Shown here in pieces: positions 1-64,000 of a DNA stretch of 64,000 nucleotides. The position numbers and the translations under genes are program-made. Source of the DNA: an uncultured Gemmatimonadales bacterium (GTDB lineage: Bacteria; Gemmatimonadota; Gemmatimonadetes; Gemmatimonadales; GWC2-71-9); the NCBI GenBank assembly GCA_963771275.1, contig CAVYSW010000009.1, positions 256,001-320,000 on the forward strand, in the 5' to 3' direction. Position 1 is the stretch's first letter. Each line of letters starts with the position of its first letter. Below the pieces are notes generated by a model, which was given only the letters and a program-made list of their open reading frames with translations, was not told where the DNA came from and did no database searches.

Positions 1-1725
1 ATCCTCCGCCGGATGCAGCGGGATCCGGCCAGAGGCGTGCCCCAGGCGGTCGCGCTCGAGGCGGCCGAGCGCGAGGGCATCAAGGGCGTAGTCGCCGGAG
101 AGATCGCGTCAGTGGGAACCGGCTACACGATCTCGGCGCGCCTGATCACAGTGGACGGCACCGTGCTGGCGACACAGCAGGAGCTGGCCCGGAACGAGGA
201 CGGGATCATCATGGCGGTGGACCGGCTGTCGCAGAACCTGCGGGAGCGCTTCGGGGAAGGCCTCCGGAGCATCCGCCGGTCCGAGCCGCTGGACCGAGCC
301 ACCACGGCCTCGCTTTCGGCGCTGCGCCTCCTCTCCCAGGGGTTCCGGGCGTCGAATCAGGGAGACGATCCGCGGGCCATGCAGTTTCTCGAGGAGGCGA
401 TCGCGCTTGACAGCACGTTCGCGATGGCGTGGCGCAAGCTGGCGATCATCCTCGGGAACGTCGGTGAGCGCCGCTCCCGCGCCGTCGAGGCGGCTACACG
501 GGCGTACGACTATCGGGACCGGCTCACCGAGCGGGAGCGGTACCTCGTGATCGCCGCGTACCACTCGGTCGTCACCGGCGACCGGGACCAGCAGATCAGC
601 GCGTACCAGACGGTGCTCGACCTCTACCCCACGGACATCATCGCGCTCAACAACCTCGGGACGATCTACTCCGCCCTGCGCGACCACACGAAGGCCGCCG
701 ATTACTACCGGCGCGCCCTCGTGGTGGACTCCACCACGCGTCTCCACTACTCCAACCTCGCCGGCGCACTGGGGCAGATGGGGCGGTTCGATTCCGCCAC
801 CGCAGTGATCGAGGGATTCGCGCGGCGGTTCCCCGGCAACCCGGAAGTGGCGATCTCGCGCATCCTTCAGGCCGCGCAGCGGAAGGACTACGACGCCGCG
901 GAACGGCTCGGCTGGGGCTTGATGGCGGAGCAGCGCGGGCGCGTCTTCTGGGAAGCCACCGCGTACGAGTGGATGGGGGCGCTGGATGCCATGCGCGGCA
1001 GAATGGCGTCGGCCGAGCGGGCGTGGGCTCGTGCACTGACGCTGACCGGCGAACGGGGTCTGGGCGGCGTCTTCCTGGCGCGCGCCGCGCGTAGCGCCGT
1101 GACCGAGCGGCTGCTGCGGGACGACCCGGCCCGCGCGCGGCGGATGCTGGACGACGCGCTGGCACGCTACCCGCTCGAGCGGTTGCTCCCGCTCGACCGG
1201 GCCTACACGGCGTTGGCGGCAGCCTACGCCGCCGCCGACGATCCCCGCCGCGCCCGCAGTTTGCTGGCCGAATACGACGCCGCGCCCGACGCCGATCACG
1301 GTCGCGACATGGAACGCACCAGGGACGGCGCGGCGGGGCTCGTGGCGCTGGCCGACGGCCGCCTGGAGGACGCGATCGTCGCCTTCCGCCGGTACGACGA
1401 CGGCAACGCCTGCGAGACGTGCGCCACCGCCTGGCTGGCGCGGGTGTACGACCGCATGGGCAACACGGACTCGGCGCGCGTGCTGTACGAGCGCCTCGTC
1501 ACGACGCCTTCAGACGCCGTGTTCGAGGACGCGGGGCACCTCGGGTACGGGTACTTGCGGCTGGGAGAGCTGTACGAGCAGCAGGGTGACCGCCGCCGGG
1601 CAGCGGAGAACTACGGGCGGCTCGTCAGTCTGTGGGACAGAGCCGACCCGGAGATGCAGGCGTGGGTGCGGCAGGCCCACGCGGCGTTGGCCCGCCTGGC
1701 CGGGGACCGGCCCGGGACGCCGTGA
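1..1725 (+). CDS. TPR-repeat protein, 5'-partial; probably the C-terminal part of a Ser/Thr kinase-TPR fusion
   Basis: Frame is open from the window edge. Multiple TPR units (EEAIALDSTFAMAWRKL, ALNNLGTIY, GYLRLGELYEQQGD); TGA at 1723-1725. Confidence 0.75.
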   Translation: MLRRMQRDPARGVPQAVALEAAEREGIKGVVAGEIASVGTGYTISARLITVDGTVLATQQELARNEDGIIMAVDRLSQNLRERFGEGLRSIRRSEPLDRATTASLSALRLLSQGFRASNQGDDPRAMQFLEEAIALDSTFAMAWRKLAIILGNVGERRSRAVEAATRAYDYRDRLTERERYLVIAAYHSVVTGDRDQQISAYQTVLDLYPTDIIALNNLGTIYSALRDHTKAADYYRRALVVDSTTRLHYSNLAGALGQMGRFDSATAVIEGFARRFPGNPEVAISRILQAAQRKDYDAAERLGWGLMAEQRGRVFWEATAYEWMGALDAMRGRMASAERAWARALTLTGERGLGGVFLARAARSAVTERLLRDDPARARRMLDDALARYPLERLLPLDRAYTALAAAYAAADDPRRARSLLAEYDAAPDADHGRDMERTRDGAAGLVALADGRLEDAIVAFRRYDDGNACETCATAWLARVYDRMGNTDSARVLYERLVTTPSDAVFEDAGHLGYGYLRLGELYEQQGDRRRAAENYGRLVSLWDRADPEMQAWVRQAHAALARLAGDRPGTP

Positions 1726-1733
1726 GGCCGCAG

Positions 1734-1765
1734 CCGGGAGCCGGCGGGCTACGTCCGGCTCCCGG
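1734..1765. terminator. GC-rich hairpin between convergent genes
   Basis: CCGGGAGCCGG, 10-nt loop, CCGGCTCCCGG; no U-tract. Confidence 0.4.
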
Positions 1766-1779
1766 GCCACGCGGCATCT

Positions 1780-2415
1780 TCAGGCCGTCTGCGCTTGCAG
1801 CTTGAACACCCCCGCCGCGAGCGCACCGCCCGCGAGGGGTCCCACCAGGTAGAGCCACGCATCCGCCAGCGATCCGCCGCCCAGCGCCACGTTGACCAGG
1901 ATCGGGCCGACGCCCACGGCCGGGTTGAACGCGCCGCCCGAGATCGGCCCGCCGGCGAAGGCGGCGACCACGATCGTGAAGCCGATGGCGAGCCCGTAGT
2001 ACGAGTTGCCCGCCGTCTTCTCCGATGTGGCGGTCTGCAGCACGACCAGGACCAGCGCGAACGTGAACAGCGCCTCGGCGAGGAACGCCCCCAGCGTCGT
2101 GCTGCCGAGTCCCGGCTCGGGCGCGAATGCGTGCCCGGCGATCACGTTGACGACGAGGGCAGCGACGATGGCGCCGGCCAGCTGGGTCACGAAGTACGCG
2201 CCGAAGTCCTTCGCGGTGAGCTTGCCGCGGAGCCACACGCCGAGCGAGACGGCGGGGTTGTAGTGACCGCCCGAGATGTGCCCGCCCATGTACACCATGA
2301 TCATGAGCGACGAGCCGATCGCGAGGGGGGCGAACTCCGTGCCACTGACTACCGTGAGCCCGACGGTGAGGACGAGGAAGAACGTGCCGATGAACTCGGT
2401 GAGCAGCTTCGCCAT
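1780..2415 (-). CDS. MIP/aquaporin family channel
   Basis: Starts MAKLLTEFIGTF; two NPA motifs (SGGHYNPAVS, SGGAFNPAVG); GGAG upstream. Confidence 0.92.
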   Translation of the reverse strand: MAKLLTEFIGTFFLVLTVGLTVVSGTEFAPLAIGSSLMIMVYMGGHISGGHYNPAVSLGVWLRGKLTAKDFGAYFVTQLAGAIVAALVVNVIAGHAFAPEPGLGSTTLGAFLAEALFTFALVLVVLQTATSEKTAGNSYYGLAIGFTIVVAAFAGGPISGGAFNPAVGVGPILVNVALGGGSLADAWLYLVGPLAGGALAAGVFKLQAQTA

Positions 2416-2444
2416 GGAATGATCTCCGTTTGAGTCCAGACAAC

Positions 2445-2825
2445 CTACGCGTCGATCTCCCAGTCCGCGGCGCGCGCCCCGGGAGGCAGCTCCGGCCGGT
2501 ACATGATGACGCGCGCCCGTTCGAGCGTGATGAGGCCGCCGCCGATCATCTCGTCCAGCAGCGGCAGGATCTCCTGGATCTTCTCCTCCGTCTCCACGCA
2601 CTCCACCACGATCGGCAGGTCGAGCGACAGCAGCTCGATGCGGTCGGTCCGCAGCCGGGCGCTGGCCCCGAAACCGAGAATCGCGCGGAACACCGTCGCG
2701 CCCGCGAAGTGCCGCTCGCGCAGCAGGTCCACGATCGCCTGGTAGAGCGGTTTCCCCTGGTACTTGTCGCGCTCGCCGAGGTGGATCCGCATCAGGGTCC
2801 GCTCGCCCTTGAATCCGTGCATCAT
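2445..2825 (-). CDS. DUF190 family (PII-like) protein, CrcB-associated
   Basis: GKPLYQAIV, AGATVFRAILGFG, LSLDLPIVVE, GGLITLE; directly downstream of crcB. Confidence 0.9.
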   Translation of the reverse strand: MMHGFKGERTLMRIHLGERDKYQGKPLYQAIVDLLRERHFAGATVFRAILGFGASARLRTDRIELLSLDLPIVVECVETEEKIQEILPLLDEMIGGGLITLERARVIMYRPELPPGARAADWEIDA

Positions 2826-2837
2826 TTGCCCCCTCCC

Positions 2838-3215
2838 TCAGGCCGCCAGCAGGCGGCGCGCGGCGTCGAAGCCGGCGAGCATGGCGGCGAGCGACAGCAG
2901 GACGCTCGCCAGGACGTAGATGGCGACCCGGCGATAATCCCCGTCCTGCAGCAGGGTCGCGGTCTCGTAGCTGAACGTGGAGAACGTGGTGTAGCCGGCG
3001 CAAAACCCGGTGGTGAGCAGCGCCCGCAGCTCGGGCGAGATCGCCGGCGTCGCCAAGGCGTACCGCATCAGGAACCCGAGGAGCAGCGACCCGGTGACAT
3101 TGACCACCAGCGTGCCGACCGGGAAGTCCACGGCGGCCCGCTGCTGGATGAACGTGCCGAGCAGGTAGCGGGTCGCGCCACCCAGCGCACTGCCCACCGC
3201 GACGTACCAGATCAT
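2838..3215 (-). CDS. crcB: Fluoride efflux channel Fluc/CrcB
   Basis: GSALGGATRY, FPVGTLVVNVTGS and TTGFCAGYTTFSTF signatures. Confidence 0.95.
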   Translation of the reverse strand: MIWYVAVGSALGGATRYLLGTFIQQRAAVDFPVGTLVVNVTGSLLLGFLMRYALATPAISPELRALLTTGFCAGYTTFSTFSYETATLLQDGDYRRVAIYVLASVLLSLAAMLAGFDAARRLLAA

Positions 3216-3261
3216 CGAGCTGCCCTCCGCACGGCACCGTCCCTGAGTCAAGGTGTCGGAC

Positions 3262-3290
3262 GGAATAGCACCCACCTGCGTCCCGGTCAA
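3262..3290 (-). promoter_or_regulatory. Putative sigma70 promoter of crcB-DUF190-aquaporin
   Basis: TTGACC, 17 nt, TATTCC with a TG extension on the minus strand. Confidence 0.5.
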
Positions 3291-3337
3291 GGGACGCTCG
3301 TGGTTGCACGATGGGGCCTGCCTGCCGAATATCCGGT

Positions 3338-5137
3338 GTGCCCGAGCCAGCCCGGTCCACCTCGGAACTGCTCCTCACCCGACCGGCGCGTGCGCTGCAG
3401 GAATCCGCCCGCGCCGTCTCCGGCACCCTGACCGCGATGGGGAGCGACGAGCACACCCAGCTCCTCGTCCTGGCGGTGGTGATCGGCACGGCGTCCGGCG
3501 CCGCCGTCATCGTCTTCTACAAGGCGATCGACCTGATTCAGGGCCTGGTGCTGCACAGCGCGCTGCGCATGCCGATCCCCGCCCCCCTGCTGATCCCGCT
3601 GTTCGTGGCGCTCGGCCTGATGGCCTGCCGCGCGCTCGTCCGCTGGGGCGCCAACGGCTCGCCCGGAGAGAACATCCCCGACGTGATGTACCGGGTGACG
3701 GTCAAGGGCGGGGTGATCCGCTCGATCCCCGTGCTGGTCAAGACCCTCGCGGCCGCGGTCGTGATCGGCACCGGCGGCTCGGTCGGGGCCGAGGGCCCGG
3801 TCGTCGTGCTCGGTGCCGCGGCGGGGTCGCGCATCGGCCGGTGGCTCCGCGCCTCGCCCAACCGCCTGCGGACCCTGGTGGGCTGCGGCGCCGCCGCCGG
3901 CATCTCCGCCGCGTTCAACGCGCCCATCGCGGGCGTGCTGTTCGGCATCGAGAAGATCCTCGGCGCGGCCGGCGGCATGGCACTGGGACCGTTCGTGGTC
4001 GCCTCCATCCTCGCCGCCACGGTCGGCCGCAGCGTGTTCGGCAACCACCCGGTGATGGCGCTCCCCACGGAGTTCGGCGTGGGCGCCCCCTGGGAGCTGC
4101 TGCTGTACGTCGGTCTCGGCGTGCTCACGGGCGTCGTGTCGGTGCTGTACTCGCGCAGCGTGTGGCGGGCCCAGGACCTGTTCGCCCGGCTGCGCGCGCG
4201 CTGGTTGCAGGTCGCGCTGGGCGCGGCGGTGATCGGAGGACTCGACATTGCGTTCCGGAGCGATCTGTGGGGCCAGGGCCACGAGAGCCTCGACATCGGC
4301 ATCGTGGCGACCCGCAGCGCGTTGTTCCTGCTCGCGCTGGCGGGCGCCAAGCTGGTGGCCACGGCCGCGACGTTCGGCGCGGGTGGCGCCGGCGGCGTGT
4401 TCACGCCCGCGCTGTTCATCGGCGCGACCCTGGGCGGCGCGTACGGCGTCGCGATGCACGGCGTGATCCCGAACGCCGACTTCGCGCCGGGCGCGCTCGC
4501 CCTAGTGGGGATGGCAGGCCTGGTGGCGGGATCCACCCATGCGCCACTCACCGCGATCATGATGGTGTTCGAGATGACCGGGGACTACGGCCTGATCCTC
4601 CCGCTGATGCTCACCAGCGTCCTCGCGTACGGCATCGCCCGCCGGCTCCATCCCGAGTCGATCTACACCGAATGGCTGGTGCGCCGCGGCGTGGTGCTGT
4701 CGAACGGCGCGGACGCCGCCGTGCTGGCGCGCCTCCCCGTGCAGGAGTGCATCAACCGGCAGCCGCTGGTGATTCCGGAAGCCGCCGACCTTCCGGCGAT
4801 CGTGCAGCGGATCGGCGAGAGCCGGCAGACCGACTTCCCGGTGGTGGACGACGGCGGCCGCCTCGTCGGCATGCTGTCCCACGCGACGGTCCGCGAGGCG
4901 ATGGAGGGCCGCGACCAGCTCGGCGGGATTCTGCTCGCGGCCGACCTCGCCCTTCCGGACGCGGAGCCCGTCACCGCGGAGGACACGCTGCTCACCGCGC
5001 TCCGCCGGCTCGGCAAGCGGGACGTCAACGTCTTGCCCGTGGTCGTGGCCGGCGACCGCGAGCGGCTCGACGGCACCGTGAGCCGGCAGGACCTGATGGC
5101 CGCGTACGAGCGGGCGCTGACCTCGGAGGGACATTGA
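3338..5137 (+). CDS. ClC chloride channel/antiporter with C-terminal CBS pair (start uncertain: 3311, 3338 or 3437)
   Basis: GSVGAEGP, GAAAGISAAFNAPIAG, GGVFTP, SIYT motifs; CBS domains (FPVVDDGGRLVGMLS). Confidence 0.92.
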   Translation: MPEPARSTSELLLTRPARALQESARAVSGTLTAMGSDEHTQLLVLAVVIGTASGAAVIVFYKAIDLIQGLVLHSALRMPIPAPLLIPLFVALGLMACRALVRWGANGSPGENIPDVMYRVTVKGGVIRSIPVLVKTLAAAVVIGTGGSVGAEGPVVVLGAAAGSRIGRWLRASPNRLRTLVGCGAAAGISAAFNAPIAGVLFGIEKILGAAGGMALGPFVVASILAATVGRSVFGNHPVMALPTEFGVGAPWELLLYVGLGVLTGVVSVLYSRSVWRAQDLFARLRARWLQVALGAAVIGGLDIAFRSDLWGQGHESLDIGIVATRSALFLLALAGAKLVATAATFGAGGAGGVFTPALFIGATLGGAYGVAMHGVIPNADFAPGALALVGMAGLVAGSTHAPLTAIMMVFEMTGDYGLILPLMLTSVLAYGIARRLHPESIYTEWLVRRGVVLSNGADAAVLARLPVQECINRQPLVIPEAADLPAIVQRIGESRQTDFPVVDDGGRLVGMLSHATVREAMEGRDQLGGILLAADLALPDAEPVTAEDTLLTALRRLGKRDVNVLPVVVAGDRERLDGTVSRQDLMAAYERALTSEGH

Positions 5138-6366
5138 CCTGCCACACCGTTTTCGCCGCCGTGGCGCTCGCGACGGCGCTGTTCCAAGCCGCCTGCGCCG
5201 AGGATCCGCTCGACCGGCCACGCGCCCTCTACGCCGAGAACAAGCTCGCCGAGGCGTACCCGCTGTTCGCGGCCGTTGCGGCGAAGAGCCCGCGCGACGC
5301 GGACGCCCACGCCTGGCTGGCTGAGACGGCCCGGAGAACCGGCCGGTACCACGAAGCGGATGACGCGGCGCGCGCGGCCCTTGCGATCGACTCGTGCAAC
5401 GCCTTTGCCCTCACCGTGCTCGCCTACCTCTACCAGCCGATCTACAGCGGCTGGGAACCCGCGAGCGCCGACTCATCCTGGCACTACTACCGACGGGCGG
5501 TGACCTGCGACCCGGGGGACGGCAACGCGTGGGTGGGGCTGTGGATGGAAGCGTTGCGCCGCGGCGAGCAGGCGTGGGAGACACGGGCGCTCACGAGTCT
5601 GGACACGAGCGGGTTCCTCACGCCGCCGGTGCTCGCGTACAACCGGTGGGTGCTCCGGGAGCTCCCGCCGCGCGCCCTCCTGGTCACCAGCGGCGACTGG
5701 GACACGTACCCGGCGCTCGCGCTGCAGGTCGTGGAACGGCTCAGGCCGGACGTCGGCATCGCGAACCTCGCGCTGCTCAACCTGCCGTGGTACGTCCGGC
5801 TGGTGAGCGAGCGGTACGGCCTGCGGCCGTTCGCGGATTCGGTGCTCGACCGGCTGCAAGCGTCGGGGCACCTGGCGGACAGTGTCGTGCAGGTCTGGCG
5901 CACGTGGAGTCTCACCGGACACCTCGAGCGACCGCTCGCCGCGGCGACCACCGTGGGGTCGGCGTTGGAGCACGGGGGACCGGGAACGTTGCAGGACGCC
6001 GGCCCGTATCAGCTCCTCACATCCGACACCGCCGCGGCGGACACGTCCGCCATGCGGCGCGCGCTCACCGACGTCAAGGCCGGCGATTTCGCCGGGCCGG
6101 AGGTCAGTCCGGCCGACCGCAGCGCCATCCGCGTGAGCGCCGCCGGCCGCCACGCGCTCGCCACGGCCGTCGTGTGGACGGCGCTGCGCTACTCGGCGGC
6201 CATGCTCGACGCCGGGAACGGGGCCGAGGCCACACGCGCGCTCGACTGGGCCGACGCGTTCGTCAAGGACGCGGGCCTCGGCCAGGAGCAGCGCGAGATG
6301 GTGCAGCGCTGGAGGGCCCGCGCGGCCGGAGCGGCGGGCGACAGCGTGCCGGGGACCGGGCGCTAG
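5134..6366 (+). CDS. Secreted or lipoprotein TPR protein with a DUF2723/TMEM260-like C-terminal domain
   Basis: TTG start overlaps the ClC stop (TTGA); signal ending FQAAC; TPRs; LPPRALLVTSGDWDTYP...LRPDVGIANLALL. Confidence 0.6.
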   Translation: MTCHTVFAAVALATALFQAACAEDPLDRPRALYAENKLAEAYPLFAAVAAKSPRDADAHAWLAETARRTGRYHEADDAARAALAIDSCNAFALTVLAYLYQPIYSGWEPASADSSWHYYRRAVTCDPGDGNAWVGLWMEALRRGEQAWETRALTSLDTSGFLTPPVLAYNRWVLRELPPRALLVTSGDWDTYPALALQVVERLRPDVGIANLALLNLPWYVRLVSERYGLRPFADSVLDRLQASGHLADSVVQVWRTWSLTGHLERPLAAATTVGSALEHGGPGTLQDAGPYQLLTSDTAAADTSAMRRALTDVKAGDFAGPEVSPADRSAIRVSAAGRHALATAVVWTALRYSAAMLDAGNGAEATRALDWADAFVKDAGLGQEQREMVQRWRARAAGAAGDSVPGTGR

Positions 6367-6384
6367 GAACACCCGCGGGGCGGA

Positions 6385-7171
6385 TCACCGGCCACGCTGG
6401 GCCGCGGGCCGGTGTGCGGCGAGTCGCCCCGGGTAGTCCGTCACGATCCCCGACACGCCGCGCGACCAGAGCCGGCCGGCCGCTGGTGCGTCGTTCACCG
6501 TCCAGACGTGGACGGGGCAGCCCGCCGCGTGGGCCATGCGGACCAGCCGCCGCGTCACCACCGGGAGGCCGTGCCACCGCTCCGGCACCGCGAGGAGATC
6601 GCAGACGCCGGCATCGAGCGGCAGGCCCACCAGCGCGGCCGCCCACAGCCGCGCCGTGTCTGCCCGCGTAGCCGCGCGCCTGAACGGCGGACGCGGAAAC
6701 GACTCCAGCGCAGCGCGATGAAACGACGCGACCACGCACCGGCCGATCGCGTCCCGCTCTTCCAGCAGCCGCCGCACCGTGGGGGCGGCGGCCGGCGTCT
6801 TCAGCTCCAGCAGCAGCGGCGTGGCCGGCAACGCATCGAGCACCTCGGCGAGCGTCGGGACGCGGAGCCCGCGGCCCCGCCACGGGAACGCGTGGCCGTC
6901 CGGCGTAAAGCGATGCCCGGCGTCCGCCTGCCGCACGATCTCAAGCGGGAGGCGCGCCACAGAACCCGCTCGGTCGGTGGTGCGGTCGAGCGCGGGATCG
7001 TGGAGTACCACGGGCACGCCGTCCGCGGTCACCCGGAGGTCGAGCTCCAGGCGCGTCGGCGCCCTGCGCGAGCGCCAGCTCGAATCCCGCGATGGTGTTC
7101 TCCGGCGCCTCGCCCGCCGCACCGCGATGCCCGATCACGAGCCGGCGCGCGGGATCGAGCAGTGGGTTCAC
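6385..7171 (-). pseudogene. Glycerophosphodiester phosphodiesterase with a +1 frameshift near 7051
   Basis: IGHRGAAGEAPENTIAGF..GADA in one frame continues as LELDLRVTADGVPVVLHD..WTVND..GIVTDYP in another; extra C in GCG-C-CTG; GTG start overlaps the upstream TGA. Confidence 0.8.
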
Positions 7172-8121
7172 GAGAGGGTGGGTCCCGGCAGCCTCACGGG
7201 CGGCAGCGCCGCCGCGATCGCGCCGCGCTCCGGCTCGAGCCATGGCGGCAGCACGAGCTGCTCGCCCAGGTGGGCCGGATCCTCGTCCACGGCGAATCCG
7301 GGGCCGTCGGTCGCGAGCTCGAACAGCACGCCGCCCGGCTCCCGGAAGTAGACCGACCGGAACCAGAACCGGTCGATCACGGGGGTCGGCTGGAGCCCCG
7401 CCGCCTGGACGCGCGCCCGCACCGTACGCTGCGTGGCCTCGTCCGCCACGCGGAAGGCGATGTGGTGCACCACCCCGGTACCCATGCGGCCGTGCGGCCC
7501 CTCCGGCGCCGCGCGCACGTCGAGCACCCTTCCCGACCCCCCGCTCTCCACTCCGTAGCGCCGCCAGCCGCCCTCATCCCCGAGCACGGTGAAGCCGAGC
7601 ACGTCCTGCAGCACGCCGGCGGTGTCGTCGAGTGCGTGCTCCAGCAGGCGGACGCCGTGCAGGCCCCGGATCTGGATCTCCGCCGGCACGGACCCCGCAT
7701 CCCACGGCGTGAAGTCGCGCGCGTCGGCCGTCTCAACGAGCGCGAGCGCCAACCCGTGCGGGTCCGTGAACGGCAGCGCCCGCTCGCCGAACCGCTCGAC
7801 GGCCGCCGCCGGCGTCCGGCCCGCGCGCTGCAGCCGATCGGTCCAGAGCTCCAGGGTACCGCGCGGCACCGCGAGCGCCACCTCGGTGGTGAGCCCCGTG
7901 CCCGCGCGGCCGCCGGGAAGGCGCGGCCACGGAAAGAACGTGAGGTCGCTCCCCGGGTGGCCCTCGGCGTCGGCGTAGAAGAAGTGATAGGTGCCGGGAT
8001 CGTCCTGATTGACGCTGCGCTTCACGAGCCGCATCCCCAGCACGCCGACGTAGAAGTCGAGATTCTGCTGGGGATCGGCGGCGATCGCCGTGACGTGGTG
8101 GATGCCGTGGACGTCGGTCAT
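7168..8121 (-). CDS. Ring-cleaving dioxygenase, VOC/glyoxalase family (MhqA/MhqO-like)
   Basis: GIHHVTAI, VKRSVNQDDPGTYHFFY, VHHIAFRV, DRFWFRSVYFREPGGVLFELATD. Confidence 0.92.
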   Translation of the reverse strand: MTDVHGIHHVTAIAADPQQNLDFYVGVLGMRLVKRSVNQDDPGTYHFFYADAEGHPGSDLTFFPWPRLPGGRAGTGLTTEVALAVPRGTLELWTDRLQRAGRTPAAAVERFGERALPFTDPHGLALALVETADARDFTPWDAGSVPAEIQIRGLHGVRLLEHALDDTAGVLQDVLGFTVLGDEGGWRRYGVESGGSGRVLDVRAAPEGPHGRMGTGVVHHIAFRVADEATQRTVRARVQAAGLQPTPVIDRFWFRSVYFREPGGVLFELATDGPGFAVDEDPAHLGEQLVLPPWLEPERGAIAAALPPVRLPGPTLS

Positions 8122-8264
8122 ACCCGGAACGTACCGACGGCCGGGAGAATCGTACAGCGGGGTCCGGGCAGGCTGCGGTGTTCCGGCACGGTCTGCCGCG
8201 TTGCGGAACTCGGCCGGCCGAGCGTATGCTGCATCGTGGGACCGGCTGGAGCCTGGAGATCCTC

Positions 8265-8465
8265 ATGCCGGTCACGGCAAAGCTGTCGCGCAAGTTCTAC
8301 GACGCCCTGGGTGATGACGAGGCAAAGCTCGAGGCGAGGATCGGGAGCGTCGCCGCGGACCTGCATGCGGTCCTGGAACGCCGGCTCGCCAAGCAGACGC
8401 GGTGGTTCTTCGTGGCGTGGGCGAGCCTGCTCATCCCGATCGTCGGGTTGTGGTTCCGGGGGTAG
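8265..8465 (+). CDS. Small coiled-coil protein with C-terminal TM helix (CCDC90/DUF1640-like), possibly internally deleted
   Basis: GGAG RBS; MPVTAKLSRKFYDALGDD...QTRWFFVAWASLLIPIVGLW. Confidence 0.6.
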   Translation: MPVTAKLSRKFYDALGDDEAKLEARIGSVAADLHAVLERRLAKQTRWFFVAWASLLIPIVGLWFRG

Positions 8466-8562
8466 GCCGCCGGAGCCGCCGGCCGCGGCACCGATCCACG
8501 CGCGTCGACGCGCCGGGACGTTTCGAGGAACACCCCCGGCGGCCACCTGCCCGCCGTGCCGC

Positions 8563-9312
8563 CTACTGCATCGCCCGGATCCGGACCTCGATTCCCGCCT
8601 CGCCCTTGAGCAGCTTGACCAGCTCGTTCGTGTCGGTGGTGCCGTAGTGGTACGGATAGAGAATGCGTGGACGAAACGCCGTGGCCGCATCCGCCACCAT
8701 CGCCGGCGTCATCGTGTAGGGCAGGTTCATCGGCAGGAACGCGACGTCGATGTTCTCGAGCGCTTTCATCTCCGGTGTGTTCTCGGTGTCGCCGGCGATG
8801 TAGACCCGCTTGTCGCCGAAGGTGAGCACGTAGCCGTTGCCGTTCCCCTTCGGGTGATACGGCTCGCCGTTCGGCCGGCGGTGCGTCAGGTTGTAGGCGG
8901 GAACCGCCTCGATCCGGATGCCGGCCTCCGTGCGGCTGTCGCCGTTTGCCATGACGACCGCGCCCTCGAGTCTGCCGGCGCAGGAACGGGAGACGATGAC
9001 GCGCGTCTCACCCGTTCTGATCGCCGCGATCGCCGTGGGATCGAGATGGTCGCCGTGCTCGTGGGTGACGAGGATGAGGTCCGCCTTGGGCATCTTGCCG
9101 TAGTCCGCCTCGCGGCCGACCGGATCCACGTGGATCACCTTGCCGGCGAACCGGAACATCAGCGTGCCGTGCCCCACGAAGCCGATCGCGAGCGGGCCCG
9201 CGGCGGTCGGGATCGTATCTTCGGCCCACGGAGCCTGCGCGTGGGCGCCAGTGGTCATGCCGACCTCCAGCAGGACCGCGAGGAACGGAAGCAGCGCACA
9301 GAACCCATGCAT
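8563..9312 (-). CDS. Secreted MBL-fold metallo-hydrolase
   Basis: THEHGDH, IAGDT, PYHYG motifs; signal peptide. Confidence 0.9.
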   Translation of the reverse strand: MHGFCALLPFLAVLLEVGMTTGAHAQAPWAEDTIPTAAGPLAIGFVGHGTLMFRFAGKVIHVDPVGREADYGKMPKADLILVTHEHGDHLDPTAIAAIRTGETRVIVSRSCAGRLEGAVVMANGDSRTEAGIRIEAVPAYNLTHRRPNGEPYHPKGNGNGYVLTFGDKRVYIAGDTENTPEMKALENIDVAFLPMNLPYTMTPAMVADAATAFRPRILYPYHYGTTDTNELVKLLKGEAGIEVRIRAMQ

Positions 9313-9371
9313 CGGTCACCACCAGAAATGTCCCATCCCAATATCCCATGGCCAATACCGGACTGGCAACC

Positions 9372-9399
9372 GTCATCGGCCATCGGCTATCGGCTATCG
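9372..9399. repeat. 7-bp-period tandem repeat, (GCTATCG)x4 degenerate
   Basis: GTCATCG GCCATCG GCTATCG GCTATCG; supplies the kinase stop codon. Confidence 0.7.
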
Positions 9400-12074
9400 G
9401 CCCGGCGGGTGCGCGCACGCAGCTCCGACTTCCAATCATGCACCATGATGACCGCGGCTCCCGCGTCCGCGCTCTTCACGTAGGCGAACCGCCCGCCCTG
9501 CGGAGCGACGTCGTAGTTGGCGTGAAAGCCGAACCCCTGCTCGATGCCGCTCAGGAGGGTGTCACGGGCCGTGACGGCGAACGAGGGTGCGAAGGTCAGC
9601 GACGCCGACATCAACCGCGCACCGTCGAGGTAGAACAGCCGCCTGCCGTCATGCGACCATACCGGCTGGTTGCCCGACTCCAGGGACACCTGATACCGCG
9701 CGTCGAGGGCGGGGAATGGCTTGACGTAGACCTGATAGGTCCCCAGCTCGTCCGACTGATAGGCCACCCACCGGCCGTCGGGCGAGAAGCGCGCGGCGGT
9801 CTGCTGCCCGTCGTTCGCGGCCGCGACGATGTGGGGGAGGGTGTCGCCCCGCAGCCCGCGCACCCAGGTCCGGCCACCCGTGCCCGTGGAATCCCGCTGG
9901 AACAGCAGGTAGGCACCGTCGGCGGAGATCACGCCCTCGTACACGCCCGCGTCCGCCGCCCGGAAGAATTCCCGCGCCGGACGGTTCCCGTCGACCGGCT
10001 GCGTCCACAGCGCGTAGCCGCCGCCCCGATCGGACCGGAACAGCACACTGCGGCTGTCAGGCGTCCATTCGGGCCGGTCATTGACGGACCCCTCGGCGGT
10101 GAGGCGTCGCAGCGGGCCGGATGGGAGGTCCAGGATCCAGATGTCGGCCGACGTCGCGCCGCTGAGGGTTACCGCCAGGTGCCGACCGTCGGGAGAAAAC
10201 CGCGGGTACGAGGGACGCTGGTCTCCCGGGATGAGCGTTTGCCCCTGGCCCGAAGAGCCGGCGAGGACCAGCGGTTGCTGCTCGCTGCCCTGGGCCACAT
10301 ACACCAGCGATCCACTCGGGGACAGGGCGCCCTTGAACACTCCGCCCCCGCCGACGTACACGCCGCTGGCGACGGGAAGCGGCGTCCCGACAACACGCTG
10401 GTGGCGGGCATCGAACCCGACCGCCATGATCGCGCCGGACGCGCTCGCGTACACCAGTTGATCGTCCAGCACCGCCAGGGGGTGGGTGCCGACCAGGTCG
10501 AGCACGTGGGTCGTTCCCCCGGCCAGCGCACCGACCGCGATGCGGGCACCCGCGACCCCCGCCCGCGGCCAGCTCGTGTACAACACCGTTTTCCCGTCGG
10601 GGAGCACCAGCGGCCAGAACTGCAGCAGCTCGCCCCCTGCGGTGTCGATCGATCCCACCACGCGGGGCTCGCCGCCGTTCGCGGGGAGCACCGCCAGCCG
10701 GCCCTGCGCGCTGACCACGATTTGGTCGGCGGTCGCCCAGCTGGCTCCCTGCAGCAGCGGCAGCGACGCCAACGCTAACGGCGTGCCACCTTGCACCGGC
10801 ACCTTCATGAGCTGGGCACCGTTGTAGTAGCCGATCCACCGCCCGTCCGGAGAAAAGAACGGCTGCATCGCGCGATCCGTGCCGGGGAGCGCGTGCGCGG
10901 CAAGCTCGGCCAGGGACCGGACATACAGCTGCCGGTTCCCGCCACCGGCGATGCCGATGTACGCCAGTAGCGTTCCGTCGGGCGACAGGGCGAAGGGGGA
11001 TCCGACGGGGTCCACCCAACGTTCGTTCGCCGCGAAGTTGAGCACAAACCGCACGGGGGTGCGTGCGTCCTCGCGGTGCGGGACCATCCACGACACCGCG
11101 GCGGCGCCGAGCCCCGCTACCGCCAGCGCCGCAAACAGCAGCGTGACGGGGTGACGCAGCGCCTCGGGCCACGGTGCGCGGCGGGCTCGCCCGGGAAAAC
11201 CCCGGCGGGCGGGGCGCGCGGCTCCGGCAGGCGCCGTCGCGTCGGCGTGCAGGGCGTCGGCAAACTCCTGGGCGCTCGCGAAGCGGTCGGCGGGTAGCTT
11301 CTCCAGCGCTCTGAAGACCGCGGCCTCGATATGGGGCGCGACGGTGTGCCGCTGAACCGTGAGGCCGCGGGGCTCGTCCGTGAGCACCTGCGCGATGATG
11401 GCCTGCGCGGTGGGCCCGTTGAACGGCGGCTGGCCCACCAGCATCTCGTAGACCACGCAGCCCAAGGCATACACGTCCGCCTTGCCCGTGACGTCCCGCT
11501 CGCCCATCGCCTGTTCGGGCGCCATGTAGGCGGGGGTGCCGAGGCTCAAGCCTGTCTCGGTGAGCCGGGTGGCGCCGTCGGTGCGGCTCGCCGCCAGGGC
11601 AATGCCGAAGTCGGCCACCACCGCCCGGCCCTCGTGCAGCAGGATATTCTCGGGCTTGATGTCCCGGTGCACCACGCCGTGCCGGTGCGCGTAGTCGAGT
11701 GCGCTCGCCACCTCCGTGGCGATCCGCACCGTCTCGTCGATCGGCAGCTGCTTCTCGCGCAGCAGCCGGTCGCGCAGCGACTCGCCCTCGACGTACGGCA
11801 TCACATAATAGACGAGGCCTTCCACCTCGCCGGAGTCGTGCAGCGGCAGGATGTGCGGGTGCTGGAGGTTGGCGGTGGTCTTGATCTCCTTGAGGAACCG
11901 TTCCGCGCCGAGGATGGCAGCCAGCTCGGCGCGCAGCACCTTGAGGGCCACGCGGCGGTCATGGCGCAGGTCGTAGCCGAGGTACACGACCGCCATGCCC
12001 CCCTGGCCAAGCTCCCGCTCGACACGGTAGCGGCCGGCGAGGGCGGACGAGAGGAGATCCAGGTAGTCGGGCAT
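9387..12074 (-). CDS. Hanks-type Ser/Thr protein kinase with TM segment and TolB-like (PD40) beta-propeller
   Basis: ELGQGGMAVVY, VALKVL, HRDIKPEN, DFG, GTPAYMAPE; repeated FSPDG motifs. Confidence 0.95.
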   Translation of the reverse strand: MPDYLDLLSSALAGRYRVERELGQGGMAVVYLGYDLRHDRRVALKVLRAELAAILGAERFLKEIKTTANLQHPHILPLHDSGEVEGLVYYVMPYVEGESLRDRLLREKQLPIDETVRIATEVASALDYAHRHGVVHRDIKPENILLHEGRAVVADFGIALAASRTDGATRLTETGLSLGTPAYMAPEQAMGERDVTGKADVYALGCVVYEMLVGQPPFNGPTAQAIIAQVLTDEPRGLTVQRHTVAPHIEAAVFRALEKLPADRFASAQEFADALHADATAPAGAARPARRGFPGRARRAPWPEALRHPVTLLFAALAVAGLGAAAVSWMVPHREDARTPVRFVLNFAANERWVDPVGSPFALSPDGTLLAYIGIAGGGNRQLYVRSLAELAAHALPGTDRAMQPFFSPDGRWIGYYNGAQLMKVPVQGGTPLALASLPLLQGASWATADQIVVSAQGRLAVLPANGGEPRVVGSIDTAGGELLQFWPLVLPDGKTVLYTSWPRAGVAGARIAVGALAGGTTHVLDLVGTHPLAVLDDQLVYASASGAIMAVGFDARHQRVVGTPLPVASGVYVGGGGVFKGALSPSGSLVYVAQGSEQQPLVLAGSSGQGQTLIPGDQRPSYPRFSPDGRHLAVTLSGATSADIWILDLPSGPLRRLTAEGSVNDRPEWTPDSRSVLFRSDRGGGYALWTQPVDGNRPAREFFRAADAGVYEGVISADGAYLLFQRDSTGTGGRTWVRGLRGDTLPHIVAAANDGQQTAARFSPDGRWVAYQSDELGTYQVYVKPFPALDARYQVSLESGNQPVWSHDGRRLFYLDGARLMSASLTFAPSFAVTARDTLLSGIEQGFGFHANYDVAPQGGRFAYVKSADAGAAVIMVHDWKSELRARTRRADSR

Positions 12075-12234
12075 GGGCGAGCACGTAAGATGCAATGGAC
12101 CGGGCGCCCCAGCCAGTCGGCGCGTGGGGCGTGCGGCTCAACCCTCACGCGGCCGTTACCGTCCTGTCATCCGGGCGACACGCCAGCCTCACCTTGGTTT
12201 CCCATGTTCGGGATGGCCACAGCGAGGAGCGCCC

Positions 12235-12696
12235 GTGCGCACGATCGCCGGGTCTAACCGGCAGGGTCTCCAACGGGACGTGAACGTCGTCCCGATGATC
12301 GACATTCTCCTGGTCCTGCTGGTCATCTTCATGCTGCTCCAGGAAGGTCGGAAGGTGATCCACCTGCAGCTTCCCCCTGTCTCGCGGGCTGGGATTCCAG
12401 GGCCACAGGTCCCCCCGCAGATCGTCCTCGAGCTCCGCGGGGACGGGTCATACGCCATCAATGGGTCGCTGGTCGCCAAAGCCGTGCTCGGCCGCCGGCT
12501 GCGCGAGCTCTACCTCGAGCGGCCCGTCAAGCTGCTGTTCGTGCAGGCGGCGCCGGGGCGGCGCTTCGAGGACGTGGTCGAGGCCGCGGATATCGCGAAG
12601 GGCGCGGGCGTCCAGGTGATCGGGCTGGTCCCGCGAGCCGACCACGGTCCGGCCGGAGCCGACAGTCGCGCCCTCACCGCGCGACGTAGACCGTGA
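12235..12696 (+). CDS. exbD: ExbD/TolR biopolymer transport protein
   Basis: VNVVPMIDILLVLLVIFM signature; GAGGAG before the GTG start. Confidence 0.85.
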   Translation: MRTIAGSNRQGLQRDVNVVPMIDILLVLLVIFMLLQEGRKVIHLQLPPVSRAGIPGPQVPPQIVLELRGDGSYAINGSLVAKAVLGRRLRELYLERPVKLLFVQAAPGRRFEDVVEAADIAKGAGVQVIGLVPRADHGPAGADSRALTARRRP

Positions 12697-14575
12697 CGTG
12701 TGACGGCGCGGCCGCCGTGCGGTAGATGCGCTGCGTCGCCTTCACGTAGTCCTCCGCGCGGGCCTGGAAGATGTTGGGCACAAACGTCTGCGGGTTGCGG
12801 TCGATGACGGGGAACCAGGAACTCTGCACCTGCACCATGACGCGGTGGCCCGCGCGGAAGGTGTAGTCCTGGGTGTGCAGGTCGATGACGTAGGCCACCA
12901 CCCGGTTCGCGGGAATGGGCGCCGGCTTCTCGTAGCTGTCCCGGTAGCGGCCGCGGAACACCTCGTTGGCCACCATCAGTTGGTATCCGGCCAGACCCCA
13001 CTCCTGAGGGTAGTCCTCGGGATACACGTCGATGAGCTTGACCACCCAATCGGCATCGGTACCGGTGGTGCTGGCGAACAGGTGCGCCTCCAGCCTGCCG
13101 GCGATGGTCAGGTCCTCGGTGAGGGGTGCGCTCTCCCAGCTCAGCACGTCGGCCCGGTCATCCACGAAGCGCTGGTCCTCCAGCAGCCAGGTGTACCACT
13201 GCGAGCCGCCCGGGAAGTAGGTGGCCTGGATGGGCCGGCGGCGATACGGCACCGGGTGCGCCGGGTCGGACACATAGGCGTCATACGCCACCGTGTCGTC
13301 CGTCGCGGGCGGGTCGAACGACAGCTCCTCGTTGGCGCCAAAGTACAGGTTCCGCGCGGTGGTTTCCGCGCGGGGCGGCCAGGCGCTCCAGCGCCGCCAG
13401 CGGTTGCTGCCCGCCTCGAAGGTGAGCGCTTCCTCGACCGGTGGCCCTCCCGTGTCCTTGAGATAGTAGGCGAAGAACGGCGCCTGCACCCGGGCGCGGA
13501 AATACTCCCCGGTGGGGCTGCCGAAGGCGATCGGTCCCAGCGCGCTTCCCTCGCGATTCCACCCGCCGTGGTTCCACGGGCCGACCACGAGGAAGTTCAG
13601 GTGCTTGGTGTCCCGCAGCTCGAGCGTGTCGTAGATGGCGATGGGGCCGTAGAAATCCTCCTGATCCCACCAGCCTGCCACGTTGAGCGTGGGAACGGTG
13701 GGGGTCTTCAGGTAGCGCACGATGGTCTGGCGCTGCCAGAACGCGTCGTAGTCGGGATGCGCCACGTAGTCATTCCAGGTGGGGATCTGGCCGTGCAGGT
13801 GCCGCGCGTTGACATTGGCCAGCGGCCCCAACGAGAGGTACCAGTCGTAGGTGTCGTAGCGGTCGAAGGAGAAGTTCGTGCTGACGCTCGACGTTTCCAT
13901 CCTGGCGGCGTACTCGAAGCCGTAGCTCAGTCGGAAGGCACCGTTGTGATGGAAGTCATCCCCCAGCCACATATCGGCGGGCGAGGCCTGGGGCGAGGCC
14001 GCGCGCAACGCCGGGTGCGGATCGATCAGCGCCATGGCGGTGGTCCAGCCGTCGTAGGACACGCCCAGGATGCCTACCCGCCCGTTGTTGTTCGGCACGT
14101 TGCGGACGAGCCACTCGATGGTGTCGTAGGCGTCGGTGCTCTCGTCGGCGGCCCCGTGCTCCCAGGTGTGGACTGGCGGCCGCTGCATCACGAATGAGCC
14201 CTCCGAGCCGTATCGGCCGCGGATATCCTGGAACGCAAAGATGAACCCCTCGTCCGCCAGCTCCTTGTAGGACGAGCGGAACGCGCCGGCGGCGTCCATG
14301 ACGCCGTAGGGGGTGCGCCGGAACAGGATGGGGAGCGGCCCGGACTGGTCGCGCGGCGCGTAGATCAGCGTGTGCAGTCGCACGCCGTCACGCATGGGGA
14401 TCATCACCTCGCGGGACTCGAACCGGGAATCCTGCGCCGGCTGCTGCGCCCCGCCGATCGCGGGCGGCAGCGAAAGAACCAGCGCCGCGACCGCCCGCAC
14501 AACGCGGTGGGCCGCGCGAGCGGGCGGCCGATCCGGGGGTAGGGAGAATCCGGCGGAACGATGTCCGGCGCGCAT
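12674..14575 (-). CDS. CocE/NonD family hydrolase (alpha-amino acid esterase/glutaryl-7-ACA acylase-like); start uncertain
   Basis: IPMRDGVRLHT, RTPY, QDIRGRYGSEG, GVSYDG, GWWDQED, GPWNHG. Confidence 0.92.
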   Translation of the reverse strand: MRAGHRSAGFSLPPDRPPARAAHRVVRAVAALVLSLPPAIGGAQQPAQDSRFESREVMIPMRDGVRLHTLIYAPRDQSGPLPILFRRTPYGVMDAAGAFRSSYKELADEGFIFAFQDIRGRYGSEGSFVMQRPPVHTWEHGAADESTDAYDTIEWLVRNVPNNNGRVGILGVSYDGWTTAMALIDPHPALRAASPQASPADMWLGDDFHHNGAFRLSYGFEYAARMETSSVSTNFSFDRYDTYDWYLSLGPLANVNARHLHGQIPTWNDYVAHPDYDAFWQRQTIVRYLKTPTVPTLNVAGWWDQEDFYGPIAIYDTLELRDTKHLNFLVVGPWNHGGWNREGSALGPIAFGSPTGEYFRARVQAPFFAYYLKDTGGPPVEEALTFEAGSNRWRRWSAWPPRAETTARNLYFGANEELSFDPPATDDTVAYDAYVSDPAHPVPYRRRPIQATYFPGGSQWYTWLLEDQRFVDDRADVLSWESAPLTEDLTIAGRLEAHLFASTTGTDADWVVKLIDVYPEDYPQEWGLAGYQLMVANEVFRGRYRDSYEKPAPIPANRVVAYVIDLHTQDYTFRAGHRVMVQVQSSWFPVIDRNPQTFVPNIFQARAEDYVKATQRIYRTAAAPSHVTVYVAR

Positions 14576-14729
14576 GGGGTTCGCTCCCGAGCTGGCGGTG
14601 ACGCCTCGACCGGAACGGCTCCGGTCGCTCACGCGCGAAATTACCGCGATGGTGGCGCGGCGGGAATCACGCGGACTCGCCCAGCAGAGTTGGGCCGCTC
14701 GACCCGGCGCTGTCCGGCCCGGAGCGCCC

Positions 14730-15434
14730 TCACTGCTTCGTCACCGCCAACCCCGTGACCAGCCCCTCCGTGTTATGGGCAAACCGGATCCCGTACACGC
14801 CGTCGGTGGACTTGAGCTTGCCGGCGGTCACCAGGGCGGCCTTGTCGTAGCTTCCCACGACGGTGCCGTTGATCGCGCACTCGACCTTGTCCCCCTTGAC
14901 CGAGACCGCGATCTCCTGGGTCACGGGCTCGCCCTGCCCGGCGGCTTTGTGGACCGCCGCGTTCGGCTCGGCGCGCCGCCCGTTCACCTGGAACGGCTCC
15001 GGGCCGAAACCGCGCACGATGAAGCTCCCGTTACCGTACGCGGCGCAGTAGAGGTAGCTCTGCTGATCCGTGCCCAGATCGTTCCCGCCGATCACGATGC
15101 CGTACGGATGGGGATGGTCGTTCAGGCTCATGTACTTGGGCTCGCGGAACGTCGCCTTGACCGTGTAGTTGCCGCTCGCCGTGTTGGCCGGATTCCAGTA
15201 GGTCACGGCGGGACCGGTGGTGACGTGGAGGGCGTCGCCCTCCTTGGCGAGCTTGGCGTCGCTCAGCGTCTGGCCCTGACCGGCCTCCCGGGCGTCGATC
15301 TTGCCCTGCCAGCCCGCCACGGAGATCCCGCCGCCCGCGACGGAGCGGGACGCTTCGGCTTGTTGGGCTGGGGCGGGCCGCGGCGCGAGCAGGATGGCGG
15401 TGGCGACGAGCGCGGAACCGTACGTACGGCGCAT
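14730..15434 (-). CDS. Secreted hypothetical protein (beta-sandwich, DUF1080-like)
   Basis: Signal peptide ending PAPAQQ; typical codon usage; HPHPYG, YLYCAAYGNG. Confidence 0.65.
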   Translation of the reverse strand: MRRTYGSALVATAILLAPRPAPAQQAEASRSVAGGGISVAGWQGKIDAREAGQGQTLSDAKLAKEGDALHVTTGPAVTYWNPANTASGNYTVKATFREPKYMSLNDHPHPYGIVIGGNDLGTDQQSYLYCAAYGNGSFIVRGFGPEPFQVNGRRAEPNAAVHKAAGQGEPVTQEIAVSVKGDKVECAINGTVVGSYDKAALVTAGKLKSTDGVYGIRFAHNTEGLVTGLAVTKQ

Positions 15435-15672
15435 GGGGGACCTCGCATTGTGGGGGGTGGCTGGATTACCCAACAATAGCCGCGTCTACCCCGCGCCGCG
15501 ATCCGGGGTCCGGAAGGCGCCGCCCACCGACGCCGACCGCCCGGTCTTCGCGCATGCCGCGAGCGCGACGCACAGCAACACGACACCGTACCGCATGCGA
15601 TGCCCCCCGATTCGGATTGCACCAAGGTATCGCCGGGCGGGCCGGGGGACGACCGTCACCGGGCCGGCGGCG

Positions 15673-16191
15673 TCACTGCGGTGCTGGCGTCCCGCCCCCG
15701 CGCCCGGCGGTGCCGATCGCCCGAATGCGCGCTTCGAGGGCCATCCGCTCCAGCTTCGCGAACGGCAGGGCGAGCAGCAGATCGATCCGGCGCTTGAGCA
15801 GGTCGCGCGCGAGCCGGAACGCGCGGAGCCGCTGGGCCTCGTCCCCGAGCGCGGCGGCCGGGTCTTCCACCCCCCAGTGCGCCGTCATCGGCAGCCCGGG
15901 AACGATCGGGCAGCTTTCCCGGGCCTGGTCGCACACGGTGATCACGAGATCCCACCCGTCGCCCAGCACCGACTCGACCGTCTTGGGACGCAAGCCCGTG
16001 CCGTCGAGCCCGACGTCGGCCAGCACGCGGAGCGCCAGCGGATGCACGGCGGCGGCGGGGAACGTGCCGGCGCTCGACGCCCGGAACGCGCCCCGGCCCC
16101 AGTGGTTCAACAACGCTTCCGCCATCTGGCTGCGGGCGGAGTTGCCGGTGCAGACGAACAGCACGCGGAGCGGCGACCTGGGCTGGGACAT
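15673..16191 (-). CDS. arsC: Arsenate reductase ArsC (LMW-PTP fold)
   Basis: VLFVCTGNSARSQMAE, VITVCD, ESCP, HWGVEDP. Confidence 0.9.
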   Translation of the reverse strand: MSQPRSPLRVLFVCTGNSARSQMAEALLNHWGRGAFRASSAGTFPAAAVHPLALRVLADVGLDGTGLRPKTVESVLGDGWDLVITVCDQARESCPIVPGLPMTAHWGVEDPAAALGDEAQRLRAFRLARDLLKRRIDLLLALPFAKLERMALEARIRAIGTAGRGGGTPAPQ

Positions 16192-16233
16192 CGGGTCAGG
16201 ACCTCACGTCGAACAAGGTGAACGGGCCGTGCC

Positions 16234-16677
16234 TCATCGCAGACGGGTGCGCGCCGGAGCGACGAGCTTGTTGAAGGCGCAGCACGCGCCCCCCAAGGGG
16301 TTCGCCTTCCGCTCGGCCACCCGGGCCATCGCGGCGCGGCGCTCGCGATCGAGCAACGGGATGCCCGCGAAGCACGAGCGCACGCAGTTGATCAGGTTGC
16401 GATGCAGGGAATGCCGTGGTGTCGCCAGACGGTAGTGCGCGAACTTCCAGCCGCGGCGCGCCTCAACCAGGCCCGCGCGGCGGAGATAGGCGAGATGGCG
16501 AGAGACCGTGGGCTGCGGCAGCTGGAGCAGCGCCACCACGTCGCAGACGCACAGCTCGCCCGCCGCGAGCAGGTTGAGAATCCGAAGCCGGGTCGCGTCG
16601 GCGAAGCCGCGATACAGGGTCTCCAGCCCCCCGACGGCTGGCGCGGCCGCGCCGCGCTTGGGAACGGTGGTTGTCAT
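16234..16677 (-). CDS. arsR: ArsR/SmtB metalloregulator
   Basis: ADATRLRIL, ELCVCD, QPTVSRHLAYLR; C-terminal CC. Confidence 0.9.
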   Translation of the reverse strand: MTTTVPKRGAAAPAVGGLETLYRGFADATRLRILNLLAAGELCVCDVVALLQLPQPTVSRHLAYLRRAGLVEARRGWKFAHYRLATPRHSLHRNLINCVRSCFAGIPLLDRERRAAMARVAERKANPLGGACCAFNKLVAPARTRLR

Positions 16678-16698
16678 ATTCGTCTACGCGGATATAAT
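16671..16698. promoter_or_regulatory. Putative ArsR operator overlapping a plus-strand sigma70 promoter
   Basis: Imperfect palindrome ATATTCG-N6-CGGATAT (16676-16695); TTGTCA-N16-TATAAT (16671-16698). Confidence 0.6.
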
Positions 16699-16737
16699 CA
16701 GCAGCCGGACGTCGCGGCGCAACAGCGAGGATCACCC

Positions 16738-16894
16738 GTGTTGATCGAGATTCTCGGCAGCGGCTGCCCCAAGTGCTTCGAGACCGAGCGGCGTGATGCG
16801 CACGCCTGCGGTGGCGGTCGACGGGACTGTCAGGTTGAGTGGAGGTGTCCCCGCGGTCGAGGACCTGGTGGGACTGCTGGCCCCATCCGGCTGA
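16738..16894 (+). pseudogene. Small redox-active disulfide protein (Thioredoxin_3 type) with an internal deletion
   Basis: MLIEILGSGCPKCFETERR joined out of frame to GVMRTPAVAVDGTVRLSGGVP; the middle ~25-30 aa are missing. Confidence 0.8.
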
Positions 16895-17041
16895 GCGGGG
16901 CGGACGCATCCTGTAACCGGCGGGCGGCCGACTCCGAGACTCCCGTGCCGCTCTCGGCGCGGCGCCGCCCAACACCGCATCGCGCTCGCACGGCGGCGGC
17001 CGCCGCGGCCGGACGCATGGAGCCCGCGCCCCGCTGACGCG

Positions 17042-18319
17042 CTACACGCCGCTTCGGAGGAACCGTCCGATCGCCGCGACCGTGCGATCCACCTCGGCCA
17101 TCGAGTTGTAGAGATGCGGTGACAGCCGGATGCCCGGGCGGTCGTCCCCTCCGCGCGCGATGCCGACCACGCCGTCCTTCTCGTAGAGGGCCGTGGCAAG
17201 TCGTGACGGGTCGAGTCCGGCCGGGCGGAACGACACCACGGCAGCCGACCGCTCGGGATCCGGGTGGGTCCACAGGGTGACGCCGTCCAGTCCTCGCAGC
17301 CCGGCCATCAACGCCTGCGCCAACTCGCGGGCGCGCGCTTCGATGGCGGCCCGGCCGATCCCCGTCTGGAACCGGATCGCGTCGCCCAGCGCCGCCAGCG
17401 CCGGCTCGTCGCGCTGGCCCATCGCCTCCAGCGTGCGCGACGCACCGACCCGCCCGGCATAGAGGCTCACCACCGTCGGCAGCAGCCTGTCCTGCACGTC
17501 GCGGCGGACGTAGAGCACGCCGGTTTCCTTGGGACCACACAGCCACTTGTGGGCGGACCCCGTGTAGAAGTCCGCCCCCATTTCGGCGGGGCGCACGGCC
17601 AGCACGCCGAAGGTCTGCGCGCCGTCCACCAGGGTCAGCACGCCGCGCTCGCGCGCCACCCGGCACAGCTCGGCGGCGGGCAGCAGGTCGCCCGCCGTGT
17701 TGGTGACATGGCTGAACGCGAGCACGCGGGTGCGCGGCGAAAGGGCCCGCGTGAACGCCTCCACGTAGTGCTCGGGCCCCGGGTGCGGATTCACCTGCGG
17801 CACGACCACCACCCGATACCCGAACCGCTCGGCCTTGACGTGCCAGGCGCGGAGCGCGCTCGGGTGGTTGTCGGCGAACACGACGACTTCGTCCTGGGGC
17901 CCAAGCGCCAAACCGCTCGAGACCAGGTTGTTGCCCTCGCTCGTGTTGCGCGTGAGCACGATCTCCTCCGGCGCCACGCCCAGGAACACGGCCACGAGCG
18001 CCCGCGTCGCTTCGCGCGCGTCGGGCAGCTTGGCCCGCGTCACCGGCGACGGGTCGCTCTCGAGCAGGCGGGTCCACCGCTCGAGGCTCTCGATCACCGG
18101 GCGCGGTGTCGGGCACAGGTTCGCCGCGTTCATGAAGGCCATGCGCTCCGGCAGCAGGAACTGCGCGCGGACATCGGCCCAGTATCGTTCGTCCGGAGCA
18201 TCGGGCATTGGCGGGAGCGGCGCGGGCTGGGCCCGGGCGGCGGGAGCACGACCGAGCAGGGTAGCGGGGCCCGACAGGGCGAGCAGTCGGGCAAAGTCAC
18301 GGCGGGACAGTCTCGGCAT
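17042..18319 (-). CDS. Tat-exported class V PLP enzyme (isopenicillin N epimerase/PvdN-like)
   Basis: SRRDFARLL twin-arginine signal; RNTSEG, VDGAQ, SAHKWLCGP. Confidence 0.88.
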   Translation of the reverse strand: MPRLSRRDFARLLALSGPATLLGRAPAARAQPAPLPPMPDAPDERYWADVRAQFLLPERMAFMNAANLCPTPRPVIESLERWTRLLESDPSPVTRAKLPDAREATRALVAVFLGVAPEEIVLTRNTSEGNNLVSSGLALGPQDEVVVFADNHPSALRAWHVKAERFGYRVVVVPQVNPHPGPEHYVEAFTRALSPRTRVLAFSHVTNTAGDLLPAAELCRVARERGVLTLVDGAQTFGVLAVRPAEMGADFYTGSAHKWLCGPKETGVLYVRRDVQDRLLPTVVSLYAGRVGASRTLEAMGQRDEPALAALGDAIRFQTGIGRAAIEARARELAQALMAGLRGLDGVTLWTHPDPERSAAVVSFRPAGLDPSRLATALYEKDGVVGIARGGDDRPGIRLSPHLYNSMAEVDRTVAAIGRFLRSGV

Positions 18320-18437
18320 GGCAGCCTCCTGGTCGCCGATGAAGCTACGGGCGCCGGCCGGCCCCGGCGAGCCGCGCTCCCCTTCCGCCATCGCCGCTTC
18401 GGCGCGAACTTAGACCATCCCCAGCCGGAGCCCCCGC

Positions 18438-18893
18438 ATGCCCCCCGTCGACTTCACGGTCAACGGCACGCGTCACTCCGTGGACGTCGCGCCCGACACC
18501 CCGCTCCTCTGGGTGCTGCGCGACGACCTCGGCCTCACCGGCACCAAGTTCGGCTGCGGCATCGCCGAATGCGGCGCCTGCACCGTCCACGTGGACGGCG
18601 TCGCCACCCGCTCGTGCGTGGTCCCCATCAGCACCGTGGCCGGCAAGCGTGTGACGACCATCGAGGGGCTATCCCGCGACCGCAGCCACCCGGTGCAGCG
18701 GGCGTGGATTGCCGAGGAGGTCCCGCAGTGCGGCTACTGCCAGTCCGGCCAGATCATGGCCGCGGTGGCGCTGCTGGAGGCGACGCCCAAGCCGAGCGAC
18801 GCGGAGATCGACGCCGCCATGACGAACATCTGCCGCTGCGGGACGTACCTCCGCATCCGGGCCGCCATCCATCACGCGGCCGGGGAGGTGTGA
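18438..18893 (+). CDS. (2Fe-2S) small subunit of an isoquinoline-1-oxidoreductase-like molybdoenzyme
   Basis: [33 protein letters not shown]. Confidence 0.95.
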
Positions 18894-18894
18894 C

Positions 18895-21021
18895 ATGACC
18901 ACCCGAATGGAGTTGACCCGACGCGAGTTCCTCCAGGCCGCTGCCGCCGCCGGCAGCGGACTGGTGATCGGCTTCACGCTGCCGAGTTGCGCGCGCCCGC
19001 CGGAGGGCCCGCCGCTCGAGCCCAACGCCTGGCTCAAGATCGGCGCCGACGAGAGCATTCTGGTGATCGTGGACCGCTCCGAGATGGGCCAGGGCGTGGC
19101 CACGTCGCTCCCGATGCTCTTGGCTGAAGAGCTCGAAGCCGACTGGTCGAAGATCGGGTTCGAGTTCGCGCCCGCGGACCCCAAGTACAACAACCTGCTG
19201 TTCGGAATGCAGGGGACCGGTGGGAGCAGCAGCATCCGCGCGGCGTATACCCCGCTGCGCAAGGCGGGCGCGGCCGCGCGGGAGGTCCTCATCGCGGCGG
19301 CTGCCCACACGTGGGGCGCCGACCGCTCGGCCTGCCGGGCGGAGCAGGGCGTGGTGATCCATACGGACGGGCGGCGGCTCACATACGGGCGGCTCGTCGC
19401 CACCGCCAGGACGCTCCCCGTGCCGACCGACCCGCCGCTCAAGGAGGCGAAGGACTGGAAGATCCTCGGCACCCGCGTGCCCCGGCTCGACACACCCTTC
19501 AAGGTGGACGGCAGCGCCCAGTTCGGCATCGACGTGACGCTGCCGGGCATGCTGGTCGCGGTGGTCGCCCGGTGCCCCGTGTTCGGCGGCACGGTGGCGA
19601 GCTTCGACCCGGCGGCGGCGCAGGCCGTGCCGGGCGTGCGCCATGTGGTGCAGATCTCGAGCGGCGTCGCGGTCGTGGCGGACGGGTACTGGCCGGCCAA
19701 GACCGGCCGCGACGCGCTCCAGGTCTCCTGGACCGAAGGCCCGAACGCCGCGGTCTCGAGCACGACCATCGCCCGGCTCTTCGCCGAGCGGGCCGGGCGT
19801 CCCGGGGTGCGGGCCCGGCACGACGGCAACCCCGACGCCGCGCTGCCGGGCGCCGCGCGGCGGCTGGAGGCCGTGTACGAAACCCCCTTCCTGGCGCACG
19901 CCACGATGGAGCCGATGAACGCCACCGCGCACGTGCGGTCGGACGGCGTGGACATCTGGGCGCCCACGCAATTCCAGACCGGCGCGCACCAGATGGGCTC
20001 AGCCATCGGCGGGGTGCCGCCAGAGCAGGTGAAGGTCCATACCACCTACTTGGGCGGCGGGTTCGGCCGTCGCTTCGAGCTGGACTTCATTCAGGAGGCG
20101 CTCGAGACGTCCAAGGCGGTGGGGGCGCCGGTCAAGGTCATCTGGTCGCGCGAGGACGACGTCCGGCACGAGTGGTATCGGCCGGCGTCGTATCATCACG
20201 TGCGGGCGGGACTGGACGGCCGCGGGCAACCGGTCGCGTGGACGCACCGGGTCGTGGCGCCCTCGATCATGATCCGCGTCTTCCCCAACACGGTGCAGAA
20301 CGGCCTGGACGGCGAGGCCGTCGAGGGCGCCGTCGAGATGCCGTACAGCGTCTCCAACGTGCACGTGGACTACGTGATGACCGACACGGGGATCCCGGTG
20401 GGATTCTGGCGGTCGGTGAACCACTCGTACAACGCGTTCGCGGTGGAGAGCTTCATCGACGAGCTGGCCCACGCCGCCGGGCAGGACCCGTACGAGTATC
20501 GGCGGGCGCTGCTGGGTAGTGCGCCGCGCTATCTCCGCGTGCTCGAGCTGGCGGCGACCAAGGCGGGCTGGGGCACGCCGGCACCGGCCGGCCGTTCCCG
20601 GGGCATCGCCGTCCACAAGGCGTTCGAGTCGTACGTGGCGCAGGTGGCCGAGGTGTCCGTGGGGTCCGACGGCACGGTGCGGGTGCATCGCGTGGTGTGC
20701 GCCATCGACTGCGGGCCGGTGGTGAACCCCGACACGGTCGAGGCGCAGATGCAGAGTGGGATCGTGTACGGACTCACCGCGGCGCTCTTCGGCGAGATCG
20801 GCATCGAGGGCGGTCGCGTGATGCAGAGCAACTTTCATGACTACCCGATGCTGCGCCTGGCGGAGATGCCGACTGTGGAGGTGCACATCGTGCCGAGCAC
20901 CGACGCGCAGGGAGGGGTGGGCGAGCCGGGAACGCCGCCCATCGCGCCGGCGGTGTGCAACGCGATCTTCGCGGCGACGGGCAAGCGGATCCGCAAGCTG
21001 CCGATCGGCAAGGTGGTCTGA
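18895..21021 (+). CDS. Xanthine dehydrogenase family molybdopterin-binding subunit (IorB-like), Tat signal
   Basis: [39 protein letters not shown]. Confidence 0.95.
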
Positions 21022-21066
21022 GCGTGGGTGCCAGGCCAAAACACACCACTACCGGGAGGATGATCC

Positions 21067-21597
21067 ATGAAACGTCTGATTGCGCCGGCCTTTGCGGCCT
21101 GCATGCTCGCGGCGCCGGCACTCGCCCAGGAAGCCCCGAAGCCCGGGCCGGAGCACGCGCGGATGGGCTACTTCGCCGGTACCTGGGAATTCGCCGGCGA
21201 GGCCAAGGCATCGCCGATGGGCCCGGGAGGCAAGATCAGCGGCGGTGAGACCTGCCAGTGGTTCGCCGGCGGGTTCCAGCTGGTGTGCCAGGGCGATATG
21301 ACCGGTCCGCGCGGGTCCGGGAAGAGCGGGAGCGTCTGGGCCTACGACCCGATGCAACAGGCTTACACGTTCTACGGGTACAACAGCTTCGGCGAGGCGT
21401 TCTCCATCACGGGCACCGTGGCCGGGAAGGTGTGGACCTGGAATGCCGAGTTCCCGTTCCAGGGCGCCTCGATGAAGATCCGGGCGACCATGACCGAGGA
21501 ATCTCCCACGGCCTATTCGTACATGATGGAGACCTCGACCGACGGAACGACCTGGGCGTTGGGAGAGGAAGGTCGCGCGACCAAGAAGACCCGATGA
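21067..21597 (+). CDS. Secreted DUF1579-like beta-barrel protein
   Basis: GGAGG RBS; signal peptide; [17 protein letters not shown]. Confidence 0.75.
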
Positions 21598-21601
21598 CGC
21601 G

Positions 21602-21641
21602 GATGGACGCAGCCCGGATCATCGTCCGGGCTGCGTCCATC
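21602..21641. repeat. Perfect 17-bp inverted repeat (REP-like hairpin)
   Basis: GATGGACGCAGCCCGGA-TCATCG-TCCGGGCTGCGTCCATC. Confidence 0.85.
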
Positions 21642-21651
21642 AACCGCGAGC

Positions 21652-21897
21652 TTGATGGCCCAGGCGGACACGCTTCGGTGGCAGGGCGAGCAGGACAAGA
21701 TCGGGCCTGAGCACGTGGCACCCATGGTCGAGGTGGCACGGGCAGTCCTGCTCGCCGAGCGCCGGCGGCGCGCCACCGTCGGTGAGAGCGACCCGTGGGT
21801 CTTCCCTGCCCCAGAGGACAGTCAGCAGCCGGACCCCGAGGCGATGCGGCTGGCGCCGGACAACCGGGGCGTTCTCAGGGATAGCCGTGCGCCCTAG
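21652..21897 (+). pseudogene. Tyrosine recombinase/integrase C-terminal remnant, catalytic HxxR segment missing
   Basis: LRWQGEQDKIGPEHVAP..WVFPAP then QQPDPEAMRLA; resembles the catalytic-Lys loop and post-Tyr tail of phage integrases. Confidence 0.6.
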
Positions 21898-21935
21898 AAC
21901 CTCGCCCACGTCCCGGGGCGCACCAACGGCAGGCC

Positions 21936-23426
21936 CTAACGAGCCGTCCGCGGAATGCGCAGGCGCACGCCTTCCTCTGGCGGGGCCATGGCGTTCGCGG
22001 CGGCAAGATCGGCCAAGGCAGCCGCGTATTCCTCCCACCGGACTGACCCGGTGAAACGCTGGGCCTCGTCCAGCATCAGAACAAACGGCATCGGGCGGTC
22101 TTGCCGCGACAAGGCGCGCAGCCCGCCGAGGTAATCATCCCGGTACACGGTTGGGACAACGATGCGCCGTTCTCCCGCCGCCACGAGTTCCGCGTTCATG
22201 AAGGCGCGCGCAATTCGCCCGTTGCCATCCGTAAAGGGATGCACCTCCGTCAACACGAACATGACCATCGCCGCCCGTTGAAACGCGGTGCGAAGGGCGC
22301 GTGCAGCTTCCCACCCCTTCATGAGCGTTCCCGGGACGAGTTCCGGCTCGACGAACCGCGTGCCGCCGGCTTGGTTGGGCTTGGTCTTCCACTGCCCCGG
22401 CCCCACTTCGGGACGTCCGGCCATCAGCGTTGCATGGGACGTCGCCACGCGCTCCAGGAAGTCCACTGCGCTTCGGTCACCGGCGACCGCACGGCCCAGC
22501 CAGGTAGCGTCGCCAACCAGGCGATAGGTGCCCAGGACATCGTGCGCGTCGGCTGGTCGGCGTGCTGGAATGAGGCCATCGAAAACGATCGCGCGCGCCT
22601 CCTCGACCTCAAACTCAGTACCCTCGATGTAGTTCGAGAAGTACGCGTCGAAGAACGACACATTCGCAAACGCCGGTCCGGCCGTAACCCGATCTTCCCG
22701 CAACGGAGGCGACACCGTCGGGAGGGTCCGCGCCAACAGGTCAAACCGCTCGACGCGTTCCGGATCGAACGGCGCTCCCGCGGCGCGAGCCCGTGCGGCT
22801 GGGGTCCGCAGGGCAGCGGCCGGCCGGGACCGGAGAAGCGCCCCGATCAGCCCGTCGAGCTGCGCCATTTCCCGGTCGGCGCCGAGCGCGGCAGTCAGGG
22901 CCCGAGCCTGGTCCCGGATGGCGTTCACCGCCGTCTCCCCGCGACTCCTAAGCATGGTCTCAAGGCGCGTTTCGATCTCCTGTCGAGACACCGTACGGCG
23001 CACCCCAGCCCGCGCGCGGGCGATAGCGAGGTTCTCGAGCAGCAGACGAGCTTCCGAAGCAAGCAGAAGCCCGTTGAGGAACGGCTGATCGCCCGCAAGG
23101 GCTGTTGGACCCTTGTACACTCGGAGCCGAAGGCCTGGAAGGTCGAGGCGCCTGCTCGTGGAGCTCGTCATGAACACGGTGCCGTCTGGACTCGGTCTGG
23201 CTTCAAAGGCCGTGCGATGGGAGACGACGGCACCCGGGGCGTAGTGGGCCGCAATCTCCCACAGATGCCGGCCGACGACCAGAGCAGGGTCGTCAGCGAG
23301 ATTCGGCGTGTACAAGGCAGGTCCGATCTTCCGAAGTTCACCGCGCGCTACTGCGCGGCTTACTCGTGAAGAGCCGGTTCCGCCACCGAAGACGAACTCG
23401 GGCCAGGGGACGCGCGGTTTTGCCAT
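21936..23426 (-). CDS. Fic family protein with long N-terminal extension
   Basis: Canonical HPFTDGNGRIAR motif; FFDAYFSNYIEGT. Confidence 0.92.
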   Translation of the reverse strand: MAKPRVPWPEFVFGGGTGSSRVSRAVARGELRKIGPALYTPNLADDPALVVGRHLWEIAAHYAPGAVVSHRTAFEARPSPDGTVFMTSSTSRRLDLPGLRLRVYKGPTALAGDQPFLNGLLLASEARLLLENLAIARARAGVRRTVSRQEIETRLETMLRSRGETAVNAIRDQARALTAALGADREMAQLDGLIGALLRSRPAAALRTPAARARAAGAPFDPERVERFDLLARTLPTVSPPLREDRVTAGPAFANVSFFDAYFSNYIEGTEFEVEEARAIVFDGLIPARRPADAHDVLGTYRLVGDATWLGRAVAGDRSAVDFLERVATSHATLMAGRPEVGPGQWKTKPNQAGGTRFVEPELVPGTLMKGWEAARALRTAFQRAAMVMFVLTEVHPFTDGNGRIARAFMNAELVAAGERRIVVPTVYRDDYLGGLRALSRQDRPMPFVLMLDEAQRFTGSVRWEEYAAALADLAAANAMAPPEEGVRLRIPRTAR

Positions 23427-23459
23427 GAGAAGACCACCAGGAGTGCGATTGAGCAAGTA

Positions 23460-23487
23460 ATTATAACGAGATATGTCGGTAATGCAA
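23460..23487 (-). promoter_or_regulatory. Near-consensus sigma70 promoter of the fic gene
   Basis: TTGCAT-N16-TATAAT on the minus strand. Confidence 0.65.
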
Positions 23488-23557
23488 GAAATCGGCACGA
23501 GAAATGCTCGAAGCTGGGACCATCAACGTCTGGAATCTGACACCCATGTCTGTAATT

Positions 23558-23642
23558 CGTTGACAGACCGCGTGATCTGCCGGGGTTCCAGGCGTGAGGC
23601 GACGGGGGTCTTTCGGGGTCAATCGACACCGGAATCGACACC
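23558..23642 (+). repeat. ~85-bp direct repeat, copy 1
   Basis: CGTTGAC..GATCTGCCGGGGTTCCAGGCGTGAGG..TTTCGGGGTCAATCGACACCGGAATCGACACC. Confidence 0.92.
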
Positions 23643-23816
23643 AGATGACGGCTGCGATCCGTCCAGGACTTGGACCTTTCCCGTCCCTCTGGCAATGAGT
23701 CCCGAACACGCGTACCCTTGAGCAAGAAGCACCGCTGCCTCTTCTGGCGAATGCGGACTCGACGGACGCATGGACATGACACGTCGACCCGACCTGACGC
23801 CAGCTCCATCCTCGCG

Positions 23817-24131
23817 ATGGCTTTGACCACCGTCGGGGAGTACGCTGGAGACGCCGCAAACGACGCGATTCAGCACATCAGATCGGCGGTCATCCCCCTG
23901 TACCGCGAGTCCAAGGGGAACCCCGAGTCTGAAGGGGACCCGTCGTTCGTGGGGTCGGGCGTCCTGTTAAGGGCGGGGAACCACCATCTCCTTCTGACGG
24001 CAGCGCACGTCCTGGATGACGCAGCCGACTCGCCTTTCGTGGCCCTCGGGGGTCGATCGCTCAGCTTGGGCAGCGAGTTGATCGAGCAGTACGGGCTGCG
24101 CGTCGCCGCTCCCGCTAAGACGCGCGCATAG
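23817..24131 (+). pseudogene. Trypsin-like serine protease, N-terminal fragment
   Basis: VGSGVLL..LLLTAAHVLD present; no catalytic GxSG before the stop. Confidence 0.6.
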
Positions 24132-24139
24132 AAGCTCGC

Positions 24140-25366
24140 ATGGTGCAAGACCACAGGCCTCCACGTCGACTGCACGCGATCCCACCAGTCCTTTGCCTTA
24201 TTCTGGCATCGTGCAAAGGCGGGGTCGAGAATGGGCGAAGCCGGGCGGAAGCAGGATCACGGCCGAGCGTGGGAGCTATGACCGAGTGCCTGCCGCTTCC
24301 GCATGAGGTCGCATCGGACGCTGACGTGACGATCGGAGACACGAATCCCGATTCTGCCCAGTACGCGTTTTCGGGCGTCACTAGCGTCGCGACCACTGCT
24401 AATGGCATGGAACTCGTGCTCGACGCACCGGAGCGCAGGGTACGCATCTTTGATCAGGCTGGACGGTTTGTCCGCGACATTGGCCGGGAGGGCCGCGGTC
24501 CCGGCGAGTTCATCGATCCAGTCGGAATGGGCGTTCTTGGCGATTCTCTTGTTGTGCTATTCGATCGTCAGCTTGAGCGCGTTACTGTGTTTCACCTTGG
24601 TGGATCCCTTGTCTTCACGAAACGAGTGGGCGTCGGACTGATGGTTCAGGGCTTGGTCCTAAGGATCGCCGCGCTCGACCTTCAAACGCTCGTATTTGAG
24701 ACCTTTCGGGGGTACCGTCAACCGGCTCGCATCGGCGTGGATGGTACAGGCGCACTGCTTCGAGTGCACGTTGACATCACGCAACTCGACTCACTTGTCA
24801 CGTTTGAGGGCCGCGACGCCATCCCGCTGCACACCGAGGCGCAGCCTTACCCACTCGTACTACAGGCACCGTTCTCTCGGGCACCACACTGGGCGCTGGG
24901 TCCGAGTGTGCTCGCCTTCGGCAGGAGCGACGAGCCGTGGATTCGGATCATGAGTCTGGATGGGCAAGTGCTTGACAGCGTCGAGCTCTCAGACTTCCCC
25001 GACCAAGTGACGTCAGTTGACATTGCGGAGTACAAAGCGTCACAGCGGGCGCTTGTAGACGATCGGACGGCGGCACCGCTTCGACGCGCTGTCGAGAACG
25101 CATTGAGCAGTCTTGCATACCCGAGTACATGGCCGTGGTTCCGGTCGGTGCTCTTTGACCGGTGCGGAAGCCTGTGGGTTGAACGCGTCCGGCCGCGTGA
25201 ACCGACTCGTGTTTGGGACGTCTTCGACTCTCGCCTTCGGTACCTCGGTGAGGTCAGGACACCCTCTGGGCTAACCGTCCACGTCGTGGATTCTACTGGC
25301 CTATGGGGTACGCGTACCGACAGTCTGGGAGCGGTACAGGTTCAGCGCTACCGTTTCGTCCGATAG
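24140..25366 (+). CDS. 6-bladed beta-propeller lipoprotein
   Basis: Lipobox LASC; RIFDQAGRFVRDIGREGRGPGEF; WDVFD..YLGEV. Confidence 0.8.
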   Translation: MVQDHRPPRRLHAIPPVLCLILASCKGGVENGRSRAEAGSRPSVGAMTECLPLPHEVASDADVTIGDTNPDSAQYAFSGVTSVATTANGMELVLDAPERRVRIFDQAGRFVRDIGREGRGPGEFIDPVGMGVLGDSLVVLFDRQLERVTVFHLGGSLVFTKRVGVGLMVQGLVLRIAALDLQTLVFETFRGYRQPARIGVDGTGALLRVHVDITQLDSLVTFEGRDAIPLHTEAQPYPLVLQAPFSRAPHWALGPSVLAFGRSDEPWIRIMSLDGQVLDSVELSDFPDQVTSVDIAEYKASQRALVDDRTAAPLRRAVENALSSLAYPSTWPWFRSVLFDRCGSLWVERVRPREPTRVWDVFDSRLRYLGEVRTPSGLTVHVVDSTGLWGTRTDSLGAVQVQRYRFVR

Positions 25367-25384
25367 TCAAGACCTTCGCGCTGG

Positions 25385-25467
25385 CGTTGACGGACCCGCG
25401 ATCTGCCGGGGTTCCAGGCGTGAGGTGCCGGCCTGTTTCGGGGTCAATCGACACCGGAATCGACACC
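25385..25467 (+). repeat. ~85-bp direct repeat, copy 2
   Basis: Same blocks as copy 1; differs mainly in a ~10-bp central spacer. Confidence 0.92.
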
Positions 25468-25528
25468 GCGCGGTGGTCAGGCCGTGCACCGGTAGGCGGA
25501 GGACATGCAGACTAGTTAGAGACTGCGG

Positions 25529-26059
25529 ATGTCCATGTCCAACGAGCCACTTCACCTGCTTCTGACCGCACTCGGCACCCCGGCATCCTGCTTTGTGCTT
25601 GGCGCTGGCGCCTCTGCTCCCGACGTCCCGACGATCGCAGAACTGCCGTACCGTGTAGCTGCCTACGCCGGCCAGCTCGGCTCATTCCCGGCAGGGCCGA
25701 TCGCCGACTCCCCTCTGCGTCAGCTGATCGCCCCTCTGATACGACGGGCTCGGCTAACAACGTCGATTGAAGAGTGGAAGGCCGGAGCGATGACCGACTC
25801 TACGGTAGCGGCAATCCTCGAACATCTCATCGCCCTGGCGCACTGGCGCCCCTTGGTCCAGTACTCCGTCTTTCGTCTGTTCCCGATCAACGCCGCGCTT
25901 GTCAGCTTCAACTGGGACGGGCTCGCGTTCACTCGTTGTCCTCAGTCCATCGTACTGCACCCCCATGGCCGCGTACCACCGAGGGGGAAACGTCGGACGT
26001 CTGCTCTCGGAATCCCGACAAAAAGAGTCTTCGCATTCTGCAATACCTGCTACCAGTAG
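25529..26059 (+). pseudogene. SIR2-like (SIR2_2) protein, C-terminally truncated
   Basis: FVLGAGAS, LVSFNWDGL, VLHPHG motifs, then unrelated sequence after ~25980. Confidence 0.65.
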
Positions 26060-26151
26060 CAGTTGCGGATCAGCGCTCCGACGCCGAATCTTGGTGCGAC
26101 CGACTCACTCACGCAGAGCAACAGGGTGTTGAGCGATGGATCGAGGGTGAC

Positions 26152-29106
26152 GTGTCACGCATCCTACGCTGTCGTATCTCAGGGGTTGTCTGCTTCACGG
26201 TTGCCACGCTAGGCCTGGGGTCGTGCGAGTCCACGACCGCACCGGCCGACGGCGATAACCACATCGCGATCGGTACCGTCGTGACCGGGTCGCTCGCCGC
26301 GGGCGACTCCGGGCGTGCCTACCTGTTCCCGGCCACGGCCGGCTCGCGTTATGTGGTCTTCACCGCGGTGCTCGAGGGGACCCTGCAGCTGAGCGTTCGA
26401 GACTCCGCACAGCAGTTCGCCATCGCGTCGGCGGTGGCGAGCCCGACGGGCCGGCCGCTCGAAGAGACCGCCTCTCTGCAGTTCACGGCCTCCGTGAGCG
26501 GGACACACGTCCTCGCGGTGGGCGGCTACCCGGCCCACGCGGTGGTGCGGTTCCAGTTCCTCATCTATGGGGTGGTCGACGCTCCCGAGAACCGACCAGC
26601 CGCGTTCGCGATCGGCGACACGGTGAGCGGCGAGACCCTCGATCCCATCGCCGATGTCGACCTGTTCACCGCGCACGTGCCGGTGGGGCAGGACTTCGTC
26701 GTGGTCGCGGAGGCTCCCGCCGCAACAGGGGTCGGCCCGCTGGCCCTCGCGGTCTGGGACTCGACGGAAACGCTGGCGTTCACGTTCTTCCCGACGGGCA
26801 TGCCCGCCGCGATCACGACCGGCCGGGTGCATGCGCCCGTCGCTGGCACCTACTGGTTTCGGTTCGAGGCCGCCGGCGCGGGCGTCGGAGGATCACCGCG
26901 GTTTCACGGAGCGTATCGATTCTGGACCTACACGATCGACCCGGCACCGGAGCACCGCGTCGCGGCGGTTACGCCCTCGACCGTGATCAGCGGCGAGACG
27001 CTCGATCGTGCCGGAGACCTGGACGTGTTCACATTCTCGGCGGCGGCCGGCGACGAGCTGAACGCGTTCTACCAGTCGACGGTGCCGTCCCATCTCGAGA
27101 TCGCATCCGGCGCGGGGCCCGCGCTCGCCACTGTCTCGGCCGGCCCCGACACGGCCCTGTTCAGCCGGAACACCGGTCGGATGCGGCTGGCCCAGGCGGG
27201 CTCCTACGTCGCGCGCGTCAGCGCGGACGGGCCGACGCTCAGCGACACGGGCGCGTATCGCTTCTTCCTCTACCCGATCGACCGGCGGCCTGAGAACGTG
27301 CCGGCAGCCATCGTCCCCGGTGACTCGATCGCCGGCGAAGCCATCGACCTGCCGGGAGACGTGGACGAGTTCACGTTCACCGCGTCCGCCGGGGACGAAT
27401 TCAACGCCTTCCTCCAGGCGGAGCACGGCTCAGCCCCGACCACGCTAGAAGCCGTTGACGCCGACTCGACGGTGCTCGCCACTGTCCTGAGCACCGCGGC
27501 GGACACGAGCCTTCTGGGACAGGCTACACCGCGCTTCGCAGTCAGGACCAACGGGACGCACCGGCTACGCGTGGAGGGTACGGGAGCCGGCAGCGAGGGC
27601 GGCGGCCCGTACCGGCTGTTCCTGGCCCGAATCAACCGCAAGCCAGAATCGCGGCCCGATACGCTCGCGCCTGGCGACACGGTCGTGGCCGAGGCGATGG
27701 ATCTCCCCGGCGACGTGGACGAGTATGTGGTCCACGTACCTGATTCGAGTGGAGCGAACCTCGTGGTCCAGCTGGGGTACGTGGCGGCTGGCGGCTACCT
27801 CCTGGCGGAGCTCACCGACTCGGCTTCCGGCCAGGTTCTCGGGAGCGCGACCAGCTACGGCTGGCCCGGCCTGACCGGGACGCTGGCGCTCGCGCCGGGC
27901 ACCTACGTCATCCAGGTGGAGGAGCCGTACACCTATCGGCCGGTGCTCCGCGGCCCGTACCGCTTGTGGCTGTATCGCTTCGGCTTTGGACCCGAGGCGG
28001 TGCCCGACAGCATCGTGCCCGGCGACACCGTCTCGGGCGAGGCGCTCGACGTGCCGGGCGACGTCGACGCCTACCGCCTGTACGTCGGTCCGCGACAGCA
28101 CGTCAACGTGATGATCCAGGGCCTCTCGTCGGGAAACGGCGGCTTCCAGGTCTGGATCAGCACCTCGTGGGGTAGGCCACTCGCGCTGGTGGCAACGCCC
28201 CTGTCATCGGCCGCGCTGGCCGATCACCAGACGCTCCGGCTCGATCTCCTCGGGGCGGGATGGTACAACGTGGGAGTTTCCGGAGGCACCTCGCCAACCA
28301 CCCAACTGAGCGAGCGGGGCACGTATCGGCTGGCCGTTCTGCCGGTGGACACGCTGCCGGAGACGGCAAGTCCGTCGCTCGCCATCGGCGATTCGCTCAC
28401 CACGGAGGGCATGGACTTCATTGGGGACTGGGACCAGTACAGCGTGACGGCGCCGCCGGGCCAGGAGCTGAACGTCCTGTTCGGCACCGACGCGCCGTGC
28501 TGCGGTCCGCAGGTTCTGGTGTTCGACCCCGCGACCGGCGACACCCTGGCCGCTTCGGGCGGTCAAGGCGACCACATCGCGGGGGCAGCGCGTGTCCCGG
28601 CGAGCGGCCGGGTCGCGGTCGCGGTATTCGAGCCGCCCTCCGTCTACTTCAGGCAGTGCTACGACGCCACCTGCGGAGGCGTGTTCCACTATACGGGACC
28701 GTACCGCCTCCAGGCGCTCTTACTCAATCGCGCGCCCGAGACCGCGCCGGCGGCGTACACGCTCGGCGACACGGTGCGCACCGAAGCGATCCTCCCCGCC
28801 GGCGACATCGACGAGTTCACCCTGACTGCGACGCCGGGCGAGACGCTGACCCCATGGTATCGCCTCCGCGCGGCTCCTGTTCCCCCGGGCAGCATGATCA
28901 AGCTCGAGGTGATCGATCCGGCGACGGGAACCGTTCTGGTGGGCGCGAACGCCGCCGTGAACGTCTTCGCACCGGAGTTCTTCTCGCCGGGCTCGTTCAC
29001 GGTGCCTGCCTCGGGGCAGGTGTTGATCCGACTCCGAGGGACCGGCACCTTCGGCAATGAGGTGGGGACCGCTCCGTACGAGTTCTACATCACGCGGGAG
29101 CCCTGA
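26152..29106 (+). CDS. Large lipoprotein of ~8 tandem PPC-like beta-sandwich repeats
   Basis: GTG start after GAGGG; lipobox LGSC; repeated PE..P....GD.V.GE..D..GDVD.F.F..G.YR units of ~120 aa. Confidence 0.8.
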   Translation: MSRILRCRISGVVCFTVATLGLGSCESTTAPADGDNHIAIGTVVTGSLAAGDSGRAYLFPATAGSRYVVFTAVLEGTLQLSVRDSAQQFAIASAVASPTGRPLEETASLQFTASVSGTHVLAVGGYPAHAVVRFQFLIYGVVDAPENRPAAFAIGDTVSGETLDPIADVDLFTAHVPVGQDFVVVAEAPAATGVGPLALAVWDSTETLAFTFFPTGMPAAITTGRVHAPVAGTYWFRFEAAGAGVGGSPRFHGAYRFWTYTIDPAPEHRVAAVTPSTVISGETLDRAGDLDVFTFSAAAGDELNAFYQSTVPSHLEIASGAGPALATVSAGPDTALFSRNTGRMRLAQAGSYVARVSADGPTLSDTGAYRFFLYPIDRRPENVPAAIVPGDSIAGEAIDLPGDVDEFTFTASAGDEFNAFLQAEHGSAPTTLEAVDADSTVLATVLSTAADTSLLGQATPRFAVRTNGTHRLRVEGTGAGSEGGGPYRLFLARINRKPESRPDTLAPGDTVVAEAMDLPGDVDEYVVHVPDSSGANLVVQLGYVAAGGYLLAELTDSASGQVLGSATSYGWPGLTGTLALAPGTYVIQVEEPYTYRPVLRGPYRLWLYRFGFGPEAVPDSIVPGDTVSGEALDVPGDVDAYRLYVGPRQHVNVMIQGLSSGNGGFQVWISTSWGRPLALVATPLSSAALADHQTLRLDLLGAGWYNVGVSGGTSPTTQLSERGTYRLAVLPVDTLPETASPSLAIGDSLTTEGMDFIGDWDQYSVTAPPGQELNVLFGTDAPCCGPQVLVFDPATGDTLAASGGQGDHIAGAARVPASGRVAVAVFEPPSVYFRQCYDATCGGVFHYTGPYRLQALLLNRAPETAPAAYTLGDTVRTEAILPAGDIDEFTLTATPGETLTPWYRLRAAPVPPGSMIKLEVIDPATGTVLVGANAAVNVFAPEFFSPGSFTVPASGQVLIRLRGTGTFGNEVGTAPYEFYITREP

Positions 29107-29176
29107 ACCACGCGCCCACGAAGCAAGGCCCGCCGGGCGGGAACCCGCCGGGTGCTAAGTCGTTGCGTTACTTGGG

Positions 29177-29204
29177 ATGGGCCTGAGTGGAGTTGAACCA
29201 CTGA
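29177..29204 (-). repeat. 28-bp duplication of the tRNA-Ile 3' end (att-like)
   Basis: ATGGGCCTGAGTGGAGTTGAACCACTGA is identical to 29755-29782. Confidence 0.95.
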
Positions 29205-29309
29205 GCTCAAGCCGCAGACTGAGCAGAACCGCTGATCTGCGCTGATATGCTCCCACGCGCGTGCCCGGGATGGCACACGCGTCACTCCGGCACCTACCGT
29301 TGACGCGGG

Positions 29310-29678
29310 ATGAGCCCAACGCCCGCCGTCTATGCGCACGCCTCGCTGACCCACCAGATCATCGGTGGCTTCTACGAGGTGACAACGCTCTCGGGGCCGG
29401 CTTCCGTGAAGCGGTGTATGAGCGAGCACTGGCGATGGCGCTTGCGGATCGTCGCCTGAACGTGGAGCGTCAGGTCCCCGTTACCGTGCGGTTCAGGGGA
29501 AGGCGCGCTGGCCTCTTCCGGGCGGACGGTGCTGCTCGAGCTCAAGGCTCTCCCGGCACTCGAGCCGGCTCACGTCACGCAAGTGCTCAACGCGCTTCGC
29601 GCACCCGGACTGCACCTCGGTCTGCTGCTGAACTTCGGTCCGCAGCCACAGGTCAAACGCATTATCCAAAGCCGCTGA
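29310..29678 (+). pseudogene. GxxExxY protein (PD-(D/E)XK nuclease fold) with two frameshifts
   Basis: LTHQIIGGFYEV / NALGAGFREAVYERAL..RQVPV..FRAD / VLLELKA..HVTQVLN..GLLLNFG; breaks near 29382 and 29528. Confidence 0.85.
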
Positions 29679-29755
29679 TGGCGCATAAAGACACAGATGG
29701 ACGCAGATTCGGGCGAGTCTGCGTCCATCAGCGCGTTACAGCGTTATCTGCGGAA

Positions 29756-29830
<75 letters not shown>

Positions 29831-29921
29831 TGCTGCGCTCGCAATCTAGATTGCCCTCCCTCCCCATACCACCCCACATGAGGAGCAAGACCCTCATCCC
29901 CGTCCGCTCCGGGCGCCACCC

Positions 29922-30161
29922 CTATTCCCATTCGCCGCGCCGCTTGCCGGGCTTGGGCCCTTCCGCCTCGTCCCAGTCCTCCTCGATCTCGTCGTAATCC
30001 TCGTATTCGTCCTCGTCGACCTCTTCCTCGTCTTCGTCGTAGTCGTACTCGTCCTCGTCAAGCTCCTCGTCCTCCTCGAAGTCGTCGACATCGTCCTCGT
30101 TCTCGTCGTCATAGCGTGCGGCGACGACTCGCGACGAAACCGACGGATCCCAGGGCCACAT
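29922..30161 (-). CDS. Small, highly acidic hypothetical protein (79 aa)
   Basis: GGAGG RBS before ATG; 41 of 79 residues are D/E. Confidence 0.75.
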   Translation of the reverse strand: MWPWDPSVSSRVVAARYDDENEDDVDDFEEDEELDEDEYDYDEDEEEVDEDEYEDYDEIEEDWDEAEGPKPGKRRGEWE

Positions 30162-30215
30162 TGTTCCTCCCACTCCCGCGCTAAGGTTCACCACGACGAC
30201 GAACGTCCGACCGTC

Positions 30216-32141
30216 CTACGCTTCAGCGGCCGTCTTGGCGGCCCGCTGCGCCTTCTTCCGATCCGAGACGCCGAGCGTGCGCTTCCGCAGCCGGATCGCG
30301 GCCGGCGTCACCTCGATCAGCTCGTCCTCCTCGATGTACTCGAGCGCGAGCTCGAGCGTGATCTCGCGCGGCGGCTCCAGACGCAACGCCTCGTCCGAGG
30401 CCGTCGTGCGCATGTTCGAGAGCTTCTTCTCCTTCGTGATGTTCACGTCCATGTCGCCGACCCGCGCGTTTTCCCCGACGATCATCCCGCCGTACACCGG
30501 GTCACCCGGACGCACGAACATCTGCGCGCGCTCCTGCAGGTTGAAGATGGCGAAGGCCACCGCCACCCCCTCCCGGTCCGCCACCAGTACCCCGCGCTTC
30601 CGCCCCGCCAGGGGCCCGGCCCAGGAGTCGTAGCGCAGGAACCGGTGGTGCATGATCCCCTCGCCGCGCGTATCCGTCAAGAAGTCGGACCGATAGCCAA
30701 ACAGGCCCCGGCTCGGGATCGCAAACTGCATCCGCGTCTTCCGGTGGCCCATCGGCTTCATCGCCATGAGCTCGCCGTGCCGCGGACCGAGCTTCTCGAT
30801 CACGGTCCCGACCATGTCCTGGGGCACCTCCACCGACAGCTCCTCGTACGGCTCCAGCCGCTGGCCGTCCGCCGCGTCCTTCGTGATCACCCGCGGCCGA
30901 CTCACCTGGAACTCATACCCCTCGCGCCGCATCGTCTCCATCAGGATCGAGAGGTGGAGCTCCCCGCGCCCCGACACCGTGAGCGTGTCGGGCCGATCGG
31001 TATCCTCTACCCGGAGCGCCACGTTTCGCTCCAGCTCGTGGAACAGGCGGTCCCGCACCTGCCGCGACGTCACGAACCGCCCCGCCCGCCCCGCGAACGG
31101 GGAGTTGTTGACCGAGAAGTCCACCGAGATCGTCGGCTCCTCCACCGCGATCCCCGCCAGCCGCTCCGGCACGTCCGGGTCGACGATGGTCTTCCCGATC
31201 TCGATCCCCTCGAGCCCCGCCAGAGCCACGATCTCACCCGCGCCGGCCTCGGCGATCTCGACCCGGTGCAGGCCGTCGAAGCCGTACAGCCGCCCCGCCC
31301 GGGCCCGCTCCCCCTCGGCCGCATCCGCCATCCCCACAGGCCCCAGCGGGAGCAGCAGCACGTCCTGCCCCACCCGGATCCGGCCCCGCTCGATCCGCCC
31401 GATCGCGATCCGCCCCAGGTACGACGAGTAGTCCACCGTCGAGATCAGCATCTGGAGCGGCCCGGCGGGGTCCCCCGTGGGCTCCGGAATCGCGTCGAGA
31501 ATCGCCCGGAACAGCGGCTCCAGATCCCCCTCCATCCCTCCCCCGTCCGCCACTCCTGCCGCTCCTGCCGCTGCTGCCGCCCCGGCCGCTCCGGCCGCCC
31601 CGCGTCCCCACCCGTCCGGCAGCGCGCGCGACGACACGCCGTAGCGCGACGAGGCGTAGATGAACGGCGCGTTGAGCTGCGCGTTCGTCGCCTCCAGGTC
31701 CATGAACAGCTCGAGCACCTCGTCGTGCACCACGAGCGGACGCGCGTCAGGCCGATCGATCTTGTTGATCACGACGATGGGCTGCAGCCCCAGCTCCAGC
31801 GCCTTGCGCGTCACGAACCGCGTCTGCGGCATCGGCCCCTCGGCGGCATCCACCAGGAGCAGCACACCGTCCACCATCCGCAGGATGCGCTCGACCTCGC
31901 CCCCGAAATCGGCGTGCCCCGGCGTATCCACGATATTGATCTTCGTGTCTTTCCAGTGTACCGCCGTATTCTTGGCCAGTATCGTAATGCCGCGCTCGCG
32001 CTCGAGCGGGTTGGAATCCATCACGCGCTCCTCCACCTGCTCATTCGCCCGGAAGACGCCCGCCTGGCGGAGCATCTTGTCGACCAGCGTCGTCTTGCCG
32101 TGATCGACGTGCGCGATGATGGCGATGTTGCGCAACGACAC
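30216..32141 (-). CDS. typA: Translational GTPase TypA/BipA
   Basis: [46 protein letters not shown]. Confidence 0.98.
31545..31598. repeat. 9-bp-period repeat in-frame in typA
   Basis: TCCTGCCGC TCCTGCCGC TGCTGCCGC CCCGGCCGC TCCGGCCGC. Confidence 0.75.
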
Positions 32142-32142
32142 A

Positions 32143-32169
32143 GTAAAGCCTTGAAAAACAATCAGTTAC
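32143..32169. promoter_or_regulatory. AT-rich palindrome (double IHF-like site) abutting the typA start
   Basis: GTAA-AGCC-TTG-AAAAA-CAA-TCAG-TTAC. Confidence 0.55.
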
Positions 32170-32234
32170 AAAACGGTACCCTGCGCGAGTGGCGCAAGTT
32201 TACCGGGGCCAGCCGCGATGCGCAAGCGGGTCCG

Positions 32235-33140
32235 TCAGACGGGAGCCGTCTCCCGGCAGCCGGGCTCCATTTCGAGCTGGACCGTCACATGATGGATACC
32301 CAGCGTAGCCATGCGTTGCTCCACCATGGCGAGGACGTCGGTGGAGCGGGTGAGATCGTCGAGCACCGCGTGGCCGGTCATCGCCACCATGCCGCTCGTC
32401 ACGGTCCAGACGTGGAGGTCGTGGACACCCGTCACGCCGGGAACGGTCGTCAGCGCGTGCTCGACCTTGGCGAGCGGGATGTGGCGCGGGGTCGCCTCGA
32501 GCAGCACGTCCACGCTGTCCCGCAGCAGGCCCCACGCGCTCGCGAGGATGAGGAGCGCGATGGCGACGGAAGCAATCGGGTCCGCGGCGGTCCACCCGGT
32601 GAGCGCGATGACCAGGCCGGCGAGCAGCGCTCCGACCGACCCGAGCAGGTCACCCAGCACGTGGAGGTAGGCGCCGCGCAGGTTGAGCGAATGGTCGTGG
32701 CCGCGGCGCAGCAGCCTGAGCGTCACGACATTCGCGATCAGGCCGAGTGCCGCCACGACGAGCATCAGGCCGGAGCGCACCTCCGCCGGCTCGGCCACGC
32801 GGCGGACGGCCTGCCAGACGATCGCGCCGGCGATCACCAGCAGCGCCGCGCCGTTCACCAGGGCGGCCAGGATCTCGAGCCGGAGGTACCCGTACGTGCG
32901 GTGCGCGGTGGGCGGGCGCTGCGCGACCCACGCCACGAACAGGGCCAGGGCGAGTGACGCCGCGTCGCCCAGCATGTGTCCCGCGTCGGCGAGCAGCGCC
33001 AGCGAGTGGGCCAGCAGCCCGCCCACCACCTCGGCGAGCATGAAGAGCAGCGTGATCCCGAGGGCGAGGCCGAGCGCCCGCGAGTGCCCGGCGAGCCGGC
33101 CGGTGTGCGCGCAGTCGGCCGAGCGAACGCGCGGCGTCAC
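32235..33140 (-). CDS. Cation diffusion facilitator (CzcD/ZitB-like)
   Basis: SLALLADAGHML, TYGYLRLEILAA, AYLHVLGDLLGS, VHDLHVW. Confidence 0.95.
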   Translation of the reverse strand: MTPRVRSADCAHTGRLAGHSRALGLALGITLLFMLAEVVGGLLAHSLALLADAGHMLGDAASLALALFVAWVAQRPPTAHRTYGYLRLEILAALVNGAALLVIAGAIVWQAVRRVAEPAEVRSGLMLVVAALGLIANVVTLRLLRRGHDHSLNLRGAYLHVLGDLLGSVGALLAGLVIALTGWTAADPIASVAIALLILASAWGLLRDSVDVLLEATPRHIPLAKVEHALTTVPGVTGVHDLHVWTVTSGMVAMTGHAVLDDLTRSTDVLAMVEQRMATLGIHHVTVQLEMEPGCRETAPV

Positions 33141-34063
33141 GCGGGCCTCGCCGTCGCCCGCCGGCCGGCGAGCCGCACGGCCAGCTCCACCGCCGCGCGC
33201 AGCGAGCTTGGGTCGGCGATCCCCTTCCCCGCGATGTCCAGGGCCGTGCCGTGATCCGGCGCCGTGCGCACGAACGGCAGGCCCAGCGTCACGTTCACGG
33301 CGTGGCCGAACGCGGCCACCTTGATGGCCGTCATCCCCACGTCGTGATACGGCGCCAGCACGGCGTCGAACTCGCCCCTGAGTGCCCGCACGAACACAGT
33401 GTCCGCGGGGAGCGGGCCGGCGGCGCCGAGCGCCCGGGCCGCGGGGGCGAGCACCGCCGCGTCCTCGGATCCGAATAGGCCCGCCTCACCGGCATGCGGG
33501 TTGAGCGCGCAGACCGCGAGCCGCGGCGCGTCGAGCCCCCACCACTCGCGCAGCGCCGCGCGCGTGACCGCGCCGACCCGCTCCACCAGCCCGCGGGTCA
33601 GCGCGTCGGGCACGGCCCGCAGCGGCAGGTGCGTCGTCACCAGCACCACGCGCAGCCGCTCGTCGGTGAGCATCATCGCGACGTCCACGCCGCCCGCGAG
33701 CGCCGCGAGCCACTCGGTGTGGCCCGGGTAGGGAATGCCGGCAAGGTGGAGCGCGTGCTTCTCGGCGGGCCCCGTGACGATGGCGTCGACCTCACCGGCG
33801 AGCGCGAGGGCAACGGCGGTTTCGATCTGGGACTTCACCAGGAGACCAGCGTCGCGGGGGGAGCCGGTGAAAAGTGAAAAGTGAAAAGTGAAGCCACCGC
33901 TCCTTTCACTTTTCACTTTTCTCTTTTCACTCGTCTCACGTCCATCCACGTCGAGCACCACGTACTCCGCCCCCTCCGGGAGCCCGGCGGCGAGCACCTT
34001 GTCGACGATCTCGGGACCGATGCCGCGGGGATCGCCGGGCGTGATGGCGACGCGGGGGCGCAC
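33137..34063 (-). CDS. pdxA: 4-hydroxythreonine-4-phosphate dehydrogenase PdxA (start approximate)
   Basis: ITPGDPRGIGPEI, GHTE, LNPHAGE, YHDVG, VNVTLGLPFVRTAPDHGTA. Confidence 0.95.
   Translation of the reverse strand: MRPRVAITPGDPRGIGPEIVDKVLAAGLPEGAEYVVLDVDGRETSEKRKVKSERSGGFTFHFSLFTGSPRDAGLLVKSQIETAVALALAGEVDAIVTGPAEKHALHLAGIPYPGHTEWLAALAGGVDVAMMLTDERLRVVLVTTHLPLRAVPDALTRGLVERVGAVTRAALREWWGLDAPRLAVCALNPHAGEAGLFGSEDAAVLAPAARALGAAGPLPADTVFVRALRGEFDAVLAPYHDVGMTAIKVAAFGHAVNVTLGLPFVRTAPDHGTALDIAGKGIADPSSLRAAVELAVRLAGRRATARPA
33867..33930. repeat. AT-rich heptamer palindrome in-frame in pdxA
   Basis: (GTGAAAA)3GTGAA, 12 nt, TTCAC TTTTCAC TTTTCTC TTTTCAC; 25 of 26 bp pair. Confidence 0.95.
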
Positions 34064-34073
34064 GCCGGGGCGG

Positions 34074-35426
34074 CTAGAGACGGACGACGACGAAGGTCCG
34101 CTGGCGCAGCTCATCGACGTAGCGGCGCACGCCGCTCCCGTCCGCGAGGTTGGCGCGGATACGATCGTGCAGCTCGTCGTACGAGTACTCGCCCTCCGGC
34201 CGCGCGCCGTCGAACCGGATCACCGCGTAGGCGCTGCGCGTGCCTTCCCCGATCGGCACGGGGCCGATGAAGTCGCCGGGAAGCGCGCCCGCGATGGCGC
34301 TCTGCAGCGCCTGGGGCAGGTCGGTCGCGGCCACGTCCTCGAAGATGGACTGCTGCAGCGGGTCGTGGTACCGGCGGGTGAGCGAGTCGATCGCCGCGCC
34401 GGCCCGCAACGCGGCGAGGACGGTATCGGCGCGCGCCCGCGCCGCTGCGCGGTCCGCGTCCGTGATCTCCGGGGTGAACAGGATGTGCCGGGCCATGATC
34501 TCCGTCGGCTCGAGGCGCTCGACCTGGATGATGTGGAACCCGAACGGGCTCTCGACCACGTCGCTGACCTGCCCGGGGCGCAGGCGGAACGCGACCGCCT
34601 CGAACTCGCGCACCATGTACCCGCGCCGGAACCATCCCAGCTCGCCACCCTGGTCGCGCGACGCGGGGTCGTCCGAGAACCGCCGGGCCGCCGTGGCGAA
34701 GTCCGCTCCCCCGCGCAGCTCCGCGAGCACCGAGTCGGCCCGCCCCCGGGCGACGGCCTTGGCGGCGGAATCCGCGTCCGCCCGGATCACGATCTGGCGG
34801 AACGACACCGTGGCCGGCCGCTTGGGCTGGAGCGCCTTGCTCGCCTCGAAGTACTGCCGGATTTCCTCCTCGGTCGGCGCGATCGAGCGGATCTCGTTCT
34901 TCTCCCGCAGCCGCTGGATCAGCTGCTGCTTGATCAGATCGCGGCGCACCTGCTCCGTCACGTAGCGCCGGTACTCCTCGGGCGTGCCCAGGCCGGCCTC
35001 CTGCAGCTGCTGCCGGTACTCGAGCTCCGAGTTGAACTGGCTCCGCGTCTGGCGGACCGAGGCCTCGACCGTGGATTGCACCTGCTGGTCCGTCACCTTG
35101 ACCGTCGTGTCGCGCGCGGCCTGCTGCACCAGCAGCTCGTCCTCGATCAACCGCTCGACCACCTCGGACCGCAGGGCGGCGTACTCGACGGAGTCCTTCG
35201 GCAGCGGGCGCCCGCTGCGCTGGCGCTCGGCGAGCATCAGGTTCACTTCCTCGTCCACGCGCGACATGGGAATCGCCACGGATCCGACGATCGCCGCGAT
35301 CCGGTCGATCGGCGAGAACTGCTGGGTGGGCGCCTGCGGGGCCGGCGGCTGCTGCGCCCCCGCGCCGAGCAGCGGGGCGGCGAGCGCGATCAATGCGAGC
35401 GCGGTGCGGCCGGCGCTAGTCCTCAT
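34074..35426 (-). CDS. surA: SurA-like parvulin PPIase chaperone
   Basis: DRIAAIVG, ARRFSDDPAS..GGELGW, VESPFGFHII; upstream of pdxA. Confidence 0.88.
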   Translation of the reverse strand: MRTSAGRTALALIALAAPLLGAGAQQPPAPQAPTQQFSPIDRIAAIVGSVAIPMSRVDEEVNLMLAERQRSGRPLPKDSVEYAALRSEVVERLIEDELLVQQAARDTTVKVTDQQVQSTVEASVRQTRSQFNSELEYRQQLQEAGLGTPEEYRRYVTEQVRRDLIKQQLIQRLREKNEIRSIAPTEEEIRQYFEASKALQPKRPATVSFRQIVIRADADSAAKAVARGRADSVLAELRGGADFATAARRFSDDPASRDQGGELGWFRRGYMVREFEAVAFRLRPGQVSDVVESPFGFHIIQVERLEPTEIMARHILFTPEITDADRAAARARADTVLAALRAGAAIDSLTRRYHDPLQQSIFEDVAATDLPQALQSAIAGALPGDFIGPVPIGEGTRSAYAVIRFDGARPEGEYSYDELHDRIRANLADGSGVRRYVDELRQRTFVVVRL

Positions 35427-36849
35427 GGTTTCCCTCCGGGGCTGGCGACCCGGGGGGTTGGGACCCCGGCGGCGCGGCCGGCGCGATGGGCGTCGCCGGC
35501 GGCGCCGCACCCGGCACGCTGTCGAGCGCGAGGCGGATCTGCCGCGCGCGCTCGAGCACCCGCTCCACCCCCGCCGGCTCGATGGCCCACTGCACCTCCG
35601 TCCGCAGCCGGTCGGCCAGGGCCGCGGGGACCAGTTGCAGCCGGCGGCGGTTCTGCGACACCGCCTGGAGGTAGCCGAGCACGTGGGTCTGCACCAGCTC
35701 CTGACGGGCCGCGGCCGGGAGCGCGCGGTACGCCGGCAGCGAGTCGTTCGGGAACCCGAGCAGGGCGCCGAGCAGCGCCAGCTCCCGCCGGAGGGTGTCC
35801 GTGACGCCGTGAAAGAACTCCGGCGTCACGGTCATGCCGGTGGCCTTCGCTTCGCGGAGCAGGACCTCGTTGCGCATCAGGTGCTGCACGATGCCGGTGA
35901 TTTGCGAGTCGTTGGCGCCCGGCAGCCCCTGCCACACCTCGCGCGGCATGGCCTGCAGCCAGCGCGACAGGTCCGAGACGCGGAACTGCCCGCCCTTGTA
36001 CGTGCCGAGCAGCTTGCCGGACTGCTTGGCGCGCACCGGGTCCCGACCGATCTCCCGGACCGCCGGGCCGATGCCTCCCCGGACGCGCAGGTTCCAGCGC
36101 TGCGGCAGGCTGTCGAGATACCGTTCGTCGAACTGCGCTTCGAGCCGGCCTTCCACCCCGTCGCGAAACGCGTCGCGCACGTCCGCGAGCGGCGGGCGGA
36201 AGATGAGGTCGTAGCCGGCAGGGGTCTCGGTGACCTGCGAGATCTCGCCCGGCGCGAGGGCGAACGCCACGTTCTCGAACCGCTCCACCGTTTCGCCCCG
36301 CGCGATCACCCCGAGGTCGCCGTCTTTGGTCCCGCCGCTCGCCTTGTCCCACGTGACGGCACCGCTCAGCAGCTTCGCCCGCGTGTCTTCCGCCAGCCCG
36401 CGCTGCACCCGGCGGAGGTTGGGCGCCGCGTCCGGGCTCACGGCGAGCGTGATGTGCTTGATGAGCCGGTAGTCCCCGGCGGCGTACACGCTGTCCACCG
36501 CGGCCGAGTCGAGCCGCGCCGACTGGCCGATCAGGTGCTCGTGAAACCGGCTCGCGATTTCCTGCTCGATGTCGGCCCACATCGTCGCGGCCACGTGCGC
36601 CGAATCGAGCAACGAGTCGCCTGCGAGCAGCCGGTCGGCGAAGGTGGTGTAGTCCACCCAGAGCACGGACATGCCGTCCACGACGTCGCGGCGCACCGGC
36701 AGCTCCTTGCCCCCCGCCATGAGCTCCGCCAGCCGCTGCACGCCAAGCTCGTACTCTCCCACGCGGGCGACGGTATCGACCCGCGAGGAGAACGCCCCAC
36801 CGCATCCACTCAGCAATCCGGCGGCGACCGCCGCCACGACCCGTCGCAT
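35416..36849 (-). CDS. Parvulin-type PPIase lipoprotein
   Basis: Lipobox LSGC; GDLGVI, FENVAFAL.PGEIS..ETPAGY. Confidence 0.75.
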   Translation of the reverse strand: MRRVVAAVAAGLLSGCGGAFSSRVDTVARVGEYELGVQRLAELMAGGKELPVRRDVVDGMSVLWVDYTTFADRLLAGDSLLDSAHVAATMWADIEQEIASRFHEHLIGQSARLDSAAVDSVYAAGDYRLIKHITLAVSPDAAPNLRRVQRGLAEDTRAKLLSGAVTWDKASGGTKDGDLGVIARGETVERFENVAFALAPGEISQVTETPAGYDLIFRPPLADVRDAFRDGVEGRLEAQFDERYLDSLPQRWNLRVRGGIGPAVREIGRDPVRAKQSGKLLGTYKGGQFRVSDLSRWLQAMPREVWQGLPGANDSQITGIVQHLMRNEVLLREAKATGMTVTPEFFHGVTDTLRRELALLGALLGFPNDSLPAYRALPAAARQELVQTHVLGYLQAVSQNRRRLQLVPAALADRLRTEVQWAIEPAGVERVLERARQIRLALDSVPGAAPPATPIAPAAPPGSQPPGSPAPEGNHED

Positions 36850-36859
36850 GTGCGCTCCT

Positions 36860-39800
36860 TCACGTCGCCGGGACCGGCCGTTGGACCGCCGATCCGTCTG
36901 TCTCGCCGAGGGCGGTCCGCAGCGCGCGGACCAGCCCGTCTCCCATCGCCAGCCCGCCCAGCCGCGTCAGCCGGAGCGACAGCGGCACCGCGCGCCGCAC
37001 GTCGGCGGCGAACTGCACTTCGTCCAGCGCGGCGGTGAGGCCCGCCAGCCGCGGGCTGGCGCCCGCCCGAAACGTAAGCCGCGCCTCGTCACCCCGGACC
37101 AGAATCGTCTCCAGTCCCAGCCGGGCGCCAAGCGCGCGGAGTTCCGCAATGAGGAGGAGGCGGTCGGCTTCGGTGGGCAGCGGGCCGAACCGATCCCGCA
37201 GCTCCTCGCGTACGAGTGCAATCTCGCCAACTTGCGTGGCCCGCGCCAGCCGCCGGTACAGGTCGAGCTTCGCGTCTTCGTCGGGCACGTACGCGTCGGG
37301 CAGGTGCGCGCCGCCCTCGAAGGTGACGTCGGGCGGCAGCAGGCCCCCCTCGGACTCCCCCCTGAGCGCCCGCACGGCGTCCCCGAGCCAGCGCAGGTAG
37401 GTGTCCACCCCCACCGCGTGCGCGTGGCCCGACTGCTCCGCGCCGAGCAGGTTGCCGGCACCGCGCAGCTCGAGATCGCGCAGGGCGATGCGGTAGCCGG
37501 AGCCGAGCGCCGTGTGGTGCTCCAGCACGCGGAGCCGCTCCTCGGCGTCGCGATCGACCTGCTCCGGGGCGAGGAGATAGCAGTACGCCCGGCGATGCGC
37601 CCGGCCGACGCGCCCGCGCAGCTGGTACAGCTGCGCGAGCCCGAACTGCCCCGCGTTGTGCACCACCATGGTGTTCGCGTTGGGCACGTCGAGGCCCGAT
37701 TCCACGATCATCGTGGAGACCAGCACGTCCACCGCGCCCGCCACGAACCGCCGCATCACGTTCTCCAGCTCCCGCTCGCGCATCTGCCCGTGCGCCACCG
37801 CGACCCGCGCCCGCGGCGCGAGGGCCCGCACCCGCTCGCCCACCGTCGCAATCGTCTCGATCCGGTTGTGGACGAAATACGCCTGGCCGCCGCGGTCCAG
37901 CTCGCGCGCGAGCGCTTCCTCCAGCAGCCCGTCATCCCACGGCTCGACGAACGTCAGCACCGGCGACCGGTCGCGCGGCGGCGTCTCGATCAGCGTGAGA
38001 TCGCGCAGGCCGGACATCGCGAGGTGCAGCGTGCGCGGGATCGGCGTCGCCGTGAGCGTGAGCACGTCGACCTGCAGCCGCAGCGCCTTGAGCCGCTCCT
38101 TGTGCCGCACGCCGAAGCGGTGCTCCTCGTCCACGATCAGCAGTCCGAGATCGCGGAACCGGACGTCGCCGGACAGCAGGCGGTGGGTCCCGATCACCAC
38201 GTCCACCGCTCCGTCCGCGAGGCCGCGCAGCACCGCGGCCTGCTCCGCCGCCGTGCGGAAGCGCGACAGCACCTCGACGCGCACCGGAAAATCGGCGAGT
38301 CGCTCGGCGAACGTGCGGCCGTGCTGCTCCGCGAGAATCGTCGTGGGGACGAGCACCGCCGCCTGCTTGCCGGCCTGCACCGCCTTGAAGGCGGCGCGCA
38401 CCGCGACCTCGGTCTTGCCGTATCCCACGTCGCCCACGATCAGCCGGTCCATCGGGCGCGGCAGCTCCATGTCGCGCTTCACGTCGTCGGTCGCCGTGCG
38501 CTGGTCCGCCGTGTCCTCGTAGAGAAACGACGATTCCAGCTCGCGCTGCCACTTCGCGTCGGGTGGGAAGGCGTAGCCCACCGTGACCGCGCGTCGCGCG
38601 TACAGCTCCACCAGCTCGGCCGCCATCTGGCGGATCGCGCGCTCGGTCCGCTCGCGCTGGCGCCGCCAGCGCGTGCCCCCGAGCCGGTCGAGCCGCGGCG
38701 GCGGGCGGTCCCCGCCCTCGTCGGGCGCGCGATACCGCTCGATCTGGTCGATCCGGTAGAGCGGCACGTTCAGCCGATCGCCGCCCTCGTACTCGATGAT
38801 CGCGACCTCGAGCACCGTCCCCTCACCGACTGCGATCCGCTGGATGCCGCGGTAGATCCCGATGCCGTGCTCGAAGTGGACCACGTAGTCGCCGGGCGAG
38901 AGTGGACTCGCGGCGGTCTCGAGCGCCTGCCGGAAGCGCCGCGCCCGGCGAATCCGGCGGGCGCGGCGGAAGATCTCGTGGTCGGTGAGGACCGTGAGAT
39001 CGGGCAGCACGAACCCGCCCTTGAGCGCCCCGAGCGCCAGCGTGACCGTGGCCGGCAGGCGCGGGCCGCCGGCGTCGGCCGGGCCGAGGATCTCCTCGAG
39101 CCGCTCCAGCTGGCCCTCGTTGTCGCACAGGATCAGCGTGGGACCGGCGCGCACGAGCCGCTGCAGCCGGCGCATGTCGCGCTCCACCGACTCGGGCGCG
39201 AACACCCGGAAATCGTGGGCGCCCTCGACCTCCAGGAGCTCGAGCCGCGCGAGCCGGTCCCACGCCCCGCGCCACGCCTCGGGCGTCACGAACACCGTCT
39301 CGCGCCCCGGCACGTCCTCCCCCATGCGCCGCGCCACCTGAACGTGGTGCGCCGCCTCGTCCCACACGCGCTGGACCTCGGCGGGCGTCACGCCATCGTC
39401 CACGAACACCAGCGTGTCGGCGGGCAGCACGTCGAGCAGCGTGTCGGCCCTCACCCCACCCTCTCCCCCAGCCCCTTCCGCCCCTTCTGCCGCCCCGGTC
39501 ACGGGGAGCACCGTCACCCGCCCGACCTCGCCCTCCGAGCGCTGCGTGTCGAGATCGAACGCGCGAATCGAGATGATCTCGTCCCCCCACCACTCGATGC
39601 GGGCCGGCGCCGCCATGCCGAATCCGTAGACGTCGAGCAGGCCGCCGCGCACGGCGAACTGCGCCACGTCCGTGACCGACGGGACGCGCGCGTAGCCCAT
39701 GCGCTCGAGCCGCGCGATCACGTGGCCCGGCCGGTCCGTGTCCCCCCTCGCGAGCTCGAGCCGGGCCCGCGCGATCGCGGCCGGCATGCGGGTCCGCTCC

Positions 39801-40174
39801 GCCGTCGCCCGCGCGGTGGTGACGATGACGCGCGCCCGTGCGGCGAGGATCGCCGCGATCGTCTCGACGCGCTCGCCGGCGAGCTCATAGTGCGGCTCCT
39901 CTTCCCCGAACGCTTCGCGCTGGGGGTAGAACCGCGCCGCGTCCCCGAGCAGGACCGTGAGATCGGCGTGCCAGGCCTCGGCGTCACCGGGAGTCGCCGC
40001 CACGACCAGCACCACGCGCTGCGGGTCGTCTTCGGCGATCGCGCTCACCAGCACGGCGCCGCTCGACCCCGCGAGCCCACGCACCGCCAGACGCCCGCCC
40101 TGGCGCGGCACCAGGGGGCGGAGCGCCCGATAGGGCGACAGCGCCCGGAACGCGGACACCAGGCGGGGCAGCAT
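36860..40174 (-). CDS. mfd: Transcription-repair coupling factor Mfd
   Basis: VRGGLLD, GDYVVHFEHGIG, GDVGYGKTEVA, DEEH, TATPIPRT, QLRGRVGR. Confidence 0.98.
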   Translation of the reverse strand: MLPRLVSAFRALSPYRALRPLVPRQGGRLAVRGLAGSSGAVLVSAIAEDDPQRVVLVVAATPGDAEAWHADLTVLLGDAARFYPQREAFGEEEPHYELAGERVETIAAILAARARVIVTTARATAERTRMPAAIARARLELARGDTDRPGHVIARLERMGYARVPSVTDVAQFAVRGGLLDVYGFGMAAPARIEWWGDEIISIRAFDLDTQRSEGEVGRVTVLPVTGAAEGAEGAGGEGGVRADTLLDVLPADTLVFVDDGVTPAEVQRVWDEAAHHVQVARRMGEDVPGRETVFVTPEAWRGAWDRLARLELLEVEGAHDFRVFAPESVERDMRRLQRLVRAGPTLILCDNEGQLERLEEILGPADAGGPRLPATVTLALGALKGGFVLPDLTVLTDHEIFRRARRIRRARRFRQALETAASPLSPGDYVVHFEHGIGIYRGIQRIAVGEGTVLEVAIIEYEGGDRLNVPLYRIDQIERYRAPDEGGDRPPPRLDRLGGTRWRRQRERTERAIRQMAAELVELYARRAVTVGYAFPPDAKWQRELESSFLYEDTADQRTATDDVKRDMELPRPMDRLIVGDVGYGKTEVAVRAAFKAVQAGKQAAVLVPTTILAEQHGRTFAERLADFPVRVEVLSRFRTAAEQAAVLRGLADGAVDVVIGTHRLLSGDVRFRDLGLLIVDEEHRFGVRHKERLKALRLQVDVLTLTATPIPRTLHLAMSGLRDLTLIETPPRDRSPVLTFVEPWDDGLLEEALARELDRGGQAYFVHNRIETIATVGERVRALAPRARVAVAHGQMRERELENVMRRFVAGAVDVLVSTMIVESGLDVPNANTMVVHNAGQFGLAQLYQLRGRVGRAHRRAYCYLLAPEQVDRDAEERLRVLEHHTALGSGYRIALRDLELRGAGNLLGAEQSGHAHAVGVDTYLRWLGDAVRALRGESEGGLLPPDVTFEGGAHLPDAYVPDEDAKLDLYRRLARATQVGEIALVREELRDRFGPLPTEADRLLLIAELRALGARLGLETILVRGDEARLTFRAGASPRLAGLTAALDEVQFAADVRRAVPLSLRLTRLGGLAMGDGLVRALRTALGETDGSAVQRPVPAT

Positions 40175-41967
40175 CAGGCGGCGTGTCCCCGCCCGCGGCC
40201 GCTGCCCGCGCTGGCCACGAGCCACTCCGCCAGCGCCAGCAGCAGCGCCGCGGCCAGCAGCGGCGTCGCGGCCTCGACGCGCCGGCTTGCGGCGAACGCC
40301 CGACCGGTGAGCGCGGCCCGCTCCACGAGAGCGGTGCGGGGACCGAGGGCCCGGCGCACCGCCGCGTATGCCGCCGGCCGGAAGTCGGATTCCCGCGGAT
40401 CCGGACTGACCGCGAGGCCGCCGATCGTGTCACCGGCGGCGTCGAGCATGAAGTACACGCCGGGGGTCGCCGGCGCCTCGAGCCGCTCACCCGTCACGGG
40501 CACCGGCCCGTCGGGGAGCAGCAGGCTCGCCGCCTGCTCCGGCAGGCGCACGACCGCGCCCGGCGTCGCCGCCACCTGCCACGCCTCGGCGGCCGCCACA
40601 CGGTTTACCAGCGCGTCGAGAAACGGCACGAAGCCCGGGGTCAGCGGCAACGCGGTCCAGCGCTCTTCGAGCCGGCTCGCGACGATCACGACCTGCCCGT
40701 CGTGCACGAGCCACGGCTCTCCGCCGGCGCGCTCGATCACGCGCCCGCCGCCCGTCAGGCGATAGCGCCGGTACACCGCCGCGCCGGCCGCGTCGCCGAG
40801 CGCGCCCGACACCGCCCACTCGCCGGCGAGCAGCACCCCGAACCGCGCCGACACGCCGCGCGCGGCGAGCGCCCGGTTCACGGAGCCCACGAGCGCGGGG
40901 TCGGCCGGCGGGAACAGCACCGTGCGACCCGACGTCGGCCGGTCGGTGAGCGTGACCTCGTGGCCGCGGCGCACGCGCCCGCCGCTCTCGAGCACTCCCA
41001 CGGCCGCCGCCACGAAGGCGCCGGCCCCCGAGTCGAGCGACACCGCCGCCGGCGGCGCGGAGCGGATCGCGATCCAGCGCGCGTCGTCGAGCCGGTTCTC
41101 GTCGGGTGTGAGCAGGACCTGGGCGGCATGCCAGCCCGGTGGCACGCTCTCGACCGACAGCACCACCTGGTCGCCCGCGGCCGCGAGATCGCGGGCCAGG
41201 ACCCGGCCGCCCATCGTGAGCTGCACCTCGCCGGGTCCGCCCGATCCCCCGACGCTCACGAGCACGCGCCCCCCCGGCGACCAGCTCGCGGGCTCGACGC
41301 GCGCCGAATCCACGCCGTGATTGTCCGGCAGGGCCGGCGGGATCAGCACGAGGACGCGCGCCGCGAGCGGCCCGCCCGGCGAGAACGCGCTCGCCTGCAG
41401 GTCGCTCAGCACCACGACGGTCCCGGGCAGCGGCTGCGCGCGGAGCAGGCCGTCGACCGCGCGGACGGCGTCGCCGAGATCGAGCCGCACGGCGAGCGGC
41501 GCGGGCTCCGCCAGCAGCGCGAGCGCCTGGTCGCGGTCGACCGCGCGCGGGATGCCGTCGGCGAGCACGAGCCAGAGCCGGTCACCGGGCGCCGCGGCGG
41601 TGAGCACGTCGCGGGCCGCTGCTCCCAGCTCGTCCACGACGCGCCGCCCGCCGCTCACCGCCGCGGAGGACAGCGAGTTGTCCACGATCAGCGCCAGCGC
41701 CGACGGCGCGTGGGCGCCGCCGAGCGGCAGCGGCACGACGGGTCGCGCGGCGGCGAGCACCACCGCCACGATCAGCAGCGTCCGCAGCACCAGGAGGAGA
41801 AGATTGCGCAGCTTGAGGCGCCGGCTGTGGCGCGCCTCGGTCTCGGTCAGATAGCGCACCGCCGGGAACACCACGGTCTGCGGCTGTCGTCGCTGCAGCA
41901 GGTGGAGCAGCGCCGGCAGGCTCGCCGCCGCGAGGCCGAGCAGCGCCAGCGGCTCGAGGAACGTCAT
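40174..41967 (-). CDS. BatA N-terminal plus vWA domain protein
   Basis: LPALLHLL..VVFPAVRYL..LLLLVLRTL..AAARP; DNSLSS; VLSDLQ. Confidence 0.85.
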   Translation of the reverse strand: MTFLEPLALLGLAAASLPALLHLLQRRQPQTVVFPAVRYLTETEARHSRRLKLRNLLLLVLRTLLIVAVVLAAARPVVPLPLGGAHAPSALALIVDNSLSSAAVSGGRRVVDELGAAARDVLTAAAPGDRLWLVLADGIPRAVDRDQALALLAEPAPLAVRLDLGDAVRAVDGLLRAQPLPGTVVVLSDLQASAFSPGGPLAARVLVLIPPALPDNHGVDSARVEPASWSPGGRVLVSVGGSGGPGEVQLTMGGRVLARDLAAAGDQVVLSVESVPPGWHAAQVLLTPDENRLDDARWIAIRSAPPAAVSLDSGAGAFVAAAVGVLESGGRVRRGHEVTLTDRPTSGRTVLFPPADPALVGSVNRALAARGVSARFGVLLAGEWAVSGALGDAAGAAVYRRYRLTGGGRVIERAGGEPWLVHDGQVVIVASRLEERWTALPLTPGFVPFLDALVNRVAAAEAWQVAATPGAVVRLPEQAASLLLPDGPVPVTGERLEAPATPGVYFMLDAAGDTIGGLAVSPDPRESDFRPAAYAAVRRALGPRTALVERAALTGRAFAASRRVEAATPLLAAALLLALAEWLVASAGSGRGRGHAA

Positions 41968-41968
41968 C

Positions 41969-42898
41969 TCAGCCGAGCCGCGCCCGCCGCTGCGCGGCCC
42001 GCCGCAGCACGTGCCCGAACGGCGTGTCGGTGGTGACGTGGAAATAGGCCATGCCGTTCCGGCGGCACGCCGAGCGCCACGCGTCGATCACGCGGCGCAC
42101 GGTCTCGCGGTACGCGGCCCGGATCTCGCGCGGCCGGGTGACGACCGTCTCTCCCGACTCCGAGTCCTGGAACCGTGCCTCCGGCGGCCCGGCGAGCTCG
42201 AGCTCGGCCGGGTCCATCACGTGGAACACGATCACCTGATGCCCGCGGTGCCGCAGGAACTGCAGCGCTCGCAGCGCGAGATCGCGCTCGAACAGCAGGT
42301 CGGACACGAACACGACGAGCCCGCGGCGCGTGAGCAGGTCCGTGACCCGCTTGAGCGCCGGCTCGGCCGCCGTCCCCTGCCCCGGCTCGAGCCCGGCCAG
42401 CGTGGACAGCAGCAGCCACCGCTGCTGCACCCGGAGCCGCGCCGGCACCAGCGCCCGCACCGTCTCGTCGAACGCCACGAGGCCGGTGGCATCCCGCTGC
42501 CGCAGCAGCACCAGCACCAGCGCTGCCACGAGGCGCTGGGCATACCCCAGCTTGGTCAGCCGCCGCGCGTCGCCGGTCCAGTCCATCGAGCGGCTCGTGT
42601 CCAGCACCGCCATGGCTCGGAGGTTGGTCTCGGCCTCGAACTGCTTGATCGTGAGGCGGTCCGCGCGGGCCAGCACCTTCCAGTCGAGATAGCGCAGCTC
42701 GTCGCCCGCCTGATAGGGCCGATGCTCGGTGAACTCCGCCGAGAACCCCCGGAACGGCGAGCGGTGCAGGCCGGCGAGAAAGCCCTCCACGATGCCGCGC
42801 GTGGTGAGCTCAATCCCACCCAGTTGGGCGACCTCGTAGGGGTCGAGCAGGTCGAGCCGTTGGCTTACCACCGCCGCCGCGTCCTCGAAAGGGGACAA
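41969..42898 (-). CDS. DUF58 (vWA-like, MoxR-associated) protein; start uncertain
   Basis: GLHRSPFRGFSAEFTEHRPYQAGDELRYLDWK, DTSRSM. Confidence 0.92.
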   Translation of the reverse strand: MSPFEDAAAVVSQRLDLLDPYEVAQLGGIELTTRGIVEGFLAGLHRSPFRGFSAEFTEHRPYQAGDELRYLDWKVLARADRLTIKQFEAETNLRAMAVLDTSRSMDWTGDARRLTKLGYAQRLVAALVLVLLRQRDATGLVAFDETVRALVPARLRVQQRWLLLSTLAGLEPGQGTAAEPALKRVTDLLTRRGLVVFVSDLLFERDLALRALQFLRHRGHQVIVFHVMDPAELELAGPPEARFQDSESGETVVTRPREIRAAYRETVRRVIDAWRSACRRNGMAYFHVTTDTPFGHVLRRAAQRRARLG

Positions 42899-42930
42899 CG
42901 CAACGGCTTCCGACCCAGCGGTCGATATCT

Positions 42931-42955
42931 CAAGGCATTGAATATCAACAACTTA
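42931..42955. promoter_or_regulatory. AT-rich palindrome (double IHF-like site) in a divergent promoter region
   Basis: CAA-GGCA-TTG-AATAT-CAA-CAAC-TTA; contains an exact WATCAANNNNTTR match at 42943-42955. Confidence 0.6.
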
Positions 42956-43039
42956 TCATGTCTGCGCCCGTGGCACGCAGTCTGCCTTTCCAATTGGCTG
43001 GAAGCGCCGATTGAGGACCGTGCGGCGCGGGAGTATACG

Positions 43040-44266
43040 ATGCTGATTCCAATCTTAATCGCCTCGCTCGCCCTTCCGGGGATCACCGCCGACATCTCGC
43101 CCGCCGCCCTCACGCGGCACCAGGGCGCCGTGTTGCCGACCGTCCAGATCTGGACGAACCGCGACGAAGTGCTCCATCGCGGCGACAAGCTCAAGGTGTA
43201 TTTCCGGACGGACGTGGATGGCTACGTCAGCGTGTTCCGCATCGATACCGACGGCCGGATTCGCGTCGTGTTCCCCGTCGGTCCCTGGGACGACAACTAC
43301 GCCCGGGGCGGCGCGCGCTACCAGGTCGACCCGCGCGACGACGGATACACCTTCCGCGTTGATGATTACCCGGGGCAGGGGTATCTGTTCGCGATCGCGA
43401 GCCTCGACCCGTTCCTCTATACGCGCTACGTCCGGAACGATCATTGGGACTACCGCATGATCGGCACCGAGGGGCGCGTCGCGGGGGATCCGTACGTCGC
43501 GATCTACGATGTCATCGACGCGATCGTGCCGCCTAGCTACGTGGACTACTCCTATGACGTGGTGCCGTACTTCGTCGAGGAGCACTACGACTATCCGCGG
43601 TTCCTGTGCTACAGCTGCCACGCGTACGCGGCGTACCCGTACTGGGACCCGTACGCGCACTCCTGCGCGCGTTTCCGGATCGTGATCTACGACGATCCCT
43701 ACTACTACCCCGCGCGGACCTACTACGCGACGCGGGTGGTGTACCGGCGGCCCGTGGTGCCCGTTCCGCGCTACGTGTTCAAGGACCGGACCCCGAACGA
43801 CGGATACGTGACCACCGTGCGCGAGCGGCCGGTCGATCAGAGCGGACGGCGGCTGATCGAGCCCGGCGCCACGCGGCGCGACCTGCCGGGAGGCGGCATC
43901 CTCCCCACGCCGACGTCGCCGCGCACCGCCCCCGTCGCCGGAGCCGACGCGGGCCGGCGGCTCGCCCCCGGTACCGGGCGCGAAGCGGCGCGACCCACGA
44001 TCCCGACGCTCGAGCGGCGCGATCCGGCCAAGGCACCGGAGCGGCGTGCGGCCCCGGCCCAGGCGCCGCCGAAGACACAGTCGCCGCCGGCCACGACGGC
44101 GCCGACCCGGCGCGGGGCACCGAGCGCGCCCCCCAAGGTCGACAAGAGCACGCCGCCGCGCACGGTGCAGCCCAAGGCACCGCCCAAGCAGGCGCAGCCG
44201 CCCAAGGCATCGCCGCCGAAGACCGATCCGAAGCGCGGCACGACGCCGCCCAAACGGCGCGGCTGA
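43040..44266 (+). CDS. Secreted DUF4384-domain protein with a Tyr-rich region, CxxCH and a Pro/Lys-rich tail
   Basis: Signal peptide; GDKLKVYFRTDVDGYVSVFRIDTDGRIRVVFP; CYSCH. Confidence 0.8.
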   Translation: MLIPILIASLALPGITADISPAALTRHQGAVLPTVQIWTNRDEVLHRGDKLKVYFRTDVDGYVSVFRIDTDGRIRVVFPVGPWDDNYARGGARYQVDPRDDGYTFRVDDYPGQGYLFAIASLDPFLYTRYVRNDHWDYRMIGTEGRVAGDPYVAIYDVIDAIVPPSYVDYSYDVVPYFVEEHYDYPRFLCYSCHAYAAYPYWDPYAHSCARFRIVIYDDPYYYPARTYYATRVVYRRPVVPVPRYVFKDRTPNDGYVTTVRERPVDQSGRRLIEPGATRRDLPGGGILPTPTSPRTAPVAGADAGRRLAPGTGREAARPTIPTLERRDPAKAPERRAAPAQAPPKTQSPPATTAPTRRGAPSAPPKVDKSTPPRTVQPKAPPKQAQPPKASPPKTDPKRGTTPPKRRG

Positions 44267-44288
44267 GGCGACGCCTCACGCAGATCCC

Positions 44289-44322
44289 GACGGGCGGGCC
44301 CAGCGGCCCGCCCGTCTTGTTT
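44289..44322 (+). terminator. Rho-independent terminator
   Basis: GACGGGCGGGCC-CAGC-GGCCCGCCCGTC then TTGTTT. Confidence 0.85.
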
Positions 44323-44386
44323 GGACCCGCGCGCGTTATCTTCCCGCCGTCCGCTCGGCCCGAACCCCTTCAGGAGACGTTCGCCG

Positions 44387-45910
44387 ATGCGCTCGCTCGC
44401 TCTCGTGCTGCTCGCTCTCGGTCTTCCCGCGCTGGCCGCGGCCCAGGATGGCGTGGCCCGGGCGGCCGCGGCCATCACGCCCCGGGACATCGCGGCGCGG
44501 ATCGGCGTCATCGCGCACGATTCGATGCGGGGCCGTGAGACGCCAAGCCCCGAGCTCGACAAGGTGGCGGCGTACATCGCCGGGGAATTCCGCCGGTTCG
44601 GGCTCGCGCCCGGCGGCGACGCGGGCACGTTCATCCAGCACTACGCCATCGAGCGCACGCAGCTCGACACGGCGGCGTCCAGCATCGCCGTGCGCGGCGG
44701 GCCGACGATCCGGTTTGGCGCGGGCGCGGTCACGCAGCGCGGCGGCTACGCACCGGACGGAGTGACGGGCCCCGTGGTGCTCGTGTCGGGGACCGCCGCG
44801 ACGCCGGAGGACGCGGCGCGGCTCGACGTCAAGGGCAGGGTCGTCATCGCGGTCGTGCCGACCGACGCCACCGGGCAGCCCACTGCTGCCGGGCGAACAC
44901 TGCTCGCGGGACTCGCCCGCGGCGCGCCGGTCGCGCTCCTCGTGGCGACGAGCGCGCGGAACGAGACCTGGCGGGAGATGGTCCGCCTCGAGCTGAGCAC
45001 CCGCATGGACGTGCCGTGGCGCGAAGGCGACGGCCCGCCCATGGTGCTCGTCCGCGACCGCGCGCTGGCGCCGGTGCTGCGGCGCGCCGGTGTCGACATC
45101 GCGGCGGCCCGGCGGGCCGCGCCGCCCACCGCGCGAGCGCTTCCCGGCCTCGGCCTTACGGTGACGGTCAAGGCGCGGGTACTCGAGGCGATGCGCGCCC
45201 CCAACGTCGTGGGCGTGCTCGAGGGCGGCGATCCCGCGCTCAGGCAGGAGTACATCGTGCTCAGCGCTCACATGGACCACGTGGGGACGGCGGGGACGGG
45301 CCGCTGCCGGGCGCAGGGTGCGGACTCGATCTGCAACGGCGCGGACGACGACGCGTCCGGCACGATCGCCGTGGTGGAGGCGGCGCAGGCGTTCGCCATG
45401 CTGCAGCCGCGGCCGAAGCGCTCGCTCATCTTCCTCACCGTGAGCGGCGAGGAGCGCGGGCTCTGGGGGAGCGACTACTTCGCGTCACATCCGCCGGTGG
45501 CGATCGACCGGATCGTGGCGGACCTGAACATGGACATGGTCGGCCGCAACTGGAAGGACACAATCGTCGTGATCGGGAAGGAGCACTCGGATCTGGGCAG
45601 CACGCTCGCCGCGGTGAGCGCGCGCCACCCCGAGCTCCACATGGCGGCGATCGACGACCTCTGGCCAGCCGAGGCGTTCTACTTCCGCTCGGACCACTAC
45701 AACTTCGCGCGCCGCGGCGTGCCGATTCTATTCTTCTTTAACGGCACGCACCCCGACTACCACCGGCCGAGCGACGAGGTCGCCAAGATCGACGCGGAGA
45801 AGGAATCCCGCATCGTGCAGCTCGTCTTCTACCTGGGCGTCGAGCTGGCCGACACGGCGGAGAAACCGAAGTGGAATCCTGAGAGCTACCGCCAGATCGT
45901 GGGGCGCTGA
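44387..45910 (+). CDS. M28 family metallopeptidase, secreted
   Basis: SAHMDH, NGADDDASG, GEERGL, NMDM, RSDH, DYH. Confidence 0.93.
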   Translation: MRSLALVLLALGLPALAAAQDGVARAAAAITPRDIAARIGVIAHDSMRGRETPSPELDKVAAYIAGEFRRFGLAPGGDAGTFIQHYAIERTQLDTAASSIAVRGGPTIRFGAGAVTQRGGYAPDGVTGPVVLVSGTAATPEDAARLDVKGRVVIAVVPTDATGQPTAAGRTLLAGLARGAPVALLVATSARNETWREMVRLELSTRMDVPWREGDGPPMVLVRDRALAPVLRRAGVDIAAARRAAPPTARALPGLGLTVTVKARVLEAMRAPNVVGVLEGGDPALRQEYIVLSAHMDHVGTAGTGRCRAQGADSICNGADDDASGTIAVVEAAQAFAMLQPRPKRSLIFLTVSGEERGLWGSDYFASHPPVAIDRIVADLNMDMVGRNWKDTIVVIGKEHSDLGSTLAAVSARHPELHMAAIDDLWPAEAFYFRSDHYNFARRGVPILFFFNGTHPDYHRPSDEVAKIDAEKESRIVQLVFYLGVELADTAEKPKWNPESYRQIVGR

Positions 45911-45916
45911 CGCGAG

Positions 45917-45990
45917 TGCAGATGGCAGATTGAAGATCGCAGGTTGGAGATTGGAGACCGCCCGACTCCCGATCTGCAAGCTGCCATCCT
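45917..45990. repeat. Degenerate 7-bp-period palindromic repeat between convergent genes
   Basis: TGCAGAT GGCAGAT TGAAGAT CGCAGGT TGGAGAT TGGAGAC, then inverse-like CTCCCGA TCTGCAA GCTGCCA TC. Confidence 0.7.
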
Positions 45991-45993
45991 CTT

Positions 45994-47397
45994 CTAGCGT
46001 GAGCTCAGCTCCTTCACGAGCCGGGAGAGAAACTCCTGCCCCTCGAAGAACGCCGTGACGCCGATCCGCTCGTCGCGGCCGTGCGCGCGGGTGTCGCCGA
46101 TCTCCTCGAACAGCCCCGACACGCCGTAGGTCGGAATCCCGGCGTTCCGGAGATAGAGGCCGTCGGTGGCGCCCGTCACCATCGTGGGCACCACCGGGAC
46201 CCCGGGCCACATCGCCTGCGTCACGCGTTCGACAGCGCCGAGTACTTCCGGCAGCAGCGGCGAAGCCGCGCTCGGCTTGGCCGCGGCGATTGGTGAGACG
46301 CTGATGGCGGAGTCGGCAAGCACACGCACCAGCGTCGCCTGGACCGAGTCGGGGACCTCGCCCGGGAGCAGCCGGCAGTTGACCGTGGCCCGGGCCGTCT
46401 GGGGCAGCGCGTTCTCGGCGTGTCCCGCGGCGAGCATCGTCGGGATACAGGTGGTCCGCATCAGGGCGTTGTAGTAGGGCTCCACCGCGAGACGCGCCAC
46501 CGCACCGGGATCCGGCGTGTCGCCCGCGGCGACCGCGCGCATGACCTCGCCCTGCGCGCCGCCCGCGATCGCCCCCATCCGCTGGAAGAACGCGCGCGTC
46601 GTCTCGGTGAGCCGCACCGGGAACTGATACGCCGAGAGCCGGGTGAGCCCGGCGGCGAGCCGGTAGATCGCGTTGTCGGGCCGCGGCAGCGAGCTGTGCC
46701 CGCCGCTGTTCCGCACCTCGAGCGTGAAGCTCAAGTACACCTTCTCGCTCGTCTGGAGCTCGTTCAGCACCCGCTTGCCGTCCTCGAGCTCGCCCCCGCC
46801 CCCTTCGTTCAGCGCGTACGCGGCGTCGATCAGGTCCCGGTGCGTCCGCAGCAGCCAGTCCACGCCGTTCGCGTCGCCGCCCTCCTCGTCCGCCGTGAGC
46901 GCCACGATGAGATCGCGGTCGGGAGCGAATCCCTGCTCCTTGAGCAGGATGAAGCTCGCGATCCAGATCGCGGCCATCGCCTTGTCGTCGCTCGTGCCGC
47001 GGCCGTAGAAGTAGCCGTCCCGCTCCAGGAACGTGAACGGATCGACCGACCAGTCCGCTCGGAGCGCCTCGACCACGTCGAGATGGGCGAGCAGCAGCAG
47101 CGGCGGCCTGGTACCGCGCCCGCGATAGCGGGCGACCAGATTCCCGTGAACGGAATCCGGGCCGAGCACGTGGACGTCACCCGCCGGAAACCCCGCGGCG
47201 CGGAGCCGGGCCGCCATCGCCTCCGCGGCCGCGGTCGTGTTGCCGCTCGAGTGCGTCGTGTTGATCTCGATCAGCTGGGCAAAGACGTCGCGAGCGAGCT
47301 GCCGCGCGTGGGGCAGCCGGGCGTCCTGCCCGGTCACCGCGCGCGGCGCGCCGAGGGCGATCGCGCCGAGGAGAACGAGAACGGAGTGGTTGCGCAT
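45994..47397 (-). CDS. M20/M25/M40 family metallo-hydrolase, secreted
   Basis: LAHLDVV, GRGTSDDK, ADEE, NEGG, GGHSS, AHGRDER. Confidence 0.93.
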   Translation of the reverse strand: MRNHSVLVLLGAIALGAPRAVTGQDARLPHARQLARDVFAQLIEINTTHSSGNTTAAAEAMAARLRAAGFPAGDVHVLGPDSVHGNLVARYRGRGTRPPLLLLAHLDVVEALRADWSVDPFTFLERDGYFYGRGTSDDKAMAAIWIASFILLKEQGFAPDRDLIVALTADEEGGDANGVDWLLRTHRDLIDAAYALNEGGGGELEDGKRVLNELQTSEKVYLSFTLEVRNSGGHSSLPRPDNAIYRLAAGLTRLSAYQFPVRLTETTRAFFQRMGAIAGGAQGEVMRAVAAGDTPDPGAVARLAVEPYYNALMRTTCIPTMLAAGHAENALPQTARATVNCRLLPGEVPDSVQATLVRVLADSAISVSPIAAAKPSAASPLLPEVLGAVERVTQAMWPGVPVVPTMVTGATDGLYLRNAGIPTYGVSGLFEEIGDTRAHGRDERIGVTAFFEGQEFLSRLVKELSSR

Positions 47398-47502
47398 GGC
47401 CGGACAACATACCCGGCACCGACCCGGCGCGCGAGGTGCACGCGGCCGTCGCCCCGTGGCGGGCGCCGGGACATGTCGGCATCTTCCAGCGAGTGCCATC
47501 TG

Positions 47503-47548
47503 TTCTGCACCCTGCATTCTGCGTTCCGCGTTCTGCGTTCTGCGTTCT
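47503..47548. repeat. 7-bp-period tandem repeat, (TTCTGCG)x6 degenerate
   Basis: TTCTGCA CCCTGCA TTCTGCG TTCCGCG TTCTGCG TTCTGCG TTCT, just before a GGAGG RBS. Confidence 0.8.
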
Positions 47549-47560
47549 TTCGGAGGTCGT

Positions 47561-49753
47561 ATGCTGCGGCTTCTCTCGATCGCGATGCTCGTCTGGACCC
47601 TGCCGGCCGCCTCGCTCGGCGCCCAGCAGCGCACGTTCGCCGGCCACTGGACCGGCACGCTCACCATCCAGGGACAGGAGCTGGGGTTCGACCTGGATCT
47701 CGCCCAGGGCGCGAGCGGCTGGACCGGCGACATCTCGATCCCGGCGCAGGGGGCTACGGATCTCCCGCTCGTGGGCATCACGGTCGCCGGAGACAGCATC
47801 AGCTTCGCCATCGCCGGCATTCCGGGAGACCCGACGTTCCGCGGGGCCCGCTCCCAGGATGGCACGACCGTCCAGGGCACGCTCACGCAGGGCGGGCAGA
47901 GCTTCACATTCTCCATGCGGACCGGCGGCGCCGCGGCGGCCCAGGCGCCGCAAGGCGATTTCGAGTACTTGCGCGCCCACTACACGAAGCAGGAAGTCCT
48001 GATCCCGATGCGGGACGGCGTGAAGCTGTTCACGTCGATCTACGCGCCGACCGATACGACCCGGCGCCACCCGATCATCTTCCAGCGCACCCCCTACAGC
48101 GTGGCACCGTACGGGGCGGGGCGCTTCCCGCCGTTCCTCGGCAACCAGGTCCGGGCCTACATGCGCGAGGGCTACGTCATCGTGCGGCAGGACGTGCGTG
48201 GCCGCTACATGTCGGAAGGCGAGTTCGTCAACGTGCGGCCGTACGTTACCGACAAGCGCGGCCCCCAGAGCATCGACGAGACGACCGATACATACGATAC
48301 GATCGACTGGCTGCTCCAGAACGTGAAGGGCAACAACGGCCGGGTGGGGATCAGCGGGATCTCGTACGGCGGGTTCTACTCCTCGATGGGGGCGATCGAC
48401 GCCCACCCGGCCGTGAAGGCCGTCTCCCCGCAGGCGCCGGTGTCGGCGTGGATGCACGGCGACGACTTCTTCCACAACGGCGCGCTGCTGCTGCCGCATG
48501 CGTTCGACTTCTTCGCCTGGTTCGGCCACCCGCGGCCTGCGCCCAAGAACACGCCCGACCCGCCGCTCGACCACGGCACGCCGGACGGCTACGCGTACTA
48601 CCTGCGGCTCGGCGCCCTCTCCAACGCGAACGCCAAGGTGCTGCACGACAGCGTGGCGTTCTGGAACGAGATGGCGGAGCATTGGCACTGGGACGCGTTC
48701 TGGCAAGCGCGCGACGTGCTGCCCCACCTCAAGGCGTTGAAGCCCGCCATGTTGTGGGTGGGTGGCTGGTTCGACACGGAGAACCTGTGGGGCGCGCTCC
48801 ACGCCTATGGCGCCGCCGAGCGCCAGAGCGCCGGCGCCACCAACCGCCTGGTGATGGGCCCGTGGTCCCACGGGCAGTGGGGCTGGAGCCGGGGCGACTC
48901 GCTCGGGCCGATCGCGTGGGGCTCGGCCACGGGGGAGTTCTATACCGACAGCATCGAGGTCCCGTTCTTCAACTACTACCTGCTGGGCGACGGCCAGCCC
49001 AAGCCCCGGGAGTTCGAGGCGGCCGTGTTCGAGACCGGCGCCGACCAGTGGCACTTCATGGACGTGTGGCCACCGCCCACCACCGCGACCAGCCTCTACC
49101 TGCGGGACGGCGGCACGCTCACCTACGACGCGCCGGCTGGGAAGGCGCCCGCCTACGACCAGTACGTGAGCGATCCGGCCAAGCCCGTGCCGTACACGGC
49201 CGAGATCACCCAGTGGTACGACCCGCCGTTCATGCTGGAGGACCAGCGCTTCGCCTCACGCCGGCCGGATGTCCTGGTGTACGAGACCGCGCCGCTCGCG
49301 AGCGCCCTCACGATCGCGGGCCCGATTCCGGTCGAGCTCTCGGTCTCCACCACGGGCACCGACTGCGACTGGATCGTGAAGCTGATCGACGTGTTCCCCG
49401 ACACGCTCGGCTCGGGCCGCGGCGGACGCGTCAAGCTGGGCGGCTACCAGATGCTGGTGCGGGGCGACGTGCTGCGCGGGAAGTTCCGCAACAGCCTGTC
49501 GCAGCCGGAGCCGTTCGTCCCGGGCGCCGTGACGCCCGTCCGGTTCGTGCTGAACGACGTGTTCCACACGTTCAAGCCCGGGCACCGGATCATGATCCAG
49601 GTGCAGAGCACCTGGTTCCCGATGATCGACCGCAATCCCGGCAAGTTCATGGACATCTTCCGGGCGAAGGACGCGGACTTCCAGCAAACGACGCAGCGCG
49701 TCTACCGCTCGGCGGGGAGCGCGTCGCACGTGGTGCTGCCGGTGATGAAGTAG
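47561..49753 (+). CDS. CocE/NonD family hydrolase with an extra N-terminal beta domain
   Basis: IPMRDGVKLFT, RTPY, GISYGG, GGWFDTEN, GPWSHG; ~100 aa extra N-terminal domain. Confidence 0.93.
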   Translation: MLRLLSIAMLVWTLPAASLGAQQRTFAGHWTGTLTIQGQELGFDLDLAQGASGWTGDISIPAQGATDLPLVGITVAGDSISFAIAGIPGDPTFRGARSQDGTTVQGTLTQGGQSFTFSMRTGGAAAAQAPQGDFEYLRAHYTKQEVLIPMRDGVKLFTSIYAPTDTTRRHPIIFQRTPYSVAPYGAGRFPPFLGNQVRAYMREGYVIVRQDVRGRYMSEGEFVNVRPYVTDKRGPQSIDETTDTYDTIDWLLQNVKGNNGRVGISGISYGGFYSSMGAIDAHPAVKAVSPQAPVSAWMHGDDFFHNGALLLPHAFDFFAWFGHPRPAPKNTPDPPLDHGTPDGYAYYLRLGALSNANAKVLHDSVAFWNEMAEHWHWDAFWQARDVLPHLKALKPAMLWVGGWFDTENLWGALHAYGAAERQSAGATNRLVMGPWSHGQWGWSRGDSLGPIAWGSATGEFYTDSIEVPFFNYYLLGDGQPKPREFEAAVFETGADQWHFMDVWPPPTTATSLYLRDGGTLTYDAPAGKAPAYDQYVSDPAKPVPYTAEITQWYDPPFMLEDQRFASRRPDVLVYETAPLASALTIAGPIPVELSVSTTGTDCDWIVKLIDVFPDTLGSGRGGRVKLGGYQMLVRGDVLRGKFRNSLSQPEPFVPGAVTPVRFVLNDVFHTFKPGHRIMIQVQSTWFPMIDRNPGKFMDIFRAKDADFQQTTQRVYRSAGSASHVVLPVMK

Positions 49754-49755
49754 CA

Positions 49756-49821
49756 GCGGCAGAAGTGGCAGCGGCGGCAGAGGGGAGGATCACCCGCTGC
49801 CGCTCCTGCCGCCCCTGCCGC
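49756..49821. repeat. 9-bp-period palindromic repeat between convergent genes
   Basis: GCGGCAGAA GTGGCAGCG GCGGCAGAG ... CTGCCGC TCCTGCCGC CCCTGCCGC. Confidence 0.75.
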
Positions 49822-52043
49822 TACGGCTTCAGGTATCTCACCAGATGATCGTACGACACCTGCATCATCAGTCCGTAGCTCGCCAGGTTGTACGCCGCGC
49901 CGTGCCGGCCGGGCGGGTAGATCCTGAGGTCGGCATCCCGGCCGGCGTTGGTGAGCGCCGTGAGCAGCTGCATCGTGTTCTGCGGATGGACGTTGTCGTC
50001 CATCATCGAATGGATCAGCAGCAGGTGGCCGGTGATCTTGTCGGCGTGCTCCACCGCCGAGCTCTCCACGTAGCCCTCGACATTCTCGTCCAGCAGCCCC
50101 ATGTAGCGCTCGGTGTAGATCGTATCGTACAGCCGCCAGTCCGTGCCGGGTGAGTTCGCGACGCCGACGGTGAACACGTCCGGGTACATCGCCATCGTGT
50201 ACACCGTGCTGTAGCCGCCGTAGCTGGTCCCCATGATCGCGATCCGGCCGCCGTCCACGTACGGCAGCGTGGCGAGGTAGCGCGCCGCCTCGGCGAAGTC
50301 GTGGCTCTCCCACCGGCCGAGATGGCCGTACACCAGCTTCAGGAACGCGCTGCCGTAGTTGTTGGTCCCGCGGTTGTTGAGCCCCACCACGATGAACCCC
50401 TGCTGCGCCAGCCACTGCGTGAACCCGCTCGCGGCGAACTCGTCGTACACCTGCTGCGAGCCCGGCCCGCCGTAGACGGAGAAGATCACCGGATAGCGGC
50501 GCGTGGAATCGAACGGCACCGGCTTGACGATCGAGCCGTCGAGCCGCACGGAGTCGGACGTCGTGAAGCTGAACAGCTCCGTGGGGGCGAAGGCGTGCGT
50601 CCCCAGCCACTCCGTCACGCGCGTATTCGTCTCCAGCGCCTTGAGCTGCTTGCCGGTGGTGGCCCACAGCTCGACCTGGCGCGGCTGGCGCATGGACGAC
50701 CAGCGGTCGATGTAGTAGCGCGCGTCGGGGGACATGTCGACCCGGTGGGTGCCGGGCGCCTGGGTGAGGCGCCGCTTGGCCGCCCCGTCGAACCGGATCG
50801 CGTACAGTTGCCGCTGGAGCGGCGACGCCTCGGTCGAGCTGTAGTAGATCATCCGGTCGGCGGGGCTGATGCCCTCGATGCGCGTGACGCTCCACGCGCC
50901 GCGCGTCACCTGGTTCAGCAGCTTCCCGGAGTAGTCGTACCGGTAGACGTGCTGCCAGCCGTCGCGGTCCGAGATCCAGAAGAACTCGTGCAGGCCCGCC
51001 GGGAACGACATCAGATCCTCCACCCCGGCGTAGAAGTCGTAGATGTCGAGCCAGGTCTTGGACGTCTCGGTGAGCACCAGCCGCCGCCCGCCGGTATGCA
51101 CGTCGAAGAAATGCAGCTTCACCTCGTTCTGCCGCCGGTTGAGCGTCAGCACGGCGAGCGTGTCCGGCCGGCTGGTCCAGTAGATCCGCGGGACGTAGTA
51201 GTCGCCCGACTCGCCGGGATCGAGCCACACCTGGCCGCCGCTCTTGACGTCCACCACGCCGATCCGCACCCGCGGGTTCGAGTCGCCGGGCTGCGGGATC
51301 CGGATGCGCTCCCACTCGGGATGCCGGCCCTCATAGTCCGTGATCTGGATGACGGGCTCGGCGCTCTCGTCCACCTGCCAGAACGCGATGAACCGGCTGT
51401 CCGGCGACCAGTTCCACGCCTGGGCCATGCCGAATTCCTCCTCGTACACCCAGTCGAAATGGCCGTTGTAGACGGTCTCCGTCGCCCCCTGGGTGAGCCG
51501 CGTCTCCCGCTGCGTCGCGAGATCGGACACGAACAGATCGCCGTCCCGCTCGTAGCCCAGCATCGCGCCGTCGGGCGACAGCTCGGCCGTCCGGGCGCCG
51601 CGCGCCGCCAGGCGCATCGCGCGATCGGCCAGCGAGTAGACGTAGTAGTCCGCCGTGCCGGACCGGCGGTACAGCGGCACGAACCGCGTCTGGAACACCA
51701 GGTGCTTCGAGTCGCGCGCCCACTGGAACGAGCGGTACGCGAACGCCTCGCTCGTGTCGGGGAACGTCACGCCCTGGGCGGAGAACAGCAGCACGTCCTC
51801 GCCGGTCGCGGGATCGAGCGCGCGGATTTCCTCCCCGCCGCCCGACGCGGCCCGCGCGATGTACGAGTAGCGTTGGCCGCCGTCGATCCAGTTGACATTG
51901 CGCGGGCCGGAGCCGCCGTTCATCGCGCCGGACGCCTGGATCGCCTGCATCAGGTTGGTGAACCGCGTCTTCTCCTGAGCCCGACCGACCGCCGGCAGCG
52001 CCAGCAGCAGGATCAGAGAGAGCACGCCGCATCGAGCACGCAT
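49821..52043 (-). CDS. Dipeptidyl peptidase IV (S9B)
   Basis: DWVYEEE, VYGGPGSQ, GTSYGG, DDNVH, catalytic His. Confidence 0.95.
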   Translation of the reverse strand: MRARCGVLSLILLLALPAVGRAQEKTRFTNLMQAIQASGAMNGGSGPRNVNWIDGGQRYSYIARAASGGGEEIRALDPATGEDVLLFSAQGVTFPDTSEAFAYRSFQWARDSKHLVFQTRFVPLYRRSGTADYYVYSLADRAMRLAARGARTAELSPDGAMLGYERDGDLFVSDLATQRETRLTQGATETVYNGHFDWVYEEEFGMAQAWNWSPDSRFIAFWQVDESAEPVIQITDYEGRHPEWERIRIPQPGDSNPRVRIGVVDVKSGGQVWLDPGESGDYYVPRIYWTSRPDTLAVLTLNRRQNEVKLHFFDVHTGGRRLVLTETSKTWLDIYDFYAGVEDLMSFPAGLHEFFWISDRDGWQHVYRYDYSGKLLNQVTRGAWSVTRIEGISPADRMIYYSSTEASPLQRQLYAIRFDGAAKRRLTQAPGTHRVDMSPDARYYIDRWSSMRQPRQVELWATTGKQLKALETNTRVTEWLGTHAFAPTELFSFTTSDSVRLDGSIVKPVPFDSTRRYPVIFSVYGGPGSQQVYDEFAASGFTQWLAQQGFIVVGLNNRGTNNYGSAFLKLVYGHLGRWESHDFAEAARYLATLPYVDGGRIAIMGTSYGGYSTVYTMAMYPDVFTVGVANSPGTDWRLYDTIYTERYMGLLDENVEGYVESSAVEHADKITGHLLLIHSMMDDNVHPQNTMQLLTALTNAGRDADLRIYPPGRHGAAYNLASYGLMMQVSYDHLVRYLKP

Positions 52044-52071
52044 CGTGGAACTCGCTGGTTGAGGAACGCCG

Positions 52072-53352
52072 TCAGAACGGCTGCTCGAGGGAGGGACTCT
52101 GCGGTGTCAGCAGCTCCGCCCCGCTCTCGGTGATTACCATGTCGTCCTCGAGCCGGACGCCGAACTCGCCGCGGATGTAGATACCCGGCTCATCGCTGAA
52201 CGTCATCCGGGGCGCGAGCGGCAATGTGTTGCCGCGCACCAGGTACGGCCACTCATGGCCGTCCATCCCGAGACCGTGCCCGACCCGGTGGCTGAAGTAC
52301 GCGTACCCCGGCCCGTACCCGGCATCCACGATCACCTGGCGGGCCGCCGCGTCCACCGCCTCACAGGGAAGCCCGGGGCGGGCGGCTGTGACCGCCGCCT
52401 CCTGCGCGCGGTGCACGATGTCGAACACCGCGCGCATCTTGGGCGTCGCCGTCCCGAGCACGAACGTCCGGCTCAGATCCGACTGGTAGCCCTCCACGGA
52501 GCACCCGCCGTCGATCAGCAGGATCGTGCCCTCGCGGATCGTCTGCGGCGTGGTGGAGCCGTGCGGCAGCGCCGAGTACGCCCCCGTCTGCGCGCTGGCG
52601 CCGCCGGCGAAGCCGAGCTTGCGGTGCGCCGCCGCGACCAGCTCGCCAAAGCGCTGCTGGGTCATTCCCTCCGCCAGCGCGCGGTGGGCCGCGGCGTAGG
52701 CCATCAGCGTCACCCGGGCGGCCAGCCGCATCAACTCGAGCTCGTGCGCGTCCTTGACGCCGCGGCAGCCGGCGGTGACCGGCGTGCCGCTCCGGAGGCG
52801 GAGGGCCGGCGCCGCCTGCGCGACGCCGGCGCTGAACACGTAGCGCACCGTCTCCTCGATCCCGAGCGTGCCGGTCACCAGCCCCCGCGCGCCCAGGCCC
52901 TTGGCCACCAGGGCGTACGGACTCTCGTCCTCCTGCCAGACGAGCACCTCGGTGTCGGCTCCGCCCAGGGGACCCGTGGCGAGCTGCTCGCGCGCGCGGT
53001 CCTCCTCGAACGCGGGGCTCACCACGAACGGCCGTCCCGTGACCGGGACCACCACCGCGAGCAGCCGCTCGCTCAGGCCCCAGCGCATGTTCGTGAAGTA
53101 GGCGAGCGACGTGCCGCCGGTCAACATCAGGGCGTCGATCCCCTGCTGGCGCATCAGCTGGCGCGCCCGCTCGAATCGGGTCTCGCGCTCGGCGACCGTG
53201 ATCGGCCGGGCCTGGTCCCTGAGCGACGGGAGCTGCGCGATCGAGGGCGGCAGATCGTCGCACGCCTGCTGCGGCTCTGCCGTGGCGGGGCGGGCGGCGC
53301 CACCGAGCACCGCGACCGAGGAGGCGCCAAGGAACTCGCGACGGGTGAGCAT
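52072..53352 (-). CDS. Xaa-Pro peptidase (M24), Tat-exported
   Basis: TRREFL; PHG, IDGG, SDLSRT, HRVGHGLG, DEPGIY, GVRLED. Confidence 0.93.
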   Translation of the reverse strand: MLTRREFLGASSVAVLGGAARPATAEPQQACDDLPPSIAQLPSLRDQARPITVAERETRFERARQLMRQQGIDALMLTGGTSLAYFTNMRWGLSERLLAVVVPVTGRPFVVSPAFEEDRAREQLATGPLGGADTEVLVWQEDESPYALVAKGLGARGLVTGTLGIEETVRYVFSAGVAQAAPALRLRSGTPVTAGCRGVKDAHELELMRLAARVTLMAYAAAHRALAEGMTQQRFGELVAAAHRKLGFAGGASAQTGAYSALPHGSTTPQTIREGTILLIDGGCSVEGYQSDLSRTFVLGTATPKMRAVFDIVHRAQEAAVTAARPGLPCEAVDAAARQVIVDAGYGPGYAYFSHRVGHGLGMDGHEWPYLVRGNTLPLAPRMTFSDEPGIYIRGEFGVRLEDDMVITESGAELLTPQSPSLEQPF

Positions 53353-53437
53353 GGAGGCTCCGGGTTGGGCTGGGATTGGACAAGCATAGGCGGTGGCCCG
53401 CCGGGGAGGGAAGGGGTGAGGGTATATTACCGGCACC

Positions 53438-55234
53438 ATGCGCCAGGACCGGATCCGCAACTTCTGCATCGTGGCCCACATCGATCACGGCAAGTCCACG
53501 CTCGCGGACCGCCTGATCGAGGCCACCGGCACGCTCGAGAAGCGGCGCATGCGGGAGCAGGTGCTCGACACGATGGACCTGGAGCGCGAGCGCGGCATCA
53601 CCATCAAGCTCAACGCCGTGCGGATGACCTACCCCGCGGCGGACGGCAACAGCTACGAGCTGAACCTGATCGACACCCCGGGGCACGTGGACTTCACCTA
53701 CGAGGTCTCGCGCTCGCTCAACGCGTGCGAGGGCGCGATTCTCGTCGTGGACGCCAGCCAGGGGATCCAGGCCCAGACGCTGAGCAACCTGTTTCTCGCG
53801 CTCGACGCCGGGCTCGAGATCATCCCGGTGCTCAACAAGATCGATCTCCCGGCGGCCGAGCCCGCGCGCCGCGCCGCGGAGCTGCACGACCTGATCGGGT
53901 CGTCGCCCGACGAGATCCTCCACGTGTCCGCCAAGGAGGGCCTCGGGATCGACCGGCTGCTGGAGGAGATCGTGCGCCGCGTGCCGCCGCCCAAGGGCGA
54001 TCCCGCCGCGCCGCTCCGCGCGCTGATCTTCGACTCGTACTACGATCGCTACCGCGGGGCGATCCCGAGCATCCGCGTGGTGGACGGCAGCCTCCGCAAG
54101 GGCACGCGGATCACCTTCGGCGCGCGGCCGGAGCACGTCTACGACGTGGAGGAGGTCGGCTACCTGCAGCTCGCCCAGAAGCCCACCGACGTGCTCGAGG
54201 CCGGCGAGGTGGGCTACGTCGTGGCGAACGTGCGGGCGGTCGAGGAGACCCGCGCGGGCGACACCGTGCTCGACGCCACGCGTCCCGCGCCCGTCCTGCC
54301 GGGCTACCGCGAGATCAAGCCGATGGTCTTCGCGGGGCTCTACCCCACCGACGCCAACCAGTACGAGGAGCTGCGCGACTCCCTCGCCAAGCTCAAGCTG
54401 AACGACGGCTCGCTGCACTACGAGCCCGAGACCTCGGTGGCGCTCGGCTTCGGGTTCCGCTGCGGCTTTCTCGGCCTGCTGCACATGGAGATCGTGCGCG
54501 AGCGGCTGGAGCGCGAGTTCGGCCTCGATCTCGTCAGTACCGTCCCCAACGTGGAGTACCACGTCCACCAGACGGACGGCAGCATGACGGTCATCGAGAA
54601 TCCCACCGCCATGCCGCACGGCTCGGGCATCGACCGTATCGAGGAGCCCTACGTCCGCACGCGGCTCACCGCGCCCGCCGACTACATCGGCGCCATCATG
54701 CGGCTCGGCCAGGAGCGGCGCGGCGAGTACCTCGGCATGCACTACGTGGATCCGGCCCGCGTCCAGTTCGAGTTCGACTTCCCGCTCGCCGAGATCATCC
54801 TCGACTTCTTCGACCGGCTCAAGACCGTGACGCGCGGCTACGCCGCCATGGACTACGAGATGAGCGGCTACCGGCCGAACGACCTCGTCAAGCTCGACAT
54901 GCTGATCAACGGCGACGCGGTGGACGCGTTCAGCGTGATCCTGCACCGCGACAAGGCGTTCGAGTGGGGCCGGAAGATCGCCGAGAAGCTCAAGGAGCTG
55001 ATCCCGCGCCAGCTGTTCGAGGTCGTGATCCAGGCCGCGATCGGGAGCAAGGTGATCGCCCGCCAGACCGTCCGCCCGCTGCGCAAGAACGTGACGGCGA
55101 AGTGCTACGGGGGCGACATCACCCGCAAGCGCAAGCTGCTCGAGAAGCAGCGCGAGGGCAAGAAGCGCATGAAGCAGGTCGGCGCCGTGGACATTCCCCA
55201 GGAGGCGTTCCTGGCCGTCCTGCAGATCGAGTGA
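53438..55234 (+). CDS. lepA: Elongation factor 4 LepA
   Basis: [45 protein letters not shown]. Confidence 0.98.
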
Positions 55235-55247
55235 TCGCGGAGGGCGC

Positions 55248-56231
55248 ATGCGACTGATCGTCGGCGTCGATCTCGGCGGCACGAACATCGTGGTCGGCAC
55301 GCTGCCCGAGGACGGCGGTGCGCTGTACGGCCAGGTGAGCGAGCCGACCCCCGTGGCGGCCGGCCCCGAGGCCGTCGTGCGGTGCATGGTCGCGCTCGTG
55401 CAGCGCTCGCTCGACGACACGCGCCGGGCGCTGGGCGGGGCGCGCGTGGACGTGGCGGGCGTGGGCGTCGGCGCCCCCGGCCCGCTCGACACCGCCAGCG
55501 GCATCGTGCTGCTCGCGCCGAACCTCGGCTGGCGGGACATGCCGCTGCGCCAGCGCATCGCCGACGCGACCGGCCTGGACGCGACGCTCGACAACGACGC
55601 CAACTGCGCGACCTTCGGCGAGTGGTGGCGCGGGGCCGCGCGCGACGGGCGCATCGTCGCCGGCCTCACCATCGGGACCGGGATCGGCGGCGGCATCGTG
55701 CTCGACGGCGGGATCTACCACGGCGCATCCGATGTGGCGGCGGAGTTCGGTCACACGACGATCGACGCCACCGGCCGGCGCTGCAGCTGCGGCAACTACG
55801 GCTGCCTCGAGGCCTACGCCTCGGGACCCAACATCGCGAAGCGGGCGATCGAGGAGCTCGAGAGCGGCCGCCCCTCGTCGATCCCCGGGCACGTGGGCGA
55901 CGACCTGCAGCGCGTGACCGCCCAGACGGTCTACGCCGCGGCGAGCGCCGGCGACGAGCTCGCCCTCGAGGTCGTGCGCGACACGGCCAAGTTCCTCGGC
56001 GTCGGCATCGCCAACATCGTGAACATCCTCAATCCCGACGTCGTCGTGATCACGGGGGGCGTGACGCAGGCGGGTGACCGCCTGTTCGTGCCGCTGCGCA
56101 TGGAGGTGGGCCGCCGCGCCTTCAAGCCCGCCGTCGACGCGTGCCGCATCGTTCCCGGCACGCTGCCGGGCACCGCCGGGGTGTTCGGCGCCGTGGCCGC
56201 GTTCAAGGTCCAGCGCTGGGGCGCCGTGTGA
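55248..56231 (+). CDS. ROK family sugar kinase (glucokinase-like)
   Basis: GVDLGGT, DNDAN, GTGIGGG, EFGH, CSCGNYGCLE. Confidence 0.93.
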   Translation: MRLIVGVDLGGTNIVVGTLPEDGGALYGQVSEPTPVAAGPEAVVRCMVALVQRSLDDTRRALGGARVDVAGVGVGAPGPLDTASGIVLLAPNLGWRDMPLRQRIADATGLDATLDNDANCATFGEWWRGAARDGRIVAGLTIGTGIGGGIVLDGGIYHGASDVAAEFGHTTIDATGRRCSCGNYGCLEAYASGPNIAKRAIEELESGRPSSIPGHVGDDLQRVTAQTVYAAASAGDELALEVVRDTAKFLGVGIANIVNILNPDVVVITGGVTQAGDRLFVPLRMEVGRRAFKPAVDACRIVPGTLPGTAGVFGAVAAFKVQRWGAV

Positions 56232-57178
56232 CGCGACGGCTCGGCGTCGTCGGGACCATGGTGTGGGACACGATCTACGGCCGCGGCCCGACGCCCGAGC
56301 CCGTCGAGGAGTGGGGGGGCATCGCCTATGCGCTCGCCGCGCTCGAAGCGGCGCTGCCCGACGACTGCGAGATCGTGCCGCTCGTGCGCGTCGGGCGCGA
56401 TCTCGCCCCCCAGGCCGAGGCCTTCCTGCACCAACTCACCCGCCGCGCGGCGACCGCCCGGTTCATCGTGGTGCCGGAACCCAACAACCGGGTGACGCTG
56501 CGCTACACCTCGGCCCAGCGCCGCGCGGAGCGGCTGGCGGGCGGCGTGCCGCCCTGGACGTGGCGCGAGCTCGGACCGCTGGTGCGGGACCTCGACGCCG
56601 TGTACGTGAACTTCATCTCGGGCTTCGAGCTCGATCTCACCACCGCCCAGCAGCTCCGCTACGGCTTTCCGGGGCCGCTCTACGCCGATCTCCATTCGCT
56701 GCTGCTCGGCGTCTCACATCACGGCGACCGGTTCCCGCAGCCGCTGCCCGACGCGCACCAGTGGTTCGCCTGCTTCGACGTCGTGCAGCTCAACGAGGAG
56801 GAGATGGGGCTGGTGGGCGGGGCGCCCATGGCGGTCGCCGCCGCGGCCCTCGCCCAGGGCGTCCGCCTCCTCGTGGTCACCCTCGCCGCGCGGGGCAGCG
56901 TGTATTTTTCGGTGCCCGCCTTCACGTTCGCGCGGCCGCCGGCACCGCCGTCCGGACCGATCGAGACGGCGCGGATCCCCGCCGCCCGGGCGCTCGACGA
57001 GGGCGACGCCACCGGCTGCGGCGACGTGTTCGGCGGCACGCTCGTCGCGCACCTGCTCCGCGCGACCCCGCTCGCGGACGCGCTGCGGGCGGCGAACGAA
57101 GCAGCCGGCCGCAACCTGCAGCACCGCGGCGCCGGCAACCTGCAATACCACCTGCGCGGAGAGATAGCGCCCCGATGA
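56228..57178 (+). CDS. PfkB family carbohydrate kinase
   Basis: GTGA overlap; WGGIAY, QLNEEE, VVTLAARG, DATGCGDVFGG. Confidence 0.85.
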   Translation: MTRRLGVVGTMVWDTIYGRGPTPEPVEEWGGIAYALAALEAALPDDCEIVPLVRVGRDLAPQAEAFLHQLTRRAATARFIVVPEPNNRVTLRYTSAQRRAERLAGGVPPWTWRELGPLVRDLDAVYVNFISGFELDLTTAQQLRYGFPGPLYADLHSLLLGVSHHGDRFPQPLPDAHQWFACFDVVQLNEEEMGLVGGAPMAVAAAALAQGVRLLVVTLAARGSVYFSVPAFTFARPPAPPSGPIETARIPAARALDEGDATGCGDVFGGTLVAHLLRATPLADALRAANEAAGRNLQHRGAGNLQYHLRGEIAPR

Positions 57179-58065
57179 CCCGTGTCGTGGAAGTCCCGGC
57201 GCATTTCGACGACCGCTCGTTCGATCAGTTCGCCAAGAGCTACGGCGCCGAAGACGGGCGGCGCCTGCTGTTCGACGCGCACGCCGCCCAGTGGGCCTCG
57301 CCGTACGGGCTGCTGGGCCTGCTCACCGCCGGCCAGGCCCTCGCCGAGCAGGGCCGCGAGCGCCCGTTGCTCACGCTGCCGCAGGACCGTGACGTGCTGC
57401 ACTACTGGACCCGGACCGGGTTCGCCGAGCACGCGGAGGCGTATTTCGAGCTGCACGGCCGCATCCCGCGCGTGCAGGCGCGCGGCGACTCCGACGTGCT
57501 GCTCGAGGTCACCCCCGTGCGCGGCGCGGACGACGTCCACGAGGTCGTGCACCACATCCAGGAGCGGGCGGCGACCATGCTGACGCACGAGCTGGGACTC
57601 GAGGCGCCGGCGACCATGGGCTTCGGGATGGCGCTTTCGGAGGCGTGTCAGAATATTGTAGAGCACGCGGGAACGGGCGGCTGGGTTGCGGTGCAGACGT
57701 ACACCTGGCGGCGGCGCCTCGGGCGGCGCGTGGTGGTGATCGCGGTCGCGGACGCCGGCGTCGGGTTTCGACGGTCCCTCGAGGCCACGCAGGCCAAGCG
57801 CTTCGGCGACCGCTGGGGCGACGCGGCGGCGCTCGAAGCGGCCATGATCCAGGGGATGAGCCGGTTCCGCGACCCGGGACGCGGTCAGGGCCTGGCCGGG
57901 ATCCGCCGGTACCTCAACCGCTGGTCCGGCAAGCTGTCAGTACGGAGCGGCACGGCGCGCATGGCCATGGTGCCGGCCTGGGACGACGACGTGCCGCTCG
58001 CGGATCAGCTCCCGTTCTTTCCCGGCACCCAGCTGCTGATCATCGTGCCGGCACGCGGCGAGTGA
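57175..58065 (+). CDS. STAS-like domain plus HATPase_c (anti-sigma-kinase-like) protein
   Basis: ATGA overlap; N box SEACQNIVEHA, G1 DAGVG, G2 GRGQGL, PGTQ; no HisKA phospho-His box. Confidence 0.8.
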   Translation: MTRVVEVPAHFDDRSFDQFAKSYGAEDGRRLLFDAHAAQWASPYGLLGLLTAGQALAEQGRERPLLTLPQDRDVLHYWTRTGFAEHAEAYFELHGRIPRVQARGDSDVLLEVTPVRGADDVHEVVHHIQERAATMLTHELGLEAPATMGFGMALSEACQNIVEHAGTGGWVAVQTYTWRRRLGRRVVVIAVADAGVGFRRSLEATQAKRFGDRWGDAAALEAAMIQGMSRFRDPGRGQGLAGIRRYLNRWSGKLSVRSGTARMAMVPAWDDDVPLADQLPFFPGTQLLIIVPARGE

Positions 58066-58070
58066 GGGCG

Positions 58071-58601
58071 ATGGCCCGGATCGATTTGAAAGACGTGCTG
58101 CAACGGAGCGTGGCCGGCGTGTACGGCGACCTCGTGACGCGGCGCACGGGTCAGGCCGTCCGCTGCAGCATCGAGCAGATGCTGCCGCCCACCGACTCCG
58201 ACCTCGACATCATCGACTTCAGCACGGTCCGGCTGATGGACCACTCCTGCGCCGACGAGATCGTCGGGAAGCTCCTGCTGCACCACGGCCAGGCCCGCTA
58301 TTTCCTGCTGGTCGGACTCGACCTGAGTCACGTGGACGCGATCGCGCCGGTGCTCGAGCGACACGCCCTCGTCGTGGTCGCCCAGGACCGCGCGGGCACG
58401 CTGCAGCTGCTCGGCACGCTGCCGGAGCCCGCGCTGCGCGCGTTCCGCCTCCTCGCTGACTCGGGCCCGGCGGAGCCCGACGAGGTGGCGGCCCGCCTGG
58501 CGCTGTCGCCCGACGCCGCCCGCCAGGCGCTCGAGACGCTGCGCGCGCACCACGTCGTGCGCGAGCAGGCGGGCCACTACCAGGCGCTGCACGGCGCATG
58601 A
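58071..58601 (+). CDS. STAS-like (DUF4325-type) domain plus winged-helix protein
   Basis: LVTRRTG, IDFSTVRLMDHSCADEIV; C-terminal EVAARLALSPDAARQALETL..VV....YQ. Confidence 0.7.
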   Translation: MARIDLKDVLQRSVAGVYGDLVTRRTGQAVRCSIEQMLPPTDSDLDIIDFSTVRLMDHSCADEIVGKLLLHHGQARYFLLVGLDLSHVDAIAPVLERHALVVVAQDRAGTLQLLGTLPEPALRAFRLLADSGPAEPDEVAARLALSPDAARQALETLRAHHVVREQAGHYQALHGA

Positions 58602-59767
58602 CGCCGCGCCGCGCCGGCCTGTCCACGCGCGCCATCCACGGCCCGCCGCACCGCAAGGCGCCCCAGACGCCGGTCAGCACGCCGATCTTCCAGAGCAGCA
58701 CGTTCGTCAACGCCGTCGGCTCGACCGACGAGGTGCTCTACACCCGCTACGGCAACAACCCCAATCAGACGGAGCTCGCGGCGCGCCTCGCGGCGCTGGA
58801 AGGCGCGGAGGCCGCGATCTTCCTGTCCAGCGGCATGGGCGCCACGGCCCTGGCGCACCTCGCGATCCTCGCGCCCGGCGACCACCTGATCACGAGCGAC
58901 TGGATCTATGGCGGCACCCGACGCCTGTTCGAGCAGGAGTTCGCGCGGCTCGGGATCGCCGTGAGCTTCGCCGACCCGTCGCTGCCGCGCAGCTGGAAGG
59001 GCCAGCTGCGCAAGACGACCCGTGCGATCTTCCTGGAGACCCCCACGAACCCGCTGATGCGGGTGCTCGACCTCGACCCGATCGCCGCGCTGTGCCACAC
59101 CGAAGGCATCGCGCTCCTGGTGGATTCGACGTTCGCCTCGCCGATCAACTTCCGGCCGCTCGAGCACGGGGCGGACGTGGTGATCCACAGTGCCACCAAG
59201 TACCTCAACGGTCACTCCGACGTCATCGCCGGCGCCGTGGCGGGCACGGAGGAGATGATCGAGGAGGTCCGCCGGCTAATGCAGATCTACGGCCAGGCGA
59301 TCGACCCCCACGCCGCGTGGCTGGTGGAGCGCGGGCTCAAAACGCTCGCGGTGCGGATGGAACGGCACAACGCCAACGGGGCGGCGTTCGCCCACTGGGC
59401 GGGCACCCACCCCGCGGTGACGGCGGTGCACTACCCGGGGCTGGCAAGCCATCCGGACCACGCGCTCGCGGCGGCCACGCTGCAGGGCTTCGGCGGCATG
59501 GTGGGCCTCGAGCTCGCCGACGGCGCCGCCGCGGAGCGGACGCTGCGCCGCCTGCGGGTGGCCCAGCACGCCCCCAGCCTCGGCGGGGTCGAGACCCTCG
59601 TCTCCGAGCCGCGGCGCACGTCCCACGCCTCGCTCACCCCGGCGCAACGAGCCGCCCAGGGCATCCCCGACGGCTTCATCCGCGTGAGCCTGGGCATCGA
59701 GGACGTGGACGACATCATCGCCGATTTCACGCGGGCCCTGACGCGCGGCAGCAGCCGCGCGGGTTGA
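58598..59767 (+). CDS. Cys/Met metabolism PLP enzyme (cystathionine gamma-synthase/lyase family)
   Basis: YTRYGNNP, SSGMGA, ETPTNP, VDSTF, HSATKYLNGHSD, SLGGVE. Confidence 0.93.
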   Translation: MTPRRAGLSTRAIHGPPHRKAPQTPVSTPIFQSSTFVNAVGSTDEVLYTRYGNNPNQTELAARLAALEGAEAAIFLSSGMGATALAHLAILAPGDHLITSDWIYGGTRRLFEQEFARLGIAVSFADPSLPRSWKGQLRKTTRAIFLETPTNPLMRVLDLDPIAALCHTEGIALLVDSTFASPINFRPLEHGADVVIHSATKYLNGHSDVIAGAVAGTEEMIEEVRRLMQIYGQAIDPHAAWLVERGLKTLAVRMERHNANGAAFAHWAGTHPAVTAVHYPGLASHPDHALAAATLQGFGGMVGLELADGAAAERTLRRLRVAQHAPSLGGVETLVSEPRRTSHASLTPAQRAAQGIPDGFIRVSLGIEDVDDIIADFTRALTRGSSRAG

Positions 59768-59776
59768 CGGGCGGCG

Positions 59777-60472
59777 GTGATCAAGCTCACCAAGGTGTTC
59801 AAGGCGTACCCCAAGGGCGTGCTCGCTTTGCGTGACGTGTCGTTCCATATCGCGAAGGGCGAGTTCACCTTTCTCACCGGTCACTCGGGCGCGGGCAAGT
59901 CCACCGTCCTCAAGCTGATCTACGCCGACGACCTGCCCACCGAGGGCGAGGTACGGGTCTCCGGATTCGTGACGCGCACGTTGCGGCGCAGCGAGATCCC
60001 GCGGCTGCGCCGCCGCCTCGGCATCGTGTTCCAGAACTTCCGGCTGCTCGACAACCGCACCGCCGAGGAAAACGTCGCGTTCGCCCTCGAGGTCACCGGC
60101 GCGCGCCGCAGCGTCACGGGCCCCAAGGTGGCGCGGGTGCTCGCCCAGGTGGGGCTGGCCGCCAAGGCGCGCGCCTACCCGCACGAGCTCTCGGGCGGCG
60201 AGCAGCAGCGCGTCGCGATCGCGCGCGCCCTGGTCAACGACCCGTTCGTCCTGCTGGCGGACGAGCCAACGGGGAATCTCGACGAGCGCGCCACACGCGG
60301 GATCTTCCAGCTGCTGCGCGACATCAACGCGTCGGGCACCGCCGTGATCATGGCCACCCACGATCTCGATCTGGTGCGCCAGGCGCCGTACCGCACGATC
60401 GAGCTGCAGGACGGTGCGGTGGTCTACGACTCCGCGGTGGACGCGGCGGCGGAGTCGGAGGACCTGGCGTGA
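59777..60472 (+). CDS. ftsE: Cell division ATP-binding protein FtsE
   Basis: GHSGAGKST, LSGGEQQR, DEPTGNLD; followed by ftsX. Confidence 0.95.
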   Translation: MIKLTKVFKAYPKGVLALRDVSFHIAKGEFTFLTGHSGAGKSTVLKLIYADDLPTEGEVRVSGFVTRTLRRSEIPRLRRRLGIVFQNFRLLDNRTAEENVAFALEVTGARRSVTGPKVARVLAQVGLAAKARAYPHELSGGEQQRVAIARALVNDPFVLLADEPTGNLDERATRGIFQLLRDINASGTAVIMATHDLDLVRQAPYRTIELQDGAVVYDSAVDAAAESEDLA

Positions 60473-61326
60473 GGCTCGCCGTCCGCGAGGCCCTGCTCTC
60501 GTTCCGGCGCGCCCCGGCGCTGTCGGTGCTCTCGATCACGACGATCGCGTTCGCGCTGTTCGTGGCGAGCCTCGTGGGACTGGTAGCGCTCAACCTCCGC
60601 GCGGCGCTGGCCGACGTGGCGGAGCGGGTCGAGGTCGTCGCGTACGTCATGCGCGGCACGCCGGTCGAGGTCGTGACGACCGCCATGGGCGACATCGCGA
60701 GCTTCCCCGAAGTGGCGGAGGTCGCCTACGTCACCGAAGAGCAGGCCCTCGCCCGGGCCCGCGCGCAGCTGAGCGAGTTCCGGGACGTGTTCGACGACCT
60801 GAGCGTGAATCCGCTGCCGGCGTCCCTCGAGATCCGGCTCAAGCCCGGGTTCCGCGACAGCGGCCACGTGCAGGAGGTCGCCGACCGCGTGCGCGGGTTC
60901 CGCTTCATCGACGACGTGCGCTACGGCCGCGAGTGGGTGGCCAAGCTCGATCGCCTGCGCTCGATCGCCGGCGCCGTCGGACTGCTGGTGGGCGGCGCGT
61001 TCGCCGCGGCCTCGATCATCATCATCGGCACGACGATCCGCATGACGGTGCTGCAGCGGGCCCGCGAGATCAGCATCATGCGCCTGGTCGGCGCAACGAA
61101 CGGCTTCATTCGCCTGCCGTTCCTGCTGGAAGGGGCGCTCAAGGGCGCGTTGGGGGGCGTCGTGGCGGTGCTGCTGAGCTACGCCGCGTACGTCATCGTC
61201 AGCCGCCTGTTGCTCCGGGGCCGCTTCTTCTCCGCCGGGGAAGCCGCCCTGATCGTCGTGGTCGGCACGGCGCTCGGCCTGCTCGCCAGCGCAGTGAGCG
61301 TGACGCGCCACCTGCGCGAGGTCTAG
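60469..61326 (+). CDS. ftsX: Cell division permease FtsX
   Basis: NPLPASLEI, REISIMRLVGATNGFIRLPFLLEG. Confidence 0.95.
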   Translation: MRLAVREALLSFRRAPALSVLSITTIAFALFVASLVGLVALNLRAALADVAERVEVVAYVMRGTPVEVVTTAMGDIASFPEVAEVAYVTEEQALARARAQLSEFRDVFDDLSVNPLPASLEIRLKPGFRDSGHVQEVADRVRGFRFIDDVRYGREWVAKLDRLRSIAGAVGLLVGGAFAAASIIIIGTTIRMTVLQRAREISIMRLVGATNGFIRLPFLLEGALKGALGGVVAVLLSYAAYVIVSRLLLRGRFFSAGEAALIVVVGTALGLLASAVSVTRHLREV

Positions 61327-62526
61327 GTGCGGCCGGCACCGCTCGCGCTGCTGCTTGCCGGGCTCGCGATCCCCGCCGCCGGCGCCACCGCCCAGAGCGC
61401 CCTCGAGCGCCAGATCCGCGACAACCAGGCACGGCTCGACTCGATTCGCCGCGAGCGCGCCGACGCGCAGGCCCAGCTCACCCGCCTGCGCGGGCGCGAG
61501 CGGGACATCACGGTCGAGATCGCCACCCTCGACCGCCAGGCCCTGGCCACGACGCGACTGGTGAACGAGCTGGATCGCCAGATGGGCACCCTCGCGACCC
61601 AGGTGGATTCGATCACCTTCGATCTGCTCCTGGCGCAGGACGCCCTGACCGAGAAGCGGGCCGTGCGGGAACGCCGCATCGCGGAGGTGTACAAGCGCGG
61701 CCCACTGTGGGCGTTTCAGGTCCTGCTCGCCGCCGAGAGCTTCGGCGACCTGCTGAGCCGCTACAAGTACCTCTACCTCATCAGCCGCCAGGACCTGGCG
61801 TTGGTCACCGAGGTCGAGCACCTGCGCGACCGCATCGCCCTGGAGCGGCACTCGATGGCCCGCGTCCAGGACCAGGTGGGTCTCAACCGGGAAGAGCGCG
61901 CCCGCGAGCTGGCCCGGTTCCAGCGGCTCGAGCAGGAGCGCCAGCGCAGCCTGCGCCAGACCCGCGCCACGGCCGCGGCGGCGACCGAGCGGATCTCCTC
62001 GCTCGAGCGCGACGAGCGCAACATCAACGATCTGATCACGGCGCTCGAGCGCCGCCGCCGCGAAGCGGTGGCCGCCGGCCGGGCGACGTTCCCGGCGACG
62101 ATCACCGACGAGAGCCTCGGCGCGCTCGAGTGGCCGGCCGACGGCCCCGTCCTGTACGAGTTCGGCCGGACGAGCGGGCCGCGCAACACGGTGCTGCGGC
62201 GCGATGGTATCGGCATCAAGGTGACCCCGGGCAGCGACGTGCGCGGGGTGGCGGGGGGCGAAGTCGTGGTGGCGGGGCCGATGGGGACGTACGGCCCGAG
62301 CGTCATGCTCGACCACGGCGGCGGCTTCTACACGCTGTACCTCTACCTCTCGTCCGTGACCGTAGTGGCCAACCAGCGGATCGCCGGCGGCACGGTGGTG
62401 GGTCGATCGGGCGGCCAGGCGTCGGAGGAGGGGCCGCACATCGAGTTCCAGATTCGGCAGGCGTCCGGGAGCTCGGGGCAGCCGGTCGCGCTCGACCCGC
62501 TCAACTGGCTGCGGCCCCGCCGCTGA
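61327..62526 (+). CDS. envC: EnvC-like murein hydrolase activator (coiled coil plus degenerate M23)
   Basis: Coiled coil; LEWPADG; RDGIGI and YTLYLYL lack Zn ligands; follows ftsEX. Confidence 0.85.
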   Translation: MRPAPLALLLAGLAIPAAGATAQSALERQIRDNQARLDSIRRERADAQAQLTRLRGRERDITVEIATLDRQALATTRLVNELDRQMGTLATQVDSITFDLLLAQDALTEKRAVRERRIAEVYKRGPLWAFQVLLAAESFGDLLSRYKYLYLISRQDLALVTEVEHLRDRIALERHSMARVQDQVGLNREERARELARFQRLEQERQRSLRQTRATAAAATERISSLERDERNINDLITALERRRREAVAAGRATFPATITDESLGALEWPADGPVLYEFGRTSGPRNTVLRRDGIGIKVTPGSDVRGVAGGEVVVAGPMGTYGPSVMLDHGGGFYTLYLYLSSVTVVANQRIAGGTVVGRSGGQASEEGPHIEFQIRQASGSSGQPVALDPLNWLRPRR

Positions 62527-62578
62527 CCATCAGCTCCGCAGCCACCATCAGGACAGCATGACCTCACTGCACCACCCC

Positions 62579-62624
62579 TTGACCGACCACGCGTACTCTG
62601 GTACTAATACATACGTATGAATTA
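62579..62624 (+). promoter_or_regulatory. tetR promoter and palindromic operator
   Basis: TTGACC at 62579; TAAT-A-CATACGTATG-A-ATTA palindrome at 62605-62624. Confidence 0.7.
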
Positions 62625-62628
62625 CAGA

Positions 62629-63231
62629 ATGGACACCAAGACACGGCTCATCGCGGAGGCACGTAACCTCTTTGCCACGAACGGCTTCAGTGGTGTTGGC
62701 GTACGGGAAATCACCCGGGCGGCACATGCCAATCTCGGCGCGGTGACGTACCATTTTGGCTCCAAACGGGCGCTGTATGACGCCGTCTTCGTGACCATGG
62801 GGGACAACCTCGCCACTCGGCTCGAAGCCGCCGCCGCCGCACCAGGCTCCACCGCGTCGAGGCTCGAGGCCATCGTCCACACCCTGTTCAGCTTCTTTCG
62901 GGAAGCGCCCGAGGCGCCCCTCCTCATCCTCCACGAGGTGGCGGCCACCGGCGCGCCGCCTCCCGCGCTGGTTCCCCTGATCCGGCGCAACCTCCAGGCC
63001 GTCGAGCGCGCGCTGCGCGAGGGGCGGGAGCGCGGCGAGGTGCGCGAGGTCGATCCCATGCTGGTCGCCTTCAGCATGATCTCCCAGTCCGTCTGGTTCG
63101 CTCTCGTGGGGCGCTTCCTGCCGGCCATCGGTGCCATTCCTCCGGACGACGGGGCCTTTGCCGCCCGCGTCGAGGCGCACGTCGCCGGAGTCGTCCGCCG
63201 CTCCGTCCTTCCCGAGGCAGATATGCCATGA
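62629..63231 (+). CDS. TetR/AcrR family regulator (start 62617 or 62629)
   Basis: TKTRLIAEARNLFATNGF, VREIT, GAVTYHFGSKRALY. Confidence 0.93.
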   Translation: MDTKTRLIAEARNLFATNGFSGVGVREITRAAHANLGAVTYHFGSKRALYDAVFVTMGDNLATRLEAAAAAPGSTASRLEAIVHTLFSFFREAPEAPLLILHEVAATGAPPPALVPLIRRNLQAVERALREGRERGEVREVDPMLVAFSMISQSVWFALVGRFLPAIGAIPPDDGAFAARVEAHVAGVVRRSVLPEADMP

Positions 63232-64000
63232 GACGCGCTCTTTTCCTCCTGCTGTTCGCGTCCCCGGCCTGGGCGCAGACGCCCGGCGGCTCGCTCACGC
63301 TTGCGGCCGCGGCACGCCGCGCCCTCGAGGTCCACCCCGGCGTGCGCGGTGCCGCGGCGGCGGTCGCGGGGGCCGAGGCCGCGGTGGGCGAGGCCCGGAG
63401 CCGCTGGTTCCCGCAGCTCGCCACCCAGGCGTCGCTGATCCGCTTCGAGAAGCCGATGGTGGTGACCCCGATCCACGGCTTCGACCAGGCGCAGCTGGGC
63501 CAGATCGCGTTCGACCAGACGCTGATCCAGGGAAACCTCAGCCTCGGCTTCACGCTGTTCGACGGCGGCGCGCGGGGCGCGCGGATCCACGCCGCCCGGG
63601 CCGACGCCGCGGCCCGCGGCGCCGAGCTGACCGCGACCGAAGCGGACCTCCTCGCCGATGTGGCCGCGCGGTTCCTCGACGTCGTGACCGCTGGTGACGT
63701 GCTGGCCGCCCAGGAGGGCGGTGTACGCGCGCTCGAGGCGGAACGCGATCGCGTGACGCGCCTGGTGACGGAGGGCGAAGCCGCGGAGGTCGAGCTGCTC
63801 CGCGTGCAGGCCGCCGTCGCCCAGGCCGACGCGGACCGGATCTCGGCCGCCACCCGCCTCGGCGTCGCACGCAGTGGTCTGGCGCGGGCGATCGGGATCC
63901 CCGCCCTGCCCGACACACTGCGACCCGTGCGGCTCACGGCCCGGGCCGTCCCCGCGCGCGACGCGCTGCGCGCGGCCGTCGAGCAGCACAATCCGCGGCT
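63228..64000 (+). CDS. TolC family outer-membrane efflux protein, 3'-partial
   Basis: ATGA overlap with tetR; MRRALFLLLFASPAWAQ..LTLAAAARRALEVHP..ARSRWFPQL..TLFDGG; runs off the window. Confidence 0.88.
   Translation, partial: MRRALFLLLFASPAWAQTPGGSLTLAAAARRALEVHPGVRGAAAAVAGAEAAVGEARSRWFPQLATQASLIRFEKPMVVTPIHGFDQAQLGQIAFDQTLIQGNLSLGFTLFDGGARGARIHAARADAAARGAELTATEADLLADVAARFLDVVTAGDVLAAQEGGVRALEAERDRVTRLVTEGEAAEVELLRVQAAVAQADADRISAATRLGVARSGLARAIGIPALPDTLRPVRLTARAVPARDALRAAVEQHNPR

Follow-up and report, generated by a model that had tools for sequence, protein, structure and literature searches.

Four-helix mini-cassettes as a likely source of bacterial repeats that are widespread and have long lacked an explanation

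Short tandem arrays of 7- to 9-base units, some of them followed by their own inverse, lie between and inside the genes of an uncultured Gemmatimonadales bacterium, raising the question of where such arrays come from. The window analysed here is a stretch of 64,000 nucleotides (G000:C9:256001-320000) from a genome of 3.86 Mb, 70% GC and 96.7% completeness. This genome is referred to as G000, its congeners as G001-G006, and a member of another family as G020. Genes were called genome-wide with a purpose-built model (3358 genes, 87% coding). The window genes are named by Pfam matches; the labels ftsK and rsmA are peptide readings with no search result behind them. Left and right arms denote the order of the unit and its reverse complement within hairpins. 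A preliminary description of the window listed seven arrays, all of which were recovered in place. Their parts are as follows.

Positions 9327 to 9361 (approximate), plus strand: decayed left arm of heptamer family 3, recognised by eye and under the scan thresholds
Positions 9374 to 9402, plus strand: right arm of heptamer family 1, about 4 units
Positions 31549 to 31602, minus strand: 9-mer left arm of about 6 units, in frame in the typA loop
Positions 33867 to 33892, plus strand: left arm of heptamer family 0, in frame in pdxA
Positions 33904 to 33937, plus strand: right (inverse) arm of the pdxA hairpin
Positions 39462 to 39495, minus strand: weak 9-mer left arm, in frame in mfd
Positions 45917 to 45957, plus strand: left arm of a minor heptamer type, 7 bp past a stop, between convergent peptidase genes
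Positions 45964 to 45988, plus strand: degenerate right arm of the 45917 hairpin
Positions 47505 to 47548, plus strand: single right arm of a minor heptamer type, 12 bp ahead of the S15 peptidase gene start
Positions 49752 to 49780, plus strand: 9-mer left arm, beginning at the S15 peptidase gene stop
Positions 49797 to 49822, plus strand: 9-mer right arm, which ends where the convergent S9 peptidase gene has its stop

The arrays had been described as often followed by the inverse array. This holds for three of the seven sites, pdxA 33867, 49756 and 45917, with hairpin fold z-scores of -9.2, -6.1 and -2.3, respectively. The other four (9372, typA 31549, mfd 39462 and 47503) are single arms with fold z above -0.6, and the mfd array is weak (2.3 copies). 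The family 1 arm at 9372 holds the stop codon of a minus-strand Ser/Thr kinase gene that ends at 9387. It is preceded by the decayed family 3 arm, which lies upstream of where a minus-strand metallo-hydrolase gene starts, and the site is thus a two-family hybrid. The in-frame copies reported in core genes are present in pdxA, typA and mfd, and alaS holds one as well. A search for cassettes cognate to the minor units at 45917 and 47503 found none.

Genome-wide, short arrays of 7-9-base units occupy about 170 sites, at gene ends and inside core genes. The comparison with shuffled controls that the preliminary description had proposed showed arrays far above chance, with 96 period-7 arrays vs. 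0.0 (mean of five codon-block shuffles), 9 period-8 arrays vs. 0 and 18 period-9 arrays vs. 0.4. Periods of 5, 10, 11 and 13 yield 0-1 arrays each. A de novo scan identified 243 arms (162 7-mers, 19 8-mers and 62 9-mers). Chain linking sorts the heptamer arms into four families, with 49, 49, 34 and 27 members, and leaves 3 over. Nineteen of the 62 9-mer arms belong to no family, and some of the in-gene 9-mers probably reflect ordinary repetition of amino acids. An inverted partner lies within 120 bp of half of the 7-mers (81 of 162), compared with none of 810 random positions. The paired 7-mer arms are always ordered left-then-right (81/81; 32:0, 18:0, 12:0 and 19:0 in the families), and the order is 3:1 in the 8-mer family and 3:0 in the 9-mer family. 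In a more sensitive arm set, 63 neighbours are left-right, 18 have the same direction and two, both with 9-mers, are right-left. Two families meet at 14 of 173 sites, a count not clearly above chance (null mean 7.3, maximum 17). Only the orientation of these sites stands out, 13 of the 14 being left(A)-right(B).

The arms are mostly intergenic (145 of the 162 7-mers), and 48 of these 145 (33%) lie at convergent junctions, against a background of 13%. Within 25 nt of a stop codon, 83 of 159 heptamer arms are found in the left-arm sense and 7 in the other. The stop codon itself is contained in 32 of the 83, and the excess arises in part because a stop triplet in a 7-mer array soon closes any frame. 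One array disrupts the rarA frame. Comparison of 25 hairpins showed that the loops, 8-63 bp long, are nearly all unique and unrelated; the single exception is one gene-less element found, arms and loop, at two unrelated loci (2 of the 25 hairpins). No target duplication was detected at the hairpins (flanking 5-mers at 1 of 25, null 1.3).

The gene to which these arrays are tied encodes a four-helix-bundle protein (PF05635). G000 contains five PF05635 matches, four of them intact (at C4:9190, C3:424143, C3:141987 and C9:232367), and all of its four-helix cassettes lie outside the window. Each intact gene sits between a left array and its inverse, two of these cassettes repeat the left array after the gene, and the four genes correspond one each to the four de novo heptamer families. 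The fifth match has no arms. A sixth, broken copy, recognised by our own profile search, lies between 9-mer arms 2 kb apart that belong to the main 9-mer family. One of the G000 proteins matches TIGR02436 and PDB 2GSC (XCC0516). The best named match of one four-helix protein is a Gemmatimonadaceae record.

Sampling of the phylum detected PF05635 in 100 of 151 genomes. The preliminary description had stated that four-helix genes are often bracketed by such repeats, which is borne out by 54 phylum loci with full flanks, of which 26 come from the genus and 28 were taken from the 30 best hits in the phylum. Inverted arms flank 32 of these loci and a single arm 16; one locus has just a direct copy, and 5 show none of these. 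Among 226 control loci, 0 have inverted arms and 19 have one arm. Across phyla, 80 loci were fetched and 74 had full flanks; inverted arms were seen at 22 of these, a single arm at 23 and no arm at 29, and 40 of the 49 units are 7-mers. Four PF05635-negative genomes (of 51, chosen for few contigs, two being from other families and two of lower GC) yielded, over 388 kb, a single 7/8-mer arm, which is of low complexity. The density in six PF05635-positive members of the genus is 26-149 7/8-mer arms per Mb; this figure counts cassette arms too, and the samples of the relatives are weighted towards cassette contigs.

Outside the cassettes, arms match the cassette units of their own genome best in G000 (126/233, next 51), G004 (15/38, next 9) and G006 (5/14, next 3). 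The match fails in G002 (4/20 vs. 7 for G003 units) and is tied in G001 and G005. Cognate arrays cluster around their cassettes, with 11 of the 15 other heptamer loci within 15 kb being cognate (null 3.8), and 32 of 54 pairs of neighbouring heptamer loci share a family (null 14.1); this local clustering could stem from block transfer between strains. Across sites, protein identity does not correlate with the unit (rho -0.02, p 0.34), and unit sharing is confined to protein pairs above 60% identity (5/9). Unit length tracks the protein tree, with 6 changes vs. 15.8 in shuffles, although kin share labels; it also tracks protein identity, with 0.52 to 0.81 shared. Gene-less hairpins were considered as internal-deletion derivatives of cassettes, and none of that kind was found in G000, where the cassette leaders recur nowhere. 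No catalytic mobility gene was found in or beside the cassettes.

Comparisons with relatives, whose DNA is a 2-15% sample partly picked for cassette-bearing contigs, showed both empty and gene-filled orthologous sites, as the preliminary description had anticipated. Three clean empty sites fall short of their occupied counterparts by 79-85 bp. At one site all six congeners carry a gene and G000 is bare, and another is gene-filled in G003 and carries a gene-less hairpin of another unit in G000. At G000:C3:141987, a 7-mer cassette in G000 corresponds to 8-mer cassettes with a different protein in G003. An AU test, whose group was set by synteny after a tree had been seen and which excluded the long rows L094, L107 and L108, rejected the G000 and G003 proteins as one clade (p-AU 2e-51). 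Therefore, gene and arms were replaced together at this site. Junctions bearing an array in G000 have one in the relative in 5 of 21 cases, compared with 19 of 533 otherwise (Fisher p 0.001). Four of the five shared junctions carry another unit in the relative, and the remaining 16 of the 21 lack an array.

The same turnover is seen at fixed sites within core genes. The typA loop, read in 17 of 29 loci, is 14 aa long in seven loci of distant relatives and 40 aa in G000. It holds the 9-mer arm in G000, another 9-mer in G004, a single 8-mer arm in G005, 8-mer hairpins of two types in G002, G006 and G001, and a 7-mer hairpin in G020. All typA insertions are in frame, and by eye the units in G002, G004 and G005 are identical to those of the cassettes in the same genome. 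The mfd site, read in 12 of 19 loci, has an 8-mer hairpin in G001 and G002 and none in G003-G006. In pdxA, G001 and G002 are without the hairpin and 21-22 codons shorter, and the loop spans 56-90 aa across loci. The 45917 junction has another heptamer arm in G006, a 9-mer hairpin in G005 and nothing in G001, G002 and G004. In five congeners there is no synteny at either end of the S15 peptidase gene (47503, 49756), and an empty site could therefore not be read there. Slippage is evident among strain contigs, in which the typA array is one unit longer or shorter. In one strain, 7 of 11 pdxA loop bases are changed with the arms intact.

Other genes had been suggested as partners of the arrays, chiefly a GxxExxY gene in the window. 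Its locus comprises the following features.

Positions 29177 to 29204, minus strand: copy of 28 bp from the 3' end of tRNA-Ile, forming the left border of an insert of 578 bp
Positions 29211 to 29247, plus strand: upstream hairpin of GxxExxY-type units, weak at z -0.6 and no better than shuffles
Positions 29310 to 29678, plus strand: GxxExxY gene (TIGR04256/PF13366), broken by two frameshifts
Positions 29680 to 29754, plus strand: downstream hairpin of degenerate 9-11-nt units, z -4.6
Positions 29756 to 29829, minus strand: tRNA-Ile(GAT), site of the GxxExxY insert

The repeats said to flank this gene are real downstream (z -4.6), while the upstream hairpin does not exceed shuffles. At the orthologous spot, both the gene and the tRNA-end duplicate are absent from G001, G002, G005 and G006. 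A clear single 8-mer arm lies at the tRNA end in G005 and G006, and the tRNA-end copy of G004 is 3.1 kb away. The family was found in two of seven congeners. GxxExxY is not supported as the source of the listed arrays, and its arms were found nowhere else in G000. The insert represents a parallel cassette in decay, which a larger island may have left behind. The proposed DUF559 association was not supported either: the one such gene is followed by a single hairpin of the opposite order, a separate palindrome with no arrays. The same applies to RAYT, since the RAYT-like gene has a separate 16-copy single-palindrome repeat, two copies of which are near arrays. A search covering PF01797, PF02371 and PF00078 found no arrays in the flanks of the three PF01797 genes of G000, twin IS110 copies located in another repeat, and no PF00078 (reverse transcriptase) match in this 96.7% complete genome.

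The reading to which we give an even chance is that the arrays are arms of four-helix cassettes, and that gene-less hairpins and single arms are copies of them that spread through the chromosome. A cassette would consist of a four-helix gene between a left tandem array and an inverted right array. Its product, likely a non-catalytic, nucleic-acid-binding pentamer, may bind its own arms, and host repair or recombination enzymes would copy arms into nearby tolerant spots, probably with a preference for existing hairpin loops. Older arms would erode, and nesting together with erosion could give rise to single arms, two-family hybrids and the constant order of left before right. Selection may retain copies at the ends of genes, many of these copies providing the stop codon, and copies that keep the frame within variable loops of proteins. 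The preliminary description called the arrays footprints of small mobile cassettes. The controls, the bracketing and the empty and filled sites support the tie to cassettes; movement of whole elements is weakly evidenced, as two of 25 hairpins share a loop and target duplication is absent. The array abutting the four-helix gene XCC0516 in Xanthomonas (PMC4692102) also speaks for the cassette reading. Counting against it are the lack of a mobility enzyme, the unique loops, the missing correlation between protein and unit, the failed or tied own-genome match in G001, G002 and G005, the 29 armless loci across phyla, and the minor units at 45917 and 47503, which have no cognate cassette.

The cognate match and the near absence of arrays from PF05635-negative genomes would also be expected if the four-helix protein were a host RNA- or DNA-binding regulator, the arrays its selected sites at gene ends, and the flanking arrays a means of autoregulation. 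The position of 83 of 159 heptamer arms just past stops in one orientation, vs. 7 in the other, agrees with such a regulon, and paired 7/8-mer arrays of Geobacter have been interpreted as regulator sites (PMC2700814). However, the sites lack conservation, an array being missing from 16 of the 21 junctions and four of the other five carrying another unit; the typA and mfd loops change unit within coding sequence, arrays cluster in cis and one disrupts the rarA frame. A regulon is rather unlikely. If the arrays were plain slippage repeats that had inverted by fold-back and were retained as terminators, with the genes between them as passengers, this would account for the single-unit gains and losses between strains and the enrichment at convergent junctions (48/145 vs. 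13%). This origin leaves unexplained the shared families, the one polarity, the one family per cassette and the absence of arrays from PF05635-negative genomes, and is most improbable. Avd of diversity-generating retroelements is a related four-helix pentamer that handles a nucleic-acid template.

An Avd-like protein might hold a template derived from its cassette, from which a host polymerase would extend a broken DNA end 5'-to-3' with a new arm before the two ends are rejoined; hairpins, single arms and hybrids would then be direct products and not decay states. Such templated writing fits the strict order (81/81), the left(A)-right(B) arrangement of 13 of 14 two-family sites (three of the four testable ones keep their neighbours adjacent in a relative), the unique loops and lack of target duplication, the freedom of unit sequence from protein identity while unit length tracks it (6 vs. 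15.8 changes), and the strain with 7 of 11 loop bases changed between unaltered arms. However, no reverse transcriptase was found, nested insertion with erosion gives the same order (a nested case is G000:C6:34668), one element was copied together with its loop, and the sensitive set contains two right-then-left neighbours, both with 9-mers. We regard templated writing as quite unlikely. Its extended form, in which stand-alone Avd-like proteins hold their own arm as template and set the period (7, 8 or 9) while a host polymerase writes units telomerase-fashion, giving rise to bacterial heptamer arrays and new loops of core proteins, is decidedly unlikely. Whole-hairpin swaps at the same junctions, the cassette replacement at one site, the hypervariable loops and the window GxxExxY gene with its own arms could also point to a homing-like conversion, in which GxxExxY or a host hairpin nuclease, working in trans, would cut loops, and repair from another array or cassette would swap the unit in place. 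However, the sole GxxExxY gene is broken with its arms unspread, the family was found in two of seven congeners, and conversion makes no new sites; it is very unlikely. Spread of cassette arms remains our preferred reading, and four-helix mini-cassettes are the likely source of this repeat kind.

The pairing of PF05635 proteins with heptamer arrays is almost one to one in G000, with four intact genes and four main families, and offers a test of binding or mobility with built-in non-cognate controls. Moreover, loops of the conserved proteins TypA, Mfd, PdxA and AlaRS have been refilled with different repeat-derived peptides within one genus. New here are the family-to-cassette match, the clustering in cis, the negative genomes, the polarity of hybrids and the unit turnover in multiple genes. 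Cyanobacterial STRR/SDR repeats are related earlier work. The arrays themselves are not undescribed, as had been supposed: earlier publications describe arrays, their inverted pairing and copies within genes (PMC4692102, PMC2700814), and repeats of Beggiatoaceae have been published (PMC4679880). A survey of 7006 genomes found tandem heptamers to be the commonest intergenic tandem class, with no clear clue to function (PMC6344855), and PF05635 proteins have solved structures and no known function (PMC4990558). Our literature search, which covered mainly open-access papers and rows 1-74 of S2 Table A of PMC4692102, found no paper tying four-helix or GxxExxY genes to genome-wide arrays.

The G000 arrays resemble MITEs in the terminal inverted arms of the paired half, and differ from them in having no target-site duplication, one shared loop pair in 25 hairpins and no leader remnants. 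REP sequences are single conserved palindromes of 20-40 nt in many short, mostly extragenic copies, enriched between convergent genes and tied to a small Y1 transposase gene (RAYT) flanked by the repeat. G000 likewise has many short, mostly extragenic palindromes tied to a small flanked gene, but its arms are tandem arrays, its loops are unique and the partner is not a Y1 transposase. Avd co-occurs with a reverse transcriptase in diversity-generating retroelements (10.1101/2021.01.26.428298), whereas none was found in G000. Rickettsia palindromic elements (RPEs) lie in housekeeping genes without breaking the frame, measure ~150 bp and have a conserved sequence and peptide (PMC10969869). The G000 arrays are also in frame in housekeeping genes (pdxA, typA, mfd and alaS), but are 30-130 bp long, tandem and without a conserved peptide. 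Intervening sequences (IVS) of 23S rRNA are excised from the RNA by RNase III. That of Coxiella is sporadic and has a four-helix ORF in its stem with tandem heptamers upstream, variable in number between strains (PMC4990558). G000 similarly has a PF05635/TIGR02436 ORF within inverted repeats with tandem heptamers; unlike the IVS, its cassettes lie between or inside protein genes, with none in an rRNA gene, and there are several per genome in addition to about 170 gene-less sites.

Geobacter metallireducens carries several multicopy families built from 4-5 tandem 7- or 8-mers; the arrays pair up on opposite strands and occur both inside genes and in the spaces separating them (PMC2700814). The part of that paper covered here draws no four-helix link such as the G000 arrays have. 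The heptamer arrays of Xanthomonas and Nostoc (Rehm et al. 2015, PMC4692102) have in Xanthomonas ~4 units, lying past stops on the sense strand or ahead of starts on the antisense strand, and the inverted pairs have one order (19/19 in rows 1-74 of the 186 in S2 Table A). In-gene copies occur in purL, mraW, murG and ftsQ, and other repeat types can be the partner. Row 15 of that table is a 4-unit array 6 nt past bccP, over the annotated start of the four-helix gene XCC0516; the table lists no partner for this array. The Xanthomonas text, in the part covered, makes no link to mobile elements and reads the G-rich unit as a G-quadruplex. As in Xanthomonas and Geobacter, G000 has 3-6 degenerate 7-mers far above chance and mostly intergenic, and, as in Xanthomonas, pairs in one order on the sense strand past stops. 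Unlike Xanthomonas, G000 has several units, many of them not G4-forming, which are tied to cassettes and swapped between relatives.

Around one cassette, a four-helix-bundle (PF05635) gene between inverted arrays, the arrays lie at almost every gene junction (locus L134, 7200-17300). Single host genes are thus bounded by arms in the same way as the cassettes within an array. Arrays also occur inside coding genes of the studied genome, G000. A heptamer arm is located at the exact split point of rarA/mgsA, which now occupies two frames (L134:6451-7864, contig C4), reflecting either a genuine break or an assembly error. The alanyl-tRNA synthetase gene (L134:13831-16557) carries an in-frame heptamer hairpin (C4:15920-16018), and similar inserts are present at C6:14974 and C10:798737, in genes named by eye as FtsK-like and RsmA-like, respectively.

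At C3:548652-547682 and C3:1726918 of G000, other small genes, which by eye look like toxin-antitoxin pairs, occupy the place where relatives carry a cassette. Such junctions serve as slots for accessory genes.

In the congener G004, a 45-bp copy of the tRNA-Ile end lies 3.1 kb away from the tRNA (C3:1640-4800; L128/L133) and belongs to a different small island that shares its site with the GxxExxY insert of the window. In L129 (G006:C101), inspection by eye showed a hairpin of GxxExxY-type units without a gene ~300 bp from tRNA-Ile. In a tRNA cluster at G000:C3:437886-438290, tRNA-Met is followed by an 8-mer hairpin and tRNA-Pro by a heptamer arm. An acidic, low-complexity small ORF is situated between tRNA-Ile and typA (window 29922-30161). 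Second, more distant copies of typA and pdxA are found on G001:C145, probably a foreign contig.

Two copies of a separate REP-like repeat bracket a Y1 (RAYT-like) gene (C7:18121-18654) in G000, whose genome contains 16 matches to this repeat. An 8/9-mer hairpin at C11:103291 carries one copy of the repeat in its loop.

Follow-up and report, generated by a model that had tools for sequence, protein, structure and literature searches.

The two direct repeats that punctuate a low-GC region of the 64,000-nucleotide stretch of Gemmatimonadales DNA analysed here (the window) are very probably the att arms of tRNA-targeting, lambda-Int-like islands, and the region itself the wreck of repeated insertions at a tRNA-Ile gene. 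It is a decayed pile-up of foreign DNA, not a new gene-capture machine. The two copies would be scars, left either by separate integrase events or by a single old array that was later rearranged; a recent duplication was rejected. The repeat is a known kind of thing, the att arm of a tRNA island, and, the mechanism being textbook, the surprise for a specialist is modest.

According to the model that we propose, a lambda-Int-like tyrosine integrase would insert islands into tRNA genes, chiefly those for tRNA-Ile(GAT), at the anticodon-loop region, in this family of Gemmatimonadales. Along the direction of the integrase, an intact island consists of a displaced tRNA fragment, an arm of about 115 nt, the cargo, a small HTH (excisionase-like) gene and the integrase, followed by two boxes of the same sequence, a terminator hairpin and the intact tRNA. 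The arm is made of three loosely repeated units, including a palindromic block A, and then two boxes: the boxes may be arm-type sites bound by the N-terminal domain of the integrase, and the remaining repeats are probably bound by an excisionase-like or bending protein. The window would then retain an integrase remnant, two genus-specific arms that have lost their tRNA fragments, low-GC foreign cargo after each of them, and a small islet.

A repeat search confirmed the two direct repeats of the original prediction, which share exact blocks of 26 and 32 nt and lie 1826 nt apart (1825-1826 nt from start to start). The 32-nt block is 100% identical in both copies (23611-23642 and 25436-25467), and the exact 26-nt run (GATCTG...GTGAGG) is held within a 35-nt direct repeat of 91% identity (23571-23605 and 25397-25431). 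Copies 1 and 2 agree in 76 of 86 aligned columns (88.4% identity), while copy 2 is 89.4% identical to an arm from a genome of the same genus (G172). With up to three mismatches allowed, the window contains AATCGACACC-NN-AATCGACACC, the box pair, in two places, versus no occurrence in 100 dinucleotide shuffles. When the genome that the window comes from (G000) was searched by BLAST with the 85-nt copy, only these two copies were recovered, the other five rows being chance matches of 14-19 nt with E-values of about 1-3.5.

The extent of each copy was defined with an arm profile of 120 positions, derived from an alignment of 28 copies. Copy 1, which would be the integrase-distal or 'P' arm, spans 23526..23642 on the forward strand (nhmmer, profile positions 7-120, E 1.3e-22) and is nearly full length. 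Its block A, an imperfect palindrome, occupies 23560-23581, and its boxes, paired as AATCGACACC-GG-AATCGACACC, occupy 23621-23642. Copy 2 (25385..25467, forward strand, profile positions 37-120, E 3.8e-14) is truncated at its 5' side: the initial third of the arm is missing, and the copy begins shortly ahead of block A; its box pair lies at 25446-25467. By profile, copy 1 reaches further 5', to 23526, than the length of about 85 bp first given to the repeat. A coding interpretation of the first block fared less well. Its translation as 'DLPGFQA-stop' is literally correct, but the frame of copy 2 has a TGA four codons upstream; the residues 'ALALTD' said to precede it in copy 2 belong to another frame, as the open reading frame 25303-25515 reads ...FALALTDPRSAGVPGV; and the peptide RLAPDNR, to which it was likened as an integrase tail, is located outside the integrase-homologous part of its own reading frame. 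The integrase-tail reading is wrong.

A tyrosine integrase is nonetheless represented in the window, by a remnant on the forward strand at 21661..21834 (tblastn E 1.5e-6 and 3e-6). The remnant covers about 58 aa and is confined to the central part of the catalytic domain. It lies within a reading frame at 21652-21897 whose 81-aa product has no match in Pfam, NCBIfam or PADLOC, and it belongs to an integrase family in which intact members are accompanied by the same boxes as the window repeats. A 176-aa catalytic-domain query identified it as the sole family match in its genome (G000:C9:277661-277834, E 4.3e-7) and found neither an intact cognate integrase there nor any family integrase in three other searched genomes of the same genus. 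The integrase that had been presumed at about 21850-23500 is not what lies there: the large reading frame, located between the remnant and copy 1, is a Fic/DOC-domain gene on the reverse strand (21936..23498; Pfam PF02661, E 1.6e-13; PADLOC PDC-S04 and SoFic, E 1.9e-13 and 2.4e-11).

Both arms are followed by cargo on the forward strand. After copy 1 come a 104-aa N-terminal fragment resembling a trypsin (23817-24131; Pfam Trypsin_2, E 0.005, below the cut-off) and a 408-aa beta-propeller protein with the lipobox LASC (24140-25366; Pfam DUF5128, E 2.4e-8); for this segment (23817..25366), tblastx found a weak homologue after an arm in another genome (G172:C121). After copy 2 comes first a 176-aa reading frame (25529-26059), for which Pfam, NCBIfam and PADLOC gave no match, and then a large protein with PPC-domain repeats (frame 25774-29106; Pfam PPC, E 9.5e-9), which has a probable lipobox LGSC near 26250 and contains an internal repeat family. 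Of the 'effector fragment plus lipoprotein gene' predicted after each copy, the succession of a short reading frame and a lipobox gene is present, but the effector is not borne out. GC content is 0.59-0.65 over 23000-26500, versus 0.67-0.75 to the left.

The probable integration target is a tRNA-Ile(GAT) gene on the reverse strand at 29756..29829 (ARAGORN; Rfam tRNA, 76 bits), 4-6 kb to the right of the copies, with its 3' end facing the arms. Its right flank, with BipA and other genes, is syntenic across genera, but its left flank is not. A displaced copy of the 3' part of this tRNA (29174..29212, 92% identical to 29752-29790 in the repeat search) forms the far end of a 0.58-kb islet beside the tRNA; nhmmer detected no arm of this family after it.

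Relatives of the organism provide the context that the window has lost. Conserved copies of the 85-nt repeat occur in 25 genomes out of 201 in the bacterial family, the window's own among them. We counted as full-length the profile matches with hmm_from at most 13, hmm_to at least 93 and E below 1e-5, merging identical sequences and leaving partial copies out, which gave 47 distinct arms. A partial tRNA stands directly before 39 of these: the 3' part of tRNA-Ile, ending at position 28-36, in 34 cases, the 5' part of tRNA-Ser(GGA) in four and tRNA-Lys in one. The other eight, copy 1 of the window among them, have no preceding tRNA fragment. In a contig from one public sequencing run (X2), the 3' part of tRNA-Ile (to 29799, tRNA position 31) is linked by 27 letters to the arm sequence from 23544 onwards. 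Since the profile and the loci were chosen by the feature itself, through the boxes plus block A, these counts cover this arm family and not all islands; genomes flagged as unpublished (G068, locus L012; G187, locus L015) contribute two copies to the 28 of the profile and two arms to the 39 that follow a partial tRNA. A scan of contigs with an exact pattern returned at least 122 stretches, and 22 of the 79 matches listed carry a Gemmatimonadota, -ales or -aceae label; most of the remaining listed matches are box-like strings in unrelated coding sequence, or tandem repeats without block A, and were not used. The repeat is thus associated in relatives with tRNA-Ile and, as detailed below, with integrases. 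Lack of any such association had been named as fatal to the original prediction, which survives on this point; its attribution of the repeat to tyrosine-recombinase elements directed at tRNA-Ile is upheld by the 34 copies that follow a tRNA-Ile 3' part.

Of the 200 other genomes searched, 74 have matches to the integrase family (E at most 1e-5, fragments included). Intact members are 381-395 aa long, match Pfam Phage_integrase with E-values of 1e-13 to 1e-16 and face a tRNA; among 30 integrase loci, 25 contain a tRNA gene, which is tRNA-Ile in ten. A tandem pair of boxes of 9-13 nt directly follows the integrase stop codon. A box pair of any strength was found at 24 of the 30 loci versus 92 of 600 random segments, and a strong pair at 15 of 30 versus 20 of 600. 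Paired AATCGACACC boxes, as in the window, are also located just past the stop codon where an intact integrase faces tRNA-Ile, and the closest integrase clade has the boxes AATCGACAC(A/C) (7 of 30 loci). Other lineages have AATGGACAC, ATTTGGaCAC, AATCGACAG, ACGGACACC or ACTCACAAC, with both units of the pair changed. Where islands stand in tandem, as at L160, L171 and L107, the junction reads integrase, boxes, tRNA fragment, arm. Block A also recurs as its reverse complement just upstream of integrase start codons; its orientation upstream of intact integrases is opposite to that in the arms (20/20 matches for the reverse complement versus 16/20 for the forward sequence), and simple deletion of an integrase from between block A and the boxes was rejected on this ground.

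The same box variant recurs at both ends of individual islands. An island of about 17 kb (G126:C8) has the ATTTGGCCAC variant after its integrase and again in the distal arm, past the displaced part of tRNA-Ile. Members of the ACTCACAAC clade show box pairs at both island ends in three further cases (G100:C247, G085:C210 and G177:C180), the distal pair lying about 100 nt past the partial tRNA; a reversed control pattern of this search gave no match. Co-variation of both arms is thus documented in four islands. A second integrase of G126:C8, near 1405540, is followed by neither boxes nor tRNA and so provides no test of this kind, and a search over 40 kb for the distal end of an island in G035 found no repeat of the tRNA. 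From their position after the integrase, their co-variation with integrase lineage and the presence of one variant at both ends, we consider that the paired boxes behave as arm-type integrase sites, as had been proposed for the AATCGACACC pair.

For an arm-binding domain, structure prediction gives a middling match. The best match of the integrase model is full-length lambda Int (1z1b; Foldseek E 7e-9). Residues 1-75 are modelled as four strands and a helix (pLDDT 79.7), an arrangement that VIA-align compares with the domain by which HPI integrase binds arm-type sites (3jtz; Z 5.7, rmsd 2.9, 59 residues aligned, 24% identity), with the lambda Int N-terminal domain on P'2 DNA (2wcc; Z 4.9) and with 1z1b (Z 4.8). 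The top structural match of this domain is an AP2 domain, at Z 6.2, and values below 8 can reflect a common arrangement. Its sequence has no Pfam match and gave only chance rows against solved structures.

Some features of the window sit uneasily with its assignment to decayed islands. One is the position of the integrase remnant, to the left of both arms and with the Fic gene between. In the simple layout of a single island its place would be on the other side of the arms, towards the tRNA; the observed order requires two or more events together with deletions. The displaced tRNA copy at 29174..29212, moreover, is not followed by an arm, and copy 2 is incomplete. Finally, both copies lack the tRNA fragment that 39 of 47 full-length arms have: local alignments over 160-180 nt on each side of either copy, copy 1's 5' side included, revealed no tRNA match, with scores of 14-20 against a control mean of 18 and a 95th percentile of 24. 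As no core (tRNA) repeat accompanies them, we class the two copies as decayed arms rather than functional sites; and as the cognate integrase was not found in the genome, the window units are most likely immobile today.

The original prediction had gone further and seen in the repeats the borders of a non-integron cassette array, built by repeated tyrosine-recombinase events. Tyrosine-recombinase elements and recurring arrays do exist; individually mobile cassettes are the part that we consider unlikely. Such cassettes would be integrase-less units, each made of an arm, one or two genes and a tRNA-fragment core, which the island integrase would move singly in trans. Geometrically this would be an excision-type reaction, with the integrase-side boxes on one partner and the distal arm on the other, and arrays would grow integrase-less. 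Several observations are in line with this. Eight or more genomes have arms in the same orientation, 1-4.2 kb apart with variable genes between them (the window, L030/L068, L066, L073, L109, L035, L028 and G085:C210), a point on which the original prediction is upheld; tblastn found no integrase between the arms of these arrays, and most of the arrays show a separate tRNA fragment for every arm. In the window, L160, L171 and L107, an integrase or its remnant has arms on the side towards the tRNA. One genome (G066:C3, L034) carries a 3-kb integrase-less unit with a tRNA-Ile fragment, an arm, a LuxR gene, an amidohydrolase gene and an intact tRNA-Ile. Finally, sequence from run X2 departs from that of the window exactly at the box ends in two places, 23640, where a contig other than the one with the tRNA-Ile join leaves the window sequence, and 25468.

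The details of the same units argue instead for decay. The first gene after the arm lies on the same strand in 21 of 33 cases, on the opposite strand in ten and is uncalled in two; units contain gene fragments and truncated arms, as decay predicts; and G085 has an extra small unit at the end far from its integrase, contrary to the cassette model. The junction at L107 joins two box lineages and includes a pseudogenised integrase, which amounts to ordinary accretion. A near-identical unit at two different sites was not seen, and a family integrase is missing from the searches of the window's genome and of its three congeners. The excised circle of about 1.83 kb that had been proposed left no back-joint in the contigs of four public runs, nor did a form lacking exactly one unit appear there, although these are weak tests given that contigs drop rare forms; stretches without cover in X2-X4 were left out of the interpretation. 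Taken together, the missing core repeat, genomic integrase and back-joint, and the split of 21 against ten in gene orientation, speak against the copies as borders of individually mobile cassettes. Were such units nevertheless a working system, Gemmatimonadales would possess an analogue of the integron that is anchored at a tRNA and conserved in sequence.

A cis-regulatory module, that is, a promoter or operator with tandem regulator sites placed before accessory genes and with no part in recombination, is less probable still. A TTGACA motif occurs inside block A, the tandem 10-nt boxes with their 12-nt period resemble regulator sites, many copies have a same-strand gene start 20-270 nt downstream, and the reverse complement of block A precedes integrase start codons. 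However, the interval 23300-25700 contains no sigma-70-like promoter, and its one terminator-like site lies inside a gene (1.6 expected); sigma-54 and ECF promoters were rejected by eye on their spacing. Downstream genes are functionally unrelated and lie on the opposite strand in ten of 31 called cases, and regulation leaves the fixed place of the sequence after tRNA fragments and integrase stop codons unexplained. A structured non-coding RNA or a MITE/REP-type miniature element, suggested by a conserved non-coding sequence of about 115 nt in many genomes, sometimes with several copies per genome, can practically be dismissed: an Rfam scan of 21000-31000 at E up to 1 gives only the tRNA and two chance rows, RNAalifold on 22 copies finds four pairs, all invariant, without a compensatory change, z-scores for folding with RNA parameters range from -0.19 to +0.34 over the two strands, the window's genome has two copies only, and the repeat search found neither an inverted partner (20000-30000) nor terminal inverted repeats. 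Tn7- or Mu-like transposon ends were rejected as well, all copies being direct and none inverted.

Under the preferred reading of decayed att arms, the closest model system is phage lambda, whose attP contains the arm-type sites P1, P2 and P'1-3 and whose integrase is heterobivalent. The elements described here resemble it in their tyrosine integrase, with a predicted extra N-terminal domain of beta-sheet and helix, in the short direct repeats of both arms, one set of which is placed past the end of the integrase gene and before the core, and in the small HTH gene just upstream of the integrase. They differ in that the core is the anticodon-loop region of a tRNA, not a phage-specific site; in having two boxes per arm with a period of 12-13 nt; in the distal boxes, about 100 nt from the core and behind three other repeats; and in an N-terminal domain without sequence match to known arm-binding domains.

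Integrase-less derivatives of such elements are known as CIMEs, as with ICESt1 and the CIME of Streptococcus thermophilus, and are defined by flanking core repeats. The units described here are shorter, at 1-4 kb, and those of the window have no flanking core repeats; an integrase-less unit with core repeats on both sides exists in G066:C3 (L034), whereas neither window unit has them. Tandem accretion of integrative elements is exemplified by SGI1 arrays (PMC2297512), and one-orientation remnants at a single site, some without integrase, are what we see in the window, G066, L030 and L066. Islands of the kind catalogued by Islander (PMC4383910) split a tRNA gene and then restore it, with the displaced fragment at the far end; G126:C8 and our other complete examples have exactly this layout, but the arm is conserved across genera strongly enough to be found alone, and the tRNA fragments of the window arms are gone. 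Integron arrays are similar in being one-sided, with variable genes and a recombination-site-like repeat, here near a tyrosine recombinase remnant. Unlike attC, however, the repeat is conserved in sequence and shows neither an attC-type hairpin nor structure conservation, gene orientation is non-uniform, and the related integrases reach 31 bits with NCBIfam NF040815 (site-specific tyrosine recombinase/integron integrase), a model whose cut-off is 220. A literature search found no paper on such elements in Gemmatimonadota, which is not proof that there is none.

The 120-position profile and the lineage-specific box motifs offer a sequence handle on a family of mobile elements that shape the accessory genome in a phylum of soils and sediments that is little studied and mostly uncultured, and their presence explains the variable low-GC hot spot beside tRNA-Ile. 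More generally, att arms are the most economical reading of repeats that punctuate the neighbourhood of tRNA genes. Integrase lineages and their presumed arm sites vary together in nature, which could be of use in studying how heterobivalent integrases recognise their arms, or in re-targeting that recognition.

The two repeats in the window are direct. A 32-nt block is identical at 23611-23642 and 25436-25467, and a 35-nt block that includes an exact 26-nt run is 91% identical between the copies, at a spacing of 1825-1826 nt; both blocks, with their paired boxes, were recovered as the original prediction described them. Two matches to the box pair AATCGACACC-NN-AATCGACACC lie in the window, a number that stays the same when three mismatches are tolerated, and none arises in 100 shuffles; the whole genome (11 contigs, 96.7% complete, the window being 256001-320000 of contig C9) holds two copies of the repeat, both in the window. 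The peptide once read into the first block was abandoned: a stop four codons upstream interrupts the DLPGFQA frame of copy 2, where ALALTD belongs to a different frame, and the alignment of 28 relatives displays single-base indels and no reading frame. Because the copies are 88.4% identical to each other and copy 2 is 89.4% identical to a copy in a genome of the same genus (G172), they are not a recent duplication. The DNA downstream of one copy is unrelated to that downstream of the other: copy 1 is followed by a trypsin-like fragment and a beta-propeller lipoprotein, copy 2 by a 176-aa ORF of no assigned family and a PPC-repeat protein (26200-29106, + strand) in which some 6-8 units of around 115 aa stand in tandem (DNA period 342-378 nt), every unit with a PPC (pre-peptidase C-terminal) type domain and the whole with a probable lipoprotein signal in front.

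A search with the 85-nt copy found relatives in 25 of 201 same-family genomes, the window's own counted; arms are present in three of the four genomes searched from its genus. When one genome per species was scanned for the exact pattern, the element turned up mainly in records labelled Gemmatimonadota/-ales, which make up 22 of the 79 listed loci that bear a title; most other matches among those listed were box-like strings within unrelated coding sequence. Alignment of 28 copies, a set defined by the feature itself since they were selected for boxes and block A, yielded an element of roughly 115 nt, the arm, which opens with a 5' unit (consensus AATCCCGACA...) and continues through the imperfect palindrome of block A (GACAGACCGCGCGATCTGCC) and a stretch of variable sequence to a third unit and the two boxes. 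Copy 1 of the window spans 23526-23642 (profile positions 7-120) and copy 2 only 25385-25467 (positions 37-120).

Full-length arms (hmm_from <=13, hmm_to >=93, E<1e-5, identical sequences merged; partial arms such as window copy 2 and L031/L032 excluded) numbered 47, and a partial tRNA lies directly 5' of 39. In 34 cases it is a 3' portion of tRNA-Ile(GAT) that stops within the anticodon stem-loop, at position 28-36, which bears out the suggested link to tRNA-Ile; the other pieces are the 5' part of tRNA-Ser(GGA) (n=4) and a tRNA-Lys (n=1). No tRNA fragment precedes the other eight full-length arms, window copy 1 among them. A partial tRNA followed by an arm is what marks the distal end of an island integrated at a tRNA. 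Two unpublished genomes, G068 (L012) and G187 (L015, L029), contribute two of the 28 profile rows, two of the 39 tRNA-preceded arms and single rows in the tallies of downstream-gene function and first-gene strand; nothing rests on them alone. In the tRNA-Ser(GGA) islands (L028, L035 and L171, in G172 and G119) the displaced piece covers positions 1-39, with the integrase gene ahead of the tRNA and pointing the same way. Since arms are also used with tRNA-Ser(GGA), one arm type goes with cores in no fewer than three tRNA species: Ile, Ser and Lys. Two short contigs from bins labelled as other phyla, L087 (an Acidimicrobiaceae MAG) and L070 (a Chthoniobacterales MAG), each carry a full-length arm (E 3.8e-27 and 8.6e-23) beside a tRNA-Ile fragment, reflecting either mis-binning or transfer.

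The integrase end of these islands was approached from two loci, L108 and L103, in which an integrase remnant adjoins boxes and a tRNA. Their catalytic domain, used as query, matched in 75 of 201 genomes. Among the best 30 loci the integrase faces a tRNA gene in 25, ten of these being tRNA-Ile; the proteins (Pfam Phage_integrase) measure 381-395 aa where delimited. Directly past the stop codon come a tandem box pair, a hairpin and the tRNA 3' end. A simple detector called a box pair in 24 of the 30 loci versus 92 of 600 random 125-nt segments, and a strong pair in 15 of the 30 versus 20 of the 600. The closest integrases carry AATCGACAC(A/C), the window's box, and other lineages carry AATGGACAC, ATTTGGaCAC, AATCGACAG, ACGGACACC or ACTCACAAC, both units being altered alike. 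In G126:C8 the integrase is directly followed by ATTTGGCCACTCC ATTTGGACACTCC, and about 17 kb away a displaced tRNA-Ile part precedes an arm with block A and ATTTGGCCACTCT ATTGGCCACTCC. In the ACTCACAAC clade, same-orientation pairs bracket the islands of G100:C247 (3.3 kb), G085:C210 (about 20 kb, two distal arms) and G177:C180 (15.5 kb), the distal pairs about 100 nt past a partial tRNA and the proximal ones after the integrase C-terminus; the reversed control pattern gave no match in this clade. Mainly because both arms share a lineage-specific box variant, the boxes are predicted to be arm-type sites of the island's own integrase, as originally proposed, and would be bound by it. The four genomes of the window's genus (three of them 77-89% complete) gave no integrase match beyond the window's remnant.

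The full-length integrase model (mean pLDDT 75) best matches full-length lambda integrase (1z1b, Foldseek E 6.7e-9). A separate model of residues 1-75 (pLDDT 79.7) shows four strands in a sheet plus one helix; among its structural neighbours are the HPI integrase's arm-type binding domain (3jtz; Z 5.7, rmsd 2.9, 59 aligned, 24% identity) and, at Z 4.9, the N-domain of lambda Int on P'2 DNA (2wcc). The top neighbour is an AP2 domain (Z 6.2), and such scores can reflect a common arrangement; the modelled structure is consistent with an arm-binding domain, not decisive for one.

Just upstream of intact integrases, and overlapping their start, lies a conserved HTH ORF of 130-190 aa (L158:470-862, L162:2622-3014 and relatives) with no Pfam family. 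Its 3' end contains the reverse complement of block A (20/20 letters), encoding the C-terminal tail ...PGQIARAVVTS by way of an imperfect 16-nt palindrome, CAGATCGCGCGGTCTG, with variation mostly at third codon positions. As block A has opposite orientations in the ORF and the arm, the arm is not a simple deletion product. The palindrome may be a shared protein-binding site, and together with the other arm repeats it would bind an excisionase-like protein or a regulator.

Tandem junctions, in which integrase, boxes and a tRNA fragment are followed by another island's arm, occur in L160, L171 and L107 (where the two islands differ in box type and an integrase is without its tyrosine), and at least seven other genomes have arrays of arms 1-4.2 kb apart, in keeping with the recombinase-built array first envisaged. 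On the most economical reading, islands would have integrated at tRNA-Ile repeatedly and then lost their integrase modules; in the window the tRNA fragments would be gone as well. A genuine but short tyrosine integrase remnant (21661-21834, + strand) lies left of both arms with a Fic/DOC gene between, an arrangement that calls for at least two events plus deletions. That gene (21936-23498, - strand, 520 aa), formerly taken for the integrase, belongs to the Fic/DOC proteins by family search and resembles the candidate defence families PDC-S04 and SoFic (PADLOC, E 1.9e-13 and 2.4e-11). The remnant and arm copy 1 flank it, and a contig from a public run of another study (X2) likewise has Fic next to the arm. 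GC is 0.59-0.65 across 23000-26500 versus 0.67-0.75 leftward; BipA and further genes right of tRNA-Ile are syntenic with other genera, whereas the left side is non-syntenic.

The arm is a breakpoint in public data as well. Run X1 gives contigs that match the window, interrupted at the 32-nt repeat and nowhere else; the X2 contig with Fic and arm 1 departs from the window exactly after the boxes, at 23640; in a second, the 3' part of tRNA-Ile (to 29799, tRNA position 31) is connected by 27 letters to the arm from 23544 onward; and two X2 contigs part from the window after 25468. No circle joint was seen in the public-run contigs, which show presence only. In X2 and X3 contigs 21776-21933 (158 nt), from the end of the remnant ORF to the Fic stop region, is swapped for 9 other letters, a strain-level indel. 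Just ahead of the remnant and directly after a DUF1579 gene, an inverted repeat at 21602-21641 (17 nt, perfect, loop of 6 nt) is likely a terminator and possibly an old boundary of core DNA. Beside the intact tRNA-Ile(GAT) (29756-29829, - strand), a 0.58-kb islet (29174-29755) begins with a 39-nt copy of its 3' part (29174-29212) ending near tRNA position 36-37, versus 30-31 in the arm family. The islet holds a truncated PD-(D/E)XK_3 ORF (29261-29764) as well as an inverted repeat of 40 nt (29672-29753), and is probably a scar left by a different element.

Small units that lack an integrase recur often, as a cassette system mobilised in trans would have it, but only 21 of the 31 called genes that come first after an arm share its strand, gene fragments lie inside units and the extra unit of G085 is on the wrong side; such a system is quite improbable, and the discrete excisable cassettes foreseen at the outset were not borne out. 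The arm is unlikely to be a promoter module, the downstream genes being unrelated and no sigma-70-like promoter being called in the copy region. An integron was ruled out, since the arm is without an attC-type hairpin and the relatives' integrases are not IntI-like; so were a MITE (two copies in the genome, no inverted partner) and an RNA element (no Rfam match for the arm; in 22 copies no conserved fold or compensatory change; folding z-scores close to 0 for either strand).

Lambda attP anatomy and CIME elements form the background for comparison. Comparison systems are tRNA-gene genomic islands (PMC4383910) and tandem SGI1 arrays (PMC2297512). The element is classed here as one attachment-site arm from a tRNA-targeting island of the lambda-Int type, decayed into an array; elements of this kind are already known, and this one comes from a little-studied phylum.
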